DNA of 64,000 nucleotides from a virus (Duplodnaviria > Caudoviricetes): positions 1 through 64,000 of IMG/VR virus record IMGVR_UViG_3300031911_000003; one strand, 5' to 3'. Positions 1 through 64,000 of the stretch are shown piece by piece. Within the stretch, counting starts at the first letter, position 1, and every line of letters begins with the position of its first letter. Both the position numbers and the translations under genes were made by a program. Under the pieces are notes generated by a model. That model did not search any database, had not been told where the DNA came from, and worked only from the letters and a program-made list of their open reading frames with translations.

Positions 1-665
1 CTTGGCACGAGGAGAAAGCAGCGGATAACACCGCTTACTTGATCGGAATTAGAGCCGAGGAGGGGATAATTCGGTACAGAGCCGTCACAAAAAATGCGGG
101 CTACGGCGGCGTGAAGTGGGGAACTATTGCGGGGAAGGCTAATAGGTTCTACCCGATATACGACTGGACCGTCTACGACGTGTGGAAGTTCATCTACGAC
201 TTCGGGATAGAGTACAATAAGATCTACGACCTGATGTTCATGGACAACGTGAGCATTTATAATCGTATGCGGGTGTCGAATCTCATACATGAGAAGTCGT
301 ACAAGTGCCTAGCATCGCTACCGAAGTACGAGCCTGAGACTTATGACAGACTCTGCAAGCGGATCTCGGGCATATCGACGGCCATGAGATACGCGTCTGA
401 GAAATTAGTGTTCAGCAACCGTGACCTACCGAAGCACTACTCGAACTGGAAGCAGTTTCGCGACTTCCTGCTCGACAACATCCCCACAGAGGCGCACCGC
501 CAGACTTTCGCGGCGCGCTTCGACGGGCAGCCTGAGGCGGAAGACGTGTTCCGCGCACAGGTCGGGCAGTTGTTAGTCAACGACTTCGAGAACTCGAAGA
601 GTTTCGACGCGAAGCGCGATGAGAAGCGACAGCAACTCAAGGACAAATGGTTCAACATACTCTGA
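1..665 (+). CDS. PAPS-reductase/DUF3440 (IbrA/YbdN-like) protein, 5'-truncated by the window edge
   Basis: GIRAEE, YPIYDW..DVW and MRVSNLIHE motifs typical of the IbrA/DUF3440 family; the SGGKDS PP-loop would lie upstream of the window. Confidence 0.8.
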   Translation, partial: WHEEKAADNTAYLIGIRAEEGIIRYRAVTKNAGYGGVKWGTIAGKANRFYPIYDWTVYDVWKFIYDFGIEYNKIYDLMFMDNVSIYNRMRVSNLIHEKSYKCLASLPKYEPETYDRLCKRISGISTAMRYASEKLVFSNRDLPKHYSNWKQFRDFLLDNIPTEAHRQTFAARFDGQPEAEDVFRAQVGQLLVNDFENSKSFDAKRDEKRQQLKDKWFNIL

Positions 666-675
666 GGTAAAGAAG

Positions 676-1218
676 ATGGCAACGGTTAAGATCGAGTCTG
701 AGGCCGCGAGCGCGGCACCAATCGTCATCAGGCAACGGGCGACGGAGGCTATTGTAGTGCCGTTGGCTTCTCTGGAGGCCAACGACTACAACCCTAATCG
801 TATGCCAGGGTCCGAGATGGACCTGCTCCGTCAGTGCATCGAGAAGTTCGGCTTCCTCTTCCCGATTGTCGTCGTCAGGGCGGGAGAGAAGTACAAGATC
901 GTGGACGGCTTCCATCGCTACGAGACGCTGCGACGCATGGGCGCACAGGAAGCAGCTGTGGTGGTGCTCGAGTTGTCGCACGCCGACGCCGTGCAGCTGA
1001 CGGTGCTCATGAACCGGATCAAGGGGCTCCACCAAGTCGAGCTCATGAGCGACCTCGTCGTGAAGTTGCATGATCTGGGCCTGGAGGATGAAGAGATCTG
1101 CAAGAACCTCGGTATGGAAGTCGAGGAGTATATCCGGCTAAAGCAGCAGCTCGGCATCGCGCACAGCTTCCGCAAGCACGTGTACACGAACAGCTGGACC
1201 GTAGGAGATAAGCCCTGA
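676..1218 (+). CDS. ParB/sulfiredoxin-like nuclease-domain protein (IbrB/YbdM-like)
   Basis: ANDYNPNRM, FGFLFPIVV, IVDGFHRY, TVLMNRIKGLH; ATG at 676 after GAGG. Confidence 0.85.
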   Translation: MATVKIESEAASAAPIVIRQRATEAIVVPLASLEANDYNPNRMPGSEMDLLRQCIEKFGFLFPIVVVRAGEKYKIVDGFHRYETLRRMGAQEAAVVVLELSHADAVQLTVLMNRIKGLHQVELMSDLVVKLHDLGLEDEEICKNLGMEVEEYIRLKQQLGIAHSFRKHVYTNSWTVGDKP

Positions 1219-2465
1219 AGATCACGCACGCATACGACGTATTGCGAGCAGCTCGGGAGAGGATACGCATCGTCTTCGACGACTTCGAACGCGTCTATCT
1301 TAGCTTCTCTGGTGGCAAGGATTCGACCGTCATGCTCCATCTCGTCATGGACGAGGCTATCCGTCGGAATCGAAAGGTCGGCATCCTCATCATCGACCTC
1401 GAAGCGCAGTACGCCGACACGATCCGGCACGTCGAGACGATGGTCGAAAAGTACGCCGCCCACATCGAGCTGCACTGGGTCTGCGCGGAGCTGCTACTGC
1501 GCAACGCCGTCTCGAACTTCGAGCCGCGCTGGCGCTGCTGGGCTCTGGAGAAACGCGAGCTGTGGGTGCGCCATATGCCGGTGCGGGCGAGCGACTTATC
1601 GCAGTACGACTTCTATGTCCCAGGCATGGAATTCGAGGAGTTTGTAGAACTGTTCGCTGAATGGTACTCGTGCGGCGAGCGCTGTGCCAACTTCATCGGC
1701 ATCCGTTCCGACGAGAGCTTGCATCGCTACTACGTCTTCGCGCGCGGCGATGCAAATCCCGAATTGGGTTTCAAGTGGGTGACGGGCGTTGCCGGCTCCG
1801 CGCAGCTTTTCAATGCCTACCCAATATACGACTGGCGCACCCGCGATATATGGATCTATCACGGCAAGAACCCCGACCGCGGGTATAACGCCGTCTACGA
1901 CAAGATGAACCAGGCGGGCGTGCCTCTCGCGGACCAGCGGTTGTGCCAACCATTCGGCGATGAGCAGCGCCGCGGACTGTGGCTCTACCACGTGCTCGAG
2001 CCCGAGACATGGTACAAGCTCATCGTGCGCGTCAACGGAGCTAACAGTGGCGCGCTCTACGTGACCGAGAGTGGCAACGTCTCAGGCTACAGTAGAATAT
2101 CCAAGCCCGACGGACATACATGGCAGAGTTTCTGCCTGCTGCTCCTGAGCACGATGCCGACGCAGACTCGCGAGCACTATACGGGTCGGTTCCGTCGCTT
2201 CATCGCTGACTGGCGCCGGCGCGGCTATACCGAGATGCCCAATGAAGCTCCCTTGGAGTTAGAGCTAGGAGCACGCGGTGAGGGTTGGGCGCCGTCGTGG
2301 CGTCGCATGTGCCGCGTACTCCTGCGCAACGATTATTGGTGCAAGGGCCTTGGACAGGCACAACCTAAGAGTGAAGCATACCAGCACTTCAAGGAGCTGC
2401 GCGCCAAGAGGAAGCTGACAGCGGAGCTCGAACCCAAACCAGCGAAGCGCAGAGGGAAGAAATAA
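1215..2465 (+). CDS. PAPS-reductase/DUF3440 (YbdN-like) protein; probable CTG start
   Basis: SFSGGKDS PP-loop, GIRSDES, YPIYDW, QRLCQPFGDEQRRGLWLY, PSWRRMCRVLLRNDYWC; in-frame CTG at 1215 follows AGGAG (1203-1207) and overlaps the upstream TGA. Confidence 0.85.
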   Translation: MKITHAYDVLRAARERIRIVFDDFERVYLSFSGGKDSTVMLHLVMDEAIRRNRKVGILIIDLEAQYADTIRHVETMVEKYAAHIELHWVCAELLLRNAVSNFEPRWRCWALEKRELWVRHMPVRASDLSQYDFYVPGMEFEEFVELFAEWYSCGERCANFIGIRSDESLHRYYVFARGDANPELGFKWVTGVAGSAQLFNAYPIYDWRTRDIWIYHGKNPDRGYNAVYDKMNQAGVPLADQRLCQPFGDEQRRGLWLYHVLEPETWYKLIVRVNGANSGALYVTESGNVSGYSRISKPDGHTWQSFCLLLLSTMPTQTREHYTGRFRRFIADWRRRGYTEMPNEAPLELELGARGEGWAPSWRRMCRVLLRNDYWCKGLGQAQPKSEAYQHFKELRAKRKLTAELEPKPAKRRGKK

Positions 2466-2466
2466 G

Positions 2467-3327
2467 ATGGAAAAGTTGAACTGGAGTAAAGCAGGTGAGG
2501 GCTGGGCTGCCGTGGCTGGACGCTTCGCGCTGCGCGTGATTAGAAGCGGCGGCCTCGCCTTCGAGTGGCGCGTCTACGAAAACGCGGATCTCATCGCTTC
2601 CGGCACGGTGCCGATCGGCAGTGTCCGTCGCGCCGAGACTGCAAACCTGTTGCTGGCGAGGGGCGCGGCGCAGCGAGCCGCTGCGCAAGAAGCCCGACGG
2701 CTCATCTCCAAGCGCCACTCACAAAAGCAACCCGTGCAGCGCGTCTACTTCGACGGCTGCGAGGGGTCGGGCAAGACGACGCTGGCGCGCGAGACTGCGC
2801 GGCGCTATGAGCTCCCGTTTCTGACTGAGGTCGCGAGCGGCGTGCTGTACGAGTTCCAGCAGCGCGTAGGCGAGCGGGCGCAAAGCTGGGCGCGCATCCG
2901 GGCGGACGTCGGGCTGAGCTCGGAGGTTCAGGAGCGGGTGATGGCCAGGCAGCTCGCGGACGAGCGCGCGACGCCGCCGCCGGCCGTCTACGACCGGACG
3001 CTGTCGTGCCTCGCCTACTCGGCGCTGTACGCCGACAACTTCAGAGCGCTCCTAGATGCGGTGCCGCCCGAGTACCTCGCTGAACTGCGCAGATCCGTCG
3101 TGTTCCTCGTGCGCCCGCAGCGTGAGCTGCTCGGCGCGGCCGACGGCGTGCGGCAGCCGGTTGCCTGGGAGAACCAGATTCGGATCGACCAGACCATGGA
3201 ACTGTTGTTCAAGCTGTGGGATGTCAGCTTCGTGAGCGTCGAGCAGCTCTGCGCCGCGCAGCGGCAGCACCTCGTCGATTGGTGCCTGCAGTCTCGCGGT
3301 TTCAGGCTTGCCGTGGGCTCACCGTAG
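2467..3327 (+). CDS. P-loop nucleotide kinase (AAA_28/thymidylate-kinase-like) with N-terminal extension
   Basis: VYFDGCEGSGKTTLARE Walker A, VYDRTLSCLAYS. Confidence 0.7.
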   Translation: MEKLNWSKAGEGWAAVAGRFALRVIRSGGLAFEWRVYENADLIASGTVPIGSVRRAETANLLLARGAAQRAAAQEARRLISKRHSQKQPVQRVYFDGCEGSGKTTLARETARRYELPFLTEVASGVLYEFQQRVGERAQSWARIRADVGLSSEVQERVMARQLADERATPPPAVYDRTLSCLAYSALYADNFRALLDAVPPEYLAELRRSVVFLVRPQRELLGAADGVRQPVAWENQIRIDQTMELLFKLWDVSFVSVEQLCAAQRQHLVDWCLQSRGFRLAVGSP

Positions 3328-3511
3328 TGATACCGTCGCCGTCGTGGAAGAACTGGACAAGCTACTGACAGACCTGGCGAGGTACGCGGCGGAGGACGGT
3401 ACGCAAGCACCGTCCACGGAGTTCGCCGCGCTCGCCATAAGACAGCTCTTCGTGCGGAAGGAGATCCGCGTGCGTGGAGAGATAGAGGCGCGACGTGAAC
3501 AAGCGAACTGA
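3308..3511 (+). CDS. hypothetical protein
   Basis: GC3-rich ORF packed between neighbours; start uncertain. Confidence 0.4.
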   Translation: MPWAHRSDTVAVVEELDKLLTDLARYAAEDGTQAPSTEFAALAIRQLFVRKEIRVRGEIEARREQAN

Positions 3512-3755
3512 AGTAACTGTCGAGGGCAACGACGTGGCTGGCGACGGCGAGCGCGAGCAGGTGGCGGCGCCGCGGGCGATGAAGGTCTACCCGGCGAGCG
3601 AGGCCGAGGCGCGGCTCATGATAGACCAGCTTCGAGACGCCGTTCGGATGTGGATGACGACGGCGAAGATCCTGTTTGACAACGAGAAGCTGCTTGTCGC
3701 CCGCCTCTCCAAATACGAGATGGTCAATCTCACCCCAATATCTACGGAACTGTAA
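3495..3755 (+). CDS. hypothetical protein
   Basis: ORF with genome-typical codon use, overlapping the upstream stop. Confidence 0.55.
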   Translation: MNKRTEVTVEGNDVAGDGEREQVAAPRAMKVYPASEAEARLMIDQLRDAVRMWMTTAKILFDNEKLLVARLSKYEMVNLTPISTEL

Positions 3756-3763
3756 CCGTGCGG

Positions 3764-3895
3764 ATGTTGCTGGTATTGGCATTGATTCTCACGCCCGCCG
3801 CGATTGACCGCTGCGTCGGCCACTGCTGGAAATCCTATCCGTGCGCGTACAAGGTTCGGTGCTGCTCAAAGTGTCGCGCTCGATGCGGGTGGTGA
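3764..3895 (+). CDS. small secreted Cys-rich cationic peptide (43 aa; not in ORF track)
   Basis: MLLVLALILTPAAIDRCVGHCWKSYPCAYKVRCCSKCRARCGW; fills the gap between neighbours. Confidence 0.45.
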   Translation: MLLVLALILTPAAIDRCVGHCWKSYPCAYKVRCCSKCRARCGW

Positions 3896-3911
3896 CCGAA
3901 CCATCTATCGC

Positions 3912-4202
3912 ATGATGCGCGCCTCGTTTCTCTTGGCCATCTCCCTCGTAGCCTGCGGGCCGGCGCTGCGCGAGCAGCAGTTGCTCGCGGCGCGCGTCCA
4001 AGCCGCCGCCAAGTCGTGCAAGGCGAACCGACTGCGCTGCCAGAGCGCTGACCTCTGCGCCAGGCGCGCGCAGACCGCGCAGAGCGCTATTCAGAGCGCG
4101 CAGGAGGCGCGCTCGCGCGGTCAGGCTATCGCAGACCAGGAAGCGAACGCAGCGGGCTCCTACGCGGCCGCAGACAGCATCTGCAAGGCGGGTGGGTGGT
4201 GA
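3912..4202 (+). CDS. lipoprotein in lysis cassette (spanin-like?)
   Basis: Lipobox LVAC followed by an Ala/Gln helical region; ACCATC motif 7 nt upstream of ATG 3912. Confidence 0.6.
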   Translation: MMRASFLLAISLVACGPALREQQLLAARVQAAAKSCKANRLRCQSADLCARRAQTAQSAIQSAQEARSRGQAIADQEANAAGSYAAADSICKAGGW

Positions 4203-4351
4203 TCGCGCTAGCGGTGTTCTTCGACTCGCTGGCTGCGTGGTTCAAGAGCTGGCGCAGCGCCAAAGCGGGCGCCGAAGTCGCGGCGGGCAAGAGGGCCAAG
4301 GAAGAGACGGACGCTGCCGCAGCCGAGATCGCCGCGGAGCTCAAGAAGTGA
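4199..4351 (+). CDS. small membrane-anchored lysis-cassette protein
   Basis: GTG start overlapping the upstream TGA; MIALAVFFDSLAAWFKSWRSAKAGAEVAAGKRAKEETD... Confidence 0.5.
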   Translation: MIALAVFFDSLAAWFKSWRSAKAGAEVAAGKRAKEETDAAAAEIAAELKK

Positions 4352-4382
4352 TTGCGCGAGACGTAGTTGAGGCGTTACGCGG

Positions 4383-4973
4383 ATGAGGCACCCTGGCGCA
4401 GAGTGGCTGCCGTCGCCGAACTTCTCGCGGCGCAGAGAACCGGTACGTTTCATTACATGTCATCAGACGGACGGGCAACCTGACGTCTACCGCGCCGCTG
4501 AGTCGCACTGCGACCCAAAGAACCAGAAGTCGGCGCACTTCTTCGTCGGCCGAGCCGGCGAGGTGCTGCAGCTCGTCGACACCGACGACTGCGCCTGGCA
4601 CGACAGCGGCCGGAACGGCGAGAGCATCGGGATAGAGTTCGTCGCGCGACAGCCAGGCGAGTTCGACGACAGGTGGCACAAGCTGAGCGGCGGCACGAAG
4701 CAGGCTCTCGGTGCGCGGAGCACTGACGATCGCGACCCGGGGCTGCCACTGACGGAGCCACAGCTCGCTGCGGGTGCCAAGCTCGTCGCCGCGCTGCTCC
4801 GGCATCACGGCCTGTTGCTCGAAGCGGTGCGCCCGCACTGCAGCTCGCCTACGACCACGCACACGAAATGCGGCGCCGACAAGTCTGCGGGCGGCATCTG
4901 GGATTGGACTGATTTCAGACGGAGGATCGATGAGGCGCTTACTGCTCTCGCTACTGAACCTGCTCAGGGCTGA
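4383..4973 (+). CDS. endolysin, N-acetylmuramoyl-L-alanine amidase (Amidase_2)
   Basis: WLPSPNFS, ITCHQT, SAHFFVG, AWH, SIGIE, VRPH, KCG zinc-amidase motifs. Confidence 0.9.
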   Translation: MRHPGAEWLPSPNFSRRREPVRFITCHQTDGQPDVYRAAESHCDPKNQKSAHFFVGRAGEVLQLVDTDDCAWHDSGRNGESIGIEFVARQPGEFDDRWHKLSGGTKQALGARSTDDRDPGLPLTEPQLAAGAKLVAALLRHHGLLLEAVRPHCSSPTTTHTKCGADKSAGGIWDWTDFRRRIDEALTALATEPAQG

Positions 4974-5000
4974 CCGCGGCGGGCTGTCGGCCTGCTACGC

Positions 5001-5747
5001 CTAGATCGACCAGGGCCAGACGAAAAGATCCGTCGGAAGTGGACTGATGTAGTTCGGATTGATGTGACGCTCGATGCCCGGATACGTGACACTCCTGACT
5101 CTGAGCTCCTCGTATCCTCGAGTGAGCTGCTCTCTGACGACCTGTCCGTTCGGCTGTGGCGCCTGCCACTGTGGCAGTGTGGCGATCAAGAACCAGTTCG
5201 GATCCGAGACGCCCATGTTCGTGAAGAAGCGGTGAATCGGCGGTCGCTGCGCGTACTCGAGGGCGTGTGGGCCGAAGAGCGCCTGATCGTCGAGGTTGGG
5301 CCAGACGGCCTCGCAGGCGTAGCCGTGGATTTGGTTACGCCTGAAGTTCGTCGAGTTGAGCGACACTCGATTCGCCAGCCACCCTCCACTGCCCGGCACA
5401 TCGGTGCTCGGGTTCGGACTCGTCCCGTCGAAGTAGAAGATGGGCCCGCAGATCGGGGTTTGTGTCGCACCGTCGCGGTCGATCCAAGGCGCTGAGCAGC
5501 CGGGTGTGTAGAAGCGTTGTAGGTTGTGAAGCGCTGCGAGCACTGGCGCTTCCGTCCCGTCGTGCGCCGCATCGGTATGGATGGCCGGCGCATCGAGCTG
5601 CGCGGCCAAGACGAGCAAGTTCTGCCAGCACGCCGCGTTGAAGGGCACGTCGTAGTCGCTCGAACAGCAGACGATCGGCGGCCCGCGGAAGGTGGCCTGC
5701 GTCACCGTTCCGGCAATGACCGCTGCGCCGCGCATGTTGGAAAGCAT
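5001..5747 (-). CDS. hypothetical virion/tail-associated protein
   Basis: Last gene of the minus-strand tail-fibre cluster, closely following 5750..6502. Confidence 0.5.
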   Translation of the reverse strand: MLSNMRGAAVIAGTVTQATFRGPPIVCCSSDYDVPFNAACWQNLLVLAAQLDAPAIHTDAAHDGTEAPVLAALHNLQRFYTPGCSAPWIDRDGATQTPICGPIFYFDGTSPNPSTDVPGSGGWLANRVSLNSTNFRRNQIHGYACEAVWPNLDDQALFGPHALEYAQRPPIHRFFTNMGVSDPNWFLIATLPQWQAPQPNGQVVREQLTRGYEELRVRSVTYPGIERHINPNYISPLPTDLFVWPWSI

Positions 5748-5749
5748 GA

Positions 5750-6502
5750 TTAGAGCGTGAAGCCGACGAGAAAAAGAGAGAGATTGGCGGCGGAATTGGA
5801 CACCAAGTAATCGATGGTGCCGAGGTCTTGCGCTTCGAGCTGCATGGAGTAGCCAGCCGTCGCGCCCGCATCGAACAGGATCTGACCGTTCGTTGTCTGA
5901 ATCAGGATCGCAGATCGCAACGAGCCGTCCGCGACGAGACTCGCGATCAAGCGCACCTTAGAGCAGTTTGGCGGTCGGAGAGCACCATAGCTGACGGAGG
6001 TAAAGGTGGTGGCTGTTCCTGCAGCCAAGATGCGCGTCGAGATGTAAGCTCCAATGTAAGTAAACTCGAGTTCATTTTGGGATTGTGGTATGACGTTTCC
6101 TGACGCATTGGTGATGAACGTGCTGACCCACATAGATGAATCGTCGCCGCTGCGGTAGTTCAAGCCGGCGTCGGGTCCGTCGACCGTGACGGTGAAGGTG
6201 AGTGTGTTTGCCACGATCCGAGCGTAGACCCAGTAGCGGGTGCTGTTCGCGAGGCCGCCGCTAAGCGCGGCGGGGTTGATCGTCGTCTGGGTGAGGTTCG
6301 CGAGCGTGCGCCAGGCCGTCCCGTCGTACACCTGGATGGCGCCGAGCGGCTCGATCACCATCGACGTGTTGCTGACGAGCCGCGTGCGGCGCTTCACATC
6401 GAGATGTGCGCTCGCTTGCGAGCTACCCGTGTCGGCTGGCTCTTGTGACGGCGGCGAACAAGCCAGAAGCGTGAGAGCCAAACTTAGGATGTAGGTTCGC
6501 AT
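5750..6502 (-). CDS. lipoprotein carrying a tail-fibre-like beta domain (paralog of 6504..7388)
   Basis: Lipobox LLAC; end-to-end similarity to the upstream gene (VKRR, SM.I.PLG, TRY.VYA, VSTF.T..SG, IDYLV.N..A.LS....GFTL). Confidence 0.65.
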   Translation of the reverse strand: MRTYILSLALTLLACSPPSQEPADTGSSQASAHLDVKRRTRLVSNTSMVIEPLGAIQVYDGTAWRTLANLTQTTINPAALSGGLANSTRYWVYARIVANTLTFTVTVDGPDAGLNYRSGDDSSMWVSTFITNASGNVIPQSQNELEFTYIGAYISTRILAAGTATTFTSVSYGALRPPNCSKVRLIASLVADGSLRSAILIQTTNGQILFDAGATAGYSMQLEAQDLGTIDYLVSNSAANLSLFLVGFTL

Positions 6503-6503
6503 G

Positions 6504-7388
6504 TTAGAGCGTGAACCCCGCTACGTGGATCGACAGGCTGGCGTTCGCGTTGCCAACGAGGTAATCGATTTGGAGCCCATTCACCAATGCATAAGGCACG
6601 AAAGCCGACGATGTGATACCCGTCGCCGACGTCTCCTGAATGAACACGTTCGTTGGTGTAGAAGTCCGTAGGGTCGCGGTGGTATTGGTCGTAGACGACC
6701 AACTAGGTCGCAGCAATGCGATCTGCGCCTCCGCTGGTATGATTCCAGCCAACGATACAGTTGCAGCGACGGTTGAATTACCTGCGTTGAGGACTCGGTT
6801 ATTGATGGAGTATTCAAAGTACCTATATTCCCCATCTACTTGAGTGTATTCGAGAAGAGCTCCGGCAGAAGAGGTGTAGAACGTCGAGACGAACATGTTG
6901 TCCGTCGTAGTCGAATCGTAGTTGAGGCCGACTTCCGGCGCGTTAGTCGAGACGCGGAAGCCCACGGCGCCACCGTTGTTGTAGGCGTAGACGTAGTAGC
7001 GCGTCAGGTTCGCAAGCGAGCCGCCGGCTAGCGCGGTCGGATCGATCGTCGATGCGGTAAGGTGCGGCAGCGTCACCCAGTTGCCGCCGGAGGTGACCTG
7101 CACTCCACCGAGCGGTTGAATGATCATGGAAGTCGACGAGACGCCTTTCACACGGCGCTTCACGCCGCCGCCGTGCAGCATCTGGCGCGCGCCGACGAGG
7201 CCGTTGACGAGCGGCTGCAGTGCGAGATCGCGCATGTTGGCTGAGCTCAGCGGGTCGAAGTTCGCCGGTCCCTGGATGGTGTCGGCGGCGGGGAAGGCTC
7301 CGTTTCCTACAAGGGGCGTGGTCATATCTGGAGATGGTTGCTCGCAAGAGGCCAGGGCAAGTAGAAAGGCAAGGGCTACGCGGTTCAT
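6504..7388 (-). CDS. tail-fibre-like protein with N-terminal lipoprotein signal; second start at 7325
   Basis: GGAGG SD before ATG 7388, lipobox LASC; internal ATG 7325 has ACCATC 8 nt upstream; follows the baseplate wedge gene. Confidence 0.65.
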   Translation of the reverse strand: MNRVALAFLLALASCEQPSPDMTTPLVGNGAFPAADTIQGPANFDPLSSANMRDLALQPLVNGLVGARQMLHGGGVKRRVKGVSSTSMIIQPLGGVQVTSGGNWVTLPHLTASTIDPTALAGGSLANLTRYYVYAYNNGGAVGFRVSTNAPEVGLNYDSTTTDNMFVSTFYTSSAGALLEYTQVDGEYRYFEYSINNRVLNAGNSTVAATVSLAGIIPAEAQIALLRPSWSSTTNTTATLRTSTPTNVFIQETSATGITSSAFVPYALVNGLQIDYLVGNANASLSIHVAGFTL

Positions 7389-7474
7389 ATTTGTTCTCCT
7401 CCGATTGGAATCGGAAGAGTAACAGCTCTGGCGAACCGTTAACAGCTAGGGTTTCTACTAGTTCTGCTCGGTAA

Positions 7475-8230
7475 CTAGGGGTCGAACCCTACGACTTCGG
7501 GCGGTACAAAGCCTCGCTGCGCCCAGTGCGTCTCTCCGACGACGACGCGGTGCAAGTCGGCCTCGTCGCCATCAGCCCACTCGCCGACGTCCCAGCCGGG
7601 TTCGGTGTCCCAGAGCCGGCCGGCGCCTAGCCATATGTACAGGTACGTCGGAGTGTCGTGACCGGCGCGGAAGGTGCGCAGCAGGCGGCGGACTTGCTGC
7701 ACTTGAGCCTGCGTCGCAGTGGCGTCCCAGAGGCCGACGTCCCAGCCGGGTTCGGTGTCCCAGTAGCGCTTTTCGATCGGCAACGGCGGCTGGAGCAGCA
7801 CGTCGAACTGCGCCCAGACGTCACGGGCGAAAGCGTTGACGTAGGGCCACGGGCTCGGCGGTGGTGCTGGCGCATCGTAGCGACGCTTGACGACGACGTT
7901 CAAAAACCCCATGCGGCTGAGGTTGTATTGGTGGACGTGCTGCGAGCCGGCGACGCGCCACAACTCCCAGGCGGTGCGCAGGACCATGCGGTAGTCCGGC
8001 TCTGACTCGCCGATCGCCTGTTCGACGCCTCGCTCGGCCGCGATGTAGACGAGGCCGTCGGACGGTGCGAATTCCGGAAAGCGCGCGAGCACCGCCTGAT
8101 AGACGCGCTCGAAGCTCTCGTCCATGAGCGCGCCGAGAGTGCCCTGCCAGGCGTCGCCCGCCTCGTCCTTCAAGAAGGGCTTGTTCACCGCGACGCGGTA
8201 CGCCTGGAAGCTCTGGTCTGCGACAGCCAT
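7475..8230 (-). CDS. baseplate wedge / tail formation protein (P2 gpI / Mu gp48-like)
   Basis: APSDGLVYIAAERG, YRMVLRTAWELWRVAGS, WD-rich repeats; tail context. Confidence 0.65.
   Translation of the reverse strand: MAVADQSFQAYRVAVNKPFLKDEAGDAWQGTLGALMDESFERVYQAVLARFPEFAPSDGLVYIAAERGVEQAIGESEPDYRMVLRTAWELWRVAGSQHVHQYNLSRMGFLNVVVKRRYDAPAPPPSPWPYVNAFARDVWAQFDVLLQPPLPIEKRYWDTEPGWDVGLWDATATQAQVQQVRRLLRTFRAGHDTPTYLYIWLGAGRLWDTEPGWDVGEWADGDEADLHRVVVGETHWAQRGFVPPEVVGFDP
7583..7763. repeat. 31-bp direct repeat (7583-7613 and 7733-7763) encoding WDTEPGWDVG twice
   Basis: Identical gccgacgtcccagccgggttcggtgtcccag in both copies. Confidence 0.9.
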
Positions 8231-8355
8231 CTATGCGAGGATGGTCCCTCACGGTCGAAAAGAACAGGAGGCGACGCTGCGCTGGCTCGATTACGGCTTA
8301 ACTACTTCCGCGCCGCACAGGACGCTGGCGCGGAAGTCTTATGCAGAGTGGCTGG

Positions 8356-8523
8356 CTACTCGCCCTTTACGACCTTGGCGCGCGGCTGTTCGTTGAGCTC
8401 GCCGGCTTCGCTCTGCTCGTCGTCGTCCGTCGGGCGGGGCGCCGAGTTCTCGCCCGGCTTGGTTCCACCCTCGTACTTGCCCTTCTCGCTGTTCGGGATC
8501 TTGGGATCGGTGTTCTGTGCCAT
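8356..8523 (-). CDS. small hydrophilic protein
   Basis: GGAG SD before ATG 8523; MAQNTDPKIPNSEKG... Confidence 0.5.
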   Translation of the reverse strand: MAQNTDPKIPNSEKGKYEGGTKPGENSAPRPTDDDEQSEAGELNEQPRAKVVKGE

Positions 8524-8576
8524 GATATGGCTCCTTTCAATCTGAAGGCTGGCTTCGGAGAGCGCGGCGCGCAAGC

Positions 8577-8906
8577 TCAAATCTTCTCGACGACGTAGCG
8601 GCTGTGCTCTGTGGCTATGAGGTAGACGCCCGATCCCTCGCAGCGCCACCTCAGCACGAGGCTAGAAGACCACCCGTCGTCAGACTCGCCGTAGCGGAGC
8701 GCGAGCTGGCGGGTGGCGCGGAGGTATTCTTCGAGGTTGGTCCCGTCCCAGAGCTCAAGTGAGCCGCCCGGTCGGCGGAGGGCCGCCTCGCCCTCGCGCG
8801 TCGGATCGATCCTGATGTGTCCCGAATAGTGCTCTTGTGTTCTCGAGGAGACGACGCCGAGATGTCTTACTCGGATGCGCAAAGTCGAAGGATTAGCTGA
8901 GGGCAA
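8577..8906 (-). CDS. hypothetical protein
   Basis: ORF directly following 8893..9924; start uncertain. Confidence 0.4.
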   Translation of the reverse strand: MPSANPSTLRIRVRHLGVVSSRTQEHYSGHIRIDPTREGEAALRRPGGSLELWDGTNLEEYLRATRQLALRYGESDDGWSSSLVLRWRCEGSGVYLIATEHSRYVVEKI

Positions 8907-9924
8907 CGCCGTCGTTGCTGATCACGCGCCAGCGCAGCGCGCCTGCGAGCTGCATGCCCTCGAGCACGATCATGTCGCCGGCTGCCCCGAAGGTCATGAC
9001 GGTGTTGCCAGTCTGATTTAACGCCTGCGCCGACGTGACGACGATGTCGCCGATGTAGACGTCGCAGATGAGCGAGGCGCGCTGCCCGACGTAGGTCGGG
9101 ATCGCGAGAGTGCGCGTCTCGGCTCCGGCGCTCGTCATCGGCACGTGGCCGTCGGAGGTGACAGGGATCGCCCCGCCGTTGCCGGGATCGGCGATGCGGT
9201 TGGCGTTTGTCGCAGCGGCCTGCTTGCCCTGGAAGGTAAACAGGCCGCTCGGTGGCTTCATCTCACCGGTGCCAAGCGACAGGTCGACGGCGGTGGTTCC
9301 GGCCGCGCAGGACAGATTCTTGTTCGCAGCGAGTACGAGCCCCGCGCCGCCGCTGTCGATGCTCGCCACCGCGACGCCGTTGGCGCCGAGCGTGAGCGCG
9401 GCCCCGGTGCCGGCGCGGACGGTGCTCGCCTTGCCCGCGGCTCCGAGCCAGGTGAGAGCGCCGGTCGACAGGACCTGATCGTCGGTGCCGCCGAGCGAGA
9501 AGCTGCGGTCAGCGCTGAGGTCGCCGCCGCCCGTGACGCCGCCCGAGGTGGTGAGGTTCCGGCCTGCCGGTACGGTGCCGCCCGCGGCCGGCGGGGCGGA
9601 GAGGCTGTTGATCTCGGCGTCGCCCTCGAAGTCGCTGCCGCCGTCGAGCAAGAGGTGATACCACTCGCTGGCACCCTCGGCGGGCAGCGTGAAGCTGTAG
9701 TCGGTGTTGCCCTGCTCGCCCTTGGCGAGGTTCATCTCCACCTGCTCGCCGATCGCGTTGGTGACGCGGAACCAGTCGCCGGTCGCGTTCATGCGGATGA
9801 GGCAAAGGGTGACCTCGCCCGCCGTCGAGCGGGCAGAGACGCGCAGCGCAGTTCCGGTGATCTGGACGGCGTCAGTAGTTACCCCGTTGGCGGGGAGAGT
9901 CGTTCGCGGTGTGACGTTTCCCAT
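8893..9924 (-). CDS. virion structural protein (Gly/Ala/Thr-rich, fibre/decoration-like)
   Basis: Start ATG 9924 with ACCATC 8 nt upstream; GGVTGGGDLSADRS fibre-like motif. Confidence 0.6.
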   Translation of the reverse strand: MGNVTPRTTLPANGVTTDAVQITGTALRVSARSTAGEVTLCLIRMNATGDWFRVTNAIGEQVEMNLAKGEQGNTDYSFTLPAEGASEWYHLLLDGGSDFEGDAEINSLSAPPAAGGTVPAGRNLTTSGGVTGGGDLSADRSFSLGGTDDQVLSTGALTWLGAAGKASTVRAGTGAALTLGANGVAVASIDSGGAGLVLAANKNLSCAAGTTAVDLSLGTGEMKPPSGLFTFQGKQAAATNANRIADPGNGGAIPVTSDGHVPMTSAGAETRTLAIPTYVGQRASLICDVYIGDIVVTSAQALNQTGNTVMTFGAAGDMIVLEGMQLAGALRWRVISNDGVALS

Positions 9925-10012
9925 GCGCAGTGATGGTCGCGCTTTACACAGCGTCGCAGAAATGAGAGTCTTCAAGACTCGCCGAAGTGGGCAGGTATTA
10001 AAGGAGGATCGT

Positions 10013-10498
10013 ATGCTCGAGATACGCATCAATAAAGTGATCGTAGACGAATCTCAGGATTCGAACCCAGACGTGCGCGGACCTTGGGATGATGTCAGCC
10101 ACAGCGAGGAGTTCCGCGGGCCTTCTGCCCAAGAACTGACGAAGGACATAGAGCAGCTCGTCGCTTGTGGTGGTCGGACATATTCGGTCTTGGGAGATAA
10201 GCTACGGAGGTATCACTTTTTCAACAACATCTTGCCGAAGCTACAAGAACTGATCACCAAGACATGGCCTCACTCCAGATTCACTTTGGAGATTTCCCCT
10301 GCGGAGCGGGGTTACAAGTTCAACCTGATGCGAAGCTACGGCGACAACTACTTCGACTGCCTGCCGCAGCCCTTAAATCGAACACCTCAGGTGTGGAGCC
10401 TGACGGAAATACTGTACTTCGTCGCGGAACTCCTCTGTAGGTTCTCCATAGACGAGGTGCCGAGTGAACTGATCGCGGAGCTGAAGGTGGTCCAATGA
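10013..10498 (+). CDS. hypothetical protein
   Basis: AAGGAGG SD before ATG 10013; lower-GC moron-like insertion. Confidence 0.6.
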   Translation: MLEIRINKVIVDESQDSNPDVRGPWDDVSHSEEFRGPSAQELTKDIEQLVACGGRTYSVLGDKLRRYHFFNNILPKLQELITKTWPHSRFTLEISPAERGYKFNLMRSYGDNYFDCLPQPLNRTPQVWSLTEILYFVAELLCRFSIDEVPSELIAELKVVQ

Positions 10499-10860
10499 AG
10501 GCCGAAAGTAACCAGCGAATAATTGATGACATCGAGAAGGCACTCAGCAAGCTATTGCACCGCCGAGTGCGGTGGCGTGACCTCCTGTCGCTCTTAGAGA
10601 CAGACGCGGAACTCCGACAGACGATCGTCACAGCTATCGACGAAGAAGCTTATAAGCGAGCGGGCAAGCGAGAGGCTGCGTCGACTGGCGTGCAGCCGGA
10701 GTTGCTTAGCGCGCTGTCAACACGGATCTGCAACTGCCTGGCAGCTGGCGGCATCTTGACCAAGAAGCAACTCGTGGAAACGTCCGACGCAGATCTACTC
10801 AGACTCAAGAACTTCGACCGTGCTTGTCTGCTTGAAGTTCGCCGCTTCTTAGCTTCTTAA
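10495..10860 (+). CDS. protein with C-terminal RNA polymerase alpha-CTD-like domain
   Basis: LSTRICNCLAAGGILTKKQLVETSDADLLRLKNFDRACLLEVRRFL matches the alpha-CTD pattern LSVRSxNCL...I.T..DL......LLK..NFG.KSL.EI. Confidence 0.75.
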   Translation: MKAESNQRIIDDIEKALSKLLHRRVRWRDLLSLLETDAELRQTIVTAIDEEAYKRAGKREAASTGVQPELLSALSTRICNCLAAGGILTKKQLVETSDADLLRLKNFDRACLLEVRRFLAS

Positions 10861-10882
10861 GCTTCATGCCCTGGAAGGTACG

Positions 10883-12088
10883 CTAGATGCTCTGCAGTAC
10901 GAGCTGCGAGGTCAGGACTGGCACCTGGTTGTACTGGATCGCCAGGTCCTGCGTCCCGCCGTTGATCTTCACGTCCGTCGCGTCGAGCACCACGCTGTTT
11001 GTCGTCCCCGCAGGTAGGCTTATGAGGCCGAGCACCCGCTCGTAGCTTACCCGGCCGAGCCTGCCGCCGCCGATCAGGAACGACCCGAACCAAGTGGCGA
11101 GGTTCCGGTTCACCGTGGCCAGGAACGCCGCGTTGTTGTAGGTAGCCTCGACGATGACCGTGCCGGACACCGTCACTGCAAGATTGACGGCGCTCGTCGC
11201 GGCGCAGCGCGCCGACTCCGATATGTTCGGGCCTCCCGTCTGCGTCGGCGAGAGGGCCAATTGGACTGCGGCTACTACCGACGGCGCTAGTGCTCCCGCC
11301 TCTCCCGCCACGATGACATCGACCCGCCCCGGATCGGTGAGGTCAAGGTTCGTCTCGACGCGGACGCGCGTCACCTCTTGACTGGCGTTGCGCGCGGCGG
11401 CTTCGTAGCCGGACTGCACCATCGTCGTGGGCTTAAACTGGCTGAGCGTCCCCCACTTCGTCACGTTGCGGCGCTGCAGGCTCGCGTCCTCCTCGGCTGG
11501 CGTGCCGCTCGCGCCGTACTGGTCTGCCTGCCAACCGGAAGGATTCGTCACCGTGACGCCCGCGAGGGTGCCGCGCACCCAGGTGTCGATCTCGCCGACG
11601 CCAGCGTTGTAGTCGCTGCCGACGTCCGCCGCCTCGACGTACACGCGAGCACTGCCACCGCGGGGGATCGTCACCGGATCGACCCCATTGGGCGCGACGC
11701 CTGAGTATTCCAGCCCACCGATGCCCACAGAGAACCCCACAGACAGCGGCGAGAACTTGAACGGCCCGAGGCCCCGCGGATCGGACAGCGTCACAAACCC
11801 ACTGGCCTTCACCCCAAGGAAGCGGAAGTCGTCAAAGAGCTGCTCGCTGAGGTTATCGAGGCCGGAGTCGCTCGCGGTCTGGTTGTAGCCCTGCGCGACG
11901 ACGTAGGCGCCGGCCTGGTTCTCCTGGTCCTGCGCGCGGCTCTCCACCTCGACGAGCGCGACGGGCAGCGACTCGGGTGCGTAGCTCTCGATCGCGGTGA
12001 AGCCAGCCGCCTCGAGCCTGTCGAAAGTCTCCTGTTTGACCTCTTCGTAGGTCGGCGGATTTAGTAGTTGCTCGACGGTAAGAGCCAT
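10883..12088 (-). CDS. baseplate J-like (Mu gp47) protein
   Basis: GLDNLSEQLFDDFRFLGVKASGFVTL, EEDASLQRRN..KW, PGRVDVIVAG. Confidence 0.85.
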   Translation of the reverse strand: MALTVEQLLNPPTYEEVKQETFDRLEAAGFTAIESYAPESLPVALVEVESRAQDQENQAGAYVVAQGYNQTASDSGLDNLSEQLFDDFRFLGVKASGFVTLSDPRGLGPFKFSPLSVGFSVGIGGLEYSGVAPNGVDPVTIPRGGSARVYVEAADVGSDYNAGVGEIDTWVRGTLAGVTVTNPSGWQADQYGASGTPAEEDASLQRRNVTKWGTLSQFKPTTMVQSGYEAAARNASQEVTRVRVETNLDLTDPGRVDVIVAGEAGALAPSVVAAVQLALSPTQTGGPNISESARCAATSAVNLAVTVSGTVIVEATYNNAAFLATVNRNLATWFGSFLIGGGRLGRVSYERVLGLISLPAGTTNSVVLDATDVKINGGTQDLAIQYNQVPVLTSQLVLQSI

Positions 12089-12118
12089 GGTAGAGATGGT
12101 GAAGAGGAGAATTCTCAG

Positions 12119-12289
12119 ATGGGAAGAGACAGCACGATAAAGATGGCTCGCGGGATACTTCGCTTAGAGCGACGAAACAATCCGAAAGCTACTTCACAGC
12201 ACCTACACTCGCTAGCGCACAAGCTGACGCGCAGCCTTCGTGAGGCGCTCCGCTCGCGAACGATCCAGCGCATCGTCGGAGATGTCTAA
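12119..12289 (+). CDS. small basic hypothetical protein
   Basis: GAGGAG SD before ATG 12119; stop overlaps the next start. Confidence 0.45.
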   Translation: MGRDSTIKMARGILRLERRNNPKATSQHLHSLAHKLTRSLREALRSRTIQRIVGDV

Positions 12290-12567
12290 TGGCGTACGAA
12301 TACAAGGGCGTGAAGTGCGACACGTTGGAAGAGCTCTTGAAGCTGCAAGAAGCGGAGCGCACGAAGGCTTCTTCGCAGGCGGTTCGAATTGAGCACGCCG
12401 AGGCGAAGGATCGAAAACAGACGCGACCAGCGAAATCTTCACAGAAGCGAATCGAATGCGACCACCGCTATGTTTATGACGGCCTCGGCGGAGGTCACAA
12501 CGAGCAGTACGTCCACAAATGTTCCAAGTGCGGAGATTCTAATTGGTTTTCGGAGCCGCATCGCTAG
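12289..12567 (+). CDS. hypothetical protein with C-terminal Zn-ribbon (CDH...CSKCG)
   Basis: Translationally coupled on both sides. Confidence 0.55.
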   Translation: MAYEYKGVKCDTLEELLKLQEAERTKASSQAVRIEHAEAKDRKQTRPAKSSQKRIECDHRYVYDGLGGGHNEQYVHKCSKCGDSNWFSEPHR

Positions 12568-13284
12568 ATGGACGAACTCTTCGAGAGCATCGCGAAGGTG
12601 CAGGAGTCAATCGACAGGCGCAGCACGTCGGTAAACTACCGCGCGCTTTACCCCGCGACGATCATCTTCACCGACGGCGAGCTTGCGACCGTCGAGGCGC
12701 AGCTCGGCGCGACGATGATGACGCTCAGCGACTGCAAGGTGCGGCGCGAGGCGGGCTTGAAGAACGAGGCGACGGAAGGCAGCCCCTGCTTCGTCGGGTG
12801 GGAGGGTGGCGATCCGGCGCGGCGCTTCGTCCTCGTCGGCAGCTTCGGCGGCACTTCGGTGAAGTGGACTATCTCGGCGTCCGGCAGCGTCGTGTTCGAC
12901 GCTCCGGAGACGAATGCCAAGCACGATCTCGTCTCGGAGCACGAGGTCGGGCAGTCAGCAGGTCCGCTCGGACTCGTGCCGGGCGTGAACGTGAACCCGG
13001 CGACGTCCTCCGCGAAGGGAGACGACGCGGCCTTCGACCTCGAGCTGCAGCCCGTCGACAACACGAAGCCCATGGGGCCGCTGCTCGCCATCGTGACGTT
13101 TGGCCGCGCATTCGGCAGCACACCCAAGGCTGTGCTGCAGGTGAAGGACTTCATCACTGCTCCGACGAGCGCGTACGATGTCAAGTATTCAACTACACCG
13201 ATCTCGATCTCGATCACTGGAACCTTCCCGAATCCAACCGGCAAAACGGTCATAACGGCGTTCATCCGAGAGAATAAGCCGTGA
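12568..13284 (+). CDS. baseplate central spike (gpV/gp45-like OB-fold)
   Basis: YRALYPATI...CFVGWEGGDPARRFVL followed by a beta-rich C-terminus. Confidence 0.7.
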   Translation: MDELFESIAKVQESIDRRSTSVNYRALYPATIIFTDGELATVEAQLGATMMTLSDCKVRREAGLKNEATEGSPCFVGWEGGDPARRFVLVGSFGGTSVKWTISASGSVVFDAPETNAKHDLVSEHEVGQSAGPLGLVPGVNVNPATSSAKGDDAAFDLELQPVDNTKPMGPLLAIVTFGRAFGSTPKAVLQVKDFITAPTSAYDVKYSTTPISISITGTFPNPTGKTVITAFIRENKP

Positions 13285-13409
13285 TCCTCTTCGGCGGATC
13301 TGAGGTGTGGAAGACGAGCTCGCTCACGCGCCTGATGCTCCGCTTCTGGGACGCGATCGACGACGAGTGGCTGCGCCTGGCGGGCTACGTTTCCTGACCA
13401 TCTTCCGTC

Positions 13410-14078
13410 GTGGCCGTAGCGCTCCTCGACGACGAACCACTCCTCAAACTGGACCTGATGATACCTCGGTGGGGTCCGTGGCACGCCGACGCGATGCTCG
13501 AGGGCACGGTCGCGCCGGTCGTCGGCTCGTCCGTCTCGCTAGTCGTCGGCGGCGTCTCGCGCGCGGGCACTGTTAAGCGGAGCGGCGCGCCGTATGGTCA
13601 GGTGCGCTGCCGGATCGTTGGCGGCGCCGGAAAGCTCGGCGCGCTGTGTCAGCCCAAAGACTACGGGCAGGTGACGGCGATGGCCGTTGGCCGAGACATC
13701 CTCGATCAGGTGGGCGAAACTGTTGGTGACCTGTCACCGCTGTCGGCCGTCGTGCTACCGCAGTGGCAGCTATTGCAGGAAACGGCTGGGGAAGCCCTGC
13801 AACGCGTCTTCAGGCAGGCACCCGGCTTAGACCTTTGGTGCGAGCGCAGCGGGGCGCTGAGCGCCCGGCAGACCACTTGGACGCGGAGCGTCGGGGCACT
13901 GTGGCGCGGCATCCTGCCGCAAGAGCGCGGTGCGGTGCTCTTCGCGGACAGCGGGGAGATCGAGCCCGGCGTGCGCGTGACAACGCTGCATGGCGACTTC
14001 GACATCGAGCGCGCGCAGTACGTACTCGATCCGAACGACGAGCGCAGCGCGCTGAGGCTGTCTATCTGGTATCGTTGA
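13410..14078 (+). CDS. baseplate hub / tail protein (gp44-like)
   Basis: MIPRWGPWHAD, RCRIVGGAGKL; GTG start with ACCATC 8 nt upstream. Confidence 0.6.
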   Translation: MAVALLDDEPLLKLDLMIPRWGPWHADAMLEGTVAPVVGSSVSLVVGGVSRAGTVKRSGAPYGQVRCRIVGGAGKLGALCQPKDYGQVTAMAVGRDILDQVGETVGDLSPLSAVVLPQWQLLQETAGEALQRVFRQAPGLDLWCERSGALSARQTTWTRSVGALWRGILPQERGAVLFADSGEIEPGVRVTTLHGDFDIERAQYVLDPNDERSALRLSIWYR

Positions 14079-14213
14079 AATAGCCTGAGCGCCCTCCCTT
14101 ACACGAATGATCGAGCAGGTCAGCAACAGCCCCTGAACCTCAATCGTCTTCGAGCCTGATCGCGTAACCGCCTCGTAATTGCAGTAACTTCAACATTCTC
14201 ACCATCTCCTCTT

Positions 14214-14693
14214 GTGCCGCTCAAGACTTCCGTAAATGCCACACCCACCGTCGCCGAGGTGCGCGGTTTCACCTACGACGGGCGGGATTACTCGACGCTA
14301 AAGCCTGACGGCACCTTCGGGCTGAGCTTCCGAGTGATCCACAACAGCAAGCGCGTCATCGCCGAGCACATCGCGCGGCGCTGGATCTGCGAGCAGGGCG
14401 ACCTCGACGCGGCGTACATCGGCGCGGGCTTCAGGCGATACCTCAACATGTCGCTCACCGTCATGCAGCGGGAGCAGCTCGAGGCCGCGCTCCGAAACGA
14501 AGCGCTCAACGTAGACGGCGTCGAGCGCTGCTCCGTCGCCATCACCCAGAAGCGCCTGTCAGGTTCCGCCTTCGAGCTCACCGCCAGCGCCACCGTCACG
14601 CTGAGCCGGCGCTTCGGCGGCGAGACATTCACGACCGTCTTCGCGCTTACCGCCGAGACGTCTAGGCTCATCGTCGGCGGACAGATTACTTAA
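14214..14693 (+). CDS. baseplate wedge gp25/gp46-like protein
   Basis: IAEHIARRW, DAAYIGAG, LEAALRNEALNVDGVERCSV; ACCATC 8 nt upstream. Confidence 0.7.
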   Translation: MPLKTSVNATPTVAEVRGFTYDGRDYSTLKPDGTFGLSFRVIHNSKRVIAEHIARRWICEQGDLDAAYIGAGFRRYLNMSLTVMQREQLEAALRNEALNVDGVERCSVAITQKRLSGSAFELTASATVTLSRRFGGETFTTVFALTAETSRLIVGGQIT

Positions 14694-14702
14694 ACATGGC
14701 TC

Positions 14703-15491
14703 TTAGCGCAACGACACATTTCTAAGCGACACCTCCACCGCTAGCTTGAGGTCTGACCAGACGGCGAGGCGCAGGTCCTTGCGATTCGGTTGTCGGAGTA
14801 GGTAAGACGGGTGGTAGGTCGGGATGACCTTGATCTCGGGCTTGTCGAGCTTCTTAAGATCGAGCATGAGGCCAGCGACGCCCACGCCCATCTGTCGGAC
14901 AGCGAGATTCGAACTATCCCGAAGTGCCCCGATGCTGAGCTTGCTCGCCGTCAGAGTCTGCGCCGCCACGCGGCCGAGCGCAACGACGACACGGAGCTTC
15001 GGGAGCAGGCGAAGCTGCTGCCAGAGCCAGGCGTCGGCGCAGGTGCGCACGTCGTTCTCGTCCTTGAGAAGTTTGTTGTCGGACGGTCGGCACTTGACAA
15101 CGTTGCAGACGTACGGGTCCGACGGGAAGGTGATTCCATGCTCAGCTTCAGCATATCGACGCATCGCGTCGATCTGTTTGTCGAGGAGCTGCCCAGCGCT
15201 GCCCACGAAGGGCAGGCCCTGTTCGTCCTCGTCTGCGCCCGGCGCCTCACCGAGGAACGCGAGCGTCGAGAGTGGATCGCCTTTCGCGAGGACGCTCTGC
15301 TTGCGCGTCGAGCCATGCGGGCAACGGCGACAACCTGAGACGTCGTCGGCGAGGATCGCCAGGCTGCGGTGCGTCTTCGATGGGAGCTCAGGCGCCAGGC
15401 AGCACCGCGCGGGCGTCTCTTTGCCCGTCGCGTTCGGGCACTCGTGTCCTGAAACGGCGCACTTCACCCAACCTCGTTCCATCAGCGACAC
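14703..15491 (-). CDS. udg: uracil-DNA glycosylase family 4 (Fe-S type)
   Basis: CRRC, FLGEAPGADED..G.PFVG.AG, NVVKCRP..N, ALGRVA, TYHPSYLLR. Confidence 0.9.
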   Translation of the reverse strand: MSLMERGWVKCAVSGHECPNATGKETPARCCLAPELPSKTHRSLAILADDVSGCRRCPHGSTRKQSVLAKGDPLSTLAFLGEAPGADEDEQGLPFVGSAGQLLDKQIDAMRRYAEAEHGITFPSDPYVCNVVKCRPSDNKLLKDENDVRTCADAWLWQQLRLLPKLRVVVALGRVAAQTLTASKLSIGALRDSSNLAVRQMGVGVAGLMLDLKKLDKPEIKVIPTYHPSYLLRQPNRKDLRLAVWSDLKLAVEVSLRNVSLR

Positions 15492-16081
15492 CCCTCGTCG
15501 CTGTTGGGATTACAGATGGGCGTAGCGACGGCAGAGCCCATGTCTGGCGTGGTGTAATTCTCAAACCAAGCAATCACAGATGGATTCTCTGCGATCTGAA
15601 GACCAGCAAGGACGCCGATCAACAGGCAAACGAGCGCACTCGCCAGGGTGAATGTGGTCACGAAATTCGATCGCTCTTTGCGGAGCTTCGACACCATGTC
15701 GACTGCCGTTGCGGGCGCTTCGATTACTGGCACCACAGTCACGGGCAGGCGTGCCGCGACGGCCTTCTCGCGCTTGCTGATCTTCGCATGAGCCCGCTCG
15801 ACTTCGATCCTGCTTCGAGACGAGATATCGAAGGGAATAGCTACGGGTACGGGAAGCTCCTCGGGAATAGGCGAGAAGAGTACACCACCAAAGACGAAGG
15901 GTCGGAGGCTGGCGGCGCCCCTACGCACTTCCTTGTGGGGCGATTGTGCGAGCTCCGCGCGGCTTACGATTTGGCGTGATCCTTCTCTGGTCACAATCAC
16001 TTTGCTAGTTCGATACATCATTCTGACTACTCCGATCTGAGTTACTTTACGTTTTGTACTCCAAATCGGAGCTGCGCGCAA
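15482..16081 (-). CDS. hypothetical membrane protein
   Basis: One C-terminal hydrophobic helix; start uncertain. Confidence 0.4.
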   Translation of the reverse strand: MRAAPIWSTKRKVTQIGVVRMMYRTSKVIVTREGSRQIVSRAELAQSPHKEVRRGAASLRPFVFGGVLFSPIPEELPVPVAIPFDISSRSRIEVERAHAKISKREKAVAARLPVTVVPVIEAPATAVDMVSKLRKERSNFVTTFTLASALVCLLIGVLAGLQIAENPSVIAWFENYTTPDMGSAVATPICNPNSDEGCR

Positions 16082-16085
16082 GCGT

Positions 16086-16736
16086 CTAGCGCCAAGTAGG
16101 CGAGCGCGTTGCGCTTTTTGTTCTCACGCCTTGGGCCGGGCCGACGACGGACTTGGGCACTAGGCCAGTCGACCGAAGATCGTCCTGCTTCACCTGCTTC
16201 GTCGCGCCGCGCGGGCCACTCTGCACGAAGCGGACGTCGTATCCCTCGACGTCAACCACCCAGCGGTCGACATCCACCGGCTGCAGGATCCCTCGCTTCG
16301 TGGGCACGAATTGCTGTATGCCGCTGCCGGCGTAGCTCGGGTGCGAGACGCGCACGGCGTTGCGAGCGTCGAGGCCACGGGGCATGAGCCTGTCCTCGAC
16401 GCGCTCGTACTCGTCGCGCCAGTCCTTCGGTGGGTCCTTCGAGTAGTCGATGAACAGGTTCAGCGTGAAGCCGACCGGCACGGTGTCGACGCCCTGCGAC
16501 ACGTATCGCCTGTAGTCGGTTCCTTTGGCCTTCCTGGCCTCAACGTCAAGCATCATCCCGCCCCGCAGTGAGCCCTTGACGATGGGGAGCAGCACGTCTT
16601 CGATCAAGATACCGTCGTAGTTTGTGATCGCGAAGGGTTGTACGCGCGCCCCCGTCTGGCCAGCCAAAGCCAAATCGACGAGGTCAAGTAGATTTCCGCC
16701 AACCCCTTGTGAAGTGACCTTGGGATACCTAGCCAT
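16086..16736 (-). CDS. tail tube initiator / baseplate-associated protein
   Basis: Coupled directly downstream of the tape measure gene. Confidence 0.55.
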   Translation of the reverse strand: MARYPKVTSQGVGGNLLDLVDLALAGQTGARVQPFAITNYDGILIEDVLLPIVKGSLRGGMMLDVEARKAKGTDYRRYVSQGVDTVPVGFTLNLFIDYSKDPPKDWRDEYERVEDRLMPRGLDARNAVRVSHPSYAGSGIQQFVPTKRGILQPVDVDRWVVDVEGYDVRFVQSGPRGATKQVKQDDLRSTGLVPKSVVGPAQGVRTKSATRSPTWR

Positions 16737-18777
16737 TGCCGCCGACCTCCATAGCGGTGCGCTGCCAGCACATGCGGAAGACGCGCATCGCCACCGGCTC
16801 TAGCGCCGCTGCCAGGTCGTCCGGGTCCGCGCTGCCCGCGTAGAAGAGCTGCACCGGCACCGTGATGTTCGTACCGCCCATCTTGCGCTCGGGCACCATG
16901 TACTCGCCCCCCTTGTCCCCGACGACGGCCAGAGTTGGCGTGTTGACGTAGCCGCCGTCGCCGAACTTCGGCACGTCGGCGCCGCTGGCTGGGATCATCG
17001 AGGCGATGTCCTCTGCCTTCCCCATCGTGCCGCCGCGCAGCCAGGCTCCTACTCCCATGTCCTTTCCTTGCAAGACGTATTCGGAGCGCGCGGCGGCGAA
17101 CTGCGGCAAGAAGCTGTCGAGGCTTGAACCGCGCTTGGCGGCGAGCTCGGCGAGCATGTCTTTGCTGAAGCCGTACTTACTGAGATAGTCGACGCCGCCA
17201 GACTCACCTGGCTTCGAAAACGCCATTTCCTTCAGTCCAGCGACGGCAGCGCCTTTCATGCCCGCGAGGATGCCCTGGCCCAAGTAGGTCCCAACGTCGA
17301 TGAGGACGCCTTTCACGTTACTCAGGAATTCGCCTGGTTCGGCGTGCATGAGCTTGTCGAGCCACCCCCAGGCCTCCTTGAAGAAGCCGATGACCTTCTG
17401 CCCGAGCGCGCCGATGACGTTGATCACGCGTTCGATGTCGCTCGGTCGAATCTTCGCGAAACCGCCGAATATGCTGTCGGTGAGCCCGACGATGGTGTCT
17501 CGGAGTTTAGTACTCCCCATGACACCTTCGGTGAGCTTCGCCAGAAAACCATCGAAAGGCTTTCCGAACTCGTCTACACCACCGATGAGCGCTTTGAATC
17601 CCTTGGTGTTTACTAAGTCTATGCTCTTGAGCATATCGCCGAAGGCGTTCTTCGCGTTCGACAGCGCGCCCGTCAGGCTCTCCTTGCCGAACTTCTTGGC
17701 GAGCGAGCCGGGTCCCTCCTCGAGCTTCTGCCCTTCGTACATGGAGCCGATGGCAGCATTGAGCATGCTACCTACCTCAATATAACCAGTGCCTGCCAGA
17801 CCACGGATAGCCTTCAAAGCTTCGGTTTCACTAGCTTTTCCGGCTATAACAGCTTTCATCTGTTTCTGGCCTTCGCCACCTAATTCTCCCCGTGCATGTC
17901 TAGCCATAAGCTCAGGTATTCCTTGCTGTGCTTTAAGCTGCATGGCGATATCTTTGGCTCTGAATTTCGCTACACGGAGGGAATCAAAATCGTCGACTGT
18001 GGCTACCCCTTTCCCTTGGAGTCGACTGAACGCCTCGATGACGTTCCGTTCTACTCCAGGCTCGTCGAGGAACTTCGAGGCCTGGTCGGCGACGACGCGG
18101 TAAAGGAACTTCGACTGATCTGCGCTGAAACCCTGCGTGAGGAAAGTCTTGATTCCGCTTATGACCTTGTCTGTGTCGAGCGGCGTCTCGGACGCTAGCT
18201 TCTGCGCGTCGGCGAACAAGCCGCGAGCCTTCTCCATGTCGCCGCCGAGCATGTACGACATGCCTGTAAGGGCGTTCTGCCGGAACTCAGCCGCCTCGAC
18301 GACGCTGTCGAGCAGGCTCTTTCCGAGGTCGATTCCCCGGCCGACTACATCCTTGGCCAGCCCGAGCGGCCCGCCCATCATCGTCTTCATGACGGAGAAG
18401 CCGCCCGTGACGGTTTGCATCGCGTGCGCTGCGTAGGCAAGCGTGCGGGGCGAGAAGATGCGCTGCCAGATGCTGTCGAAACCCATGGCCGAGCGGCGCA
18501 TCTTGTCGATGTCGCCGCCAAGCTGCCGCAGGATCAGCGAAGTGTCTCGGCCGCTGACGCCCGCGCCCTTGAGCGCCGCCTTGACCTTGTCGACGTCGCC
18601 ACCCGCGGCCTTGAGCAGCTCGCGCGACTGCTTGAGGGTGACGAGAAAGGTCTGCTTGAGCGGATTCGCGCGCGCGAAGCTCTGCACGACGAAGGCGAGG
18701 TTCTTGAAATCGCTCGACGCCCCACGCGCGAGCTCACCGAGCTGTTTCAGTTCTACGTCGATTTCGTCGGATGCCAC
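16729..18777 (-). CDS. tail tape measure protein
   Basis: 682-aa Ala/Gly helical protein with LASETPLD..KVI and FGDGGYVNTPTLAVVGDKGGEY motifs; downstream of the tail chaperones. Confidence 0.85.
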   Translation of the reverse strand: MASDEIDVELKQLGELARGASSDFKNLAFVVQSFARANPLKQTFLVTLKQSRELLKAAGGDVDKVKAALKGAGVSGRDTSLILRQLGGDIDKMRRSAMGFDSIWQRIFSPRTLAYAAHAMQTVTGGFSVMKTMMGGPLGLAKDVVGRGIDLGKSLLDSVVEAAEFRQNALTGMSYMLGGDMEKARGLFADAQKLASETPLDTDKVISGIKTFLTQGFSADQSKFLYRVVADQASKFLDEPGVERNVIEAFSRLQGKGVATVDDFDSLRVAKFRAKDIAMQLKAQQGIPELMARHARGELGGEGQKQMKAVIAGKASETEALKAIRGLAGTGYIEVGSMLNAAIGSMYEGQKLEEGPGSLAKKFGKESLTGALSNAKNAFGDMLKSIDLVNTKGFKALIGGVDEFGKPFDGFLAKLTEGVMGSTKLRDTIVGLTDSIFGGFAKIRPSDIERVINVIGALGQKVIGFFKEAWGWLDKLMHAEPGEFLSNVKGVLIDVGTYLGQGILAGMKGAAVAGLKEMAFSKPGESGGVDYLSKYGFSKDMLAELAAKRGSSLDSFLPQFAAARSEYVLQGKDMGVGAWLRGGTMGKAEDIASMIPASGADVPKFGDGGYVNTPTLAVVGDKGGEYMVPERKMGGTNITVPVQLFYAGSADPDDLAAALEPVAMRVFRMCWQRTAMEVGGNG

Positions 18778-18778
18778 G

Positions 18779-18804
18779 ACGAGAGATGGTCAGGTCAGCG
18801 ACGA
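18779..18804. repeat. 26-bp exact direct repeat, copy 1 (copy 2 at 43792-43817), containing the late motif
   Basis: acgagagatggtcaggtcagcgacga at both loci, each abutting a minus-strand start codon. Confidence 0.9.
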
Positions 18805-19515
18805 CTTGTAGAAGGCCGCGCCCTCGACGAAGTAGCGGATCTCATCCGCGTAGGTGAACCACTCGCCGGACTCGCGCAGGTGCGCGAACCGACGGTGCAG
18901 CGTCGTCTCTAGTTCGGTGCCTCCTGGCAGCGTCAGGAGCAGCGTGAGCTTAACGGAGGCCGACGTCTGAAGGGTGTCGAAGCGCTTCTCAACGTTGGAG
19001 CTCGTCCCGATCTTCAGCTTGCCGTCGGCGCTGAGCACGCAATAGACGCACTCACCGCCCTGGCTCAGCTTGTCGTCGGCCGCAGCGCGCCTGGCGCGCT
19101 CCACAGAGCGGTAGCGCTGCGTCTCTTGCCGCAAGAAGGCGTCTCGCAGCGCGCCATATTCTGCCGCCTCGTCGTCTCGTAGATCGGGAACTAATTCGTC
19201 GGCGTCCCGCACCGCCTGACCCGAGAACCGATCGAGCAGGCGCGCCGCGAAGTTGATTGCCGTGCTCTTGCAGTCGCACCTGTGTTCGCCGCCGCAGGGA
19301 CACCGCAGGATGAGAGTCTTGTCGACGCGCCGGACCTCGCAGCTTTGGCCCCGCACAGACAGGCGGTCGCTCCCCAGTCCTGTCGCCGACGAGCCGCAGG
19401 GCAGCGCGATATCGGCTCGATCTCGGGCCGCCCGCGCGAAGCAGGTGTGTTTGAGCACCCAACGCGCTTGCTTTTCTAAGAAAGGTCGGAAGTTGTGACT
19501 GTATCTGTGGTCCAC
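18790..19515 (-). CDS. GIY-YIG T5orf172/MUG113-domain protein
   Basis: VYCVLSADGKLKIGTSSNVEKRF..LQT, LETTLHRRFAHLR..GEWF. Confidence 0.8.
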   Translation of the reverse strand: MDHRYSHNFRPFLEKQARWVLKHTCFARAARDRADIALPCGSSATGLGSDRLSVRGQSCEVRRVDKTLILRCPCGGEHRCDCKSTAINFAARLLDRFSGQAVRDADELVPDLRDDEAAEYGALRDAFLRQETQRYRSVERARRAAADDKLSQGGECVYCVLSADGKLKIGTSSNVEKRFDTLQTSASVKLTLLLTLPGGTELETTLHRRFAHLRESGEWFTYADEIRYFVEGAAFYKSSLT

Positions 19516-19519
19516 TGCT

Positions 19520-19939
19520 TCACATATTGAGCGCCCGCTTTACCTCTTTGAGGAAGCGTTTCAGCTCGGCTTTCTTGATCTCGTCGAGCTTTCTCTGCCA
19601 CTTCTCGGGCAAGCCGCTCGTCGGCAGGTGCTCGTGCTCGCCGTCACCGTTTAAGAACTTGCTGTAGTAGACGTGCTGTCCGACGCGGACCCGACGCCCC
19701 TCGTCAACTACGACGACGTCGTAGCCGTCCATGAGTAGGCCAGAATCCAGCATCGGGGCGCCACCACTTCTCGGCGCAGGAAAGCGCTTACCATACACGT
19801 TTCGCCCCTGAACGTGTTGCGCTCGCAGTTCTTTGCGGACGTACTCAGCAAAGGTGCTAGCGATTCGCAGCTGTGCCTCTTTGGCTAGCCTGCGGATCGC
19901 CCCGACGCCTTCGCCCAGACCGCGCCTAGTGATCGCCAT
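19520..19939 (-). CDS. neck / tail-completion (virion morphogenesis) protein
   Basis: GRNVYGKRF, PMLDSGLL, VGQHVYYSKFLN, HLPTSGLPEKW. Confidence 0.6.
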   Translation of the reverse strand: MAITRRGLGEGVGAIRRLAKEAQLRIASTFAEYVRKELRAQHVQGRNVYGKRFPAPRSGGAPMLDSGLLMDGYDVVVVDEGRRVRVGQHVYYSKFLNGDGEHEHLPTSGLPEKWQRKLDEIKKAELKRFLKEVKRALNM

Positions 19940-20105
19940 GGCGCCGCCTCTCGAACGTCACTTCCTCGCCACTGCGCCGGAAGACGCCTGCGCGCCGTAG
20001 CCTCAGACCGTCCGTGATGGCACTGAGCACTGCGTCGATACAGAGCCGCGCCTGCGCCTCCGAGCAGCGCAGCGAGCGCGCTACGGCTTCGACAAGTTCC
20101 TTCAT
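19926..20105 (-). CDS. truncated HU/IHF-like protein (59 aa; not in ORF track)
   Basis: MKELVEAVARSLRCSEAQARLCIDAVLSAITDGLRLRRAGVFRRSGEEVTFERRR; ATGA-coupled to the upstream gene. Confidence 0.6.
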   Translation of the reverse strand: MKELVEAVARSLRCSEAQARLCIDAVLSAITDGLRLRRAGVFRRSGEEVTFERRRHGDH

Positions 20106-20509
20106 GCTTTCTCGATCGCGTTTTGCTCTCGCGATTCCTGTTCTGCTGCAATTCTCGGAACTGCGGCCACTGACGACGTTCGGAGCTTGTTCTCGGCATC
20201 GACAGCCGCAGCAACAATTTCCGGCAGCGTATATGTCTTTGCCACCCGGCGGAGCACGCGCTTCGTGAGCTTCTCCTCAGCTTCCGCGATCTCGCGGGCG
20301 ATCGAGCGCTCGCGCAGTCGAAGCACGAAGCCGAAGACGCTGAGCGCTGCCGTCGACAGGAACACGTAGAACCAGAAGGCGCCCCACAGGTCGCGGTTCT
20401 GGTAGACGACGACGCTGCCGTAGCCGAAGGCGAGCAGCTCGAACGAACTGAGGGCGATGCCAAGCGCGCGGATCATGACCGCACCTCGAACCGCATGCGG
20501 CATGCCCAC
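20102..20509 (-). CDS. two-TM membrane protein
   Basis: Two hydrophobic segments then a charged tail; start probably near 20476. Confidence 0.55.
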   Translation of the reverse strand: MGMPHAVRGAVMIRALGIALSSFELLAFGYGSVVVYQNRDLWGAFWFYVFLSTAALSVFGFVLRLRERSIAREIAEAEEKLTKRVLRRVAKTYTLPEIVAAAVDAENKLRTSSVAAVPRIAAEQESREQNAIEKA

Positions 20510-20844
20510 AGTCCGCGATGCAAGTGCTTCCCGACGTCACCCTCGACAATAGAGCGCGGCGTGACGAACGAGGCGACGAGCTCTTCGCCGACGCAGACGA
20601 GGTTCTCTAGCACCCGCGTGACGTGCGGCTGCCCTCCGCGGTCGCAGATACGGACGGTGACGCGGGTGGCGCTGCGCAGCCTGCCGAGGTTTTTCTCTAC
20701 GGAGTCTTCGCCGTGCGTGAGCTGTACGAGCAAGACGACGTGCCGCGCGCCGACCTCTACGGCGTCAACGAAGGGGTACTCCTCTTCGTCTACGAGGAGC
20801 CTCGTGTCGCACAGCTCTAGTCTGTAGCTGTCAAGTCTTGCCAT
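20473..20844 (-). CDS. hypothetical protein
   Basis: Coupled (TGATG) to the chaperone frameshift ORF; GGAGG upstream. Confidence 0.55.
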   Translation of the reverse strand: MARLDSYRLELCDTRLLVDEEEYPFVDAVEVGARHVVLLVQLTHGEDSVEKNLGRLRSATRVTVRICDRGGQPHVTRVLENLVCVGEELVASFVTPRSIVEGDVGKHLHRGLWACRMRFEVRS

Positions 20845-21098
20845 CAGGTCTTCACTCCTCCAAGCGCCGCGACGATGCGCGTGAGCGCCTTCACCGTCTG
20901 CGCGAGTTCGAGAACTATGCCAGCGCCGACTACCTGGTAGACGGCGCGCTCTTCGTCCGACTGCGTCGGCGTTATGTCCTTGCCGGTGAAGGCGAGCAAT
21001 CCCGCGAGCGAGTGGTACTGCGCCCGCATCACCGACTCGGGATCGGCATCGGGAATGCTCCCCGCCTGAACTTCAGCGAGGAGCTCTAGCGCTTTTTT
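20844..21098 (-). CDS. C-terminal extension of the tail assembly chaperone, reached by -1 frameshift
   Basis: The -1 frame is open from the A AAA AAG site: ...KALELLAEVQAG... Confidence 0.75.
   Translation of the reverse strand, partial: KKALELLAEVQAGSIPDADPESVMRAQYHSLAGLLAFTGKDITPTQSDEERAVYQVVGAGIVLELAQTVKALTRIVAALGGVKT
21057..21098 (-). other. programmed -1 frameshift: slippery A AAA AAG (21098-21092) plus stem-loop (21084-21057)
   Basis: Canonical heptamer in phase; hairpin GCUCCUCGCUGA...UCAGGCGGGGAGC starts 7 nt downstream. Confidence 0.8.
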
Positions 21099-21628
21099 AC
21101 GCGGTCGCCTCCGTCGGCGCCGAGCGACATGAACCATCTGGTCGGCAGCACCTGCTCGACGGCGTCGCACATGCGGCGGCGCAAGAGCTCTAGCTTCGCG
21201 CGATCGGGGAACAGCACGGCGTTCAAGAAGTACTCACCTGCCGCGCGCCCGGCCTCGTCGGCGTCCCGACTCTTGGCCTTCCGCTCGAGGTCGCGGCGCA
21301 TGGCCTTGACCTCCGTCGGCGTCATGCGCTTCACGATCGCCCCAGCGTAGAAGGTCGGGTGGACGATGGCGCGCACCACGTCGCGCTCGTCGGCACCCTT
21401 AACCGTCTGGTTCTCGAGGCGCAGCCGCTCGTAGGCGGCTTCGGCGTCGGCGACGGCGGCGTCGTACGCCTCTTCCGTCACCTCGTCCTGCGCGTCGTCT
21501 TCCTGCTCGGGCAGCCAGCCGGCGTGCGTCGCCGCCAGGCACAGCACCCAGCGCCGCGTGCCCTTTAGCTGCGCCCACTCCTCGACAGTCCGAATTTCCG
21601 GTTGACGTTTCGTATCCGTTTCGCTCAT
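21086..21628 (-). CDS. tail assembly chaperone
   Basis: Lies between tube and tape measure; ends GTA AAA AAG CGC TAG; ACCATC 7 nt upstream. Confidence 0.8.
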   Translation of the reverse strand: MSETDTKRQPEIRTVEEWAQLKGTRRWVLCLAATHAGWLPEQEDDAQDEVTEEAYDAAVADAEAAYERLRLENQTVKGADERDVVRAIVHPTFYAGAIVKRMTPTEVKAMRRDLERKAKSRDADEAGRAAGEYFLNAVLFPDRAKLELLRRRMCDAVEQVLPTRWFMSLGADGGDRVKKR

Positions 21629-21686
21629 GATGCGGATGGTAGGAGGTACCAGATGACAGACAAATCAACGACTCAAGGATTTAAAA

Positions 21687-21926
21687 ATGATCATCGTTAA
21701 TCGAAAGGCTTTACTTATGAGTTTGGCTGATGCAAAACGCTTTGCCGACTCGAAGTCGACGATGCCGTTTGTGATCGGTGTGAACGGCAAGTACGCGCTG
21801 CAGGCTCTCGAGCGCATCGACAGCGCTCTGGTCTGGATCGGCATGAACGACGAGCTTGATCCGCTCGTGTTCAAGGCGAGTCGTTGCGCGGAGGATCTCC
21901 ACGTCGTCATGCCGATGAGGCTGTGA
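21687..21926 (+). CDS. 79-aa mini DnaN (beta sliding clamp) fragment protein
   Basis: N-terminus VNRKALLMSL...SKSTMP resembles the DnaN start; C-terminus IGVNGKYALQAL...VWIGMND.LDPLVF...HVVMPMRL resembles the DnaN end. Confidence 0.65.
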   Translation: MIIVNRKALLMSLADAKRFADSKSTMPFVIGVNGKYALQALERIDSALVWIGMNDELDPLVFKASRCAEDLHVVMPMRL

Positions 21927-21976
21927 GTACACTGGGCCGAATGGGTCACGGATACTCTTTCGATGATTATCTTCGA

Positions 21977-22474
21977 CTAGCCGGCGTTGACGCCGACGAT
22001 GTCGGCGAACTGCGGGATGATCTTGCCACCCGAGCCGAACTCGATGTAGCCGCAGTAGCAGGGGATGTCCATACCGAGCACCGCCGGCCCGGTCGAGCTG
22101 TCGAAGTTCCACTCGTTGACGATTACGTACAACGTGTCCGTCTCGACGACAGCGGCCTCGGGGTGGACGAAGCTCACCGTGATGACGATGAAGCCCTCGA
22201 ACATGCCCTTGCCAGGGATCGAGGCCACCTGCCGGAAGGCGTCACGCGCCGCCCGGTTGATGCTGAAGCTCGCCTCGTAGCTGAGCGCCCCGCGCGTCAC
22301 GCCCTGCGGCAGCGGCGAGGTACCGCGGGCCTCCTCTCGCGAAACCTTGGCCGAGTAGCTGATCTTGGTGAACTGCGTGAAGAGCCGGTCGCCGGGAAAC
22401 TTCGCTTCGATGTCTGCGTGCTGATACTGAACGTTGTTGAAGCCGGGAGCGAACCGGCGGGTAAGCTGCGCCAT
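21977..22474 (-). CDS. tail tube protein
   Basis: ATG 22474 directly after the sheath stop; FTKISYS..V.REEARGT..LPQGVTRG..SYEASF. Confidence 0.8.
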   Translation of the reverse strand: MAQLTRRFAPGFNNVQYQHADIEAKFPGDRLFTQFTKISYSAKVSREEARGTSPLPQGVTRGALSYEASFSINRAARDAFRQVASIPGKGMFEGFIVITVSFVHPEAAVVETDTLYVIVNEWNFDSSTGPAVLGMDIPCYCGYIEFGSGGKIIPQFADIVGVNAG

Positions 22475-22479
22475 CTGAG

Positions 22480-25320
22480 TTACACTCCCACTGTGAAGGT
22501 GTCTGAGATCGTGACCGCGAAGCCGATGGTTCCATCGAGCTTGAGCACCTTGGCGAGCGGCACCATGGTGAGCGACCAGGCGACGGTCAGCGTTCGCGCG
22601 GTCTGCTCGATGCGCGAGACGCCGAAGGTGAAGGCCGACACGTGGTTCACGCCGTTGTCGTTGATGAGGCCTCCGTTGTTGAGATCGCCCCGCACGCGTC
22701 GCTCGATCTGCTGCGCCTGCACCTCGGCGAGCGTGCCCGTCGCAGGATCGGTCAGCACGTTGGCGTTCAAGATGACGGCCAAAGAGCGATTGACGCGGCG
22801 GAACGCCCTGTTCATGACGCGCCGTCGCTCCCAGAAGATGAAGTCGTTGCCGTCGTCTACGAGGTTCAGCGTCTGCCGGATGAATACGCCATCGTACTCG
22901 ACGAGCGTACGGCCCGTGGTGACGTTCTGCGCGTGCAGCTCGAGGAGCGCCGAATCCGACTCCCACAGCGCGGCCCGCTCCTCGGTGCCTTCGGCTACGG
23001 TGTGGAGTCCCGTACCGGGGATCGCGAACTGGGTGCCGTCGGCTGTGAGTACGCTGCAGAGCGTCTGGTTCGGCGACTGGCTGATCACTACGTTCATGCA
23101 GCGCGCGAGATCCAGACACGCCCGGCTCTTCTGCATCTGGCAGCCGTACAGCGTCACGATCGTGTCCTGCTCACCTCCCGCGTAGTTGACGATGCCGCCC
23201 GAGCTGCGCGGCGAGGGCAGCGCGGCGTTGAAGTTCGCGGCCCACAAGAGGTCGTCAGACTGCAGCTGCGTCACGCGGTAGAGGCCCTGCACGGTTCCCC
23301 AGAGCGGCACCTTCTTGCTGTCCTTGACGTCGCGGAGCCACGCCTCGAAGACCTGGTAGGTGGCGTTGTCGCAGTCGTCCTGTACAAGGTGGACGTGCTC
23401 GATGTTCTGTAGGGTCTTCAAGTACGTCGACTTCAGCGTCTCGAGCGCGGCGGAGAGTCCCGCCAGGTCGAAGCGCGGCGGCGTCGTGTAGCTCGTCCAC
23501 TCGTCTCCCGCCTCGACGGCGACGGGCAGCGAGACGAACTCATCCCACGCTCCAGCGATCCCGAGGCCCGTCCCGGTGACGGTTGGCGCCGTCACGAGCG
23601 CCAACACGGAGGCGGGCGCGGTGCCGTAGAGGGTCACGAGGTCGTTCGGCGTCGAGGTTTGCGCGCCGTTGGTGTCGGTGGCGAGCGTTACCGTGACGTC
23701 GAGCCCCGCAGCAGTGATGCCCGCGGCGGTGCTCTGACCCGAGGCGACTTGACGGACGCGGACACCCGGTTTCTTGGCCGTCCAGAGCGTACCGCCGTTC
23801 GGCGCGAGCCCCGGCCCAGCACTGGCGACGAGCCCTAGGCCCGTGCCTACGGTGTCCACTGCGTTTACGAGGAGCCGCGCGGCGAGCGTGCCGGCCGAGA
23901 CGTCCGTCTCGAAGAAAGCCTTCGCGGCGGCTCCCGTCGTCGTCGCGGCGGCGTCCACACCGCCCGCGAGCGGCGTCGCCCCGTGCGTGTCGCCCGGCGC
24001 GGCGAGGACGTTGCCGTTCGTCCCGCCGGTAGCGGTGACGCTGCCGAACGTCGTGCTGACTGGGAAATGGGCCTTGACGTTGGCGACGGTAGTCACGCCG
24101 TCGTCGTAGTGGACGGTGATCGCGTTGCCGATGACAGACACGGCGTCTGTCCCATCCTCCACGAATGCCACGGTGATCGAGTTTCCGCCGGCGCCGGCCG
24201 TCGCAGAAGCGAACGTCAGCCCAGCGAGGTTGCCGCCGAAGCCCGCGTAGCTCGCCGCCACCGCGCCGCTCGTCGCGGTGGTGAAGGTGACGGCCGAGCC
24301 AACGACGCCGAAGCTCGGCGTCGCGTTGTCCGTCGTCGGGACATCGACCTCGATCGAGGCTCCGGCTGTGGCGAACGTCCAGACGGTGTCCCCGTTGACG
24401 GTCGCGCCCGCCGCGCGATAGGCACCGTAGAGCGTCTTGGCGACGGTGCCCTGAGCAAAAGTCGCGCGGATGCCGGTGTGCCAGCGGGTGAATCCGCCCG
24501 GATGGGTGTACAGGTCCAGCTCGCCCAACTGCGGGATCGTGAAGGCGGGGGACCACGTCACACCGTCGTCCGCCGACCAGCGCACCTGCGGCTGCTGCGC
24601 GCCAGAGACGGTGATCTGCCCGCCGCGCGTCGACTGGAAGCGCAGGTGGTCGAAGCGGTCTAGCGGCCCGGCGTACTCGAAGCTGAGAGCCGTCGTGCCG
24701 ACGGGGTCGACTGGGGCGCCGCCCGAAGTCTGCGTGCGGTAGCGCACCATGGCCTTCACGCGCTCGCCGGCCGCGGTGCCGAAGGTACCGGGGCCGTTCA
24801 CGGCGTAGGCCGCCTGCCGCGCCTGCCCGGCCTCGTCGAGGTAGTCGACGACGGCGACGTGTGCGACGGTGCCGGCGCCGTGCGTGCTCGTGAGCGGGAG
24901 CGGTGATGGGGGCGTCGCGAACCCGCCCTGGCGATCGACAGCCGCACCGCCGGGGATCGGGTCGGGAGCGGCGGCGAGCCCATCGAAGGTGGCCGCCGCG
25001 AGCGACAAGACCGAAGGCGATGGGGCGGAACCCGCGGGGCGCTTGACGACGGAGCCGAACGTCCCCGGCTCGGCGGCCAGCACCTGGAAGCCGTAGACCG
25101 TGCGGTTGCAGTTCGCGATGTGCGGCCCGCTGTCGCTCGCGAGGGGGCCGACGCCGAGGCGGTTCACGGTCGCAAGTTCCCGCATGACGACGGGCTTGCC
25201 AACGATGTACGCCGAGGCGACGCCGATCTTCAGGATAGTGCCTTCCTGCGTGTCGGCTACGGTGGACAGGTTGCCGTTGAGCTCCCTGATGTTCAAGGCC
25301 GGGTTCGGAGTGCCGCTCAT
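22480..25320 (-). CDS. contractile tail sheath protein (946 aa, large insertions)
   Basis: C-terminal YDGVFI....NLVDDGNDFIFWERRRVMNRA...sheath-like region; upstream of the tube gene. Confidence 0.85.
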   Translation of the reverse strand: MSGTPNPALNIRELNGNLSTVADTQEGTILKIGVASAYIVGKPVVMRELATVNRLGVGPLASDSGPHIANCNRTVYGFQVLAAEPGTFGSVVKRPAGSAPSPSVLSLAAATFDGLAAAPDPIPGGAAVDRQGGFATPPSPLPLTSTHGAGTVAHVAVVDYLDEAGQARQAAYAVNGPGTFGTAAGERVKAMVRYRTQTSGGAPVDPVGTTALSFEYAGPLDRFDHLRFQSTRGGQITVSGAQQPQVRWSADDGVTWSPAFTIPQLGELDLYTHPGGFTRWHTGIRATFAQGTVAKTLYGAYRAAGATVNGDTVWTFATAGASIEVDVPTTDNATPSFGVVGSAVTFTTATSGAVAASYAGFGGNLAGLTFASATAGAGGNSITVAFVEDGTDAVSVIGNAITVHYDDGVTTVANVKAHFPVSTTFGSVTATGGTNGNVLAAPGDTHGATPLAGGVDAAATTTGAAAKAFFETDVSAGTLAARLLVNAVDTVGTGLGLVASAGPGLAPNGGTLWTAKKPGVRVRQVASGQSTAAGITAAGLDVTVTLATDTNGAQTSTPNDLVTLYGTAPASVLALVTAPTVTGTGLGIAGAWDEFVSLPVAVEAGDEWTSYTTPPRFDLAGLSAALETLKSTYLKTLQNIEHVHLVQDDCDNATYQVFEAWLRDVKDSKKVPLWGTVQGLYRVTQLQSDDLLWAANFNAALPSPRSSGGIVNYAGGEQDTIVTLYGCQMQKSRACLDLARCMNVVISQSPNQTLCSVLTADGTQFAIPGTGLHTVAEGTEERAALWESDSALLELHAQNVTTGRTLVEYDGVFIRQTLNLVDDGNDFIFWERRRVMNRAFRRVNRSLAVILNANVLTDPATGTLAEVQAQQIERRVRGDLNNGGLINDNGVNHVSAFTFGVSRIEQTARTLTVAWSLTMVPLAKVLKLDGTIGFAVTISDTFTVGV

Positions 25321-25327
25321 GCCTCCC

Positions 25328-25343
25328 GATGGTCGGGACCATC
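25328..25343. promoter_or_regulatory. back-to-back ACCATC motifs (GATGGTC-GG-GACCATC) serving divergent starts 25320(-) and 25350(+)
   Basis: Inverted repeat; spacers of 8 and 7 nt to the two ATGs. Confidence 0.7.
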
Positions 25344-25349
25344 CTGATT

Positions 25350-25691
25350 ATGAGGATCGCACCGCAGGTCACGCCGCCCGCCTCTCCAGACGCAGTCAAG
25401 GATCTATCGCCGCCAGGTTCCATACTCCTATCAGGGACTAACGCGCTGCAGCTCACGGCGAAGGTGACCGCCGGCACGCTGACGCTCGAGCCGCGCTTCT
25501 GGGATGGCTCGAGCTGGGTGCCGCTGCGGGGGGACGCCGTCGTTGGCTCGTCCGCCGTCGTCGCCGACTTCGCCACCGCGCCCATCGCCTCGCTGACCAT
25601 GCGCAGGGCGGCGGAGCCCCGGTGGTGGGTCGTGATCCAGTCCGGCGGGGGGACCTTGGACTACTGCGACATCTCGGAGGCGGTGAAGTAG
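25350..25691 (+). CDS. small virion structural protein (beta-rich)
   Basis: ATG 25350 with ACCATC 7 nt upstream; coupled to 25692. Confidence 0.55.
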   Translation: MRIAPQVTPPASPDAVKDLSPPGSILLSGTNALQLTAKVTAGTLTLEPRFWDGSSWVPLRGDAVVGSSAVVADFATAPIASLTMRRAAEPRWWVVIQSGGGTLDYCDISEAVK

Positions 25692-27245
25692 ATGGCCGAG
25701 AAGCTAGCCGTAGTCCTCGTCGACCCGGCGACCGGTCTGCCATACGTCGCGATTCCGGTCACTGTCGGGGCAGGCATCAATCGCGAGACGCAGGGGGATA
25801 TAACCTCGACGCAGAGCTTCGAGGTCAACACCGCGGCCTGCGGGACGGCTCGCATCGAGATCACAGACACGGATCCCATGCTGCCGTGGGCCGGCACGAT
25901 CCGCTTCGAATACACGATCAACAACGGGACGACGTGGAACCCCCTTGCGATGGATCCGGACGGCGGCGGGGGGCCAGTCTCTCAAACGACCGCCAACGGC
26001 GAGTGGTCCACCGAAGTCAGCGCTTACGGCAAGATCCGCGCAATCGGCGACACGGTGAGCGCCAACAGCGCCCGCGTATACCTCTCTGCCTCGACAGCGA
26101 CCTCGACCGTCGTGCTCGGCATGCCCCTTCCTGCTGGCAACAGCACTATCGGCAAGGTGAAGGTCACAGATGGCACAGACGACCTCGCGATAGACGGGTT
26201 GGGTCGCGCAGCAGTTCAGAATCCGCCGAACCTCGACGCTGCGCTGTCCTCGCGCGCCACTGAGGTGACGCTGCAGACCGTAGCGAAGGAAACGACTCTG
26301 TCGGCGCAACTCGACGCCAAGACCTCAACTCTGGCCAGGGAGTCAGGCGGGAACCTCGCGGCCTCCGCGAGTTCCCTGGCTTCGATTGACGGCAAGTTCA
26401 CAAACCCCTTGCCGGTGTCTGCCGCCTCGCTGCCTCTACCCTCCGGAGCCGCCAAGGACGCGACGCTGACGAGCGGAGATGCTTTCGTGCGCCTAACGTC
26501 CGATAAGACGAATCCGGCCGTGGTGGCCAACAGCGCGCCGTCGGGCACCGAATACGCTCTCGTCACGCGCAACATCCCGAGCGGGACGCAGTCAGTGAGC
26601 GGCCCGCTCACCGACGCGCAGCTGCGAGCCCTCGCAGTGCCTGTCTCCGGTACACTGTCCGTCTCCAACACCTTCGCGCTAGACGCCACGCTCGCCAAGC
26701 TCACCGTGAGCCAGGGCGCGAGCCTGGGCAGCAACACGCAGGCGCTCGTCGGCGCGTCCGTCACTACGGCGGCTCCAGCCTACTCTACGGGCCAGATCTC
26801 GCCGCTCAGCATAAAGACGGACGGCTCGCTGCGCACCGCCGACTCCCAGATCGGCATCGCGGGCTCGCCCCACGCCGCCGTGTTCAGCGTCCAAGGCGTA
26901 TCGGGCGGGACGGTCGTTCCGATCGGGCAGGCCGTGGCATCAGCCCTCAACGCGACCATGGTAGGTGGTGGTGCTTCAAAAACGGTCATATCCTCGGCGA
27001 CGACGACGCAGGTGAAGTCAGGCACGGGCGTGCTGTACGCGATCGTTTATGACGCCACCATCGGGTTAAACGTCGTAGGCTACGATGATGTCGGGGGCGG
27101 CACGGCCAACCAGTTCATTGCGCGGTCGACTACCGTCACATCTGGCTCGATAGAGTTCGGGCCGTTCGGCGTCTCATTCTCGAACGGGCTGAAGATCGTC
27201 ACGACGGGTGGCGTCTCCATCTTCGTCGTGGTAATCTATCGCTGA
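25692..27245 (+). CDS. virion structural / fibre-like protein
   Basis: Ser/Thr/Ala/Gly-rich, with segments such as GKVKVTDGTD, VSGPLTDAQLRA and QVKSGTGVL. Confidence 0.6.
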   Translation: MAEKLAVVLVDPATGLPYVAIPVTVGAGINRETQGDITSTQSFEVNTAACGTARIEITDTDPMLPWAGTIRFEYTINNGTTWNPLAMDPDGGGGPVSQTTANGEWSTEVSAYGKIRAIGDTVSANSARVYLSASTATSTVVLGMPLPAGNSTIGKVKVTDGTDDLAIDGLGRAAVQNPPNLDAALSSRATEVTLQTVAKETTLSAQLDAKTSTLARESGGNLAASASSLASIDGKFTNPLPVSAASLPLPSGAAKDATLTSGDAFVRLTSDKTNPAVVANSAPSGTEYALVTRNIPSGTQSVSGPLTDAQLRALAVPVSGTLSVSNTFALDATLAKLTVSQGASLGSNTQALVGASVTTAAPAYSTGQISPLSIKTDGSLRTADSQIGIAGSPHAAVFSVQGVSGGTVVPIGQAVASALNATMVGGGASKTVISSATTTQVKSGTGVLYAIVYDATIGLNVVGYDDVGGGTANQFIARSTTVTSGSIEFGPFGVSFSNGLKIVTTGGVSIFVVVIYR

Positions 27246-27745
27246 TGCGTGCAATGCTCGCCCTATTGACCTCGATCACCCTCGGGTGCGGAGACTCGCA
27301 GCGCCTGACATCTGCGATACCACCTGCTCGAGAGCCAAGCCCCATCCCCTCGAATCCAGTGTGCGCGAGCAGCAGCCGCTTGGGGTTCTGGGTCGGGGAC
27401 TGCTTGCAGCGATGGTGCCTCCCCGTAGACGCGGATCTGGTCTTCTCCGTGAACGTCAACCGACGCTTCGCCTACTCGAATAGAGAGCTGCCACGCTTCG
27501 CAGCCGCGCTCGATCGAGCGCAGTGCCCAGAGCAGGGCGGCGCCTATCGGGTGCTCGTCCTCGATCTCAGCTTCGAGTTCGTGGGGGCAAACCTGTTCAT
27601 GTTCGATCCGGTGAGGCAGTGCGCGGATTACGAGTGCGGGGGCGAAATAGAAGATCAGTGGGCGGTCAAGGATCCAAGTCGGCTGCTCTATGACCTCAAA
27701 GAGCTGTCCCTCGCCGAGTTCCTAGACGCGTACGGCCCGAATTAA
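27245..27745 (+). CDS. lipoprotein
   Basis: MRAMLALLTSITLGC lipobox; TGATG coupling. Confidence 0.6.
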   Translation: MRAMLALLTSITLGCGDSQRLTSAIPPAREPSPIPSNPVCASSSRLGFWVGDCLQRWCLPVDADLVFSVNVNRRFAYSNRELPRFAAALDRAQCPEQGGAYRVLVLDLSFEFVGANLFMFDPVRQCADYECGGEIEDQWAVKDPSRLLYDLKELSLAEFLDAYGPN

Positions 27746-28363
27746 TCAGCCCTCGCAGGATCGCGGGTCGCACCCTATAGCAGCGATCCAGGCCATCCGC
27801 ACCCCACCATTATCACTCCGAGGACCGGTAGCCGTCTCCTCTTTCTTCTCAGGCTTCTTGGCCGTTTTGTCGCTGCAGCTCTTCTGATCGTACTCACACG
27901 TTCGAGGCGTAGCGCGCCTGCACTTATAACAATCCGGGCACGCAGGCACGCACTTGGCGGCGAACATAATTCGAGCGGCGGGCACTATCCCAAGCGCACC
28001 CCAGATGGCCAAAGAGAGCAGAAGCGTCGACGCTCCGATCTTGGCGGCGATGCGCAGGACGTCCTTGTGGACGGCGTCGACCTTGGCACCGATCGTGTTG
28101 TGGGCATCGGTGACGGCGCGCTCCGATCGCGCGATGTCCTTGTCGGCGTCGGTGCGCAAGTCGGTGAGGAGCTTTTCCTGCCGCGCGTGCGAGGTGTCAG
28201 TGAGGACCTTCACCCAGTCGAGCAGCTTCGGGATGCCCTTCCATACGGACCACAGCGCTGCGAGCAGGATGCCGGCGAGTAGCGCCGACAAGAGGGTGAT
28301 GACGAATATGAGCGGCGTGCGCTGCGCGAGCTCCGTTGCGGCCTTGACGTACTCGGGTTGCAT
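27746..28363 (-). CDS. two-TM holin-like membrane protein with Cys-rich C-terminus
   Basis: Two TM segments flanking a coiled region; ATG 28363 has ACCATC 8 nt upstream. Confidence 0.45.
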   Translation of the reverse strand: MQPEYVKAATELAQRTPLIFVITLLSALLAGILLAALWSVWKGIPKLLDWVKVLTDTSHARQEKLLTDLRTDADKDIARSERAVTDAHNTIGAKVDAVHKDVLRIAAKIGASTLLLSLAIWGALGIVPAARIMFAAKCVPACPDCYKCRRATPRTCEYDQKSCSDKTAKKPEKKEETATGPRSDNGGVRMAWIAAIGCDPRSCEG

Positions 28364-28379
28364 GCGAGAGGATGGTGGG

Positions 28380-28562
28380 ATGTCGAAAGCAACTCTCGTC
28401 TGCAAACAGTGCGGGTGGACGGCGAGAAGAGAACTCTTAAACGCAACGGTCTGTCGTGGCCACCGCGAGACGCCGACACAGACCGCGATTTGTCCGAAGT
28501 GCCGTGTCGAGATGGATCGACCAGAAGAGCATCTTCGGTGGACAGCCTACAACGTCCACTAA
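28380..28562 (+). CDS. small Zn-ribbon protein (60 aa)
   Basis: MSKATLVCKQCG...CPKCRVEM; coupled to 28562. Confidence 0.55.
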   Translation: MSKATLVCKQCGWTARRELLNATVCRGHRETPTQTAICPKCRVEMDRPEEHLRWTAYNVH

Positions 28563-28996
28563 TGCTCACCCGATGCGCATACGTCGAGTGGCGCGAGCCG
28601 CTAGTTCCGCGCAACGCGCCAACGCTCACCGAGAAGCGGGCGGCTTCCGCCGCCCTTGCCAAGCACGTCGGTGGGCGGGCCGAACTGAATCGCAGGACTG
28701 GACAACTCGCCGACGAGTTCGTCTCCGTTCTCAACGATCAACTCGCCGACATCCGCTCGCCGCTGCGCGTCGACAACTCCGCGCCGTTCGACGGTACGCT
28801 GAGACTGAGATTCGTTGGCAGATCTCGATTCACCGATCTGGAGCTTCACTACGACGATGTCAGCTTCAATGGCTTCAACCTGCACAGCTATTGCGAGAAC
28901 CAGATCGACCCGCCTACGGGCCGGGTTCCCCCTCTTGCGGAGAAACGAGGGCGCCCGGCGGGTCTTCCCACTCGCCGCTACCGGCGTCCGCTGTAG
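28562..28996 (+). CDS. hypothetical protein
   Basis: TAATG coupling; overlaps the convergent 28914..29735 by 83 nt. Confidence 0.5.
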   Translation: MLTRCAYVEWREPLVPRNAPTLTEKRAASAALAKHVGGRAELNRRTGQLADEFVSVLNDQLADIRSPLRVDNSAPFDGTLRLRFVGRSRFTDLELHYDDVSFNGFNLHSYCENQIDPPTGRVPPLAEKRGRPAGLPTRRYRRPL

Positions 28997-29735
28997 GTAC
29001 CGTGCGGTTGAACTTGCTGCGCACGATGGGCGCGCTGATGATGACCGTCATCTGCCACACGAGGCCACGGTCGCCGGGCCTGTCCTCGACGTAGCCACCA
29101 TTGCGCGCCGTGAACCCCTCACCTAGCCGCTCGGGCTGCGAGCGCTCTAGGTCGTGGGCGCAGCTCGCGATCCAGTGGGCAAGCAGGAATGTGTCGCCCC
29201 AACTGTTACCCCACACGAGCACGGTCCACGGGAGGAGCAACACGCCCGTCCTCGTGTACGGGAAGTCCGCCTGCGAGCTCTCGCTAGTCAGGCCGAGTAG
29301 CGGGTAGGCGGCGCCGGGTCCGATCCTGTCGGCCGGCAAGTCGTCCTGTCGCCTGCTCGTACCAATGCGGTCGGGAGCGCCGCGGTAGCTGGCGTCAGGG
29401 AAACGAGGAGGTGTCCACAGGACGCTCTGCGGCGCGTTCTGGGTGCTCGGCCAGCGCGCCCCGACGAAGTAGTGCCCTGCCGTCGTGCGGGTGGCCTGCC
29501 TCTCGCCGCCCGGCCCCGTGTAGCTCCCAAGCTCCCATCGCTCGTTCAGGTGCGGCTGCCTCGGTTGCTCGCGCGTCCCAGTATGAGGGTAGGCTAAAGG
29601 TGGACAGATGTCGCTCACCGCTGACATGATCCGGGCGATGTGGGGCAACTCTACGCCGTCGTACTCAGGAAGCGCGTCAGGGCTCGTTTCAGGCATTGGT
29701 AATGCTCCCGGTCCACCCGTACCCCGAAGTCCCAA
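28914..29735 (-). CDS. tail terminator / neck protein
   Basis: Follows the head-tail adaptor; AGGAG before GTG 29735; WTVLVWG..WGDT motif. Confidence 0.5.
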   Translation of the reverse strand: MGLRGTGGPGALPMPETSPDALPEYDGVELPHIARIMSAVSDICPPLAYPHTGTREQPRQPHLNERWELGSYTGPGGERQATRTTAGHYFVGARWPSTQNAPQSVLWTPPRFPDASYRGAPDRIGTSRRQDDLPADRIGPGAAYPLLGLTSESSQADFPYTRTGVLLLPWTVLVWGNSWGDTFLLAHWIASCAHDLERSQPERLGEGFTARNGGYVEDRPGDRGLVWQMTVIISAPIVRSKFNRTVPTADAGSGEWEDPPGALVSPQEGEPGP

Positions 29736-29768
29736 CCACGGAGCTCCTAGACCCGTTTACGGCGATGT

Positions 29769-30308
29769 CTACCACCTGCGTCCTCCGTACCCAAACCAGT
29801 TTCGGTTCGGCGCGGCTCCAACCGGCGTGGCGGGCTGCGGGCGCTCGGTGCCGAGCAACCGCTTGTCGGGAGTCAACATGTAGTCCTGCGCAGCCTTGAT
29901 CATCTTGGACGCCCCGGCGTACTTCCGCCTGAAGCGCGCCTCCTCGTCACGCCCCTGGTCGCCCGGTTGGTAGCCGCGGACCTCCATGGCGTAGTACGCT
30001 GCGATATCGCACACCCAGCCCACCCACGCCTCGCTGTACGCCTGCAACGGCGTCTTGAAGCGGTGGCAGATCATGCTGTCCGCCTCGCGCGACGCCCGGC
30101 GCAGCTGGACGTGGAGCAGCGCGTCGCCCGGATACTGGAAGTCATGCTGCGTCGTCTCGGCGAGAGAGTAGAGGAAGAGCTCCTCGACGGTCGCGTAGCT
30201 GCCGTCGAGGCCGCTCGAGGCGCGGTATAGCGTCCCAATAGACCCGGACCTTCCGCTCGGCGCGGACAGTGTGAAGGCGATTCCCGACGGGGTAAGAGTG
30301 CCAGCCAT
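29769..30308 (-). CDS. head-tail adaptor (Mu gp36/DUF1320-like)
   Basis: ASREADSMICHRFKTPL...WVCDIAAYY...RRKYAGA; ACCATC 7 nt upstream. Confidence 0.75.
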   Translation of the reverse strand: MAGTLTPSGIAFTLSAPSGRSGSIGTLYRASSGLDGSYATVEELFLYSLAETTQHDFQYPGDALLHVQLRRASREADSMICHRFKTPLQAYSEAWVGWVCDIAAYYAMEVRGYQPGDQGRDEEARFRRKYAGASKMIKAAQDYMLTPDKRLLGTERPQPATPVGAAPNRNWFGYGGRRW

Positions 30309-30341
30309 GCCCGAGATGGTGGCGAGCCGCGCGCGCTCTGA

Positions 30342-30548
30342 TCACTCCGTCTCGAGCAGCGCGAAGCGGGTCGCGCCCTCGAGCAGCGGCGCGTTGAACT
30401 TCGCGAGGTCCGCGCGCAGCGCCGCGCAGCTGGTTTCAGCTGCCGCGAGCTTGCGGCTGCACTCCTCGCGGGCGCGCTTCTCTGAATCGCGCTCAGCTTG
30501 CGTCTCCCGAAGAGCTTGGGTTAGCTTCCCGACTTGCTCGACTGCCAT
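30342..30548 (-). CDS. small coiled-coil protein
   Basis: Ends in ..RFALLETE; genome-typical codon use. Confidence 0.5.
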   Translation of the reverse strand: MAVEQVGKLTQALRETQAERDSEKRAREECSRKLAAAETSCAALRADLAKFNAPLLEGATRFALLETE

Positions 30549-30827
30549 CGCGTCTGCCGGTGTCCGCGCGCACTTCTTGAGCTCGCTGTTGAATTTCGCG
30601 AGGCGCTGTATCTCGGACTGCAGCTGCTCGCGCTCTGTCGTCGAGAAGGTGGGGTCACTCGGCGTTCAGAGCCAACGTCGCTAGGATCAGTCAGTCGCAT
30701 GACCACGATCGTCACTACTTTCCAATCGCCTTCCAGCGTGATTCGCATCGCCCGATATTCGCGTTTTGTGCGACGCTCTGTCAACCCTTCGAAACGGCCT
30801 CCGGAGGTAGGAGAAGCCTCTCCTTAA

Positions 30828-30960
30828 GCTCTATATAAATTTCCAAATCCAATTCTATATATCTATATTCTACTCCATCTACTACACCATTAACTAAATA
30901 TAAGAAATATAAGAAGAATATAAGAGGGAGAAGAAAGGGAGGAGTGCAGTAGGGAAAAGT
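30828..30960. other. very AT-rich, strand-asymmetric segment (candidate replication origin) with three ATATAAGA repeats
   Basis: Pyrimidine-rich half followed by a purine-rich half; ATATAAGA at 30898, 30907 and 30918. Confidence 0.45.
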
Positions 30961-31141
30961 GAGCTATAAGAGATTCAAGCACTTAGGAGAACCTGAACAG
31001 AGATTCAGCTGTAGGCAATGCGTAAAGTTAAGTACTCACGACTCGTTCTGCGGCGATACTAATCATCCGTTTAGTTACGAAATTCCCCACATGTGTGTCT
31101 TGTGTGAATCTGTCTGGTTGTGGAATTGTAAGAGGGTGTAG
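30959..31141 (+). CDS. small Zn-binding protein
   Basis: GGAGG upstream of GTG; CRQC...C...CVLC. Confidence 0.4.
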   Translation: MSYKRFKHLGEPEQRFSCRQCVKLSTHDSFCGDTNHPFSYEIPHMCVLCESVWLWNCKRV

Positions 31142-31211
31142 AGGTGAGTGCTTACAATCTTTTACAATTCGAGTTAGCTGAAGTGTTTCGCGAAGTTAGC
31201 AGTTTGCAGTA

Positions 31212-31270
31212 TCTGAGAAGCTAGCTTCTCAGAAGTTGACCTATCGCACGCCTAAGTATAACCTGCGAGC
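31212..31270 (+). promoter_or_regulatory. 22-bp perfect palindrome followed by a sigma70-type promoter TTGACC-N17-TAACCT, 6 nt before ATG 31271
   Basis: TCTGAGAAGCTAGCTTCTCAGA at 31212-31233; -35 box at 31236-31241. Confidence 0.55.
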
Positions 31271-31813
31271 ATGCTGAGTATCTGTGTGACGGGCCACAGG
31301 CCCGACAAGCTCGGCGGCTACGACGCCGCGAATCCGCTGCGGCGGGCGATCCGCGAGGAGTTCAAAGAGAGGCTACTGTGCCTCGTCGGCGCGCACCTGC
31401 TCGAGGCGGGCAGCGCCGAGTGCGAGGTCTACTGCGGCATGGCGCAGGGTTTCGACCAGGACGCGGCGTGCGCCTGCATCCAGGCCGACGTGCCCTTCGT
31501 AGCCTGCGTGCCCTTCGCCGGGCAGGAGCTCGTGTGGACGCCTGAGGCGCAGCGCGACTACCGCCTGATACTCTCTAGAGCGAAGCGTGTGGAGGTGCTC
31601 GCACAGAAGCCGGCGACGCGCACAGCCGCGGTGAGTCTGCTTTACGTCCGCAACCACTTCATGATCGAGAGCTGCGACGTTGTTGTCGCATGCTGGAACG
31701 GCACCTTCGGTGGGACGTACGAGACGGTGAAGTACGCGCAGCGCCTAGGCAAGCCACTGCACGTCATCGACCCGCGAGCGCTGGCGAATCGAGAGGACAA
31801 CCGTGGTAACTAG
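31271..31813 (+). CDS. YspA/DUF1273 SLOG-family protein
   Basis: ICVTGHRPDKLGGY, GMAQGFD, VPFAGQE..W, RNHFMI, WNGTFGGTYETVKYA. Confidence 0.85.
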   Translation: MLSICVTGHRPDKLGGYDAANPLRRAIREEFKERLLCLVGAHLLEAGSAECEVYCGMAQGFDQDAACACIQADVPFVACVPFAGQELVWTPEAQRDYRLILSRAKRVEVLAQKPATRTAAVSLLYVRNHFMIESCDVVVACWNGTFGGTYETVKYAQRLGKPLHVIDPRALANREDNRGN

Positions 31814-32556
31814 CGCTTCGACTCAGCGAACGTCTTTATCTGCTCGACGGCTTCGGCGATGGAGTGGCAGAGGACATAGCAGCCGCCGCGCCTGCGGACG
31901 CTCTCCATGCGCGCGCACTGCTCTTCTGATTGCGGCTTCGCGATCTTCACCTCGACCTCGAGGCGGTACTCATGGCGTTCAGTTCGTGTCGGTGTAACCT
32001 TACCTGAAGGCCAGTCGACGTGAGGTACTTCGCGCTCGATCGTCAGTCCGCCCGTCAGGTCCGCCGCACCGACGCGGCCGACGTTGCGAACGCCGTTGGC
32101 GAGGAGGTGCCTGCACTGCTCGAGTAGCCGCGTCTGCTTCGGGATGGAGGACGCTGCCTGTGCGGCCGACAGCAGCCGCAACGCCTGCTGCGCGGTGGAC
32201 ACCTGCACGACGCCACCCGTGAAGCGCCGCTCAAGCCACACCGCTTGGCTGCCATCGGAGAGTCTCAAGTCTGGATGCCCGCAAATGGCGGCGACGTAAT
32301 GGCCGTATGTGTCCGTCTCGCGGACGCGGTGCTCGACAGCTTCTCGGAACACCTTTGGCCATCCTGCGGGGCAGACCCGCTCGATCTCGGGGGGCCAAGA
32401 CTTAACAGCCTCTGCTACTCTGTTTTGGTAGATGCTCTGTAGCGCTAACAATTCGCCGGGCTGTTTATTGAGCTTGAATCGTCCGATCTCGATGACCGTT
32501 TGCCAGCACTCTGCGCTCGGTTTTGCTAGCGCCGCGTCGAGCTGTTCGATGCTCAT
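31810..32556 (-). CDS. VRR-NUC-like endonuclease (C-terminal domain)
   Basis: LEVEVKIAKPQSEEQ...VRRRGGCYVLCHSIAEA. Confidence 0.6.
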   Translation of the reverse strand: MSIEQLDAALAKPSAECWQTVIEIGRFKLNKQPGELLALQSIYQNRVAEAVKSWPPEIERVCPAGWPKVFREAVEHRVRETDTYGHYVAAICGHPDLRLSDGSQAVWLERRFTGGVVQVSTAQQALRLLSAAQAASSIPKQTRLLEQCRHLLANGVRNVGRVGAADLTGGLTIEREVPHVDWPSGKVTPTRTERHEYRLEVEVKIAKPQSEEQCARMESVRRRGGCYVLCHSIAEAVEQIKTFAESKR

Positions 32557-32567
32557 TTCAATTCTAA

Positions 32568-33680
32568 TTAGACTGGGCACAGCACACCTCTCGTTTCTAC
32601 CTGGAAACGCTGCTCCTCGCGCAGCTCGACAAAGAACCACAGCACGCCGCACAGGGCTAGCGCTAGCGACACGCGTACGGCCAGCCGCGGCTCCGCGCTG
32701 CCAAGCACTCCGGCGAGTTTGCCTCCGACGGCCATAGAACTCAGCCACAGCGCTGTAGCGACGGACGCCAGGCGGCGCGGCACGAGCGACGTCGAGAGGT
32801 CTAGGCCGAGCGGTGAGATGAGGACTTCACCGACAGTCGCGAGGAAGTACCAGCCGACCAGGCCGGACATTGAAGAGTCGATGCAGAGCAGCACGAAGCC
32901 GGCAGCGAGCGACAGCATAGCTGCGACGAGGCGCGAGCGCAGGCCCGTCCAAGCGGCCAGCGGCGTGCAGAGAAGCAGCGCGGCGAAGACTGGGTTCAGG
33001 GTGCTGACGCTCTCGGGCATGTCGGCGCGCACGACATCGCGCGCCCACAGGACGAGGCTCGTCTGCTGCTGCTGGAACCCGGCGAAGAACAGCACCGCGC
33101 CGACGAGCAGCACTGCCAATCGGCCCCACTGCGGGCGCTCGATGTGGTCTAAGACGCTCTCGGCGATGCTCTGCCGCGGTGGCGCGAGCTTCGACCAGTT
33201 CGCGAGGAGCACGGCGACGCAGGCGGCAAGCGCCAGCGCGGCGGCGCCGAACGCAGCCGACCAGCCATAGCGGTAGTGCAGGTACCCACCGACTAGGGTG
33301 CTCGGCATCGAGCCGACTTGGATCGCGGCGTAGTAGCGACCGAAGGCGCGAGTGCGCTCTGGACCGACGGGGAACAGGCTCCCGAGCAGCGCCGACAGGC
33401 ACGGCTTGAACAGCCCGCAGCCGAGCGCGAGCAGCGGAATCGGCGAGCGGTCAAGTGCCGCCGTGGCGTACCCGCACAAGAGCAGCGACGCGCCAGCGAA
33501 AACTGTCGCGCGCAGCGAGAAGCGCCCGAGGTAGCCGCCGAGGAGCGGCGCGAGGTAGCCCCAGAAGAGCAGCGTGCCGACTTCGGCTGGCGAACGCCAC
33601 AGCGCGAGCGCACCCAAAAATAGATACCAGGCGAAGCGCTCTAGAGCGATGGCTGCGAGGATTGCGCGGTAGGCAATCAT
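32568..33680 (-). CDS. proton-dependent oligopeptide transporter (POT/PTR2, MFS), compact form
   Basis: ALERFAWY (ExxERFxYY-like), GCGLFKP, TVGEVLISPLGL, multiple TM helices. Confidence 0.85.
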   Translation of the reverse strand: MIAYRAILAAIALERFAWYLFLGALALWRSPAEVGTLLFWGYLAPLLGGYLGRFSLRATVFAGASLLLCGYATAALDRSPIPLLALGCGLFKPCLSALLGSLFPVGPERTRAFGRYYAAIQVGSMPSTLVGGYLHYRYGWSAAFGAAALALAACVAVLLANWSKLAPPRQSIAESVLDHIERPQWGRLAVLLVGAVLFFAGFQQQQTSLVLWARDVVRADMPESVSTLNPVFAALLLCTPLAAWTGLRSRLVAAMLSLAAGFVLLCIDSSMSGLVGWYFLATVGEVLISPLGLDLSTSLVPRRLASVATALWLSSMAVGGKLAGVLGSAEPRLAVRVSLALALCGVLWFFVELREEQRFQVETRGVLCPV

Positions 33681-33892
33681 TGCTTCTCTTCTTTCTTTCC
33701 AAAAGCCAGCCAGCACGGCGATACGCCGAGGGCTTCGGCGAGCCTGCGCACCTGCTCGACGCTGGCAGCATTTATACCTTGTTCAATTTGATGGATCGTC
33801 GTGAAGCTTGGGATTCCCGCGCGCTGCGCGAGATTGCGCAGCGACAGCCCCTTTTCGAGACGAGTAGCCTTGAGGCGCGCGGCGACGCTCAT
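33677..33892 (-). CDS. XRE-family HTH regulator
   Basis: RLKATRLEKGLSLRNLAQRAGI....IHQIEQG...LAEALGVSPCWLAFG. Confidence 0.85.
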   Translation of the reverse strand: MSVAARLKATRLEKGLSLRNLAQRAGIPSFTTIHQIEQGINAASVEQVRRLAEALGVSPCWLAFGKKEEKQ

Positions 33893-34368
33893 CGCGGCGC
33901 CTTGATCTTGAGGACGTACAGTGCGCCCGCAGCTTCGGCTGCACCGCCGAGGTCAGTGTCGCGGCTGCTCTTGCCCGGCCGGCGCCAGCGGTTGATCAAG
34001 TGTCGGGACACTTCGACGGAGGCGGCGCCCGCTAGGTACCATGAGCTGAGACGATCGCCGACCCGTCGGCAAGCTTCTTTCGCCGACATCGGTGCGATTT
34101 GCAAAGAATTGTCGAGCATGAATGCGTTGAAGAGGTAGTCCACCCTGTCGCCGTCGCCCGGCTCGACGTCTTCGAGGGCGAGGTTGGCGATGGGCGTCTC
34201 AACGGAGCGGCAGCGTCTGTTCAATTGCTGCCCATTTCGGGCCGAAACCGCGTCTGAAGGCGGAGCAACCTGCCATAAATCCCACTCCCGTCGCGCCGCT
34301 ATCTCGGCGACGTGGTCGGAGAAGTAGCCGACGACTTCGCCGTCGGCGTTGAGTCGGGTGAGCTTCAC
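33889..34368 (-). CDS. hypothetical protein
   Basis: Coupled ORF in the early minus-strand operon. Confidence 0.55.
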   Translation of the reverse strand: MKLTRLNADGEVVGYFSDHVAEIAARREWDLWQVAPPSDAVSARNGQQLNRRCRSVETPIANLALEDVEPGDGDRVDYLFNAFMLDNSLQIAPMSAKEACRRVGDRLSSWYLAGAASVEVSRHLINRWRRPGKSSRDTDLGGAAEAAGALYVLKIKAPR

Positions 34369-34682
34369 GACACTGCTCCTCCTTCACGATGAATAGTTCT
34401 CAACCGCTCGAGTAATTCAATTTCGTCAAGATAAGAGTACTGTTGAGCCTGAAAACTTTCCCATTCGAAACTGCCGTCCAATGCGCCCTGGTCTAGGCAA
34501 CTTCTAGGTATCTTTGTAGTGAATGATGCGTTGGGGCGAAGTAACCAGCCAGGCATACTTGATGAAATGGGAACCGTTTGAAGGTCATTAAAGCAATTAA
34601 CCGATAGTTCAATTGTGCCTGCCTCCGAATTAACAGAGTGAACGATTCCACTTATAGCCCAGTCTTTGCTTGCTTTGACCAT
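34365..34682 (-). CDS. hypothetical protein (AT-rich)
   Basis: Coupled to 34368; lower GC than neighbours. Confidence 0.5.
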   Translation of the reverse strand: MVKASKDWAISGIVHSVNSEAGTIELSVNCFNDLQTVPISSSMPGWLLRPNASFTTKIPRSCLDQGALDGSFEWESFQAQQYSYLDEIELLERLRTIHREGGAVS

Positions 34683-34724
34683 AATTAGAGCCTACTCGCG
34701 AACTGAAATTTGTCAAGCCTAGAT

Positions 34725-36281
34725 TTACATCTTTCGCTTCGCCTGCTCCATCTCCGACGGGTCGGCGCCCTGCCCGGTCATGCTCCGGAAGACAGCGTAG
34801 ACCTGGCGCTCGGACACCCGACCTTGCTTTCGGGCGAGCGATCGCCAAAGGTTCGCGAGTATCTCTATTCGAGCCTGTGGCGTCGAGGCCGCGACCTTCG
34901 ACTTCGGTCGCTCCCCGACGTCGCCGAGCCTGTCAGCCGTCTCTTCCGGCGGAGGTTTCACCTGCGCGAGCGCCGCACCGCAAGAGCAGCTCGCCTGCGA
35001 CGAGGGCCAGACGGACAGGCACCGCGGGCAGTACCGGCACGACAGGAACCCGTGCTTGTCGCGAGGCGCGCGGCCAGAGGGCGTCTCGCCGTCGAGGGTG
35101 AAGGTGTGGTGGTCGCGCAGCGGCACGAAGCGGCGCCAGTTCTCTGAGTGGCTGAGCACGCGCGCGAACTTCTTCGGCACGGCTGGCATCGGGCCAAGCG
35201 TGGTTTGTATCGTGTTGCCGTTCGGGCGGTTCACGCGGCACTCGGCCTGCCGGTACAGGCACTCCGACATCGTCGGCGCGCAGTCGCTGAGCGTCGAGAC
35301 TGGTACGAACGGCGGCGGGTTGCCGGACGGCCAAAGAATGGAACGCAAGCGCAAGACGCGCTCGTAGTCGCTGGGATTGTTCCACCCCTCGCCGATGATG
35401 TCGGGGTTGCCCGCACGCACGACGCAGTCGAGGCCAAGCGGCGAGCCGAGAGCACCGCCGATCGCGAGGCGGGCTAGAATGAGATCACGCTCCGCGGGGG
35501 GCAGCTCGCCGTGCAGCACCGCGGCGCGGAAGCCGGCGGCGCAGAGCCGCTCGGCCCTGTGGTGAGCATCCGCGACGCTGACAGCGCGCACCGTGAAGGG
35601 GTAGCCTTCCCAGAAGCGCTTCGCCTCGTCGACCATGTTGCCGACGAGCTTGCGCGTCCGCTGCTCGAGCTCGGTGGCGACGAACTCACCTCGCGCCATC
35701 GGGATGCGCGAGGTATCCGGGGCGTCGAGGCCCTTCACCTCTGGTTCGAGTATGGTCCCGTCGGCGAAGAGTTCGGTGGGTTTCACAGGCTCGATGATGA
35801 CGTCGCCCGGGATGGGCTTGCCGCTGAGGGTGTAGGGCGTCGCGGTGAGGCCGAGCACGTAGACGACGCGGTAGACTGATTGGAACCGCGAGAGGAGCTT
35901 GGTGAACGTCTCGCACGTACCGTGGTGGTGCTCGTCCGAGACGAGCAGACACCTGTCCGCGAGCGACCGGAAGTCACGGCGCGCGAGGGTGTCGCGGCCG
36001 GCGACGCGCAGCGGGGCAGGCTGTGGGCTTGGCCTTCCGGCAACGTATAGACTCGGGCTGAGGTGTCGCAGCTCCGTCGCCGCCTGCTCGATGAGCTCGA
36101 CGCGGTGCGCGAGGAACCAGGCGTCCCAGCCACCGACGCAAAGCAGCCGCTCGATGGTCATGCGAGCGCAGCGGGTCTTACCTGCTCCCGGCGGTAAGGC
36201 TAGGATTACGTTGCGGTATTTCTTAGACCAGGCGTCTGGGAGGTCGCGCTCAACGAAGCGCTGCTGGAAGGCGCGCGGCAT
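34725..36281 (-). CDS. superfamily II helicase with C-terminal Zn ribbon
   Basis: LPPGAGKT, LAHRVELIEQA, SDEHHH (DExH-like), LGLTATP, GEGW, CPRC...CSCG. Confidence 0.85.
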   Translation of the reverse strand: MPRAFQQRFVERDLPDAWSKKYRNVILALPPGAGKTRCARMTIERLLCVGGWDAWFLAHRVELIEQAATELRHLSPSLYVAGRPSPQPAPLRVAGRDTLARRDFRSLADRCLLVSDEHHHGTCETFTKLLSRFQSVYRVVYVLGLTATPYTLSGKPIPGDVIIEPVKPTELFADGTILEPEVKGLDAPDTSRIPMARGEFVATELEQRTRKLVGNMVDEAKRFWEGYPFTVRAVSVADAHHRAERLCAAGFRAAVLHGELPPAERDLILARLAIGGALGSPLGLDCVVRAGNPDIIGEGWNNPSDYERVLRLRSILWPSGNPPPFVPVSTLSDCAPTMSECLYRQAECRVNRPNGNTIQTTLGPMPAVPKKFARVLSHSENWRRFVPLRDHHTFTLDGETPSGRAPRDKHGFLSCRYCPRCLSVWPSSQASCSCGAALAQVKPPPEETADRLGDVGERPKSKVAASTPQARIEILANLWRSLARKQGRVSERQVYAVFRSMTGQGADPSEMEQAKRKM

Positions 36282-37229
36282 CTAGACAGAGCCGCGACCG
36301 TTGCACGTCGAGCAAGTGAACGAAGCCATCTGCATGAATGGCTCGTCGCTGGCTATGGAACCGAGGCCGTTGCAGACAACACAGGTGCGCTTTTTGGCAG
36401 TTCTTGTTGCTTGCTTGAACTCCTCTAACTTCGAGGCTGGAATGGGTGCGCCGTGCGTCAGGCTAACGGGGCGCCGACAGCTGAGACATTTGCCGCAACG
36501 CGGAAGTCGCTGGCAATCTTCGACGAGAAGCTCGTCACGCTCCTTTCTGACCCTTTCGAGAGCAGCACGCGTCTCGGCGTGTAGTGCGATCTCGTTCTCG
36601 AGCGCCGACGGTGCGCGCTGCCCGCGCATCGCATGCTGGCACAGCGTCTCCCAAGTGTCGTAGTCGAAGTCCTTGCCGCGCTTTGTCCGCGCGTAGGTGA
36701 CGCACTCGTCGAGGAGCTTCTGGCATTCGAGCATTACTGCGACTTGGTTTGCGTGCGCTTTGCTCTGCGTTTCGAGTAGCGCCCCGAGCTGATCGGATTC
36801 AGAGCGTGCCACATCGCGCGCCTTAATCTCCTCGTCGAGGTCTTTAACGAGGCGCTGCTTCGTCTCTGCCCAGTCAGTACTGAGCTTCGCGAGCAGTGCC
36901 TCCGTCTCGATCGCGAACTGCGCCCCGACCTGCCGTACCCCACTGACGATGAAGTGGCGCGAGATGGCTGCCCACAGCTGGACGTGCTCGAAGCCGAGTG
37001 GCGGGGCTTCGACAGTCACCTGCGCGAGGATCAGCGCCAGCGCGCCGTGCATCTCGTGGGACTGCGGCGTCGGCGCCTCCGTCATGAGTAACTTGTGGAT
37101 GGCGAGCGGGTTCGGGCAGGCACCCCGCTTGACGGCGCAGCACAGCGCCTGCATTTGCTCGCATAGCAGCGCGACTTCCGTAGTCGAGGCCGCGAGCTTG
37201 GCGCGTAGGTAGGCGTTGTTGGCGATCAT
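36282..37229 (-). CDS. coiled-coil protein with C-terminal DnaJ-type Zn finger
   Basis: ATGA coupling at 37229; CVVCNGLG...CSTCNGRG. Confidence 0.55.
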   Translation of the reverse strand: MIANNAYLRAKLAASTTEVALLCEQMQALCCAVKRGACPNPLAIHKLLMTEAPTPQSHEMHGALALILAQVTVEAPPLGFEHVQLWAAISRHFIVSGVRQVGAQFAIETEALLAKLSTDWAETKQRLVKDLDEEIKARDVARSESDQLGALLETQSKAHANQVAVMLECQKLLDECVTYARTKRGKDFDYDTWETLCQHAMRGQRAPSALENEIALHAETRAALERVRKERDELLVEDCQRLPRCGKCLSCRRPVSLTHGAPIPASKLEEFKQATRTAKKRTCVVCNGLGSIASDEPFMQMASFTCSTCNGRGSV

Positions 37230-37468
37230 CGCCCCATCTCTTCGTTGCGATCGAGCTGAAAACGCACGAACTTGAGGTCGGCGTGGCGCAGCCCGACGAG
37301 GCCGGCAAGTGCGAGCGCTAGGCAGATGAGGACGGCAAACAGCGGCCAACGCGGCGGTTGCGGAACGGCGAGCAGCCCGCTCTGCTTGTCTGCGCGCTGC
37401 AGGCACCTCTCAATTTCCGCGTCGCTGAGGGTATAGGTTGAGCGAATGGTATTCTGCGATGGCTGCAT
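37226..37468 (-). CDS. small single-TM protein
   Basis: GGAGG SD; first gene after a promoter. Confidence 0.55.
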   Translation of the reverse strand: MQPSQNTIRSTYTLSDAEIERCLQRADKQSGLLAVPQPPRWPLFAVLICLALALAGLVGLRHADLKFVRFQLDRNEEMGR

Positions 37469-37490
37469 GATCTACCTCCGAATAGATTTG

Positions 37491-37519
37491 AGCGTAGCGG
37501 ACTGGACACAAAACGTCAA
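37491..37519 (-). promoter_or_regulatory. sigma70-type promoter TTGACG-N17-TACGCT for the leftward early operon
   Basis: -35 box at 37519-37514, -10 box at 37496-37491. Confidence 0.6.
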
Positions 37520-37540
37520 TCTGCGGTAGCGTGTGCCCCC

Positions 37541-37897
37541 ATGAACAGACGATCATTCTTCAAGTGGTGGCTGGCTGCGATGGCTGCGAGCGCGATCCCG
37601 ATCGGAGCCAAGGCAGTGAAGCCGCGGCGCTGTCGCATATGGCTGTCGGAGTGGCGCGCTGGCGATCTGACTCCATGTGCTGCGACACACCGCGAGCCGG
37701 TGACGTTCCGCGACTGTGCATTCGACGAGCGAGTACGATCGGTCAAGCTCAGTGAGCCTCTGTGCTCTGATTCAACGCACGCGGCCCGCGAGCTCGAGCG
37801 CGGTGACGCCGTCTTCCGCGCCTCCGTCGAGCGCTACTCCCGAATCGACCTGCCGAACCAGATCTACGTCGTCCACAGCGTCGAGGTGCTGCCATGA
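37541..37897 (+). CDS. hypothetical protein with twin-arginine-like N-terminus
   Basis: MNRRSFFKWWLAAMAASAIPIGAKA; ATGA-coupled to the MTase. Confidence 0.55.
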   Translation: MNRRSFFKWWLAAMAASAIPIGAKAVKPRRCRIWLSEWRAGDLTPCAATHREPVTFRDCAFDERVRSVKLSEPLCSDSTHAARELERGDAVFRASVERYSRIDLPNQIYVVHSVEVLP

Positions 37898-38586
37898 ATA
37901 CGGACCTCATGTTCTCGTCAACGACGAACGAACACTTCACGCCACCATGGGTGCTCGACGAAGTCGAGAAGCTCGGCCCAATAGGGCTAGACCCGTGTGC
38001 GCACCCGAAGTCGGAGGCCTCAAGGCGAGCGCGCTACAGCATCTTCTCGCACCCTCGAGCGCCTGATCAGTGGATTCCAGGCGGGAAGATTCACTGTTTC
38101 AACGATGACGGCCTTCAACATGATTGGCATAGGCTTCTCGTCGCAGATGAGATCATCTTCTGGAACCCACCTTATGGGCGCGAGCTCGCGAAGTGGGCGG
38201 CGAAGGGTGCTGCCGAGAACTGCCCGCAGGTGGCGCTCGTCCCCGCGCGCATCGATACGGCATGGTGGCGCAAGCTCGATCCTGTCGCATGGTGCGCGCT
38301 GTCGGGTCGGCTCAAGTTCTGGCACCTACCACACGATTGGATCGATAGCACAAGTGGTCTGGGTGCCGTATGTTCCAAATGTGCCTTGGCAATAGATGCC
38401 GTCACCCACAAACATCTGCTTGAACTCAAAGCAATTCGACCGACCTGCCCAAACGCCGAGTCGGTTGAGTGCGAGAACAGCGCGCCTTTTCCCTCGGCGG
38501 TGTGCCTGCTGCACGCCGCACACCTGAAGCAGAGGTTCGTCGAGATCTGGTCGCGGCACGGCTTGGTGTATGAACGGGTTCGCTGA
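37894..38586 (+). CDS. phage DNA N6-adenine methyltransferase (Dam_met family)
   Basis: MFSSTTNEHFTPPW, LDPCA, DDGL...W, WNPPYGR, LVPARIDTAWW, GRLKF, SAPFPSAV. Confidence 0.85.
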   Translation: MNTDLMFSSTTNEHFTPPWVLDEVEKLGPIGLDPCAHPKSEASRRARYSIFSHPRAPDQWIPGGKIHCFNDDGLQHDWHRLLVADEIIFWNPPYGRELAKWAAKGAAENCPQVALVPARIDTAWWRKLDPVAWCALSGRLKFWHLPHDWIDSTSGLGAVCSKCALAIDAVTHKHLLELKAIRPTCPNAESVECENSAPFPSAVCLLHAAHLKQRFVEIWSRHGLVYERVR

Positions 38587-38672
38587 ATTCATCCTAGCCC
38601 CAGCGTGTGGGTTCTTGTATAAATATGACCTCGTTTAATTGCGCCTCTTCGGCGCAGAGAGGTACAAAGAGC

Positions 38673-40316
38673 ATGAACTTTCACGTTTGGGGTTCTCTGG
38701 CATCGAAAATCGCGGAGCAGCGGTATCTACATCCGGGCGAAACGTGGGTGGTGGGTCTAGCACCCCGCGTCTCAACAAACACTTTTTCAACTGTCAAATC
38801 GCGAGGCTGCCCGGTTCCAGAGGGGGAGGTGACTCGCATGATCGCCAACCGCCAGTTTCTTCCCGGGGGTCGGTATCTGTACGCCTGCGGAAGACCGCTG
38901 CACCAAACGCAGAATTGTCTGTTGTTCTTAGTCGAGGATTCGCGTGAGGGGTGGGCCGACCACTACTACAAGCACGTCATGGGCTTGTCGACGGGTGCTG
39001 GCATCGGAAGTGTCTACAGCAACGTTCGGCAGAAAGGCGCAAAGCTGAACCGTACGGGGGGTGTGGCTGGTGGGCCAATAAACTTGATGCTCGGCATTAA
39101 TGAAGCAGCTCACACTGTACGCCAAGGAGGCGATCGGCGTGCGGCGCTTTGGGCGGGCCTCCATTGGTGGCATCCAGATGCGCTGGAGTATTGCTCGGTG
39201 AAAGATTGGTCTGAGGATGTGCGCCAACGGAAAGCAGAAAATTGGGAAACGCCAGCGCCGCTCGATTACACGAATCAGAGCGTCTGCTACGACGACGAAT
39301 TTTTCCAAGCTGTCGCTGAGCGAAGCACCGAGAAGCGACGTCAAGCTGACGCCGTATATTGGAAAAACGTGGCTCATGCGCTCCGCACAGGCGATCCCGG
39401 CTTATCTGTCGATTGCGGCGTCAATGCAGGCGAGTGGCTTCGTAACGCCTGCACGGAAGTCAGCTCTCGCGACGACAGCGATATTTGCAACATCGGAAGC
39501 CTGAATTTGGCTCGGTACGAGACACTCGCAGAGTTCGAACGCGACCTACCCTGCGCCGTAGCGTTCTTACTCGCTGGCAGCGAATACAGCGACGTACCGT
39601 ACGAGAAAGTTCGCGTTGTTCGTCAGAAGAACCGTCGGCTCGGTTTGGGCCTTATGGGTGTTCACGAGTGGCTGCTTCGACGCGGCAAAAAGTACGGCCC
39701 AGATGTTGAACTAGGTCTGTGGCTGGCGGTCTACGCGCGATCAACCGAGATCGCTGCACGCCTTGCTGACGAGTGGAGTCTTTCACGTCCCGTGAAAACT
39801 CGAGCCATGGCGCCCAATGGCACGATTGGCCTCGTGGCCGAGACAACTACTTGCCTAGAACCGCTTCTCTGCGTAGCGAAAAAACGCCGCGTAAAGCAAG
39901 GAGATGAGACGTGGGCGCAATACAGCGTCGATCCTGTCGCTGAGCGCCTCATAAACGAGGGTGTCGAGATCGGCAACATCGAAACGGCCTACGATCTCTC
40001 TGGTTCACTCGCGGGAATCGAGCGTCGCGTCGCTTTTCAGGCGTGGTTTCAACAATTCGTCGATCACGGCATCGCATCGACGATCAACATCGCTTCGTGG
40101 GGTAGCGCGTCAAACAATGAAGACACCGTGAAGCCGTTCGGCGAGATGTTACTCAAATATTTACCACATCTGCGCGGCATCACCGTATATCCTGACGGTG
40201 CGCGATCGGGACAACCAATTGTTCCTGTGAGCTACGAAACGGCGCGCAAACATGGGGAAGAGATCGTTTACGAGTCGGCTGATGTCTGTGAGATGCGCGG
40301 AGGAGGCTGTGGCTAG
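38673..40316 (+). CDS. nrdJ: class II (B12-dependent) ribonucleotide reductase
   Basis: FLPGGRYL, QNC, RQGGDRRAA, NACTE, CNIGSLN, RRLGLGLMG, APNGTIG, DHGIASTIN, C-terminal Cys pair; no beta subunit in the window. Confidence 0.85.
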   Translation: MNFHVWGSLASKIAEQRYLHPGETWVVGLAPRVSTNTFSTVKSRGCPVPEGEVTRMIANRQFLPGGRYLYACGRPLHQTQNCLLFLVEDSREGWADHYYKHVMGLSTGAGIGSVYSNVRQKGAKLNRTGGVAGGPINLMLGINEAAHTVRQGGDRRAALWAGLHWWHPDALEYCSVKDWSEDVRQRKAENWETPAPLDYTNQSVCYDDEFFQAVAERSTEKRRQADAVYWKNVAHALRTGDPGLSVDCGVNAGEWLRNACTEVSSRDDSDICNIGSLNLARYETLAEFERDLPCAVAFLLAGSEYSDVPYEKVRVVRQKNRRLGLGLMGVHEWLLRRGKKYGPDVELGLWLAVYARSTEIAARLADEWSLSRPVKTRAMAPNGTIGLVAETTTCLEPLLCVAKKRRVKQGDETWAQYSVDPVAERLINEGVEIGNIETAYDLSGSLAGIERRVAFQAWFQQFVDHGIASTINIASWGSASNNEDTVKPFGEMLLKYLPHLRGITVYPDGARSGQPIVPVSYETARKHGEEIVYESADVCEMRGGGCG

Positions 40317-41230
40317 TTTGCAAGTTCCCGACGCGCGGCCTCGAACTCCGCCGCGACTACCAGTGCGCCGAGTGCCAGCCAGCGACCGATGCGGCGCAGC
40401 CCGCAGGAAGCTTCTAGGACCGCGCACAGAGCGATCGAGAAGGCCAGCCAGCCCGACCAGCCGAGTGGCCCCTTGGACGCGGCCAGAGCGCACAGAAGGG
40501 ACGCCCCGCGATAGGCTGGGTACACGACGCTTTCCCTCGTGCCGTGCAAGACGAGCCGCAGCCCAAACAGCCCGCAGCCCATCGAGGCAAGAGCAACGAG
40601 CCACAAGCGCCAGTCGGCGAGCGGCGCCGCAGGCGCAAAGCTGCCCGCCGCAGCCAGGCACAGCGTCAGTCCCATGACCGCGACCTGCCCGGCGCCGAAG
40701 AAGCCAGGCTTCAAGCCACGATCACCCTTGGCCATCCGGACGGCCCGGAGCTTCAGACGTTGCCCGAGTACGTAGGTGCAGGCGAGGAGCAGCGGAATGG
40801 GGAGCCAGCGCAGAGGCTTGTGCAGCGCAGCTAGGAGCACGGCGGCAAAGACGGCTGCGGAGAGCGCAAGGCGCTGCCTCAGTGGGCGACGATCAAGCGG
40901 ATCGGGGAAGAGCAGGCACCCGCCCTTGCCGGCGACGACGGCGACGAGCGACGACGGCATGAGCAGCGCCAGCGTTTCGGAGGTGAGGACCAGCGTCGAG
41001 GCGGCGGCCGAGAGCAGTTCGGCCCGCGTCGGTGGCCACATGCGCGGCAGCGGTGCGCGCAATCGGTAGACGAAGCAGCCGAGCGCGTACCAGAGGGGGA
41101 TCGCCAGCGCATAGACCTGGAAAGCGCCGAGTGGGTGATGCGCGCCGCCGGCTAGGCCGCAGAGCTTGGCGTAGGTGAAGGAGCACAAAGCGTAACCGAG
41201 GAGCAGGAACCCGACGCGTGGCTCGTTCAT
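40313..41230 (-). CDS. polytopic membrane protein (DMT/EamA-like?)
   Basis: About 10 hydrophobic segments; family assignment uncertain. Confidence 0.5.
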   Translation of the reverse strand: MNEPRVGFLLLGYALCSFTYAKLCGLAGGAHHPLGAFQVYALAIPLWYALGCFVYRLRAPLPRMWPPTRAELLSAAASTLVLTSETLALLMPSSLVAVVAGKGGCLLFPDPLDRRPLRQRLALSAAVFAAVLLAALHKPLRWLPIPLLLACTYVLGQRLKLRAVRMAKGDRGLKPGFFGAGQVAVMGLTLCLAAAGSFAPAAPLADWRLWLVALASMGCGLFGLRLVLHGTRESVVYPAYRGASLLCALAASKGPLGWSGWLAFSIALCAVLEASCGLRRIGRWLALGALVVAAEFEAARRELAN

Positions 41231-41322
41231 GCCTGGATGTTCGCAACCCACGGTGCTTGCGTCTAGCTCTCGAGTCGGAGTAGGTTCAATCGGCTATTAG
41301 GTTTGAACAGGAGCAAACAGAA

Positions 41323-42189
41323 ATGTCACTGAGAGTCCTTCGATCTGAGCAAGACGCCTCCGTCAACTTCGTCGAAGAGCAGCTCGCCGGCTTCCTCGAG
41401 GCACGTTACGTGCGGCGTCGCGCTGACTACTTCGTCTGCTATCTGAGCAGTCACAGCGGATGCAATCGTGGCTGCGAATTCTGCCACCTGACCGCGACAG
41501 GGCAGACGAGTTTTGCGCCCTCGACGATCAACGACTTCGAGAGCCAGGCACTGTCGGTGCTCCGGCACTATCGCAGAGAGTCGCCGGCCCGCTACATGCA
41601 CTTCGCCTTCATGGCCCGAGGTGAGCCGCTGGCGAACCCGCATCTGCTCGAGCGCGGGCAGGAGCTGCTGATCCGACTCGGCAACCTAGCGCGCGACGAG
41701 GGGCTGCCCTCGAAGTTCTGCGTCTCGACGATCATGCCGCAAACGCTGCGCAAGCCGCTCGTCGACGTCTTCGGCTTCGTCTCGCCGACGATCTACTACA
41801 GCCTCTACTCCGTAGAGCCGGCCTTCCGCGAGCGCTGGCTGCCCACGGCGAAGCCGATCGAGGCCGCGCTGCAAGAGCTCGCAGACTACCAGCGCTTCAG
41901 CAAGAAGATCCTCAAGATCCACTTCGCCCTCATCGAGGGACAGAACGACTCGGCCGACCAGGTCTGCAAGATGTGCGACGCGCTCGACGAGCGCGGCCTA
42001 ATCTGCGAGTTCAACCTCGTCACCTACAACCCAGCGACCGCCGCGCAGGGGCGGGAGAGCGCGCCCGAAGTCATCGCCGAGCGCCTCGCGTACATCTTGG
42101 AGCGCTTTGTCGGAAGGGTGAAGGCAGTCAAGCGCGTTGGCTTCGACGTCAAGGCGAGCTGCGGGATGTTCGTCGGTGGTGAGAAATGA
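41323..42189 (+). CDS. RlmN/Cfr-like radical SAM enzyme (divergent)
   Basis: SSHSGCNRGCEFC, FMARGEPLAN, EFNLVTYNP, GFDVKASCGMF; AGGAG SD. Confidence 0.8.
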   Translation: MSLRVLRSEQDASVNFVEEQLAGFLEARYVRRRADYFVCYLSSHSGCNRGCEFCHLTATGQTSFAPSTINDFESQALSVLRHYRRESPARYMHFAFMARGEPLANPHLLERGQELLIRLGNLARDEGLPSKFCVSTIMPQTLRKPLVDVFGFVSPTIYYSLYSVEPAFRERWLPTAKPIEAALQELADYQRFSKKILKIHFALIEGQNDSADQVCKMCDALDERGLICEFNLVTYNPATAAQGRESAPEVIAERLAYILERFVGRVKAVKRVGFDVKASCGMFVGGEK

Positions 42190-42689
42190 GCGCCTCAAAT
42201 CTCATCGTCGAGTTCAGACTCCTCCATCCAGATGCGAAGCGTCCCGAGTACCAGACCGGTGGCGCGAGTGGGATGGATCTCTACGCTGATGGTAAGGAAG
42301 CTGAAAATCAGTATGGTGGATTAGACGTTCACTGGACTTGTTTAAAGCTCAGTCCCGGTTGGATCTGGCGCATTTCAACGGGCGTCGCCATCTTGATTCC
42401 CACCGGCTGGGAGGCACAGATCCGGCCGCGCTCGTCGCTATCTGCAAAGGGCATCCTATGCCAGCTCGGCACGATCGACAGCGACTACCGGGGCGAATTG
42501 AAGGTTGTCCTGGTGAACCTGAGCGGCGAGCCGTTCGCAGTGCGCCGTGGTGAACGCATCGCGCAGCTAGTCTTCGCGCCGGTCGGGCGCGCGGCGCTTC
42601 AGGAGGTGCGCGAGTTCAGCAGCCGGACGAAGCGCGGCGAGGGTGGATTCGGGAGTACGGGTAAAATGAGGTCAGAATGCAAAGTCTGA
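42186..42689 (+). CDS. dut: trimeric dUTPase
   Basis: GASGMDL, IRPRSSL, GTIDSDYRGE, GERIAQL, RGEGGFGSTG. Confidence 0.95.
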   Translation: MSASNLIVEFRLLHPDAKRPEYQTGGASGMDLYADGKEAENQYGGLDVHWTCLKLSPGWIWRISTGVAILIPTGWEAQIRPRSSLSAKGILCQLGTIDSDYRGELKVVLVNLSGEPFAVRRGERIAQLVFAPVGRAALQEVREFSSRTKRGEGGFGSTGKMRSECKV

Positions 42690-42756
42690 GGTCGAACTCA
42701 TCACGGTACTCGAATGATATGCATAGATCGCAAGGCTTGCGAACGAGCTAAGCGAC

Positions 42757-43791
42757 TCAAACGAGTAAAGAAGCCCCATCCCAATTGAGCAGCACGTCGC
42801 CGAGAGCAAGCGTCGCGCCCGTCTCGGCGCAGCCGTTGTCGGGGTTGACGGCATCGAGCAGCACTGGCGACGATCGACGAAGCCCACCGTAGCGGATCAT
42901 TTGCGAAGTACCCTTCTCGTCGCAGGTGTTGGCGTCTCCGACCTCGCCAGGAAGTAACGTGCCAGCCAGAGCGGCGCGACGCGCGTAGATGAAGGGCAAC
43001 TCGGGCGTCGTCGGCGTCGGGTAGGCTAGGCTCGTCGAGGCGCCGCCCGGCACGTAGCGCTGCGGATCGCCGTTACCGTCGAGCTGGTAGAGCATGCCGG
43101 GCGGGCAGCGGCCCCAAAGCTGCTCGGGCGTCGCGTAGCGGAACAAGCTGCGCGGCGCGGCAGGGTCAGCGCTGATCGTGTCGCAGAGCACGCAGCCTGC
43201 GCCCGTCGCAGCGTAGAAGACGATACGCTCCCTGTCGAGTAGGTTCCCGCCCTTGCCCCGCGGGTTCGGCTGCGGTCTGTCGATGAAGAAGAGCGCGGTC
43301 GGTGCGCCAGTGCCGACGGCGTACGAGAGGAACCAGCACCGCTCATCGTCCTCGCTGGCGTAGCCCTGCATGCGGCTGCCGGAAGACGGCCAGAGCGGTG
43401 AATACGTAGGTGACGCGTCGGTGCCACCACCGAGCAGGTAGATCTCGTCCGCGGCCGATGGCGTCCGCACGAGGTTCGGTGAGCCGCCCGTGAAGCCGGC
43501 ACGCGGACTCCACTTCAACCGCACGCCTCCGACTGCGTCGACTTGCACGCACAGCTCTGTATTAGGGTCGACAACGTCTACGAACGGGCGCCCCCGCAGC
43601 ACGAACCAGGCGCCCGGCGCCGCGAGGCTCGCGGCTGATGTGATGACGTCGCCCTGCGCGGCGTAGACTATGCCCGTCGAAGAAGTTGGCACTGTCCAGT
43701 TAGTTCCGGAAGTGCCGACGTTGAGTGTGCGCTTGAACAGGAAACAAGCTTCGGCGGCCGAGACAGGCGCCGCGTTCTTGAGGAATGCCAT
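42757..43791 (-). CDS. virion structural protein
   Basis: ACCATC 7 nt upstream of ATG; Gly/Pro/Thr-rich beta protein. Confidence 0.55.
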   Translation of the reverse strand: MAFLKNAAPVSAAEACFLFKRTLNVGTSGTNWTVPTSSTGIVYAAQGDVITSAASLAAPGAWFVLRGRPFVDVVDPNTELCVQVDAVGGVRLKWSPRAGFTGGSPNLVRTPSAADEIYLLGGGTDASPTYSPLWPSSGSRMQGYASEDDERCWFLSYAVGTGAPTALFFIDRPQPNPRGKGGNLLDRERIVFYAATGAGCVLCDTISADPAAPRSLFRYATPEQLWGRCPPGMLYQLDGNGDPQRYVPGGASTSLAYPTPTTPELPFIYARRAALAGTLLPGEVGDANTCDEKGTSQMIRYGGLRRSSPVLLDAVNPDNGCAETGATLALGDVLLNWDGASLLV

Positions 43792-43817
43792 ACGAGAGAT
43801 GGTCAGGTCAGCGACGA
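43792..43817. repeat. 26-bp exact direct repeat, copy 2 (copy 1 at 18779-18804)
   Basis: acgagagatggtcaggtcagcgacga. Confidence 0.9.
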
Positions 43818-43874
43818 GCAGAGCTTCAGTGTGTTCGCGTTACTCGCCGCTGTCGGTGAACCCGTTCCACGACC

Positions 43875-44483
43875 TCACTTCGCCGCATCCACCGCGTACT
43901 CGCCGACGCGCACGAGCAGCATGCAGCCGATGACGCGGCCGACGTTGACGAGATGGTGCTGCGAGGCGCGATAGACGACCTCGACTTCGATCGTCTCGCC
44001 GAAGAGGAGCTCACTAGCGAGGTAGCGCTGCTTCGCGCCGGCCTCTTCGACTTGGCAGACGAGCGCGGCGTAGCCGTCGGGGATGGACAGAGTGACGCCC
44101 GTCGACAGGCGGCGCGGCGGGTCGTTCGGCCCGACGCTGAGCCCGCAGCGTCCGGCGTGCGACGGCTTCGGCGCGTAGCGCAGCCAGAGCCGGCCGTCCC
44201 TGACCTCGGGTTTCAGTTCGTCGGACTTCGCGAGCGCGGTGAAGCGCAGCGTCGGGGGCTTCTCGGGCGAATTCAGGCAGGCATTGACTTCGTCGAGGAT
44301 GTTCCGCTTCGCCTCTTCGAGGCAACGCATCGTCGTCTCCTCACACGAACGGCGCAGCTTGGCGATCTCGTTTGCGAACATCTTCTCGATCTCGATCGCC
44401 GACATCTTCTCGATTTCGGTCTGCGGTTGCTCTTGCTTCGAGTTCTCTTTCGTCATTGTCGAATAATCCTGCATTCGTTCCAC
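43875..44483 (-). CDS. degenerate dUTPase-fold protein lacking catalytic motifs
   Basis: LSTGVTLSIPDGYAALV and GETIEVEVV...GRVIGCMLL align to the dUTPase scaffold; AGxDL, RSG/S, IDxDYxG and RGxGGFG are absent. Confidence 0.55.
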   Translation of the reverse strand: MERMQDYSTMTKENSKQEQPQTEIEKMSAIEIEKMFANEIAKLRRSCEETTMRCLEEAKRNILDEVNACLNSPEKPPTLRFTALAKSDELKPEVRDGRLWLRYAPKPSHAGRCGLSVGPNDPPRRLSTGVTLSIPDGYAALVCQVEEAGAKQRYLASELLFGETIEVEVVYRASQHHLVNVGRVIGCMLLVRVGEYAVDAAK

Positions 44484-45074
44484 TTACTCGCTGAGGACCG
44501 CAGCTTTCGGCGGTGGCCTGCCACGTATTTCGGGCTCGATGTCCACACCCGACGATGCTTCGGCAGCCGAGCATCTGAGCCACTCTCTCACGCTTTGACA
44601 ACGCGCGTCAAGGCGCGGTAGCATGCGGGGCATGAACGAACTCAAGAGCACCTGCAGAAACAGCGCTACACGACTGGCAGCCAGGCGCACCTATATGGCG
44701 CCTCGCACCACAAGAACCTGCCCCACGACGTGTACGCGAAGGAGACGGCGCTGGACGTCGGCGAGGACGTGCAGGTAAAAGAACAAGGGCCACAACGCGC
44801 CGCCGCCGGAGCGGATGGACTGTGATTAAAGTCGACGCGAGGCGCTGAGATGTGGATCGCGATCGGAATACTCGAGGGCATGCGGCGTCGCTTAGTCAGC
44901 GACGGCTACACCGACGAGCAGGCGCTGCGTCGTCTGAGCATGGACATGTTAGTGTACGACCCTTCCGACTGATGTCGTTATTCGCTGGTCAGTGCCCGAA
45001 GTGGAGTGCGGCGTTGGACTTCGCGCTGTCTAAATCGGTGATTCGAGCGGATTACGCGAGATGGAAGACGCGAA

Positions 45075-46148
45075 TTAGTTGCCGCGGTTCTTTTGGATGT
45101 ACTGAGGGAGCAGGTAGTCAGCACCCTCGTAGTTGTTGACTTTCCAGCGCAGCTCGTTGTCGTTGAAGACGCTGGCGCTGTTAGGGTCGACCTGCATCGC
45201 GTAGGACGGCGCGAGAGCGCGGGCGAAGCCGATGCCGAAGCGGCGGCTGTCAAGCAGGTACCAGGTCACGTCGCCGGACGCGGTGCCGTCGGACAGCACG
45301 TCCGCGTAGACCACCTTCTTGATGTACTTGCGGATGTAGACGACGTTGTCGCCCTGCGCGGCAGTGTTTGCCGGCTGCCCCGGCGCGGCGTTCTGCCCGC
45401 CGTAGACGATCGAGCCGACGAGCGTGGCGATGTCGGCGTCGTACATGAGCGACGAGGGCACGACCAGCGTGTCGAGCCGGACGCCGGCTGGAGTACCGTC
45501 GCCGAGCCGGATCTGCGCTGCCTTGGCGATGGCCTTCGACAGGTTCGCTGCAGTCAGCGGGTAGTTCGTCCGGTAGTTGTCGAACGTCCGGCCGGTGAAG
45601 TTCGATGCCAGGTCCTCTGGGATCGCCGTGTCGAAGAAGTTCTTGCCTGTCGCGCCCGAGAACCAGGCCGCCGCCGCGTTGCCCTGCTGGAGCAGCGAGG
45701 AGACGAGGAAGTCGGGGTTCTTCTCCGCGACGCGCCGGAGCGTCCGCGGAGCGGCGGCGAGCGTGCGGTAGATGTCGTTGCTGAACTCCCACCTGTTGAC
45801 GTGTACTTTCTTCTGGTAGGGCAGGAGCTCGATCGTCTGCGCCTGGCGCACGAGCGGGTTCGAGCTGCCCGCACCGAAGGTCTGCTCCATCGGACCCATC
45901 GGCATGAGCTGTCCAAAGATTGCGGTCTTCGGCAGCGAGGCGAACGGGTTGAGCTCGCCGTCAGCCAGGCGCGCGTCGGGGATCGTGAAGTCGTCCGGCC
46001 CCTGCGTGCGGGCGACGTCGGTGTAGAAGATGCTGTCCTCACTCGGGTCATACGCCTCCTGCAGCGCCGCCTGCACGTAGGCCGTGAAGGCGACGGCGAC
46101 CTGCGCCGTGGTGAGGGACGATAGGGTAACTACGTTCGGGCCGTTCAT
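45075..46148 (-). CDS. major capsid protein (Mu gpT-like)
   Basis: YQKKVHVNRWEFSND, GKNFFDTA, LDTLVVPSSL, TWYLLDS; downstream of the protease and decoration genes. Confidence 0.85.
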   Translation of the reverse strand: MNGPNVVTLSSLTTAQVAVAFTAYVQAALQEAYDPSEDSIFYTDVARTQGPDDFTIPDARLADGELNPFASLPKTAIFGQLMPMGPMEQTFGAGSSNPLVRQAQTIELLPYQKKVHVNRWEFSNDIYRTLAAAPRTLRRVAEKNPDFLVSSLLQQGNAAAAWFSGATGKNFFDTAIPEDLASNFTGRTFDNYRTNYPLTAANLSKAIAKAAQIRLGDGTPAGVRLDTLVVPSSLMYDADIATLVGSIVYGGQNAAPGQPANTAAQGDNVVYIRKYIKKVVYADVLSDGTASGDVTWYLLDSRRFGIGFARALAPSYAMQVDPNSASVFNDNELRWKVNNYEGADYLLPQYIQKNRGN

Positions 46149-46154
46149 GGTCGC

Positions 46155-46586
46155 TTACTCCACCGCCACGCGCACAGGGCGGTTGTATGGGGCCAGGGGG
46201 TCGGTCGGCTGGAAGGCGACGATCTCGCCGCCGGGCGGGCCGTCAGCCGAGTCGAAGCTGATCGTGTTCGGCGACGACAAGTAGCCCTGCTGACCGACAT
46301 AGGTCTGATCGACCGGGTTCGTGCCGTCGTTATAGAAGTCGTACATCGCGCCGTACTCGACGATGACTTCGCCGGCTCCGTCGAGACCCCCGGTGTTGTC
46401 GAACGATGTGAGGGCGCAGCACGGACGCTTGCCGGTCGCGGCGTTCGCGGCGCCGGGCGCCTCGAGATAGCCGCCGACCTCGACGTAGAACTTGCCGAGC
46501 TCGATCACGGCGTCGGCCGCGACCTTCTTTACGACCTGCTGGAATCGCGCCTGGTTGCCGACGCGGGGCGTGAACTGGATGGCCAT
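46155..46586 (-). CDS. head decoration / cement protein
   Basis: Between protease and MCP; FDNTGG.DG...VEYG, YVGQQGYL..PNTIS. Confidence 0.7.
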   Translation of the reverse strand: MAIQFTPRVGNQARFQQVVKKVAADAVIELGKFYVEVGGYLEAPGAANAATGKRPCCALTSFDNTGGLDGAGEVIVEYGAMYDFYNDGTNPVDQTYVGQQGYLSSPNTISFDSADGPPGGEIVAFQPTDPLAPYNRPVRVAVE

Positions 46587-46587
46587 G

Positions 46588-48291
46588 TTACTTGCGCTCC
46601 ATGCGGATGTTGCGCGCGTCAGCCGGCGCGCTCGCTTGCTCGTTGACGACGACGGTGGCGCCGTTCGGGTTGAGGGGTCGGATCGGGCGCTCGGCCAGGC
46701 GATCGTTCATCGTGCTGCTCTCCACCGTCGCGCCGGGCCGGATGCCCGCAGCCGCGGAGCGGAGGCGCTCCACGTCGAGCCCACCGCGCCGGGCCATCAT
46801 CGCGAAGACGCCGTCGAGCGCCGGGTCGGCGCTGCGCGTCTCGCGGGCGGCGGGCGGCGGAGCCAGGACGGACGGTGGTGCAGTTCCGTCGCCGCTCCTG
46901 AGCGGCGCGGTTCGCGTCACCTGGGCAACGGCGCCGGCCACCTGAATCTTGAACGTCCGCAGCTGCTCGAGCGACCAGGGGCGCGAGGCGCGCTTGTTCT
47001 CGACGCTGCCGCGAACGTAGCCGACCGGATCCATGCCGAGCATCTCGGCCTCGAGGCCGGGCTCGAGGCCGGCATCGGAGGCGGCGATCTCGAGCACGAG
47101 CTTCTGCCGCTCACTGTCTTCGGTCTTGGCGGCGGCGGAGCGTTGCTCGCTGAGCATGCGCTTGTGCGCGGCCTCGACGGTCTGCATCGCGGCGAACTTC
47201 GTCCGCAGCTCGGCGGGCGTCTTGGCGATCTTGCCTCCGACGTCCGCGAAGGTCTGTTCCGCGTGCGGGAGGCAAGCGCGCTGGCAGGCGGCCCACTCCT
47301 TGGCCATCTCCTCGTCGCCGAGCTTCTCGGGCGCGGCGCGCATCATCGAGTTGAAGAGCGCGACGTCCTGCGCGGCATCGGCGTGCCCGCCCATCTCATC
47401 GATGGAGGCGGTCATGAGGTTCACCATGCCGAGCGCAGTCTTCATACACCCACGCGCACATTCCTTGAAGAAGGCGCGCAGCGACTCGTCAGAAGTCGCG
47501 GCCATCATCGCCAGCGCGTCGCCGGCAGACCGCATCTGGTCAGAGATCGACCAGCGGATCTGGTCGCGCAGCTCGGGGGTCAGCATCTTGAAAACTCCAG
47601 TCGTGAAGGCGAAAGGTTGCGCGTCACGCTTCGTGATGGTAGAAGAGGTAGTCCACGTCGTCTTGGGTCCAACTTGCTGCGGAGGTGCCAAATGCGCTAG
47701 TTTCGTAATTCCCGCGCGCTGCGCGGCGCGCAGCCCATCTTCGGCTGCGCGGACGCACAGGGCCATTGGGTTCGACGGCGTCGCGCAGCTCGAGCCCTCG
47801 CGGATTTTGTAGCGCTCGTAGACGAGCGTCGAGCCTGCGACGCCCGTAGCGAAGCACTGCCCGCACGGTCCCCATTTCGTCTCACCCTCACCGCCGCAGC
47901 CCTCACAGTCGCCGCCCTCGCCGAGCTCGACGCGCGTCGCACCCTCGATCGGGTCGAAACCGAGGGAGCAGCCACGCAAGAAACCCCGCACATGGTCCGC
48001 GTAAGTCTCGGCGGCGATCTGCTTGTCCATGTTGAAGCGCACGCGGACGCGGAAGCGCTCTGGCGACTGCTCGACGACCTGCACCATGTCGCCGAGGACG
48101 TTCCTGACACTGCCGCTCGCGTGCGTGTCGAGCCACGGCCTCGCCTCGCTGTGGAACTCGGCGCCCATAGGGTCTAGGCGCGTCCCGTAGGTGTCCCTGT
48201 GCGGGGTGACGAGGTCGAAGTCGAGCACGCCCTCAGGGAGAGTTTCGCCCTTTACGGGCGCGAAGAAGCTGTAGGCGCGGCGCATCTGCAT
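46588..48291 (-). CDS. prohead protease fused to scaffold
   Basis: DTYGTRLDP.G, WLDTH, LRGCSLGFDP, KIREGSSCATPSNP.AL; helical C-terminal scaffold. Confidence 0.8.
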   Translation of the reverse strand: MQMRRAYSFFAPVKGETLPEGVLDFDLVTPHRDTYGTRLDPMGAEFHSEARPWLDTHASGSVRNVLGDMVQVVEQSPERFRVRVRFNMDKQIAAETYADHVRGFLRGCSLGFDPIEGATRVELGEGGDCEGCGGEGETKWGPCGQCFATGVAGSTLVYERYKIREGSSCATPSNPMALCVRAAEDGLRAAQRAGITKLAHLAPPQQVGPKTTWTTSSTITKRDAQPFAFTTGVFKMLTPELRDQIRWSISDQMRSAGDALAMMAATSDESLRAFFKECARGCMKTALGMVNLMTASIDEMGGHADAAQDVALFNSMMRAAPEKLGDEEMAKEWAACQRACLPHAEQTFADVGGKIAKTPAELRTKFAAMQTVEAAHKRMLSEQRSAAAKTEDSERQKLVLEIAASDAGLEPGLEAEMLGMDPVGYVRGSVENKRASRPWSLEQLRTFKIQVAGAVAQVTRTAPLRSGDGTAPPSVLAPPPAARETRSADPALDGVFAMMARRGGLDVERLRSAAAGIRPGATVESSTMNDRLAERPIRPLNPNGATVVVNEQASAPADARNIRMERK

Positions 48292-48315
48292 CCTGCGCCG
48301 AGATGGTCGCCGAGG

Positions 48316-48345
48316 TTGACATTTCGTACTCAGCCGCGCTACGCT
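48316..48345 (+). promoter_or_regulatory. sigma70-type promoter TTGACA-N18-TACGCT
   Basis: Lies in the divergent intergenic region upstream of the plus-strand operon. Confidence 0.55.
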
Positions 48346-48582
48346 CGTCCACGGTGATACTCCGCGGCGCGCAGACCGCGTAGCTAGCGCAGAAGCCGCA
48401 GTCGGAAGCGAAGCCGGCCGCTGGCTGAGTCTCGCTTCGCAGTTCTGAAGGGATTAAATGGAACGTACGTATCTCTACGACGCAGACGCTGCAGCCAAAT
48501 TCGTTGTAGCACAGCGCTCAACAGAAAGAGCCAGCAAGCTACACGAAGCCGCTGAGGCGAAGCGCGCGGAGGCGCGCGAACT

Positions 48583-48927
48583 GTGCAAGTGAGCGTGCTC
48601 GAGTGCCTGCTCCTCGACGGAGCGCCGAACGTGCCGGCTGGCGCCGAGTGCGTCGCGTTCACCATAGCGGCGACCGCGGAGCAGGTGCGCGAGATAGAGC
48701 AGGGTTACGGTCGCGGCGCCGCGCTCACGATGTCGTTCGGCATCAACGCCGACGTGCAAAGGCTGACGACAGAGCTCAACAAGTTGCGCACCGATCTCGA
48801 GACGGAGAAGTCTTCGTGGAAGAGACAGACCGACATACTCGAAGCTGAGATCGCCCGCTACCGCGCCGCCTACGACAAGAACCCGCCGGAAGGCGCGAGT
48901 CGCGCGGCGCTGCTTGAGGTCGACTAG
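48583..48927 (+). CDS. hypothetical coiled-coil protein
   Basis: Plus-strand operon, genome-typical codon use. Confidence 0.5.
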   Translation: MQVSVLECLLLDGAPNVPAGAECVAFTIAATAEQVREIEQGYGRGAALTMSFGINADVQRLTTELNKLRTDLETEKSSWKRQTDILEAEIARYRAAYDKNPPEGASRAALLEVD

Positions 48928-49149
48928 TTGCCGACAGTACTGCAAATAGCTCGTGGTGCGCCAGGCGCGGCGCTGCTGACGTCGAGGCAAACCGAAGCTC
49001 TGTTCGAACTAGGCGTCGGCGCAGACCGGCGTTTCGATGCGATCGCGCGGAATTCGCCGAACTACGTCCGTCTACTCGGCCCATTCGGTGCGTCGTGGCA
49101 GATCGGCGACGGTGTGAACGAAGAATTACTGTCGGCGCTGTTCGAGTGA
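48928..49149 (+). CDS. hypothetical protein
   Basis: Directly abuts the upstream stop. Confidence 0.4.
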   Translation: MPTVLQIARGAPGAALLTSRQTEALFELGVGADRRFDAIARNSPNYVRLLGPFGASWQIGDGVNEELLSALFE

Positions 49150-49688
49150 CGCAGCTACAACGCTTGGCGCATGATGCTCTCGAATCCGCGACCGATGAAG
49201 AGATACAAGAACCGGATATTAGAGGAGTTGTTCAAATGAACCAAGCAGCGACACAAGTACTCGACGAAATGGTGCTTGGCGCGCACGCGAAAGCGATGCT
49301 CGCGAAGCTCTGCATAAACGACATGGCCGCGCCGCTCGTCGCCATCTACAGGCACATCGGCGGCGGCAAGATGCTCGACGATTTCGAACCGCAGGTCGGC
49401 GACTACTTCGCCGCCGAGATGAACCTCGTGCGCTTCGCGCTCGCGCAGTGCGATGTCGGCGTGAAGCGACAGGAAGAGCTCGTCAAGAGCACCGTGCGCC
49501 GCATCGCGGCGATCTTCGTCGGCTACGTCGACAAGATGAGCCGAGGCGAGCCGATCGACGAAGAGCAGGCGGAGTTTATGAAGAACCGCGCCAAGTTCGA
49601 GGCGGCCGAGACGCCCGCCGAGAAACTGCGCGCCTTCGCCGATCTTCTCGAAGGCCGCAGCGGCGGCAAGAGCAAGTACAGCGCGTGA
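49146..49688 (+). CDS. hypothetical protein
   Basis: GTGA coupling; helical protein. Confidence 0.55.
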   Translation: MTQLQRLAHDALESATDEEIQEPDIRGVVQMNQAATQVLDEMVLGAHAKAMLAKLCINDMAAPLVAIYRHIGGGKMLDDFEPQVGDYFAAEMNLVRFALAQCDVGVKRQEELVKSTVRRIAAIFVGYVDKMSRGEPIDEEQAEFMKNRAKFEAAETPAEKLRAFADLLEGRSGGKSKYSA

Positions 49689-50413
49689 CTCTCGAGAGGC
49701 GCAGCGCGGCTGAGTGGCGGACGGCGCTGACAATTAGACGTACGATTCAACGCAACGCCTTCGCATTCATTACTGCGCCGCCATCTAGCTTTTCGCGTTT
49801 TGAGGAGCAAGCCAGACAAGTTGATCGCGCGATGGCACAAGTCCTGCAAGGCGCCTTTCCGTTCAGCAACGACTTCCGCGGATCGTCGCTCACCTCAGCG
49901 AACCTACACGCCGCGGTCGCTAGAATGCGCACAGCGCAGAACTCGCCCGACCTGCTCGTCATTGACGATCTAATCGCACCGACGGAGATGTCGCGACGAG
50001 TTGACTACATCCTCGGCCGCGTCAATCATCGTCGCCTGCGCCGAATTCCGTGGTCGCAGTGGCTTCCTGCGAAGCTTCGCCGCCTGCGTCGGAGCCTTGG
50101 GCCTCCGTTTCAACGGATTTTTCCTCATCTGTCACCGTTTGAGCGCCGCTATCCGTTTGGCTACCATTCGGACTGCCGGACTGGGCCACCTCCGCTTCCG
50201 CCTCGTCTAAGAAACCGGCTCGAACGAACCAGTGCGCCGCGGGAATGCCCGGCAGCGACTTCTCGAGCTGCGGCAGCGCGGCGGCGAGCGTCGCAATGCC
50301 GGAGGCCGTCTCCTGAGCGCGCTTTGAGCGCTGCTCCTCGCGGGCCGCCTGGTCCTCCGGGGGGGTCGCGTCGCGCCACACGTACGGCGCCAGTTCGAAG
50401 TCTCGGAAGTTGA
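49685..50413 (+). CDS. hypothetical protein; 3' part overlaps the portal gene antisense
   Basis: GTGA coupling at 49685; coding status beyond 50022 doubtful. Confidence 0.3.
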   Translation: MTLERRSAAEWRTALTIRRTIQRNAFAFITAPPSSFSRFEEQARQVDRAMAQVLQGAFPFSNDFRGSSLTSANLHAAVARMRTAQNSPDLLVIDDLIAPTEMSRRVDYILGRVNHRRLRRIPWSQWLPAKLRRLRRSLGPPFQRIFPHLSPFERRYPFGYHSDCRTGPPPLPPRLRNRLERTSAPRECPAATSRAAAARRRASQCRRPSPERALSAAPRGPPGPPGGSRRATRTAPVRSLGS

Positions 50414-51686
50414 ACCACGTGATCCAGCGCGTGAGCTGCGAGCGCAGCACGCCGCTGCACGGCTCCCACACGACGCGGTCTGCGCCCGTCTCGGGATCGC
50501 GGTATGTGCGGCGTCGCGCGTCCCAGAACCATGAGGCGCTCTCGCCGTACTTCTGCCAGAGAGTCTCCTTGTGGACAACGGCCTGTTTGAATCCGCCGGT
50601 CTGCCCCACGGAGGTCATGTCCTGCCCGAGGTAGACGAGCAAGATGCGCCGCAGGATGCGCTTCTCGGTATCGCTGAACGCCTCCCAGCCGCTCCCAGAC
50701 GTGTGTATGAGCTCCACTTCCTCGAGCCGCTTGCCGTCGAGCATGCGCAGGGGGATAACGGCGCCGCTGCCGACGCGGGCGATGAGCTGCGCCGAGGTCG
50801 GCACCTGGCCGGGTCCACCCGCCTGGTCGGCGTGCGGGAAGTTCGCGTCGGCGAAGTATTTGGTGAATCCGAGGCCGAAGCGCTCCGTGAACGCCTGGTT
50901 CGTGAGGAAGTTGAAGAGGTCGCCGATGAAGTCGAGGCCCAGCGAGTAGACCGCGCCGTAGATCCAGGGGTTCCGGTTCGCGGCTTTCGAGAGCACCCAG
51001 CGGCCCATGCCCGGCTCGACGACGAGCAGCCCCTTGTTTATGGTTGTCGCGCAGAAGTCGCCGCCGTCTACGCTGCGGTCGTTGCCACGGTAGAAGTATT
51101 GCGTCTGTGACGGGTGCCAGGGCTTGAGCACCGGCAGCCAGAACCGCTGCCGGCCGTCGCGGCGCTCCTCCCAATCAGCGCCCATAATGCCCTGGCCCAT
51201 CTGCAGGCGGTCGTCGTGGAAGTTACGCAGCGTCGCGTCGGGGTAGACGTCCTGCTCGATCTCGGCGAACCAGTCGCGCACCCATCGCGCGCGACGGCAC
51301 TTGGGGCGGCGGCAGTCCTCGCCGTGCTCGACGACGCACGCGGCCGACACGTGCCTCGGCAGGAGACTGTTCACGCCCTCCCAGCGGACGTTCAGCGCGT
51401 CGGCGATGACTGGATGCAGCCGGAAGTCGTCGGCGAGAAGCCCCGCTGCGCCGAACGCGCCGCCCGCCATGGACGAGATCGCGGCCTTGGCGCTGTCGAC
51501 GTTCCAGCCATAGACGTCTCGCTGCCCAAAGCCCTGCATCGTCGGGACCTGCGCGATGCGTCCCGTCTGCGGCTCGCGCGGTGGCTTGGCAACAACGCCC
51601 GTCGGCGAGACTGGGAGTAGGCCGCTCGCTGCGCGGTGCAGTAGACTGGCAGCACGCAATCGCAGGTCATGCAGGGTGTAGGCCAT
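50022..51686 (-). CDS. portal protein (DUF935 / Mu gp29-like)
   Basis: LPVLKPWHPS, LVYLGQDMTS....GFKQAVVH, QLTRWITWFNF; ACCATC 9 nt upstream. Confidence 0.85.
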   Translation of the reverse strand: MAYTLHDLRLRAASLLHRAASGLLPVSPTGVVAKPPREPQTGRIAQVPTMQGFGQRDVYGWNVDSAKAAISSMAGGAFGAAGLLADDFRLHPVIADALNVRWEGVNSLLPRHVSAACVVEHGEDCRRPKCRRARWVRDWFAEIEQDVYPDATLRNFHDDRLQMGQGIMGADWEERRDGRQRFWLPVLKPWHPSQTQYFYRGNDRSVDGGDFCATTINKGLLVVEPGMGRWVLSKAANRNPWIYGAVYSLGLDFIGDLFNFLTNQAFTERFGLGFTKYFADANFPHADQAGGPGQVPTSAQLIARVGSGAVIPLRMLDGKRLEEVELIHTSGSGWEAFSDTEKRILRRILLVYLGQDMTSVGQTGGFKQAVVHKETLWQKYGESASWFWDARRRTYRDPETGADRVVWEPCSGVLRSQLTRWITWFNFRDFELAPYVWRDATPPEDQAAREEQRSKRAQETASGIATLAAALPQLEKSLPGIPAAHWFVRAGFLDEAEAEVAQSGSPNGSQTDSGAQTVTDEEKSVETEAQGSDAGGEASQEATATTEFGAGDDD

Positions 51687-51940
51687 CGCCCGAAGATGGT
51701 CGCCGAGCTTGACGCAGCGACGGGAAGTACCGAAGATACTTCAATGCTTGCAGCAAATATAACTTGCGACACCTATGTAGGTGGTTTGTTCATAAGCTTG
51801 TGTGAAGACGCAAGCATTCGCGCTGACTTGTGGACTTGGCATTTCCTCTATCATTCAATCGATCGTTGGTCATTTCCATGGAACGGGTTCCTAGAGTTAT
51901 TCGTCCACCGAGAGTGGAAGCGTTTGTCGGTGGTGTTTTC

Positions 51941-53119
51941 GTGACCTCCATCGTTTTCGACGTCCACGCCTGGCCACATCGAAGACACGGTGGCCCACTC
52001 GTCAAAGGGATCAACAGGCGCGGGCAGCTCTGCCTCGACGTGCTGTGTCGGGCTGTGGATGCCACGAACAGCAGTGGCGACGCTCTGATCGTCGCGGGCG
52101 ACCTCATCGACAGCGCTGGACCCGTGCAGCCGCAGTTCGCGGCGGCGCTGCGCGGTGTGCTTCAAAAAGCGCGACGACCTGTGACGTTGCTCCTCGGCAA
52201 CCACGACATGACTGCAGAGAACGATCACAGCCTGGCGATCTACGAGCAGAACGACGATTGGACGAACATCAACGTCTGCTCGTCGATTGCGTGGCCCCAC
52301 GGCGCGATGCTGAGCGATTGCGCGCTCGGCTGCGACGAATCGATCCTAGTACCATTCCACTGCGACATACGTGACGAGCGTGTGCGCGACGTACCGTTGG
52401 TCGTCGGCCACTTCGGCGTGTACGACGACAGCTTCTCGCCTTGGTGCAAGCGCGCGAAGGGTGCTTGGCATGTAGACGCGCTGTTCGCGTTCATGCGAGA
52501 GCGGAACATTCGCTGTGTGTGTCTCGGTGATTGGCACTCAAGGGCTATCTGGCAGAAGCGTGACGGCGTTGTCATGCATCACAGTGCGGACACACGTTGC
52601 CTTAGCGAGCTAACGCTAGATCGACCAGACAGCTTTATCGTGATGCAAGGCGGCGCGCTCTGCACAACGGGGTGGGACAACCCAGGTCTTCACGGCTACG
52701 GCACCGTCGCGCGCTGGGGCGGTGAGCGCCTGTCGTGGCAGGAGCTGCCAGGCCCACGCTTCTGCGTCGCGCGCAGCGACAAGGAAGAGGCCGAAATCGT
52801 CGCCGAGGCGAAGCGATTAGGACACAACTTGTTCCTGCGGCGCTACTACCAAGGCGACGCGGCGCCGCAGCGACCCGAAGGGTTCGAGGCGTATGAAGCG
52901 CTTCCCGTCCGCATTGAGCAAGCCGCGCAGCACTTTATAGTTGAACAGATTCCAGGCGAGAGCATTTTGGCTGGCTATAGTGTTGGGGGTTTACCTGTGT
53001 ATTACCCAACCAAATTTGAGACACCTGAACAGAAGTTGGAACGCTTGCTAACGAAGTGGCTAGACCAATTCGGGGACGACAGAGATGCTCTGGAAGCGCA
53101 CGCAAGGAGATATCTATGA
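51941..53119 (+). CDS. Mre11/SbcD-like metallophosphoesterase nuclease
   Basis: FDVH, IVAGDLID, LLGNHD, VGHFG, CLGDWH, QGGALCTTGWDNPG. Confidence 0.85.
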   Translation: MTSIVFDVHAWPHRRHGGPLVKGINRRGQLCLDVLCRAVDATNSSGDALIVAGDLIDSAGPVQPQFAAALRGVLQKARRPVTLLLGNHDMTAENDHSLAIYEQNDDWTNINVCSSIAWPHGAMLSDCALGCDESILVPFHCDIRDERVRDVPLVVGHFGVYDDSFSPWCKRAKGAWHVDALFAFMRERNIRCVCLGDWHSRAIWQKRDGVVMHHSADTRCLSELTLDRPDSFIVMQGGALCTTGWDNPGLHGYGTVARWGGERLSWQELPGPRFCVARSDKEEAEIVAEAKRLGHNLFLRRYYQGDAAPQRPEGFEAYEALPVRIEQAAQHFIVEQIPGESILAGYSVGGLPVYYPTKFETPEQKLERLLTKWLDQFGDDRDALEAHARRYL

Positions 53120-53256
53120 CTATTCTCTGTAAATGTTGCTCAAAGATCACTTGTGGGCAATTCTTTGTTCGCTGTCCGCATTGTGTTGTCATCCACGTTT
53201 GTGGAAGCGGTGTTGCGCTATCATCGGCAGAACAAGCATGCTTGTGGACTTCGTGA
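53116..53256 (+). CDS. small Cys-rich Zn-finger protein
   Basis: ATGA coupling; MTILCKCC...CPHC. Confidence 0.4.
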   Translation: MTILCKCCSKITCGQFFVRCPHCVVIHVCGSGVALSSAEQACLWTS

Positions 53257-54620
53257 AGCTCCACCTCCACCCCTACCCGCCGCACCGCAACTCGTTGCTC
53301 GATCTTCCAGCTACCGGCCTTGTCGCGATCTGCGGCAAGAACGGGCACGGCAAGTCGAGCTTCGTCGAGGCTTACGCGGCCTGCGTCTGGGGGCGTTCGC
53401 TGCGCGGTGCCGGCCCGTGGCGCGGCGCTGACACAAAGCTGACGCTGGACGTCGGTGGATACCGCGTCGAGCGCACGCCCGAGAGCCTACTCCTCAACGG
53501 TGCCAGCGCGCTCAAGCCCTCCAAGAAGCAGGCAGATGTGACGGCGCTGTTTGGCGACTTTCAGACCTGGCAGCGCACGCGCGTCTTCGACGCGGACCTC
53601 ACCGCGCGCTTCGGCGCCGCGTCCGACGGCGACAGGAAGAAGCTGCTCGAGCAGCTACTCGGACTCGAGAAGCTAGACGACGGGTTGCGCCGCTGTCGCG
53701 AGGACAAGCGAGAAGCTGAGCGGCAGCTAAAGAGCGTCGAGCAGGCGCTTTACGTCTCGGAAGAGCCAGACCCGACGCCCGTCGACTTCGATGTGGAGGC
53801 GCTGGCGCGCTCGACGACTCTGCTCGAAGACGTCGAGCGCGCCGCGGCGAAGATGGCCAAGGAGGAGGGGCGCCTTCTCGCCACACTGCAGAGTGCGGAG
53901 CGAAAGATCGGTGCGCTGAGCTCCGGTAGGTGCCCGACCTGCGAGCAGGGCATCCCAACGAAGCACGTCGAGGCGCTCAAGACAGCGGCCGAGGAGACGA
54001 GGATGGAGCGCGCGGCGACCTCTCGCGAGCGCGCTGCGGCGGCCGAAGAGAGCACCCGACTACTCGAGCAGGTGCGGAAACTGCGCGCCGAGCAGGCCGC
54101 CGCCGAGCGCGCAGTCGAAGCAGCGAAGCTCCGCGCAGAACGACAGGCGAAGCGCGCGCCGCTAATCGAGCAGCGAGAGCAGTACGCGGCGTCGCTCCGC
54201 CAGCTATCGGCCGTGGATGCTTTCATCGTCAACGCGCGTCCGAAGCTCCTTCGCTCCTCCCTGGCCATCTTGGAGGCTGCGGCGTCGGCGTGGCTGCCGA
54301 ATCTCTCGATAGGTGATGACGGCTCAATATTGCACGGCGTCAGGACTTACAAGGAGCTCAACGAGGGACATCGCCGCCTCTGCGATATGGCCGTGCTGCT
54401 TGGACTATCGGGCATGGGCGATGCAAAAGCCAAGGGGCCGGTCTGGCTCGATGGTGCGCTTCATGGCCTCGACGACGAGCGGCAGGACGGCATGGCGGCG
54501 CTCCTCGAGACGATCGCGCAGCGGGAGCTCGTCATCGTGCTCACCTGCCAAGAAGACGCGGCGCAGCGGCTGCTTGGACTCAAGATCCGAGTAGTTGACG
54601 GACGGATCGTAAATCAGTAG
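53238..54620 (+). CDS. Rad50/SbcC-like SMC ATPase
   Basis: GKNGHGKSS Walker A, coiled coils, CPTC zinc hook, LNEGHRR signature, WLDG Walker-B-like. Confidence 0.9.
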   Translation: MLVDFVKLHLHPYPPHRNSLLDLPATGLVAICGKNGHGKSSFVEAYAACVWGRSLRGAGPWRGADTKLTLDVGGYRVERTPESLLLNGASALKPSKKQADVTALFGDFQTWQRTRVFDADLTARFGAASDGDRKKLLEQLLGLEKLDDGLRRCREDKREAERQLKSVEQALYVSEEPDPTPVDFDVEALARSTTLLEDVERAAAKMAKEEGRLLATLQSAERKIGALSSGRCPTCEQGIPTKHVEALKTAAEETRMERAATSRERAAAAEESTRLLEQVRKLRAEQAAAERAVEAAKLRAERQAKRAPLIEQREQYAASLRQLSAVDAFIVNARPKLLRSSLAILEAAASAWLPNLSIGDDGSILHGVRTYKELNEGHRRLCDMAVLLGLSGMGDAKAKGPVWLDGALHGLDDERQDGMAALLETIAQRELVIVLTCQEDAAQRLLGLKIRVVDGRIVNQ

Positions 54621-54629
54621 AGTTGACGC

Positions 54630-55339
54630 ATGAAAGTCATCGGACTCGCAGGTTTGAAGGGCTCCGGCAAAGATGCGTTTGCGGACAGGTTGAGCTACTC
54701 ATTCTCCAGACTCGGAATCCGGAGTGAGCGACGGGCATTTGCTGACGCAGTCAAGAGCTCGCTTCGGGAACTGTTCCGCTTCACAGAAGCGCAACTGACC
54801 TCTCCTACATTGAAAGAGGTCATAGATCCACGCTGGGGCATCTCTCCGCGGGAGGCGATGCGCAGATACGGTGGCGCTCCCGGCGAGGGGCTGAAAGCGA
54901 TCTTTGGCGATGACTTCTGGATACGTCGCCTGATGCTCGACGTATCACTACACCGTTCCTCTGACGTACTCCTCGTGACCGACGTCCGCTTCGAGACGGA
55001 GGCCGCTTGGGTGAAGCGACAGGGCAAGCTCGTCCTCGTCTCGCGGTCGTGCGTGCTGTTCGACGGACACTCGACGGAAGAGATGGGACGCGACCCGTGT
55101 TGTTCTTCGACTACGCTGTCGACAATTCTGGGACGCTTGAGGAGTTGGCGGAGCACGCTGAAATGCTGGCGCGTCGGCTGCTGCCGTGGCTGCAAGCGAG
55201 AGAGATCGAGTACGAACCTACAGTTTCCGATTGCGTCAAGCGAGGCACGTCGGAGCAGCGAGAGCACTCCCGGGATTGCGGATTCTGTCTCGCTGCGGAA
55301 GTCGGAAGCGGACCTCTTATGTCGAAGGAGTCTAGATAG
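54630..55339 (+). CDS. deoxynucleoside monophosphate kinase with a -1 frame break near 55095
   Basis: GLAGLKGSGKD, AFADAVK, PREAMRRYG, VTDVRFETE and HSTE are in one frame; the expected DYAVDNSGTLEEL C-terminus is in the -1 frame, which ends TAG next to the thyX ATG. Confidence 0.75.
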
Positions 55340-56227
55340 ATGGCGCTCAAGCACACCTCCAAGGGCACGCCGTATCTCACGGCGCCGGAAGTCTGCATTA
55401 TCGCAGCGACACATGTCGGCCGACATGTGTTCGGCGCCGAATCATTCGTCCGAGAGCTGTTTCCAGACACTGATTATTTCGAAGAAATCGAGGAAGACAT
55501 CCCCCTCAACGACGGCGCCCAGCTCACCAAGTTCGCCGGACAGCTTTGCTACCTCAGCTTCGGCGCGCAGCGGACGCGCAACGCCGAGGCGTCGAAGTAC
55601 CTCGAGCACGTAAAGGCGAGCGGCCACGGCAGCGTCTTTGAGCACGTCTCGATGTCGATCCTGTTCTGGGGCGTCTCGCGCGCTTTCACGCACGAGCTAG
55701 TCAGGCACAGGGCGGGCTTCGGATTCAGCCAGGTGTCGCAGCGCTATGTCGCGGGCAAGCACGTGCGCTTCGTCGAGTCGCTGGCGACGCAGTTCGATCA
55801 TGCTTGCGCTTACAGCGAGGAGCGACAGCTTGGTGTAGTTGCTGAGCTACACGACTGCTTTGAGCAGTGGATCGACGCCTGCCGTGAGGAGTACGAGCGG
55901 CGCGAGCAGCTGCTCCTCCGTCGCGCCGGTATCGACTACAAGACCGCCACGACCGACCAGCGTAAGGCCGTGCGCCAGGAGGCCCGCCGCTGTCTCCCGA
56001 ACGAGACGGAGGCGCCGATCCTCGTCACCGGCAACATCCGCGCCTGGCGCCACTTCTGCGAGCAGCGCGCGAGCGAGTTCGCCGACGCCGAGACTTGTCG
56101 CAACGCCTTTGCCGCGTTCGAGGCGCTGTGCGCCCACGAGCCGATGCTGTGGGAGGACTACATCGTCTCTACAGACAAGCGCGCCGACGGCTTGCCGACG
56201 GTACAGACGCCGTACAGGAAGGTGTAG
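55340..56227 (+). CDS. thyX: flavin-dependent thymidylate synthase
   Basis: GHGSVFEH, VSRAFTHELVRHR....SQVSQRYV, ARRCLPN, GNIRAWRHF. Confidence 0.95.
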   Translation: MALKHTSKGTPYLTAPEVCIIAATHVGRHVFGAESFVRELFPDTDYFEEIEEDIPLNDGAQLTKFAGQLCYLSFGAQRTRNAEASKYLEHVKASGHGSVFEHVSMSILFWGVSRAFTHELVRHRAGFGFSQVSQRYVAGKHVRFVESLATQFDHACAYSEERQLGVVAELHDCFEQWIDACREEYERREQLLLRRAGIDYKTATTDQRKAVRQEARRCLPNETEAPILVTGNIRAWRHFCEQRASEFADAETCRNAFAAFEALCAHEPMLWEDYIVSTDKRADGLPTVQTPYRKV

Positions 56228-56229
56228 CG

Positions 56230-56574
56230 GTGAGCGGAGAGGCGCAGCCGATCCCCGACGTTCGAGCGAAGCTCGAGCAGCTGCGCGTGCGGCGGCGTGT
56301 GACGGCGTTCTGCGACGCGTGCGGCAAGACGCGCAGCTGGTTCTACAAAGTGCTGCGCGGCGAGGCGTCGCTGCTACCGTACCTCGTCCAGCTCGACTAC
56401 GCACTTGACTTCCCAGCCCATCCCATCACCGCGGCGCGTGAGGCAGCGGGCTTATCGAGAACAGAAGCTGCACGACGGCTTGGATTGAGCCGCCAGACGA
56501 TCTACGTCTGGGAGACGCAGCCGGCGCGACCAGAGCGCGTCGAGGCGATGCTTTCTCTCAAACGTTCTGAGTAG
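56230..56574 (+). CDS. double-HTH DNA-binding protein
   Basis: AREAAGLSRTEAARRLGLSRQTIYVWE; GTG at 56230. Confidence 0.7.
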   Translation: MSGEAQPIPDVRAKLEQLRVRRRVTAFCDACGKTRSWFYKVLRGEASLLPYLVQLDYALDFPAHPITAAREAAGLSRTEAARRLGLSRQTIYVWETQPARPERVEAMLSLKRSE

Positions 56575-56637
56575 TTTACAAATTGTACTTGCATGGCTTC
56601 GAGCTCTAATTTACGATTTGTATCAGAGGTGCTGTAC

Positions 56638-56976
56638 ATGAGTGAACCGATTGAATGCTTCGATCCGAATGACTCCGGTTTCGTTCACAAGTCTCAACTG
56701 TTCGACAACGCAAAACCCATCGCGAAACCCGTCGCTGGCGTATGCTTGGCCGACGGCTGCCACGTAAGCGTGCGCAAAGTTGGTTGGCTGCACCTCAAGC
56801 GTGAGGTCATCACCGACTTCCAAATAGTCCTCAACGGTGAGGTGCTCAACAGCTACGCGATGACCGCGGAAGCGGCGCGCAGCGCGAAGCTCAAGCTCGC
56901 TACATTCGTCGGTGAGAGCGACTGCGCGTACCTCAGCCGCGCGATCGACGAGATCGTCAAGGCGGTGCTTCGATGA
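56638..56976 (+). CDS. hypothetical protein
   Basis: GAGGT SD before ATG 56638. Confidence 0.5.
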   Translation: MSEPIECFDPNDSGFVHKSQLFDNAKPIAKPVAGVCLADGCHVSVRKVGWLHLKREVITDFQIVLNGEVLNSYAMTAEAARSAKLKLATFVGESDCAYLSRAIDEIVKAVLR

Positions 56977-57136
56977 AAAGCCGCCGCGCAGCACGACGAA
57001 GTGCAAAGAATATTCGAAATCAGATGCGTAAATTCGGCGTAGCGTTCGAGCACGATGAATTTTATACGCTCGAACCTAAAGAGATCGTCGCTTCGAAGTT
57101 GCGACGGCATGCGCCAGAATGTATCGGAGCTCACCC

Positions 57137-58873
57137 ATGAAGCGCGTACTTTCTACCGACATCCCCAACACGATCAGCGGTGAGCGACGGAAGGAGTGTA
57201 AGAAGACGTTCATCGTCGACCCAACGTGTGTCGTCTTCGCCATCGGGCCGGACAGCTGGCTGCGCGACGGGCGCGAGGACATCGCCGTCTCGGCGTCACT
57301 CGTCGGCTCGCTCATCCTCGCCAACGACACCGACAACCGCATCGACGGCCCGCGGGTCGGCGAGGGCCACGGCAACGCCGCCCGTGTACCCGCTGACAAG
57401 ACGGCGCAGGTGCCAGGCTACGACACGGCCGGCAACCCCGTGCTCTGGGGGGCGCTGTCGAGCGTCCAGCTGACGGTGATGGGCACCGACACCGAGCCCG
57501 TTTACGTCATCTCGGCGGCGGGGCGGCAGACGGCCAAAGCTAGCGAATACTTGACGGGCCTGCTCCGCCGGCTCCGTGAGCTCTATCAGCGCGTGTACAC
57601 GGCTCTCGAGCGAGAGCGAGAGGAGTGCCGAGCGAACCTCGCCTCGCTCCTCAAGCGCAAGAACCTACAGCCGGCTGAGCAAGAGCGATTGTTTGAATTG
57701 CAGGCTGCTGACGAAACCTTCAAGAAGCGTACACTCGATCAGCAGGCGCTTGAAGACGTACAGGCCGAGGCGCGCAAGGTTCGCGACCCGGTGCTAGCGG
57801 AGCTGTCGGACGCGCACTTCCTGGCCATCTTCCGAGGCGTCGCCGGCTTGAAGTTCGGCAAGCCGCTCGTCGGGCGCACCTACAGCGCCGTCTTCCACCT
57901 ATCCGTGGGCTACGTGCCGGACCTGCCGTCCGACTACCGGAGCCTCGAGCGCTCGAAGCTCGCGAACTTCCAAGTGCCCAGCCCCCCCAGCGCCGAGGCA
58001 GACAACACGCGCCGCCTCGTACGTGAGTACGTCCTGAACGGCGTATGCGCCGACGAGGTGCAGGCCCTCGAGCGCGTCCGGCAGTACGTCCGGCCGCTCA
58101 TGGCCGTGGGCGCCGAGCAGCCACCGAGCGCCCAGTACGTCATGCAGCTCTACCGCCTGGACATGCTCGTGCCGGAAGCGAAGAAGGCGGTGGACGAGCA
58201 GGCGGACCCACGCAAGATGCTGGCGCTGTTCGAGAAGCTGACGAAGCGCCTGTTCCGCGAGGCGCTCGAAGAAGTCGAGCGCGGCAACCTCAAGGTTCAC
58301 CTCACCTGTAACGAGATGTCTGACGATGAGCAACGCGCCGAGCTCGCAAACATCCTGAACCCACCGAAGCGCGGGCGCACCGACAAGCCGAAGTTAAAAA
58401 CTCAGTCTGTGGTTCCTGTCCGATCGGATCGCGCGCCGATCCTCGCCAAGCTCGCGGCGCTGCGCAGCCCAATGAACTCACTGTCCGACGACCAGCGCCG
58501 CGAGGCGGCGGCCGTCGCGGCTTGGGAGCGCTTCCAGGCGGGCGATGCCGCCGCGCTCCGAGACTACCCGCATCTGGCCAGCGCGGTCGCTGACGCGGAA
58601 GCTGAGGTCGACAGCGAGGATACGCCGTTGCAGATGGCTTTGGACTTCCTCGACGGCTGGAACGGGCGGGACAAGATCGAGTTGCAGGCGTTCGCTGAGC
58701 GCCAGCCGAAAGAGGACGGCGAGCTCATGGCGTGGCGCGCGCGGGGGAAGACACACGAGGCTAAGCGCTTGGTGGCGAAGAAGCTCATAGAGGACGCGGC
58801 GGCCAAGATGCCGAAGACCGTCAAGCCCGACGAGCGCGCGAACTGGATCAGAGAGGAGTTGGAGGCGAAATGA
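57137..58873 (+). CDS. large hypothetical protein (possible divergent ParB-like N-terminus, helical C-terminus)
   Basis: ATGA-coupled to a small ORF at 56973..57140; VYVISAAGRQ loosely resembles ParB IxxGxRR. Confidence 0.55.
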   Translation: MKRVLSTDIPNTISGERRKECKKTFIVDPTCVVFAIGPDSWLRDGREDIAVSASLVGSLILANDTDNRIDGPRVGEGHGNAARVPADKTAQVPGYDTAGNPVLWGALSSVQLTVMGTDTEPVYVISAAGRQTAKASEYLTGLLRRLRELYQRVYTALEREREECRANLASLLKRKNLQPAEQERLFELQAADETFKKRTLDQQALEDVQAEARKVRDPVLAELSDAHFLAIFRGVAGLKFGKPLVGRTYSAVFHLSVGYVPDLPSDYRSLERSKLANFQVPSPPSAEADNTRRLVREYVLNGVCADEVQALERVRQYVRPLMAVGAEQPPSAQYVMQLYRLDMLVPEAKKAVDEQADPRKMLALFEKLTKRLFREALEEVERGNLKVHLTCNEMSDDEQRAELANILNPPKRGRTDKPKLKTQSVVPVRSDRAPILAKLAALRSPMNSLSDDQRREAAAVAAWERFQAGDAAALRDYPHLASAVADAEAEVDSEDTPLQMALDFLDGWNGRDKIELQAFAERQPKEDGELMAWRARGKTHEAKRLVAKKLIEDAAAKMPKTVKPDERANWIREELEAK

Positions 58874-59212
58874 GAACGATCACGCAGAGATCTGAAGGGA
58901 ATTGGAGCCGCGGCGGAGTCCGTGCGGTTCGCTAAACCGAAGGTGCAGCGCCGGGTCGCGAAGAATCCGCACTACGCCGATCGCTTCCGCGGGGCGCACG
59001 CGGCGAAGGTCGCAGCCGCGCAGAAGCGACGCGCCGAACTGCTCGCGAAGCAAGCAGAAGAGGCGCGCAAGGCCCAAGAGAAGGTCGCAGCTTCAAAAGA
59101 GACGGCAGATAACGCTCGAATCGTACGAAGCCTGACCATCCGCTCCACTGAACGCTTGACAGGTCGTACCCGAATCTGCAACAGTTCGAGCTGTGGAAAC
59201 CACGCAGCATGA
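58870..59212 (+). CDS. basic hypothetical protein with a probable frame break near 58890
   Basis: GGAGG + ATG 58870 stops early, while the long ORF lies in another frame. Confidence 0.35.
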
Positions 59213-60287
59213 TCGCAGTAGTACGTTCGCCAGATACTTCAAGCGCTGGCTCGGGCGCCGCCTAGTCGAGCGCCCGAAGCCGCAGCCTCCCGCGCCACCG
59301 CCGAAGCCCAGCAAGCACGCGCGCCTGCGTGCGGAGCACAGGCACCTCCACATCTCGGCCGATCTACGAGCCCGCGCGACGAGCAGGCGACAGCTCGCGC
59401 CAATCGATCCGCAACTCGCGCGCATCATCGCAGAGCGCCGGATGGGTCGGCACCCACGCACCCAGAAGCCTCACCCACTGCCCGCGAGCTGCCTGAAGAA
59501 GTGCGGCGTCCGAGACTGCGCGCACGCGCAACCTCGCGCACTGCTCAGACTCCGCGACGAGTACGCCGCCGCGAACTACGATCTAGCGCATCGAGCGGCG
59601 GACAAGCAGTGGCAGCGCAACCAGCACCTCGAGCGGGAGATTGTGCCGTGCGTCTACCACAACACCGCCGAACCGAAGAAGTGCCGCTGCCGAGGGCGCC
59701 GGGAGTACCTCTGCCAACCCGACCTCGAGCATCTCGCGTACATCGGTCTGCTCGACGCGATCCTCTACTTCGACAAGGACAAGGCCGGCTGTCTCTCGTC
59801 TTACGCTGTCCACAAGATGAAGTTCTCGATGCTGACGCTTTTGCGTCAAACGCCTGTCTACTACCCGCCAGACCTGCTCCGCGACCGCCGAGACGTGGGC
59901 GCGCTGCGCAAGACTCTGTGTCGAGAGCCGACCGAAGCTGAGATGGTGGTTAAGCTGGCGGAGCGGGGTGCCTGCACTGCTGAGCGAGCGCGGCTCGCGA
60001 TGAACTGCTACTACGGCAATGAGCGGAAGAGCGTCGAGGAGCTGCATGAGCAGTACTTTGGTCGGACCTCGCGGGAGGATCGCCGCGCACGTAGGTCGCG
60101 CGGGGAGACGTTCGTCGAAAACCTGTCCATCGAGCAACCCCGCCGTGGAGAGGATTCAGACGGGGACGTGATCGAGGCCATTGCGTCGCTGCCCGCGGAG
60201 CTGCGAGCAGACGCGCAGAGGGCTCTCGGCGGGCGATCGAAGCTATCCGACGCCACTCTCGGCGCGCTGCGCGAGGCGCTGCTCTAG
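59193..60287 (+). CDS. sigma70-family RNA polymerase sigma factor
   Basis: DLEHLAYIGLLDAILYFDKDK..CLSSYAVHKMK (region 2), LCREPTEAEM (region 3), VIEAIASLP (start of region 4). Confidence 0.75.
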   Translation: METTQHDRSSTFARYFKRWLGRRLVERPKPQPPAPPPKPSKHARLRAEHRHLHISADLRARATSRRQLAPIDPQLARIIAERRMGRHPRTQKPHPLPASCLKKCGVRDCAHAQPRALLRLRDEYAAANYDLAHRAADKQWQRNQHLEREIVPCVYHNTAEPKKCRCRGRREYLCQPDLEHLAYIGLLDAILYFDKDKAGCLSSYAVHKMKFSMLTLLRQTPVYYPPDLLRDRRDVGALRKTLCREPTEAEMVVKLAERGACTAERARLAMNCYYGNERKSVEELHEQYFGRTSREDRRARRSRGETFVENLSIEQPRRGEDSDGDVIEAIASLPAELRADAQRALGGRSKLSDATLGALREALL

Positions 60288-60577
60288 CGCCGGCACCCGG
60301 CACACCTGCCGCCGTTGCACTTCCCGCACGATATCACGACGTTGCCGAGCTCGTACTTGCCGCCGTCGTGGCCGCAGATCGGGTAGCGGTCGACCTGCCA
60401 CCTGCTCGACGAAGCGGCGAAGCTGCGCTTGCCACAGTGGTGGCAGCGCACGCGGAGCTGCCCACGGTGCAGGTATCCGTGCGCCGAGACGAGGGCCGCG
60501 CGGCGTCTGCGCCTGGCTTCAGCGCTGCCGCGCGTATCTACGCTGCGGTGATCCTCACCACCACGCTTCCACATCAC
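60284..60577 (-). CDS. HNH endonuclease
   Basis: CHHCG...VDRYPICGHDGGKYELGNVVISCGKCN. Confidence 0.7.
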   Translation of the reverse strand: MMWKRGGEDHRSVDTRGSAEARRRRRAALVSAHGYLHRGQLRVRCHHCGKRSFAASSSRWQVDRYPICGHDGGKYELGNVVISCGKCNGGRCAGCRR

Positions 60578-61473
60578 CGCACCTTCAGGATCTTGTCGAC
60601 GAGCTGCACCACGTTCTGCGGCAGCGGGCCGACGACGAAGAGGTACTGCCGTAGGAAGCTCTCGAGCTGTCGAACCGAACGTTGCAGTAGCTGTAGTACT
60701 GACTCCGACATCATGGCCTCGAAGTCAACCAGCTGCGCCTCGTCGCACTCCTCGATCTGCACGTCGAACGTCGTCGAGGGCAACTGCTCGCCGAAGTTGC
60801 CCGCGACGTAGTAACGGCAGGTCCGCATCTTCTGATGTGAGGCGTCGTGCGGCACACACACGACGTCGGCCGGATCGACGCGGCAGACGACGATCCGCTC
60901 GCCGCAGTAGCTGCGTGCATACTCCAGGCTCCCGACGTGTAGCCCCGTGTGACAAGCGTGGTTCGGATCGTCGCTAATCTCGTTGCGCGGCATCTGCACC
61001 CAACTGCCCGGTCTGTTGCAGATCTTGCCGCTGTGCTTGTCGAGATAGTCTGCGCGCACACCCTTGTACGCGAGGAAACGCCCGTCTGGCTCGATGGGTA
61101 TGCCGACGTGATCGAGGAAGGCCCACAGGCTGTCGACGCTGCGCTTCGACGGGTTTTGCGCCAGGCGCTCGTGGAAGCGGAGCAGCGGCTCGGAGTCGCC
61201 CCCGACCTCCTTCGTCTCGAACACGCGTCGCGCGAACCCGCCGTGCATTGGCTTGCCGTCGAAGAGTAGTTCCGCGCCGCGCAGCTCGAATCGCGTGCGC
61301 GACCACGCGGCGACGCTTTGGGCTGCACTCGCGATGTGGCGCACAGCCTCCTCGAAGTCCCGTCGTTCGAGGGCCGCGCGCAACTGCGGCGCGTTCGGCG
61401 CGTCACTCCGCACCACGTAAGTCTTGCCACAGTGGACTATCGTGATTTGATCTTTCGTCGCCGTGAATCGCAT
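60574..61473 (-). CDS. rIIB: rIIB-like protein
   Basis: DGRFLAYKGV, MPRNEISDDPNHACHTGLHVGS..Y, VDPADVVCVP.D...KMRTCRY. Confidence 0.9.
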   Translation of the reverse strand: MRFTATKDQITIVHCGKTYVVRSDAPNAPQLRAALERRDFEEAVRHIASAAQSVAAWSRTRFELRGAELLFDGKPMHGGFARRVFETKEVGGDSEPLLRFHERLAQNPSKRSVDSLWAFLDHVGIPIEPDGRFLAYKGVRADYLDKHSGKICNRPGSWVQMPRNEISDDPNHACHTGLHVGSLEYARSYCGERIVVCRVDPADVVCVPHDASHQKMRTCRYYVAGNFGEQLPSTTFDVQIEECDEAQLVDFEAMMSESVLQLLQRSVRQLESFLRQYLFVVGPLPQNVVQLVDKILKVR

Positions 61474-63317
61474 GTATCTGTCATCCTTATATATTCGAGC
61501 CATTGAATCGAGTGCTTATCGACCAGCGACCGGAGGCCGTACGTTTTGAGCAGCGGATATTTCCCGAGTGCCGCAGCAACTACAGCCTTGCGCGATGCCG
61601 GATCATCTGGTAGCCGCTGCGACAGCCAGCAAACTGCACGGTCTGTGTAGCGATGCGGCTTCGCTGCCCTCACGAGCAGTTGCGAAAGCGGGTGCTCGGC
61701 TCCAAGCGTTGCGGCTACCTTCGCCACATCGCTCTCGTCGACCTCACCGATCTCCGCCACCCAACGGAGCCGCTCGACGTCCTCGCGGGCGCCAGGCTGG
61801 CCAGCGAGCACTTCGGCGAGGACGGTCATCCACTGGCCGAGCTCGACGCCGACTCGCACCTTCTTGTAACCGTAGACTTCTGGCATCTCGAGGCCGAACG
61901 CACTGAGCAGGTCGCGGCACTCATGGATCTGGTGGTAGTTCGTGTCGAACCTGTCGAGGTGGACGTACAGGTCTTCAGGCTGCGGCGCGCGCTCTACCGC
62001 CTCCCAGTTCGACGACAATGGGCGCTTGAACTCATAGGTGCAAAGTCTGAACATGCTGCGCCGCGCGTTCGGGTTCGCGCCGCGCCTGGGTGAGCGCTCT
62101 GGTCGCGTCCAAGACAGCTCCGAAGTCTTTACTATCGGGATGCCCTCGATGCCCGCAGCTCTGACAGCCGCCGCCACCGCGGCCTCTTCAGGTGGCCTGT
62201 GGTCATAGCCGTAGACGACGTAGTCCGTCGCTGACAGCGCGAAGCCTTTGAGTCCGCGCCTGTCGTCGCGCAGAACGATGCGCGCCGCATCGTCGAGCTC
62301 GATCGTTTCTCGCACCTTGCGACCGACTTTGAGTGTGAACGACCCTGAGATCGAGTATTTGCCGTTCACCCGCGGTATCAGCGGCAGGTCTAAGCCACCG
62401 TACTTCGACAGCGCGAGCTTCTGCGTCCACGGCGACAGCGATTCGACGCTGCGAATCAGCTCGAGCACGAAGCCGTCGATCGCCGCGCAGATCGCCGCTT
62501 CGAGAGCACCGCGCGTCTTCTCGCTGTACTTGAGCTGCTCGCGCGAGGCCGCGATGTGCAGCGCGCCGATCTCGAAGCGCAGCGCGCAGCCGACGTTTCG
62601 CGCGTAGTGTGGAAGCTTAAGCTGCGACAGGTCGATGGGATACGGCACGCAGCCCATGACTGCGGTCCACCTGCCGTACGGCTTTGGCGTCCAGCTGACG
62701 TCGGGTAGTTTCGCGCAAATATCAGGCAGCGGGTCGAAGTACTTGAACAGGTTCTCGGCCTTAGACCCGAACTCGCCGAGGTCTTCCCGTCGCACCGCCA
62801 CCTGAATCTCGAGGCCGGTGTCGTCGCTGTCGAACTCGTCGAGAAGGCGAACCTCACCACGCTCGCTGACGTCGAGCGTGCAGACGTACGTGCGGCACTT
62901 GCCCTCGCAGCGCGACACGACGGTGAAGCTGTCGGCGTAGGCGAAACCGCTCTTGCTGCCAATACCGAGCATCCCGACCTGCCCGCTGTCCGCGCGCTTC
63001 GTCGAGGCGCCGTACTGCGTGAAGAGCTCGAACACCTCCCGCTTCGAGAGGCCGCGCCCGAAGTCGCGAATCGAGAGCGTCTGGTCCTCGAGCGTCGGCA
63101 GCCTGACTCGGATCGGCACGTCGCCCTTGCCCGCCTCGCGGTGCGCGTCCCAAGCGTTGGCGCCGTACTCGCGCAATACCGCCAACACCTTGTCGCTGTA
63201 GAGCGTGTCGCGCAGCACCGTCATGAGGTGTGCCTCGTCGCCGCGCGAGATGCCGAAGCCCGCTCGCTCGCCCGAGTCGCAGGAGTCGACGCTGCGGTCG
63301 AAGGTCTGCGGGATCAC
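61437..63317 (-). CDS. rIIA: rIIA-like protein (GHKL ATPase)
   Basis: LYSDKVLAVLREYGANAWDAH, IRDFGRGL, YGASTK, GMLGIGSKSGFAYADSFTV; GTGA coupling at 63317. Confidence 0.9.
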   Translation of the reverse strand: MIPQTFDRSVDSCDSGERAGFGISRGDEAHLMTVLRDTLYSDKVLAVLREYGANAWDAHREAGKGDVPIRVRLPTLEDQTLSIRDFGRGLSKREVFELFTQYGASTKRADSGQVGMLGIGSKSGFAYADSFTVVSRCEGKCRTYVCTLDVSERGEVRLLDEFDSDDTGLEIQVAVRREDLGEFGSKAENLFKYFDPLPDICAKLPDVSWTPKPYGRWTAVMGCVPYPIDLSQLKLPHYARNVGCALRFEIGALHIAASREQLKYSEKTRGALEAAICAAIDGFVLELIRSVESLSPWTQKLALSKYGGLDLPLIPRVNGKYSISGSFTLKVGRKVRETIELDDAARIVLRDDRRGLKGFALSATDYVVYGYDHRPPEEAAVAAAVRAAGIEGIPIVKTSELSWTRPERSPRRGANPNARRSMFRLCTYEFKRPLSSNWEAVERAPQPEDLYVHLDRFDTNYHQIHECRDLLSAFGLEMPEVYGYKKVRVGVELGQWMTVLAEVLAGQPGAREDVERLRWVAEIGEVDESDVAKVAATLGAEHPLSQLLVRAAKPHRYTDRAVCWLSQRLPDDPASRKAVVAAALGKYPLLKTYGLRSLVDKHSIQWLEYIRMTDTCDSRRRKIKSR

Positions 63318-63709
63318 TGCAGGTCCTCGTCTTCCCAACCTTCGCAGAGGTCGCAGAGCACGAAGAAGCCTGTAATACTTCGAGATGCCATACTTTCGGG
63401 GAGGCCGAACCAAGCATCGTTGAGCAGATCCAAAATTACAGACGCGGCACCCAGTCGAAGGGCTTCATCGTAGCGCTCGACGGGCTTACCTTCAAAATTC
63501 TGCTCGATGTCGTTGCAGATGACATTACAGGCGTCTTGCGCTGCTCGCGCAGTGACAGGTGTTGAAAGTTGCATCGCGCGTGCGGGCATTTCGACCTGCA
63601 GTGGACCTACTGCGACGCTCACCTTCGATGCTGGGTGGTACTTCTCAACAATGGCACGCAGCGCGACGGCGTTCGCCTTAACTTTGTCAAACCATTCAGC
63701 AGAATTCAT
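63314..63709 (-). CDS. hypothetical protein
   Basis: GGAGG SD before ATG 63709. Confidence 0.55.
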   Translation of the reverse strand: MNSAEWFDKVKANAVALRAIVEKYHPASKVSVAVGPLQVEMPARAMQLSTPVTARAAQDACNVICNDIEQNFEGKPVERYDEALRLGAASVILDLLNDAWFGLPESMASRSITGFFVLCDLCEGWEDEDLQ

Positions 63710-63757
63710 CTCTAATCCTCCTCTACTGCCGACCATCCTCCTCGAAAGTACTACACT

Positions 63758-64000
63758 TTGTCAACCTCGTTTAAGAAGCGTCCAGCGCGGCGACGGGAAG
63801 TCGCGCGGCACGACCACCCCGGACGAACGTCTTTTGTCGCGTTCATCAGGCACGTCCGACCGGGACTGTACATCTCGCAGCAAATTCGACTACTCGCCCG
63901 CAAGGTCGAACGCGCGCTCGTTCACAAAGAAGGATGGCTGCGCCTCATCCTCGTTTGGCCCCCGCGCACCGGCAAGACGACGGCCGGGAGCGTGCTTCTC
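63758..64000 (+). CDS. terL: terminase large subunit, N-terminus (runs off the window; not in ORF track)
   Basis: SFVAFIRHVRPG....QQIRLLARKVE...RLILVWPPRTGKTT matches the TerL RLIxxxPPRxGK[ST] Walker A pattern; TTG start tentative. Confidence 0.75.
   Translation, partial: MSTSFKKRPARRREVARHDHPGRTSFVAFIRHVRPGLYISQQIRLLARKVERALVHKEGWLRLILVWPPRTGKTTAGSVLL

Follow-up and report, generated by a model that had tools for sequence, protein, structure and literature searches.

The hexamer ACCATC, which stands a few bases ahead of 17 gene starts in an uncultured 75-kb phage genome, probably acts as a one-box late promoter that is read by a phage-encoded FliA/WhiG-like sigma factor and gives rise to leaderless or nearly leaderless mRNAs (rough probability 0.7, from sequence analysis). 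The initial annotation had predicted such a −10-only promoter with leaderless transcripts, and the prediction is backed by the position of the box in transcription units, its bias towards the morphogenesis blocks of the genome, the base context of the starts, its conservation in relatives and its distance from the start codon. Coordinates refer to the window, the stretch of 64,000 nucleotides at positions 1–64,000 of the genome. The phage belongs to a lineage without cultured relatives, with no match in 50,697 isolate phage genomes and none in IMG/VR.

ACCATC before gene starts

The window contains 36 copies of ACCATC, compared with 19.3 ± 4.1 expected from dinucleotide shuffles, and none of 100 such shuffles reached this count. 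Genome-wide, 17 of the 38 copies are placed 6–10 nt before a good open reading frame (ORF) start, with a chance expectation of around 0.1 for a background copy coinciding with a gene start. The 16 copies listed in the initial annotation were all found, each in coding orientation and ahead of an ATG or GTG; the ORFs that begin there are long and score positively for coding (Table 1). Their fixed short distance to the start codon also held, except that the spacers first given were one base too long: with the 17th copy, outside the window, included, 6 bases separate the two at six sites, 7 at seven, and 8, 9, 10 and 10 at the others. Enrichment before gene starts, proposed earlier as a check, was examined by counting hexamers within 20 nt upstream of 75 gene starts, among which ACCATC was the most enriched (16 versus 0.28 expected, p ~1e-23); Shine–Dalgarno (SD)-type words ranked next. 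Three of the 16 box-bearing starts in this count had been picked using the box, so the count without them is still at least 13. The codon linked to the box is the earliest possible start of its ORF at 11 of the 17 sites; for the portal, 567-aa and 344-aa genes, homologue alignments begin at residue 1–3.

Of the 17 start-linked copies, 15 have T or C as the next base; 12 of the 21 remaining copies have the sequence ACCATCG and lie within genes on either strand. A search for a convincing one-mismatch variant of the box before gene starts found none. Over the 45 nt that precede the 17 sites there is no informative column, in agreement with the earlier claim that they share no −35-like element. 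At all 13 sites with a 6–7-nt spacer, a pyrimidine immediately precedes the start codon; among other genes this holds for 33 of 60 (p = 0.0013). The argument is weakened to p of roughly 0.003 because the spacers are pyrimidine-rich overall (64%). Each of the four sites with a longer spacer has a pyrimidine–purine step at positions 7–8 after the box. Bacterial RNA polymerase prefers Y(−1)R(+1) 7–8 nt after a −10 element, and the step found at this distance past the box agrees with that rule. We infer that transcription starts at the box sites and that the genes behind them are expressed late.

Of the 39 genes that make up the morphogenesis blocks, 15 carry the box, as does 1 of 36 elsewhere (p = 1.4e-4). 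The 17 box-led genes are probably mostly virion genes. Among the structural and lysis labels first assigned to them, those of the portal (Pfam Portal_Mu), baseplate (Baseplate J family) and sheath-like (DUF2586) genes stood, those of the tape-measure-like and head–tail adaptor genes found weak PHROG matches, and about half stay putative; family matches were sought for the remaining box genes, which are most of them, and none was found. Among the other products of the phage is a radical-SAM enzyme.

Table 1. ACCATC copies and the phage sigma gene (positions in the window unless stated; distances are bases between box and start codon).
Feature	Position	Strand	Start codon	Gene and context
Box	3900–3905	+	ATG 3912, 6 nt	96-aa protein with lipoprotein-type signal peptide
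Box	7333–7338	−	ATG 7325, 7 nt	In-frame internal ATG of gene 6504–7388, whose upstream ATG 7388 carries a GGAGG SD
Box	8240–8245	−	ATG 8230, 9 nt	251 aa
Box	9932–9937	−	ATG 9924, 7 nt	343 aa; divergent from SD-led gene 10013(+)
Box	12095–12100	−	ATG 12088, 6 nt	Baseplate J-like; unit head at strand switch
Box	13397–13402	+	GTG 13410, 7 nt	222 aa
Box	14201–14206	+	GTG 14214, 7 nt	159 aa
Box	18785–18790	−	GTG 18777, 7 nt	682 aa, tape-measure-like; first base of box shared with TGA stop of upstream gene
Box	21635–21640	−	ATG 21628, 6 nt	180 aa; first gene of long minus-strand tail unit, at strand switch
Back-to-back boxes	25328–25333 and 25338–25343	− and +		Within 29-bp divergent gap between 25320(−), 946 aa, sheath-like, and 25350(+)
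Box	28371–28376	−	ATG 28363, 7 nt	205 aa
Box	30315–30320	−	ATG 30308, 6 nt	179 aa, weak head–tail adaptor match
Box	43798–43803	−	ATG 43791, 6 nt	344 aa
Internal copy	47635–47640	−	In-frame SD-led internal ATG, 48 nt	Inside 567-aa gene; may be an internal promoter that yields a nested C-terminal product
Box	48302–48307	−	ATG 48291, 10 nt	567 aa; opens head unit, ahead of SD-led genes for a 143-aa protein and a Mu gpT-like capsid protein
Box	51695–51700	−	ATG 51686, 8 nt	Mu-like portal
ACCATCC copy	59135–59140	+	GTG 59193, 52 nt	Intergenic; possible leadered copy for sigma gene
Sigma-70-family factor	59193–60287	+		Nearest to FliA/WhiG
ACCATCC copy	63732–63737	+	TTG 63758 (tentative), 20 nt	Intergenic; candidate short-leader promoter of large terminase
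17th start-linked copy	69182 (genome, outside window)		GTG 69198	Box within 3′ end of GIY-YIG-like ORF, replication block

Position in transcription units and conservation in relatives

Genes with a box stand first in their transcription units, and at least six of them lie at strand switches, including the pair that flanks the 29-bp divergent gap, in which no candidate signal besides the two boxes was found. The other box genes have upstream gaps of 33–156 nt or more, two of the larger ones being incompletely annotated, except for 18777, where the same-strand gap is short (12 nt) as for no other box gene of the window, and 69198. At most one or two of the 17 abut an upstream gene, whereas 14 of the 28 SD-led genes overlap theirs or sit within 10 nt of it (Fisher p = 0.003 genome-wide; 0.0005 in the window alone). 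These 28 genes carry a GGAGG or GAGG SD and include cistrons directly after box genes, and the pattern of a box-headed first gene with SD-led downstream cistrons is kept in relatives. None of the 17 box starts has an SD, bearing out its reported scarcity before these genes, and SD-like sites are indeed present at the non-structural starts cited for comparison (676, 10013, 38673, 41323 and 56638).

Comparison with related phages, also suggested at the outset, drew on six contigs (L001–L006) with around 50% protein identity, in which the box is unchanged before the homologues of the portal, 567-aa and 344-aa genes while the flanks diverge. The portal box is kept in every relative that covers the site, and that of the 344-aa gene before the L003 and L004 homologues. 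At the portal and 567-aa genes, GTCAAG/C is conserved 7–12 nt upstream of the box.

Some copies in the window and in relatives lie 20–52 nt before a start, three of which are SD-led. The copy inside the 567-aa gene precedes an in-frame SD-led ATG by 32–48 nt in six genomes (the window phage and five relatives), with a reading frame in the window that differs from that in the relatives. In L004 a stretch of around 45 nt is duplicated, each copy ending in ACCATC; one is followed by an ATG after 7 nt, and the other by a GAGAGG SD and then, after 21 nt, by an ATG opening a lipoprotein signal peptide. The proximity of the copy at 63732 to the tentative terminase start was likewise confirmed.

A candidate reader and the weighing of other readings

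The product of the gene at 59193, proposed earlier as a phage sigma, belongs to the sigma-70 family by profile, Pfam and fold matches. Its protein-family profile matched only sigma factors in the PDB (FliA, 7e-7); 13 of 14 family members matched Pfam Sigma70_r2, and none of the 14 matched r3 or r4 (cut-off for r4, E ≤ 0.1). An AlphaFold model (pLDDT 72.6) matched sigma domain 2 folds with Z of 8.6–10.2 (WhiG, 10.2) and the N-terminal domain of SigE with Z of 9.5 and rmsd of 1.9. The C terminus of the model forms three helices at 320–363 beyond a disordered linker, and whole-chain structural alignments extend to residue 364, but with rmsd of 13–15. These matches support sigma region 2 (2.1–2.4) and probably region 3, and region 4 was not detected. 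A homologue is encoded by the distant relative L004, also a box user, and ACCATC again lies near the 5′ end of that sigma ORF. As the two co-occur in two lineages, the sigma is a candidate reader of the box.

Under the promoter reading, ACCATC, usually with a following T or C, would be the sole recognizable late-promoter element, at the −10 position; read as nACCAT, it would place A at −11 and T at −7, the key −10 positions for the sigma-70 family. Polymerase carrying the FliA/WhiG-like sigma would melt the DNA at the box and initiate 7–8 nt downstream, on the first base of the start codon (A or G) at 13 sites and 1–3 nt ahead of that codon at four. Translation of the first gene in a late unit would then begin on an mRNA with no leader or almost none, later cistrons would use ordinary SD sites, and the terminase, sigma-gene and intra-567-aa-gene copies would yield short leadered transcripts.

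A spacer of 6–10 nt, being SD-like, is equally expected of a ribosome-binding signal, and ACCATC might instead work at the mRNA level, directing SD-independent translation initiation through binding of the ribosome or a phage factor, on transcripts that begin further upstream. The lack of SD at 17 starts fits this, and 18777 and 69198, directly behind an upstream gene as a ribosome-binding site would be, count for it and against a promoter. We regard it as unlikely, because the box is nearly absent from tightly coupled internal cistrons, where SDs are used, and because 20–52 nt, the distance of some copies from their starts, is too far for a ribosome-binding site. In addition, the 29-bp divergent gap would place the start of each 5′ UTR inside the opposite gene, six bases without a tolerated mismatch are unusual for rRNA pairing, and ACCAUC would need GAUGGU, whereas the conserved 16S rRNA 3′ tail, which may not be that of the host, reads GAUCACCUCCUUA. 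An SD-type site was rejected, as ACCATC has no complementarity to the 16S tail and is not used at coupled cistrons as SDs are. A promoter accounts for the unit heads, the pyrimidine–purine context, the conservation, the distant copies and the sigma-70-family factor better than a ribosome-binding site does. It is quite unlikely that the box is a late-gene-specific, SD-independent mRNA signal for ribosome recruitment or RNA processing that works through a phage factor or phage-modified translation machinery; if true, virion genes would have their own private code for translation initiation, within a host that relies on SDs for the rest.

Cleavage of late transcripts just downstream of ACCATC by a phage or host endoribonuclease would also leave leaderless mRNAs and account for the fixed distance and the missing SD, but we found no nuclease candidate, the units at strand switches would still need promoters where no other shared signal is seen, and the co-occurring phage sigma would have no target, leaving this reading a very slight chance. 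The strict invariance of the box would suit an operator for a regulatory protein that binds DNA or RNA, for instance a late activator or translational repressor, rather than for polymerase, and the conserved GTCAAG/C indicates that accessory factors may exist. With only 6–7 nt between an activator site and the start codon, however, a separate −10 element and a start site upstream of the ORF could not fit, the sites have no other promoter-like element in common, and scans for sigma-70 promoters gave no more matches than chance, making an operator highly improbable.

Several observations count against the promoter reading itself. ACCATC is atypical and G+C-rich for a −10 sequence, and background copies inside genes are not avoided. 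Leaderless mRNA may not be efficiently translated in the host, and the GTG starts at four of the 17 box sites count against leaderless mRNAs because GTG on such mRNAs is poorly translated in E. coli.

Known one-box promoters and significance

T4 late promoters consist of a TATAAATA box without a −35 element and are read by the phage sigma gp55, a sigma-family protein reduced essentially to region 2 function; T4 late mRNAs have SD-bearing leaders, and gp33 and the sliding clamp gp45 are required. Both systems have one nearly invariant −10-type box without −35, in many copies on both strands of the late region, and a phage-encoded sigma-family protein as reader, here a candidate. They differ in the box, ACCATC rather than TATAAATA, for which a T4-type late promoter was rejected, in the sigma, here FliA/WhiG-like and not gp55-like, and in the SD-bearing leaders of T4 and its gp33/gp45 dependence, which is not known for this phage. 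Sigma-28 (FliA/WhiG/SigD) promoters combine a −10 element, GCCGATAA, with a −35 TAAA that is also needed (solved structure, 6PMI). FliA and WhiG are the nearest solved relatives of the phage sigma and likewise lack the WW dyad of region 2.3, and the two −10 boxes are both relatively G+C-rich with a C.AT core in common. The phage box has CCAT where sigma-28 promoters have CGAT, and the phage protein has no detected region 4.

A one-box leaderless strategy is already known from Thermus phages; the ACCATC box is new. For the late promoters of Lalka27a, YS40 and P23-45, sixteen promoters are described that share one highly conserved −10 box, TAGGGT, and lack a −35; transcription starts 6 bp downstream of the box, and most transcripts are leaderless, beginning with the first base of the start codon (A or G); the promoters are dense, with opposed pairs in short divergent gaps, and for Lalka27a a phage-encoded factor modifying host polymerase was inferred (bioRxiv 10.64898/2026.04.20.719267). 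The single box without −35, its closeness to the start codon and the pairs in divergent gaps recur here, as read from the genome sequence. Unlike the Thermus phage box, ACCATC has the TANNNT form only if read as nACCAT, and unlike Lalka27a this phage has its own sigma. The ACCATC sites have no conserved base equivalent to the −25 C of the Lalka27a type, and similarity between this phage and the Thermus phages was not detectable. Leaderless genes of Actinobacteria and Deinococcus–Thermus have a −10 box directly upstream of the ORF and share the fixed short distance, the lack of SD and the 5′-terminal ATG and GTG starts, but their box is the TANNNT of the host housekeeping machinery, used genome-wide, whereas the box here is phage-specific and appears largely confined to one gene class (PMC4633059).

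The box settles the start codons of 17 genes and the operon layout of a genome that could not otherwise be annotated, provides a sequence rule for locating late genes in related metagenomic contigs and offers a compact orthogonal sigma/promoter pair as a candidate for testing. If the promoter reading is true, the one-box leaderless strategy so far mapped in Thermus phages would extend to a G+C-rich, non-TANNNT box and to a FliA/WhiG-like phage sigma, and one six-base box together with one phage sigma would run the whole late programme of this lineage.

ACCATC and its positions before gene starts

The source record is a phage genome on one 75,195-base contig with 63% G+C, in which ACCATC occurs 38 times; the window, which is the first 64,000 bases of the contig, holds 36 copies, against 19.3 ± 4.1 in shuffled sequences. 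Seventeen coding-strand copies lie 6–10 nt before an ATG or GTG of a long open reading frame (ORF) with a positive coding score, and the background copies would be expected to give about 0.1 such coincidences by chance. All 16 copies that the initial annotation had placed at a fixed distance before start codons were confirmed, and the seventeenth lies at genome position 69182. In the 20 nt upstream of 75 gene starts, ACCATC was the top hexamer and above background (16 seen versus 0.28 expected), with Shine–Dalgarno (SD)-type words ranking after it. Shuffles and positional statistics together rule out a chance origin of the box. SD sites were present at the non-structural starts for which they had been claimed, whereas the structural and lysis labels given to the box-led genes could be verified only in part, with family support for some (see table).

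No convincing one-mismatch variant was found at gene starts, AACATC before 41230 being the sole marginal case, and the base after the box is T or C in 15 of the 17 start-linked copies. ACCATCG accounts for 12 of the 21 copies without a start link, most of which are intragenic, with both strands represented. At 11 of the 17 sites the ORF could begin no earlier than at the box-linked codon. That codon is GTG at four of the 17, and homologues of three box-led genes align from residues 1–3.

Features of the phage genome and of related contigs (window coordinates unless another record is named; L001, related contig; L004, distant relative; L008, contig with its own coordinates for the genome 68–69 kb region)
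Feature	Coordinates	Basis or remark
Mu-like portal	50022-51686 (-)	family match
Mu gpT-like major capsid protein	45075-46148	family match
Baseplate J	10883-12088	family match
DUF2586 sheath-like protein	22480-25320	family match
Tape-measure-like protein	16729-18777	family match
rIIB	within 60574-63413 (-)	PHROG 1.8e-62
rIIA-like GHKL ATPase	within 60574-63413 (-)	family match
Ribonucleotide reductase		family match
Helicase		family match
Large terminase		family match
Primase-polymerase		family match
Family A DNA polymerase	spans contig ends	family match
567-aa protein	46588-48291 (-)	
Sigma factor	59193-60287 (+)	
578-aa protein	57137-58873 (+)	
POT/MFS-family transporter	32568-33716 (-)	Pfam PTR2 2e-28, MFS_1 3e-16
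GIY-YIG-like ORF	genome 68869-69199 (+); L008 5869-6199	
88-bp AT-rich exact repeat	30862-30949; genome 68539-68626 (L008 5539-5626)	
Large AT-rich intergenic regions	30550-31270; genome 68157-68860	
Intergenic ACCATC facing terminase		20 nt before start
Intergenic ACCATC facing sigma gene		52 nt before start
GTCAAG/C element	48308-48322, 51701-51715 (-); L001 3355-3372, 5857-5872; L004 9965-9988	
tcgtcgctgacctgACCATCtctcgt	18779-18808, 43792-43821	
CCCCAT...ATGGGG palindromic repeats	L004 12050-12112, 15985-16045, 18038-18100	

Transcription or translation signal

A box so close to start codons could be read by RNA polymerase, as a -10-type promoter, or by the ribosome, as a translation-initiation signal. 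Five independent lines, namely operon position, module bias, start context, conservation and distance, point to a promoter rather than a ribosome-binding signal. At least six box-led genes (12088, 21628, 25320, 25350, 48291 and 51686) are the first after a strand switch, 9924 is divergent from 10013(+), and most of the remainder have upstream gaps of 33–156 nt. Just two box-led genes abut an upstream gene: 18777, at 12 nt, and 69198, whose GTG overlaps the TGA stop of a GIY-YIG-like ORF with the box in its 3′ end. By comparison, 14 of 28 SD-led genes overlap the preceding gene or lie ≤10 nt from it (Fisher p = 0.003 versus box-led genes). One unit runs from 48291 (box) to 46586 (SD) and 46148 (SD, capsid), a box-first-then-SD order that is identical in relatives, and the 29-bp gap between the divergent genes 25320(-) and 25350(+) contains just two back-to-back boxes. 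Boxes are carried by 15 of 39 genes in morphogenesis blocks versus 1 of 36 elsewhere (p = 1.4e-4), a gene content from which we infer late expression. The neighbour of 3912 is 3495-3755(+), an ORF at 3015-3782(-) being noncoding (score -34.5), and the small ORF ahead of 69198 has a GIY-YIG-like N-terminus (YRVYALRD...YIGRT).

Bacterial RNA polymerase prefers to initiate on a purine that follows a pyrimidine and lies 7–8 nt downstream of the -10 element. Where the spacer is 6 or 7 nt, a pyrimidine directly precedes the start codon at every one of the 13 sites, compared with 33 of 60 other genes (p = 0.0013), and at the four sites with 8–10 nt spacers position 7 after the box is a pyrimidine and position 8 a purine, which predicts leaders of 1–3 nt. 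This argument carries moderate rather than strong weight, given that the spacers as a whole are rich in pyrimidines. Sigma-70-family factors flip out A-11 and T-7 of the -10 element; reading the box as nACCAT would give its A and T the same four-position separation and place the start codon 7–9 nt after the -10 element.

Six contigs, five from metagenomes and one from a genome collection, encode portals 40–54% identical to that of the window. The same analysis in related phage genomes found ACCATC invariant before the homologues of the portal, 567-aa and 344-aa genes, with adjacent bases that differ. In the distant relative L004, the box ends a duplicated stretch of ~45 nt; in one copy an ATG follows 7 nt after it, and in the other a GAGAGG SD intervenes and the ATG, 21 nt after the box, opens a lipoprotein signal peptide. 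In the window and five relatives, ACCATC also lies within the 567-aa gene, 32–48 nt before an in-frame SD-led ATG. This copy encodes Thr-Ile in the window but falls within His-His-Pro codons in the relatives, which shows that it is conserved at the nucleotide level. It resembles an internal promoter that would express a nested C-terminal product, and the gene probably also yields such a product, of 332 aa, from the internal ATG at 47586, resembling the protease/scaffold nested genes of other phages. The only two intergenic copies in the window that are not beside a start codon both face the next gene. Distances of 20–52 nt are too long for any ribosome-binding site to work from and thus favour a promoter.

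A sigma factor as candidate reader, and signals near the box

The 17 sites share no -35-like element; no conserved column, and no other common element, was found upstream of them. Scans for host-type sigma-70 promoters and for intrinsic terminators gave no more matches than in shuffles. A promoter for a single-subunit phage polymerase is rejected: conservation extends over only 6–7 bp, and no such polymerase was found.

The phage sigma factor proposed to read the box does belong to the sigma-70 family. It has 12 homologues in databases, some on 64–80 kb contigs, and one encoded in L004. Pfam Sigma70_r2 was matched by 13 of these 14 family members (the window protein plus 13 homologues), and Pfam sigma regions 3 and 4 by none of the 14. 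The family profile matched only sigma factors in the PDB, best FliA (7e-7) and RpoS, as did Foldseek searches with the AlphaFold model (pLDDT 72.6). In structural superposition, residues 71–221 of the model match sigma domain 2, with WhiG at Z 10.2, the N-terminal domain of SigE at Z 9.5 (rmsd 1.9) and the Thermus domain 2 in complex with -10 DNA at Z 8.6. At the C-terminus, a disordered linker leads into three short helices that might form a working region 4. L004, the most distant box-using relative, encodes a homologue, a co-occurrence that falls short of proof and makes this sigma factor a candidate reader of the box. A 578-aa protein adjoins the sigma gene and is also found near the L004 sigma homologue (31% identity); it matched no family in Pfam, PHROGs or ESM Atlas. 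The rIIB and rIIA-like genes adjoin the sigma gene as well.

GTCAAG/C, which may be an accessory-factor site specific to head genes, is kept in the window and relatives at the portal and 567-aa genes, where it stands 7–12 nt ahead of the box; GTCAACCTCG also falls across the TTG at 63758, the tentative terminase start. A ~26–30 nt sequence, tcgtcgctgacctgACCATCtctcgt, precedes both the tape-measure-like and 344-aa genes, a pair that looks like a duplicated promoter region. In L004, palindromic repeats precede three boxes, with no equivalent in the window.

Genome setting and known late promoters

Searches with the 567-aa and capsid proteins found no relatives among isolate phages, and those with the portal, portal alignment and sigma alignment found no related contigs in IMG/VR. 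No tRNA genes, sought as a host clue, were present. L001 is binned with a gammaproteobacterial metagenome-assembled genome, a weak host clue; that assembly gave no close phage-sigma homologue, just a weak sigma-like match (E 7e-4), and no sheath-like gene with the queries used. The transporter gene is unusual phage cargo. The 88-bp repeat has one copy in each of the two large AT-rich intergenic regions, which are possible sites of early promoters or origins.

T4 late promoters (TATAAATA, gp55) resemble those proposed here in relying on one box and a phage sigma, but T4 mRNAs are leadered. The closest described case is late transcription in Thermus phages. Lalka27a has sixteen late promoters with one conserved -10 box (TAGGGT) and no -35, start sites 6 bp downstream of the box, most late transcripts opening on the start codon's A or G, and opposed late promoters in short divergent gaps; its authors also report leaderless transcripts for YS40 (bioRxiv 10.64898/2026.04.20.719267). 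The ACCATC phage differs from the Thermus phages and T4 in its G+C-rich box, its different lineage and its own FliA/WhiG-like sigma, in which region 4 is undetected. Together, the five lines support the initial annotation's interpretation, here as a predicted promoter: with a probability of roughly 0.7, judged from sequence, ACCATC would be a -10-only late promoter giving leaderless mRNAs.

Follow-up and report, generated by a model that had tools for sequence, protein, structure and literature searches.

Lipoproteins, fibres and genes with two starts

Phage T5 produces a lipoprotein, Llp, that blocks the phage's own receptor and spares progeny phage from debris (PMC9586334). Llp and the Cor proteins of phi80 and N15 are superinfection-exclusion lipoproteins whose genes lie beside a receptor-binding gene, and the predicted lipoprotein described here likewise sits with a putative receptor-binding gene. 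Llp is small, is encoded by a gene of its own, is unrelated to the receptor-binding protein pb5 and acts by allostery from the periplasmic side. In the locus described here, in contrast, the predicted lipoprotein would be the receptor-binding protein itself, or a duplicate of its head, and in the former case both would come from the same gene. The protein, designated P0001, is about four times larger than Llp or Cor, has a predicted fibre fold and matches no Pfam or PHROG family; no relation to Llp in sequence or fold came to light in these analyses.

The lambda holin/antiholin pair S107/S105 comes from a phage gene with in-frame dual starts. Two-polypeptide endolysins are a further case in which in-frame dual starts give two functional products (PMC9430671). 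As proposed here for P0001, the products of these holin and endolysin genes share a common C-terminus. They act in the same compartment or pathway, however, and in none of these cases is one product part of the virion and the other an exported lipoprotein.

A change of location that depends on the choice of start codon has been described for a bacterial gene. According to the report on Tli, a T6SS immunity protein of Enterobacter cloacae, a periplasmic lipoprotein and a cytosolic form arise from one gene, and each is functional in its own location (10.1101/2023.03.28.534661). The same report has initiation downstream of the lipoprotein signal giving rise to the second, cytosolic form, which is the arrangement proposed for P0001 (10.1101/2023.03.28.534661). 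In contrast to the putative fibre P0001, Tli comes from a bacterial immunity gene and has no part in a virion. Its internal starts were deduced from mutants, and the abstract mentions no dedicated conserved nucleotide element ahead of the internal start (10.1101/2023.03.28.534661).

The fibres and fibre-like proteins P2 gpH, the Mu gp49-type fibres, Mtd and Bd2133 resemble P0001 in their position after genes J and I, their trimeric build and their beta-sandwich tips. P0001 (about 273 amino acids in its putative virion form) is much shorter and has no significant match to a Pfam or PHROG fibre family. To our knowledge, none of these fibres has been reported with a lipoprotein signal. No published fibre or receptor-binding protein that combines a lipobox with an internal start came up in a search of the literature. 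An earlier reading of this locus from its sequence alone (the sequence-only reading) had known of no described case of such an arrangement; for fibres this stands as far as the literature search goes, and for the principle of a lipoprotein and a cytosolic form made from one gene Tli is a bacterial precedent (10.1101/2023.03.28.534661).

The fibre locus

The DNA that was analysed, referred to as the window, is a stretch of 64,000 nucleotides taken from an IMG/VR virus record (IMGVR_UViG_3300031911_000003) that is 75 kb long and rated 61% complete. The source is an uncultured phage from rhizosphere metagenomes. Pfam and PHROG matches indicate that the record encodes a Mu-like portal, a Mu-like major head protein, a sheath and baseplate J. 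The fibre gene and its neighbours, from P0004 to baseplate J, are on the minus strand, so that genes with higher coordinates are upstream.

The baseplate J-like wedge gene (10883..12088, identified with Pfam and PHROGs) is followed by a second fibre-like ORF (8893..9924) and then by P0002 (7475..8230), which appears to be a gpI-like (Tail_P2_I-like) baseplate wedge protein. P0002 is 29% identical (E 1e-11) to the product of the gene that comes after baseplate J in a related locus, L005, and its nearest ESM Atlas clusters bear Tail_P2_I (score 0.97, TM 0.74). The gene for P0001 comes directly after P0002 and downstream of baseplate J, in agreement with the earlier remark that it follows a baseplate wedge gene. 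This is a fibre-type position, after the wedge genes J and I, and the same gene order recurs in the related loci L003, L005 and L006. Given the second fibre-like gene at 8893-9924, the virion may not depend on P0001.

Downstream of P0001 lie the genes for P0003 (5750..6502), a paralogue of P0001 that is considered in a later section, and P0004 (5001..5747). P0004, with 248 amino acids, is a companion of the fibre gene that is conserved in relatives, and it gave no lead in the ESM Atlas. The start of P0003 is one base past the stop of P0001 (TAA-C-ATG), and that of P0004 stands in a similar relation to P0003 (TAA-TC-ATG), so that both are translationally coupled to the gene before them. None of P0001, P0002, P0003 and P0004 matched a Pfam or PHROG family (for P0001, at thresholds of E <= 0.1 for Pfam and E <= 0.01 for PHROGs). 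In two of the related loci, L006 and L007, small lipoproteins and a cell-wall hydrolase adjoin the fibre gene.

A metagenome scan for related loci yielded only two, and a genome scan yielded one. The lone locus from the genome scan had been binned to a Saccharibacteria MAG; Saccharibacteria were set aside as a candidate host, as the binning was not trusted as a host call. A tblastn search with P0001 found no match in the phage genome collection, and of two scans with alignments of the P0001 family one (A3) found no conserved stretch and the other (A4) gave 0 confirmed loci. In a cluster look-up, all members were environmental.

Family and predicted structure of P0001

When 1.84 billion representatives were searched with a profile, 2595 relatives of P0001 were recovered at E <= 1e-3, of which 162 reached E <= 1e-30. 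Family members are mostly about 280 amino acids long, and most of the best 150 representatives of the 2595 fall between 270 and 290. Of these 150, 98 start at a residue that aligns with Met22 of P0001, and these sequences share an N-terminus of the form M-[STAP]-T-x-x-T-P ... P-x-D-G-D ... N-A-A-S. Met22 is the sole invariant column across 123 aligned sequences. The corresponding ORF in the window (6504..7325) encodes a protein of 273 amino acids that begins where the family canonically starts. Baseplate J and the gpI-like gene directly precede the family gene in both L003 and L005, and there the stop codon of the upstream gene is found 3-6 nt before the ATG of the family gene; in L015 an in-frame TAG lies just ahead of the start region. 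Because these stop codons precede the starts so closely, the members in L003, L005 and L015 are truly signal-less. The sequence-only reading had described the product from ATG 7325 as having a fibre-like N-terminus, a description that fits the ordinary members of the family, which start at the Met22-aligned residue and carry no signal.

An AlphaFold model of P0001 built from 123 sequences (pLDDT 91.8) shows a helix for the signal, residues 22-48 in an extended conformation, a long helix from residue 49 to residue 71 and two beta domains. An earlier structure model built from 6 sequences had reached a pLDDT of 62 and had given weak Foldseek matches. The N-terminal tail (residues 22-48), which carries the motif found in the signal-less relatives, and the predicted trimeric coiled coil (residues 49-75) are encoded at 7164..7325; together they make up the putative attachment domain. 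The beta domains (residues 76-185 and 186-294), presumed to be the receptor-binding part, are encoded at 6507..7163. In the model, residues 187-293 superpose on the tip of the Bdellovibrio fibre Bd2133 (Z 10.1, rmsd 2.5 over 102 residues) and residues 76-214 superpose on Mtd, the receptor-binding protein of a Bordetella phage (Z 8.0). Kinship with Cry toxins or CBMs was considered and rejected, as Foldseek matches of the same model to these proteins were low-TM beta-sandwich matches only.

When three copies of residues 22-294 were modelled together, a trimer was predicted with a score of 0.97 and a pLDDT of 96, the best of three controls scoring 0.00. In calibration of the trimer score, the mark was reached by 20 of 30 solved pairs and by 1 of 23 single chains. 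Contacts agreed between runs to at least 98%, and the modelled contacts along residues 57-71 follow a heptad pattern. The models support the view that P0001, which matches no curated fibre family in Pfam or PHROGs, is a trimeric short fibre or receptor-binding protein.

The long start and its lipoprotein signal

The open reading frame of P0001 extends beyond the canonical family start. The long ORF (6504..7388, including the stop codon) begins at ATG 7388 and encodes a putative prolipoprotein form of 294 amino acids. A Shine-Dalgarno sequence, GGAGGAG (7396..7402), lies 7 nt ahead of this ATG, and the ORF scan found no in-frame ATG, GTG or TTG farther upstream. Residues 1-15 (MNRVALAFLLALASC; 7344..7388) have a positive n-region with an arginine at position 3, an uncharged hydrophobic core and the lipobox L-A-S-C, with Cys15 encoded at 7346-7344. 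A PROSITE PS51257-type rule for lipoproteins, which calls for a positive n-region, an uncharged hydrophobic core and [LVI][ASTVI][GAS]C with the cysteine at position 15-35, is passed with Cys15, and a Sec/SPII-type signal is predicted on that basis. The strong Shine-Dalgarno sequence and the lipoprotein signal, both of which had been noticed earlier, are thus borne out. Canonical Shine-Dalgarno sequences serve only a minority of the genes in the window.

The Shine-Dalgarno sequence of the long start is predicted to pair with an upstream CUCUUCC in a hairpin (7392..7424) with a folding energy of -17.7 kcal/mol (z -5.2); none of 200 shuffled sequences folded equally well. It is likely that the hairpin reduces or gates translation from ATG 7388, and with its Shine-Dalgarno sequence so locked the long form may be scarce or conditional in this phage. 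Folding of the same region in the relatives L006, L007 and L014 did not give such a hairpin. A promoter and terminator scan of the minus strand between 4800 and 8400 found no sigma-70-like promoter for the long form and no terminator.

The region from 6649 to 7501 was matched without any difference by contigs from two separate rhizosphere runs, and because these contigs agree exactly the two-start layout is not an assembly artefact. The rhizosphere contigs that align to the region contain no sequence variation around either start and no 5' ends. Among the sequencing runs listed as containing the sequence, none is an RNA run. The hairpin, the paralogue with its own lipobox and the family-wide two-start layout described below are three points that were absent from the sequence-only reading.

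The internal start and the ACCATC element

ATG 7325, the codon for Met22, is in frame with ATG 7388 and lies six codons past Cys15. The linker between the lipobox cysteine and the internal methionine, EQPSPD (7326..7343), is encoded by a stretch that carries the hexamer ACCATC (7333..7338), which is separated from ATG 7325 by 7 nt (TCCAGAT). P0001 has, in short, two in-frame starts, each with its own putative initiation signal, GGAGGAG at ATG 7388 and ACCATC at ATG 7325. The element and the start had both been recognized in the earlier reading, which placed them 8 nt apart; the spacer counts 7 nt.

ACCATC occurs 36 times in the window. For 16 of these copies, that of P0001 among them, an ATG or GTG lies 6-10 nt downstream and begins an ORF that is 100 amino acids or longer. 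In a control with 59 permutations of the letters of ACCATC, the mean number of such starts was 0.59 and the maximum was 4. Since 16 starts were found for ACCATC against a maximum of 4 for the permuted hexamers, its placement is beyond chance. Genes led by ACCATC include baseplate J (start at 12088), the gpI-like gene (8230), the second fibre-like ORF (9924), a sheath-like gene (25320), the Mu-like portal gene (51686) and the gene adjoining the major capsid gene. The suggestion that ATG 7325 is preceded by the same element as the structural genes is therefore upheld.

No conserved -35-like element was found within 45 nt upstream of the ACCATC copies in the window, and we know of no complementarity between ACCATC and the usual 3' end of 16S rRNA. 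The element could be a -10-like box that gives rise to a nearly leaderless transcript, or it could be a non-Shine-Dalgarno initiation signal; its distance to the ATG fits either.

Conservation of both starts

An N-terminal extension with a lipobox was found in 26 of the best 150 representatives, that is, in P0001 and 25 others. The extension has the layout M-[RK]-hydrophobic-[AGS]-C, followed by a linker of 5-135 residues that has no conserved sequence and always by a methionine at the canonical position. These 26 representatives are 23-40% identical to P0001, and the only invariant columns in their alignment are M1, C15, M22, P41, R130, Y134 and F170. The invariance of Met1 and the cysteine implies translation of the extension and selection for its function as a lipoprotein signal, and the invariance of the internal methionine implies that its codon is still needed as a start. 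The sequence-only reading had named homologs that lack either the signal peptide or the internal methionine as evidence against its proposal; both are retained in these diverged representatives, which favours the idea.

Four of the lipobox-bearing genes, those of the window and of L014, L007 and L006, were read as DNA; the rest were judged from their linker peptides only. Sequences resembling a Shine-Dalgarno sequence are found ahead of the long start in three of the four loci (GGAGGAG in the window, AGGAGG in L006 and GGAGA in L007), and in L014 the corresponding region is purine-rich and weak. The internal ATG is preceded by ACCATC at 7 nt in the window and in L014, where the hexamer is read through codons x-P-S, and at 6 nt in L007, where it is read through codons A-T-I; in L006 there is a loose resemblance to ACCATC and no exact copy. 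As the same hexamer occurs in two codon phases, it appears to be selected as DNA or RNA and not as peptide. ACCATC also lies 7 nt ahead of the start of the signal-less member in L015, from which it follows that the extension was apparently added upstream of an intact start signal. Placement of ACCATC 6-7 nt before an ATG accounts for both copies in L007, two of three in L014 and two of three in L015, and the whole record that holds L007 contains 6 sites of the form ACCATC-N5-9-ATG compared with 0 in the control.

Linkers that end in TI-x-x-M or PS-x-x-M are the encoding expected of ACCATC at +6 or +7. Such endings are present in 11 of the 26 extensions (binomial 7e-14 against the dipeptide background). 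Five more of the 26 linkers end in PS-x-M, which would put ACCATC at +4, 4 nt from the ATG.

In a family tree of 123 rows made with FastTree, the extension is scattered: 28 of 62 rows bear it in one half of the tree, compared with 1 of 61 in the second half. Branches with good support require a minimum of 10 gains or losses. With so many gains and losses, the retention of the internal methionine and of the motif could in part reflect recent inheritance and not selection. It was also observed that a member of 276 amino acids belongs to a cluster of 304-residue proteins, so some of the members called signal-less may owe that status to the gene caller's choice of start.

These data bear on the possibility that only the fibre is made, with ATG 7325 as the real start and the upstream 63 nt untranslated or barely translated because the hairpin shuts the Shine-Dalgarno sequence. 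The sequestration of that sequence in the window, the absence of the extension from most family members and the fact that gene callers sometimes call the short form (as for the 276-residue member of the 304-residue cluster) are all in line with this explanation. A signal with an invariant Met1 and cysteine cannot, however, persist untranslated in 26 diverged relatives. In addition, Shine-Dalgarno-like sequences precede the long start in most of the loci read as DNA, the hairpin is missing in the relatives, and P0003 has a lipoprotein start alone. Production of the fibre only is considered unlikely.

Paralogues that retain only the lipoprotein start

P0003 is a protein of 250 amino acids that consists of a lipobox signal (MRTYILSLALTLLAC), a 20-residue linker and the two beta domains only, and it shares 39% identity with the part of P0001 that begins at residue 76. 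Its signal, as judged by eye, has an arginine at position 2, an uncharged core and L-L-A-C with the cysteine at position 15, and is predicted to direct lipidation. Residues 22-75 of P0001 have no counterpart in P0003, which also has no ACCATC and no internal methionine near its lipobox; the lipoprotein start is its sole start. As the attachment domain is missing, P0003 can be a lipoprotein only, and it is probably a specialised exported duplicate.

P0003 is not the only protein of this kind. P0080 and P0120 have a lipobox and lack the attachment domain; in the tree they group with P0016 and P0025, and P0003 groups with P0001 and P0005. These separate groupings imply that dual-form genes gave rise to lipoprotein-only copies on two or more occasions. 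P0001 is the sole family member with an attachment domain in the 75-kb record, and its retention of that domain, unlike the lipoprotein-only copies, fits with a continuing role in the virion.

The existence of P0003 raises the alternative that P0001 too is a lipoprotein only, a former fibre gene that has been converted, with the internal ATG and its ACCATC as a defunct ancestral start and with another fibre, such as the product of 8893-9924, serving the virion. P0003 shows that such a state exists, P0001 has a strong Shine-Dalgarno sequence and a lipobox that passes the rule, the extension is evolutionarily labile, and the ORF between baseplate J and the gpI-like gene is fibre-like and led by ACCATC. 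A defunct start, however, does not explain why the internal methionine is invariant in 26 representatives with just 23-40% identity to P0001, or why ACCATC has been kept in two codon phases. Nor does it explain why P0001 retains the whole of an attachment domain that has been deleted from P0003, P0080 and P0120, in a record where no other member of the family bears one. Conversion to a lipoprotein is accordingly regarded as quite improbable.

A proposed mechanism for the two forms

The reading favoured here is that one gene probably gives two isoforms, a cytoplasmic fibre from ATG 7325 and an exported, lipidated copy from ATG 7388. The sequence and its comparison with relatives show two starts with their signals, both of them conserved, as well as a fibre fold and a modelled trimer; that both forms are produced, when they are produced, and that the exported one masks receptors is inferred.

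The short form would be initiated at ATG 7325 under ACCATC, the element that heads the majority of structural genes in this Mu-like phage with a contractile tail. Being signal-less, it would stay in the cytoplasm and form a trimer through the coiled coil of residues 49-75. By way of residues 22-48 it would join the baseplate beside the wedge proteins gpI and gpJ and act as a receptor-binding fibre. The long form would be initiated at ATG 7388 on transcripts that come from upstream, by way of the hairpin-held Shine-Dalgarno sequence, and would probably be a minor or conditional product. Sec export, lipidation of Cys15 and cleavage by signal peptidase II would then leave a trimeric head tethered to the envelope. 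P0003 would be a duplicate that has retained only this exported role.

Receptor occupation, the task of Llp in T5, seems the likeliest role of the exported heads. The lipidated heads would bind the receptor that the phage itself uses, within the envelope or on it, with the result that superinfection would be blocked and progeny would be spared from debris. A receptor at the surface may, however, be out of reach of a lipoprotein in the periplasm.

Least probable among the explanations considered is that two forms are made and that the lipidated one has another role, as an adhesin on the surface of the lysogen, as a lysis or release factor or as a membrane-tethered pool of fibres, a view that can draw on the closest fold being the adhesive fibre tip of a predatory bacterium, on the small lipoproteins and cell-wall hydrolase beside the fibre gene in L006 and L007, and on the translational coupling of P0003 and P0004 to the fibre gene, so that they would be co-expressed late, but for which no tie of P0001 to lysis was found and in which an exported pool could not feed virions because tailed-phage assembly is cytoplasmic.

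Returning to the two isoforms with receptor occupation by the exported one, a broader proposal can be put forward tentatively for the family. A branch of it, amounting to about one sixth of the best 150 representatives, may routinely encode a virion fibre that is led by ACCATC, possibly on a leaderless late mRNA, together with a lipid-anchored copy led by a Shine-Dalgarno sequence. The exported role may have been passed repeatedly to duplicates without an attachment domain, with the receptor-binding head used as a receptor blocker.

Implications for phage biology

Several consequences would follow from this arrangement. The ACCATC element, found here inside a coding region, offers a handle on how late genes are started in this group of phages. 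P0003 and other duplicates with the lipoprotein role alone might be used directly as soluble or anchored probes in the search for the receptor. If both products are made, either start that is called for such a gene hides a second product, a caveat that would apply to the annotation of these genes, and the family would provide a clear phage example of N-terminal isoforms that switch location.

If both forms are made, the same receptor-binding protein would be present on the virion, where it finds the receptor, and lipid-anchored in the envelope of the infected cell. Superinfection exclusion of this kind would be self-updating: any change in the specificity of the fibre head would be followed by the blocker, and no separate Llp or Cor would be needed.

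Hairpin at the long start

ATG 7388, the start from which the lipoprotein form of the fibre would be translated, has a GGAGGAG Shine-Dalgarno sequence that pairs with a CUCUUCC stretch upstream of it in a 10+4-bp hairpin on the minus strand (7392-7424; -17.7 kcal/mol, z -5.2). This hairpin may gate the translation of the lipoprotein form, and it was not found at the equivalent place in the related loci whose fibre bears a lipobox (L006, L007 and L014).

Receptor-binding modules and neighbouring genes

The conserved core motif of the fibre family (the ST-R-Y-Y-V-Y region) is also located C-terminally in ORFs of the related loci L011, L012 and L013, which are 657-685 aa long and resemble beta-helix tailspikes. 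Since the motif recurs at the C-terminal end of these ORFs, the head domain is a swappable module. Third-position GC is 0.70 in the fibre gene (6504-7388) and 0.74 in its tandem lipobox paralogue (5750-6502), versus 0.85 in the neighbouring baseplate genes, and the lower values of both fibre-family genes fit horizontally exchanged receptor-binding modules.

Two minus-strand ORFs (8893-9924 and 8577-8906) are inserted between the baseplate J gene and the gpI-like gene. The first, which encodes 343 aa and has a start preceded by the hexamer ACCATC, is Gly/Thr/Ala-rich and fibre-like in sequence; no Pfam or PHROG family was found for it, and it may encode a second fibre. A gap of about 346 nt (8231-8576), which holds no convincing minus-strand gene, separates the second ORF, of 109 aa, from the gpI-like gene, whose start is ACCATC-led. 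On the plus strand the gap contains an ORF of 65 aa with high GC3. Elsewhere, the plus-strand ORF at 59193-60287 had no Pfam family at E <= 0.01.

P0004, the next gene downstream of the paralogue (5001-5747, minus strand), belongs to an unannotated family found beside the fibre gene in relatives; over its N-terminal 150 aa it is 38% identical to the members there, and its Atlas model is of poor quality. Minus-strand members occur in L007 (7490-8569), L014 (1653-2843) and L015 (start at 1653). Those of L014 and L015 are longer, at about 395 aa; their starts are ACCATC-led, and the genes are divergent from the fibre gene.

Lipoprotein genes beside the fibre genes

Both L007 (5125-5430) and L006 (4286-4591) carry on the plus strand, downstream of the fibre gene, a small conserved gene for a lipoprotein. 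In L007 its start is preceded by ACCATC and a cell-wall-hydrolase-like ORF comes next; the small lipoprotein gene may be a component of a lysis cassette. Cys-rich lipoprotein genes in L003 (6559-7044, minus strand), L005 (4517-4975, minus strand) and L014 (2918-3433, plus strand) adjoin the genes of fibres described as lacking a signal. The accompaniment of receptor-binding genes by envelope lipoproteins seems to be a recurring theme of this phage group.

Follow-up and report, generated by a model that had tools for sequence, protein, structure and literature searches.

Does the tail region of this phage carry a working fragment of a DNA sliding clamp or the remnant of a deleted clamp gene? 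The question is raised by a 79-codon ORF that encodes the two ends of a clamp joined to each other. The window analysed here comprises bases 1-64000 of a 75,195-bp IMG/VR record with a CheckV completeness of 61%. The phage is a high-GC myovirus with genes for a tail sheath, tube, baseplate wedge, tape measure, Mu-like portal and Mu-like major head protein. It also encodes ribonucleotide reductase, ThyX, dUTPase, a helicase and a family-A DNA polymerase (PolA), the last being cut by the record end about 35 codons before its stop.

Two-piece homology and expression signals of the mini-clamp ORF

As read from the sequence, the ORF (21687-21926, + strand) runs from an ATG at 21687 to a TGA at 21924-21926 and encodes 79 aa; the identical protein (P0001) was found on three contigs. 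BLASTP against P0002, a 467-aa phage clamp, gave two separate matches. Residues 1-29 of the mini-protein aligned with P0002 residues 18-46 (E = 8e-11), with AKRFADSKSTMP identical, and residues 27-79 aligned with P0002 residues 415-467 at 64% identity (E = 2e-20). This two-piece pattern was repeated with P0003, whose residues 28-55 matched the N-terminal piece (E = 3e-9). In a multiple alignment with the long phage clamps the mini-protein showed one gap of several hundred columns, and over all 79 retained columns it was 60-66% identical to them. PHROG 947 ('DNA polymerase processivity factor') matched residues 25-79 (E = 4.7e-8) and clamps in the PDB matched at E = 8e-4, which together with BLASTP establishes homology to beta clamps. 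The Pfam match to PF02768, covering residues 23-78 and profile positions 66-121, was weak and below cut-off (E = 1e-3), and neither PF00712 nor PF02767 matched the mini-protein. All family matches were to clamps.

The first-pass annotation, made from the sequence alone, had described the ORF as the N-terminus of DnaN joined directly to its C-terminus. The two BLASTP matches and PHROG 947 bear this out: at the level of sequence comparison, the mini-gene is confirmed to encode the first 26 residues of a sliding clamp fused in frame to the last 53, and its split architecture, as judged from these alignments, is far beyond chance. The annotation's estimate of some 290 absent internal residues was too low. 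Compared with P0005, the nearest full-length clamp (454 aa), residues 27-401 are missing, or approximately 375 residues. A contiguous DnaN C-terminal fragment, as suggested by a phmmer search of the PDB that matched the last 74 residues of Rickettsia clamps (query 5-78 aligned to 313-386), was rejected. The close relatives' own N-terminus aligns with the first 29 residues, with 12 consecutive identities, and the residues that precede the C-terminal piece in these relatives are unrelated to the N-terminus of the mini-gene.

Codons 1-26 (21687-21764, +) correspond to the start of clamp domain I, that is strand beta1, helix alpha1 and the KSTM loop. This assignment is based on BLASTP to P0002 and P0003, the multiple alignment and the structural model, which places a strand at residues 2-5 and a helix at 6-21. 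Codons 28-79 (21768-21923, +) encode the last beta-alpha-beta-beta-beta motif of domain III and end in VVMPMRL, based on the C-terminal BLASTP match, PHROG 947, the PF02768 positions and the PDB clamps. Between the two pieces lies a proline codon, CCG (21765-21767, +), which was identified as the junction by codon-level comparison with the relatives' loci L004, L006 and L007. In these relatives the N side reads ACG ATG CCG|ATC and the C side CCC|TTC GTC, and the mini-gene reads ACG ATG CCG TTT GTG, so that 2-3 nt of microhomology are common to both endpoints. Endpoints that have a proline codon in common are the signature of a microhomology deletion.

The reading frame is intact and preceded by a Shine-Dalgarno-like AAGGA (21675-21679, +) 7 nt before the ATG, as first annotated. 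Further upstream lies a sigma-70-like promoter match, TTGACG-18-CATGAT (21602-21631, +), which agrees with the consensus at 9 of 12 positions and was identified by consensus match only; it was the one such site upstream of the ORF, against 0.1 expected in shuffles. A 15-codon upstream ORF (21653-21700, +) was also read from the sequence. A strong GGAGG (21642-21646) lies 6 nt upstream of its ATG, and this ORF overlaps the start of the mini-clamp ORF by 14 nt in a different frame. The GGAGG is the complement of sequence beside the late box of the neighbouring 180-aa gene and may thus be coincidental. No terminator-like site was found for the mini-gene, its 3' spacer showed no significant structure (z = -0.4), and no flanking repeats marking an insertion were found.

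Full-length relatives and genomic location

The search for short forms was exhaustive at the level of cluster representatives. HMMER over all 1.84 billion of them returned, besides the mini-protein, full-length clamps of 447-536 aa. P0005, P0002, P0006 and P0007 were among these strong matches, the single exception being P0008, a 245-aa partial sequence. This search found no second short form combining the N- and C-terminal pieces: three short matches (50, 56 and 94 aa) were C-terminal only and lacked the N-terminal segment. A word-based search amongst proteins of similar length also returned the mini-protein only, which is thus a singleton among approximately 15 billion proteins. Searching longer proteins gave clamps of 467-511 aa with all three Pfam clamp domains. 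The relatives are therefore full-length and no conserved short form was found, which is the pattern of a gene remnant. The first-pass annotation had proposed the search for same-length homologues and had held that its functional reading would fall if relatives carried a full-length dnaN at this position and short homologues did not exist. Full length in the relatives and the lack of short homologues were both borne out, results that concern the length of the relatives' genes.

By sequence, the long clamps are a family of their own, a distinctive phage type from which the mini-gene appears to descend. In this family (P0005, P0002, P0004, P0003, P0006 and P0007, and loci L004, L006 and L007) the N-terminal motif RKALL..AKRFAD.KSTMP and the C-terminal motif PF.IGVNGKY...WIGMN.ELDP...VVMPMRL are common with the mini-protein. 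A zinc-ribbon-like CxxC...C...C insert in domain I is present in five of six aligned members, P0003 being the one without it, and many members carry an N-terminal extension of 17-30 residues. The ORFs as called at L004:1895-3544 and L006:2966-4702 encode 549 and 578 aa, respectively. P0005 starts at the same position as the mini-protein (MINISRKALL and MIIVNRKALL). Unlike these three-domain proteins, the mini-gene lacks the Cys-rich insert, the whole of domain II and the greater part of domains I and III. No source names the long clamps beyond 'DNA polymerase III subunit beta'; within the libraries searched they form an undescribed family, apparently from phages of Myxococcota. Among cellular proteins, Myxococcota DnaN comes closest to them (30-40% identity), suggesting that the host of this phage is probably a myxobacterium.

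Close relatives of the phage were scarce. Scans of viral contigs with the mini-protein, P0005, the tube and the 180-aa gene gave no close relative. The clamp alignment found relatives at only 22-24% in such contigs and the tube alignment a single relative at 59% (L109), in which the tube gene is followed by a small antisense ORF and by neither a clamp nor the 180-aa gene. In GenBank phages only distant clamps were found (27-31% identity) and no relative of the sheath, and 401 Myxococcota genomes gave one weak tube match. The DNA-level relatives of the mini-gene are approximately 60% identical in protein and are saturated at synonymous sites.

The mini-gene lies on the strand opposite to its neighbours. 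On one side is the tail tube gene (21977-22474, -; 165 aa), assigned by PHROG 4579 'tail protein' and homologues P0054-P0064, followed by the 946-aa sheath gene (22480-25320, -; PHROG 907, DUF2586). On the other is a 180-aa gene (21086-21628, -) whose position matches that of a tail assembly gene. The first-pass annotation had placed the ORF antisense between tube and chaperone genes; the tube side stands, whilst the 180-aa gene has no family match and the chaperone label rests on its position only. A late box, ACCATC-N6-ATG (21626-21640, -), lies at the start of the 180-aa gene and shows that another late unit opens just past the mini-gene. The motif ACCATC-N5-7-ATG occurs 12 times in the window against 0.92 expected, a count reached in none of 100 shuffles, and precedes many structural genes. 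The motif could serve as a late promoter or else as a signal for translation. Other sites include 25318-25333 (-), 25338-25352 (+), 12086-12100 (-) and 51684-51700 (-). No late motif precedes the mini-gene, which thus sits at a late-unit boundary, a typical moron slot.

This is away from the usual locus of the clamp family. In L006 tblastn placed the clamp between homologues of p312, a conserved 312-aa gene (40313-41251, -), and the dUTPase gene (42186-42689, +) together with 42757-43791 (-). L007 keeps the side with dUTPase and 42757-43791, and in L004, L005 and L008 the p312 side only was confirmed. The slot between p312 and dUTPase is variable: relatives have the clamp here, in L004 also a DUF4942 gene, and in this phage it holds a radical-SAM gene (41323-42189, +; Pfam, tblastn synteny). 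The mini-gene is approximately 20 kb from this slot. There are other clamp locations. In L018 a full-length clamp (6357-7628, +) lies antisense in the head-tail module of a metagenomic myovirus and adjoins the sheath gene, a precedent that makes an in-situ deletion plausible. The clamp of L017, which is more distantly related, is encoded directly after the PolA homologue; as our record ends inside PolA, a second full-length clamp past the record end is possible. A close relative of the phage appears to keep the whole gene, since both P0005, known from a sole contig of 76,524 bp, and P0056, a tube homologue 84% identical to ours, are on a 76,524-bp contig, provided that these two records are one contig.

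Two further ORFs of the window resemble parts of DNA-binding or transcription proteins. A 121-aa protein (10495-10860, +) gives, over its last 47 residues, a hit to PF03118, the C-terminal domain of the RNA polymerase alpha subunit (E = 7.3e-10, above cut-off). Within the late operon, a 59-aa ORF (19926-20105, -) matches the first 34 positions of the HU/IHF profile PF00216 weakly and below cut-off (E = 0.0023), and could on this match be another truncated DNA-binding protein. The phage also carries an exact 45-bp direct repeat of coding sequence, 13281-13325 being identical to genome positions 69989-70033, 56.7 kb away.

Sequence constraint, predicted fold and retained clamp surfaces

The mini-gene was compared with the full-length clamps for signs of decay. 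In a leave-one-out analysis of invariant columns, the mini-protein deviated at one of 17 (E15D) and the full-length members at none or one. On a tree built from the 79 columns, the mini-protein had a shorter terminal branch (0.22) than P0005 (0.32) or P0003 (0.43), and nine private residues compared with 12-16 in full-length members on long branches. GC3 was 0.54 over the first 26 codons and 0.83 thereafter, against phage gene averages of 0.69 and 0.83. The mini-gene thus showed no sign of relaxed constraint, whether as loss of invariant residues, a long branch or eroded codon bias. Only a recent deletion or selection would explain this absence of decay, and it fits both equally. With an ORF that shows no sign of decay, the mini-protein could have a function.

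AlphaFold2 supplied with the alignment of full-length relatives gave a compact model with a mean pLDDT of 73.7. The single-sequence run was poor (pLDDT 44), indicating that the confidence of the alignment-based model is borrowed from the relatives. The model comprises a strand (2-5), a helix (6-21), a poorly defined linker (22-33), a second helix (34-43) and three strands, and all 79 residues superpose on a single clamp domain, domain III of E. coli beta at residues 255-366 (Z of about 9, rmsd of about 3 A). The strand and helix from the N-terminus of domain I stand where domain III has its own counterparts, and the three-stranded meander of the second sheet is absent. As modelled, the mini-protein would at best be one clamp domain without one of its two sheets.

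Residues were mapped to E. coli beta with an offset of +287, deduced from the ungapped Pfam and PDB alignments, which makes the retained parts equivalent to E. coli 1-28 and 314-366. Published residue lists for subsite I, subsite II and the dimer interface (PMC11139829) were then applied. By this putative mapping, seven of the eight subsite II residues are kept (N33, Y36, L57, M75, P76, M77 and R78), as are two of the 12 subsite I residues (V73 and M75) and none of the seven at the dimer interface (E. coli I78, R103, F106, I272, L273, E298 and E304). Subsite I is the main hydrophobic anchor for clamp-binding motifs, and a complete partner-binding pocket of subsites I and II would thus be lacking. 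A six-domain dimeric ring is built from three tandem domains per protein; the 79-aa mini-protein has one incomplete domain. With the interface residues and most of subsite I lost, it can provide neither a ring, nor a native ring interface, nor a full partner pocket.

The first-pass annotation had favoured a clamp mimic that poisons host rings or sequesters clamp partners or the clamp loader. This found no support, as the interface and 10 of the 12 mapped subsite I residues are deleted. Mimicry of a host clamp is further disfavoured by kinship, the mini-protein being 60-66% identical to phage clamps and 30-40% identical to DnaN of the presumed host, Myxococcota. Compared with bacterial DnaN more widely (E. 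coli beta, PDB 2POL, and Myxococcota), it belongs to the same fold family and keeps MPMR(L) and the equivalents of N320 and Y323, with 30-45% identity between cellular DnaN and its C-terminal piece. Unlike the DnaN ring it has no ring, dimer interface or subsite I, and one sheet of one domain. In E. coli, an internal start in dnaN also gives rise to beta*, a shortened clamp that retains two whole domains and can still assemble a ring. The mini-protein would likewise be a natural shortened product of a clamp gene, but it keeps less than one domain and its shortening lies in the genome, not in an internal start. The Twort phage protein Gp168 (PDB 7EVP) blocks the DNA channel of the clamp, and derivation from a clamp is not reported for it (PMC11139829). 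Both are small phage proteins; that the mini-protein targets clamps was the proposal of the first-pass annotation.

Origin of the mini-gene and its possible function

On balance, and with confidence slightly above even, we read the mini-gene as a recent remnant, an in-frame internal deletion derivative of a phage beta clamp gene. The parent would have been a member of the long clamp subfamily (447-536 aa, with the Cys-rich domain I insert in most members). One deletion of about 1.1 kb, with a proline codon common to its endpoints, would have fused domain I, cut in the loop that follows helix alpha1, to domain III at the strand preceding its last helix, leaving the native start, ribosome-binding site and stop in place. 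The deletion is probably young. Its product may still be translated, presumably without a selected function. On this reading a full-length gene would once have stood at this locus. A remnant is favoured by the singleton status of the protein, by the full-length gene in the apparent close relative and by the loss of every element required for known clamp activities, and is further supported by the exact 45-bp ectopic copy, a sign of recent illegitimate recombination in this genome. The in-frame deletion relic that the first-pass annotation had offered as a fallback is therefore the best fit to the data, with full-length relatives and no short homologue in the databases searched. If so, the locus is a clean snapshot of phage gene loss, caught after one in-frame microhomology deletion and before any decay.

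Some observations count against a remnant. The mini-gene shows no decay, it keeps a start codon, Shine-Dalgarno sequence and promoter-like site, and its alignment-based model is compact. The stand-alone alpha C-terminal domain (E = 7e-10) and the weak match to the HU N-terminus could reflect a strategy rather than an accident. These same features are what make a selected mini-protein a serious, if less probable, alternative. It would be a pared-down clamp domain that is translated, perhaps under the control of a promoter of its own and independently of the late programme. The C-terminal edge strand of a clamp normally pairs with domain II, and helix alpha1 lines the clamp channel. A selected mini-protein might act through subsite II (the Gln/Leu half), this edge strand and the basic residues of helix alpha1. 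It might bind clamp-binding motifs weakly; alternatively it might cap or co-fold with a clamp protomer, likelier the phage's than the host's, and so tune replication. Seven of eight subsite II residues on the putative mapping, a position typical of morons with a small antisense ORF likewise following the tube gene of L109, and the other isolated domains of host-like DNA and RNA machinery in this phage all fit selection. Against it, the protein is alone among some 15 billion and the apparent close relative retains the full-length gene. It has lost its main anchor, subsite I, along with every ring-interface residue, the missing sheet should leave a hydrophobic surface exposed, the confidence of the model derives from the full-length relatives, and identity to presumed host clamps is only 30-40%. 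The more specific proposal of a stable single-domain mini-clamp that docks on a clamp protomer or partner and modulates replication, as one of a set with the alpha C-terminal domain and HU pieces, is unlikely. No clamp-derived microprotein was found in the protein searches or the literature searched. If functional, the mini-protein would be the first, and a natural minimal fragment with subsite II only, relevant to clamp interactions and clamp-targeting inhibitors.

Two other origins were weighed against a deletion. The mini-gene could be an ectopic patchwork, pieced together from both ends of a complete clamp gene that the phage still carries at another site; by analogy with L017, this could be immediately beyond the record end, downstream of PolA. 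Illegitimate recombination would be the mechanism, as for the 45-bp copy, a Walker-A fragment after the spike gene which likewise lies at a late-gene boundary. The record is incomplete and ends inside PolA, and the usual clamp slot by dUTPase is occupied by another gene here, both of which leave room for such a source. However, no source copy exists within the 75-kb record, and the L017-type clamp is 42% identical to the C-terminal part, compared with 60-66% for the long family. Two in-frame captures with a native start are also less parsimonious than one deletion, and we regard a patchwork as very unlikely. Collapse of a full-length gene by the metagenome assembler is less probable still, to the point of being hardly credible. 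The record is a metagenomic viral contig, and the three contigs with the identical protein may stem from the same reads passed through three pipelines. Nevertheless, the 2-3 nt at the junction are far too few for an assembler collapse, the sequence is identical in three independent assemblies, and the frame and flanks are clean. A single deletion that left a remnant is thus still the origin we prefer.

Other features of the phage sequence were recorded alongside. Between the tape measure and tail-assembly genes, a 241-aa protein is encoded (18790-19515, -) whose C-terminal domain has several PHROG matches. Two of the matched families are named endonuclease or homing endonuclease and the best match is to an unnamed family (E = 2e-16), so that on sequence similarity the product is possibly a mobile endonuclease within the tail module. 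Positions 30862-30949 and genome positions 68539-68626 share an exact AT-rich repeat of 88 bp, and a 26-bp repeat with a late motif inside is found at 18779-18804 and 43792-43817.
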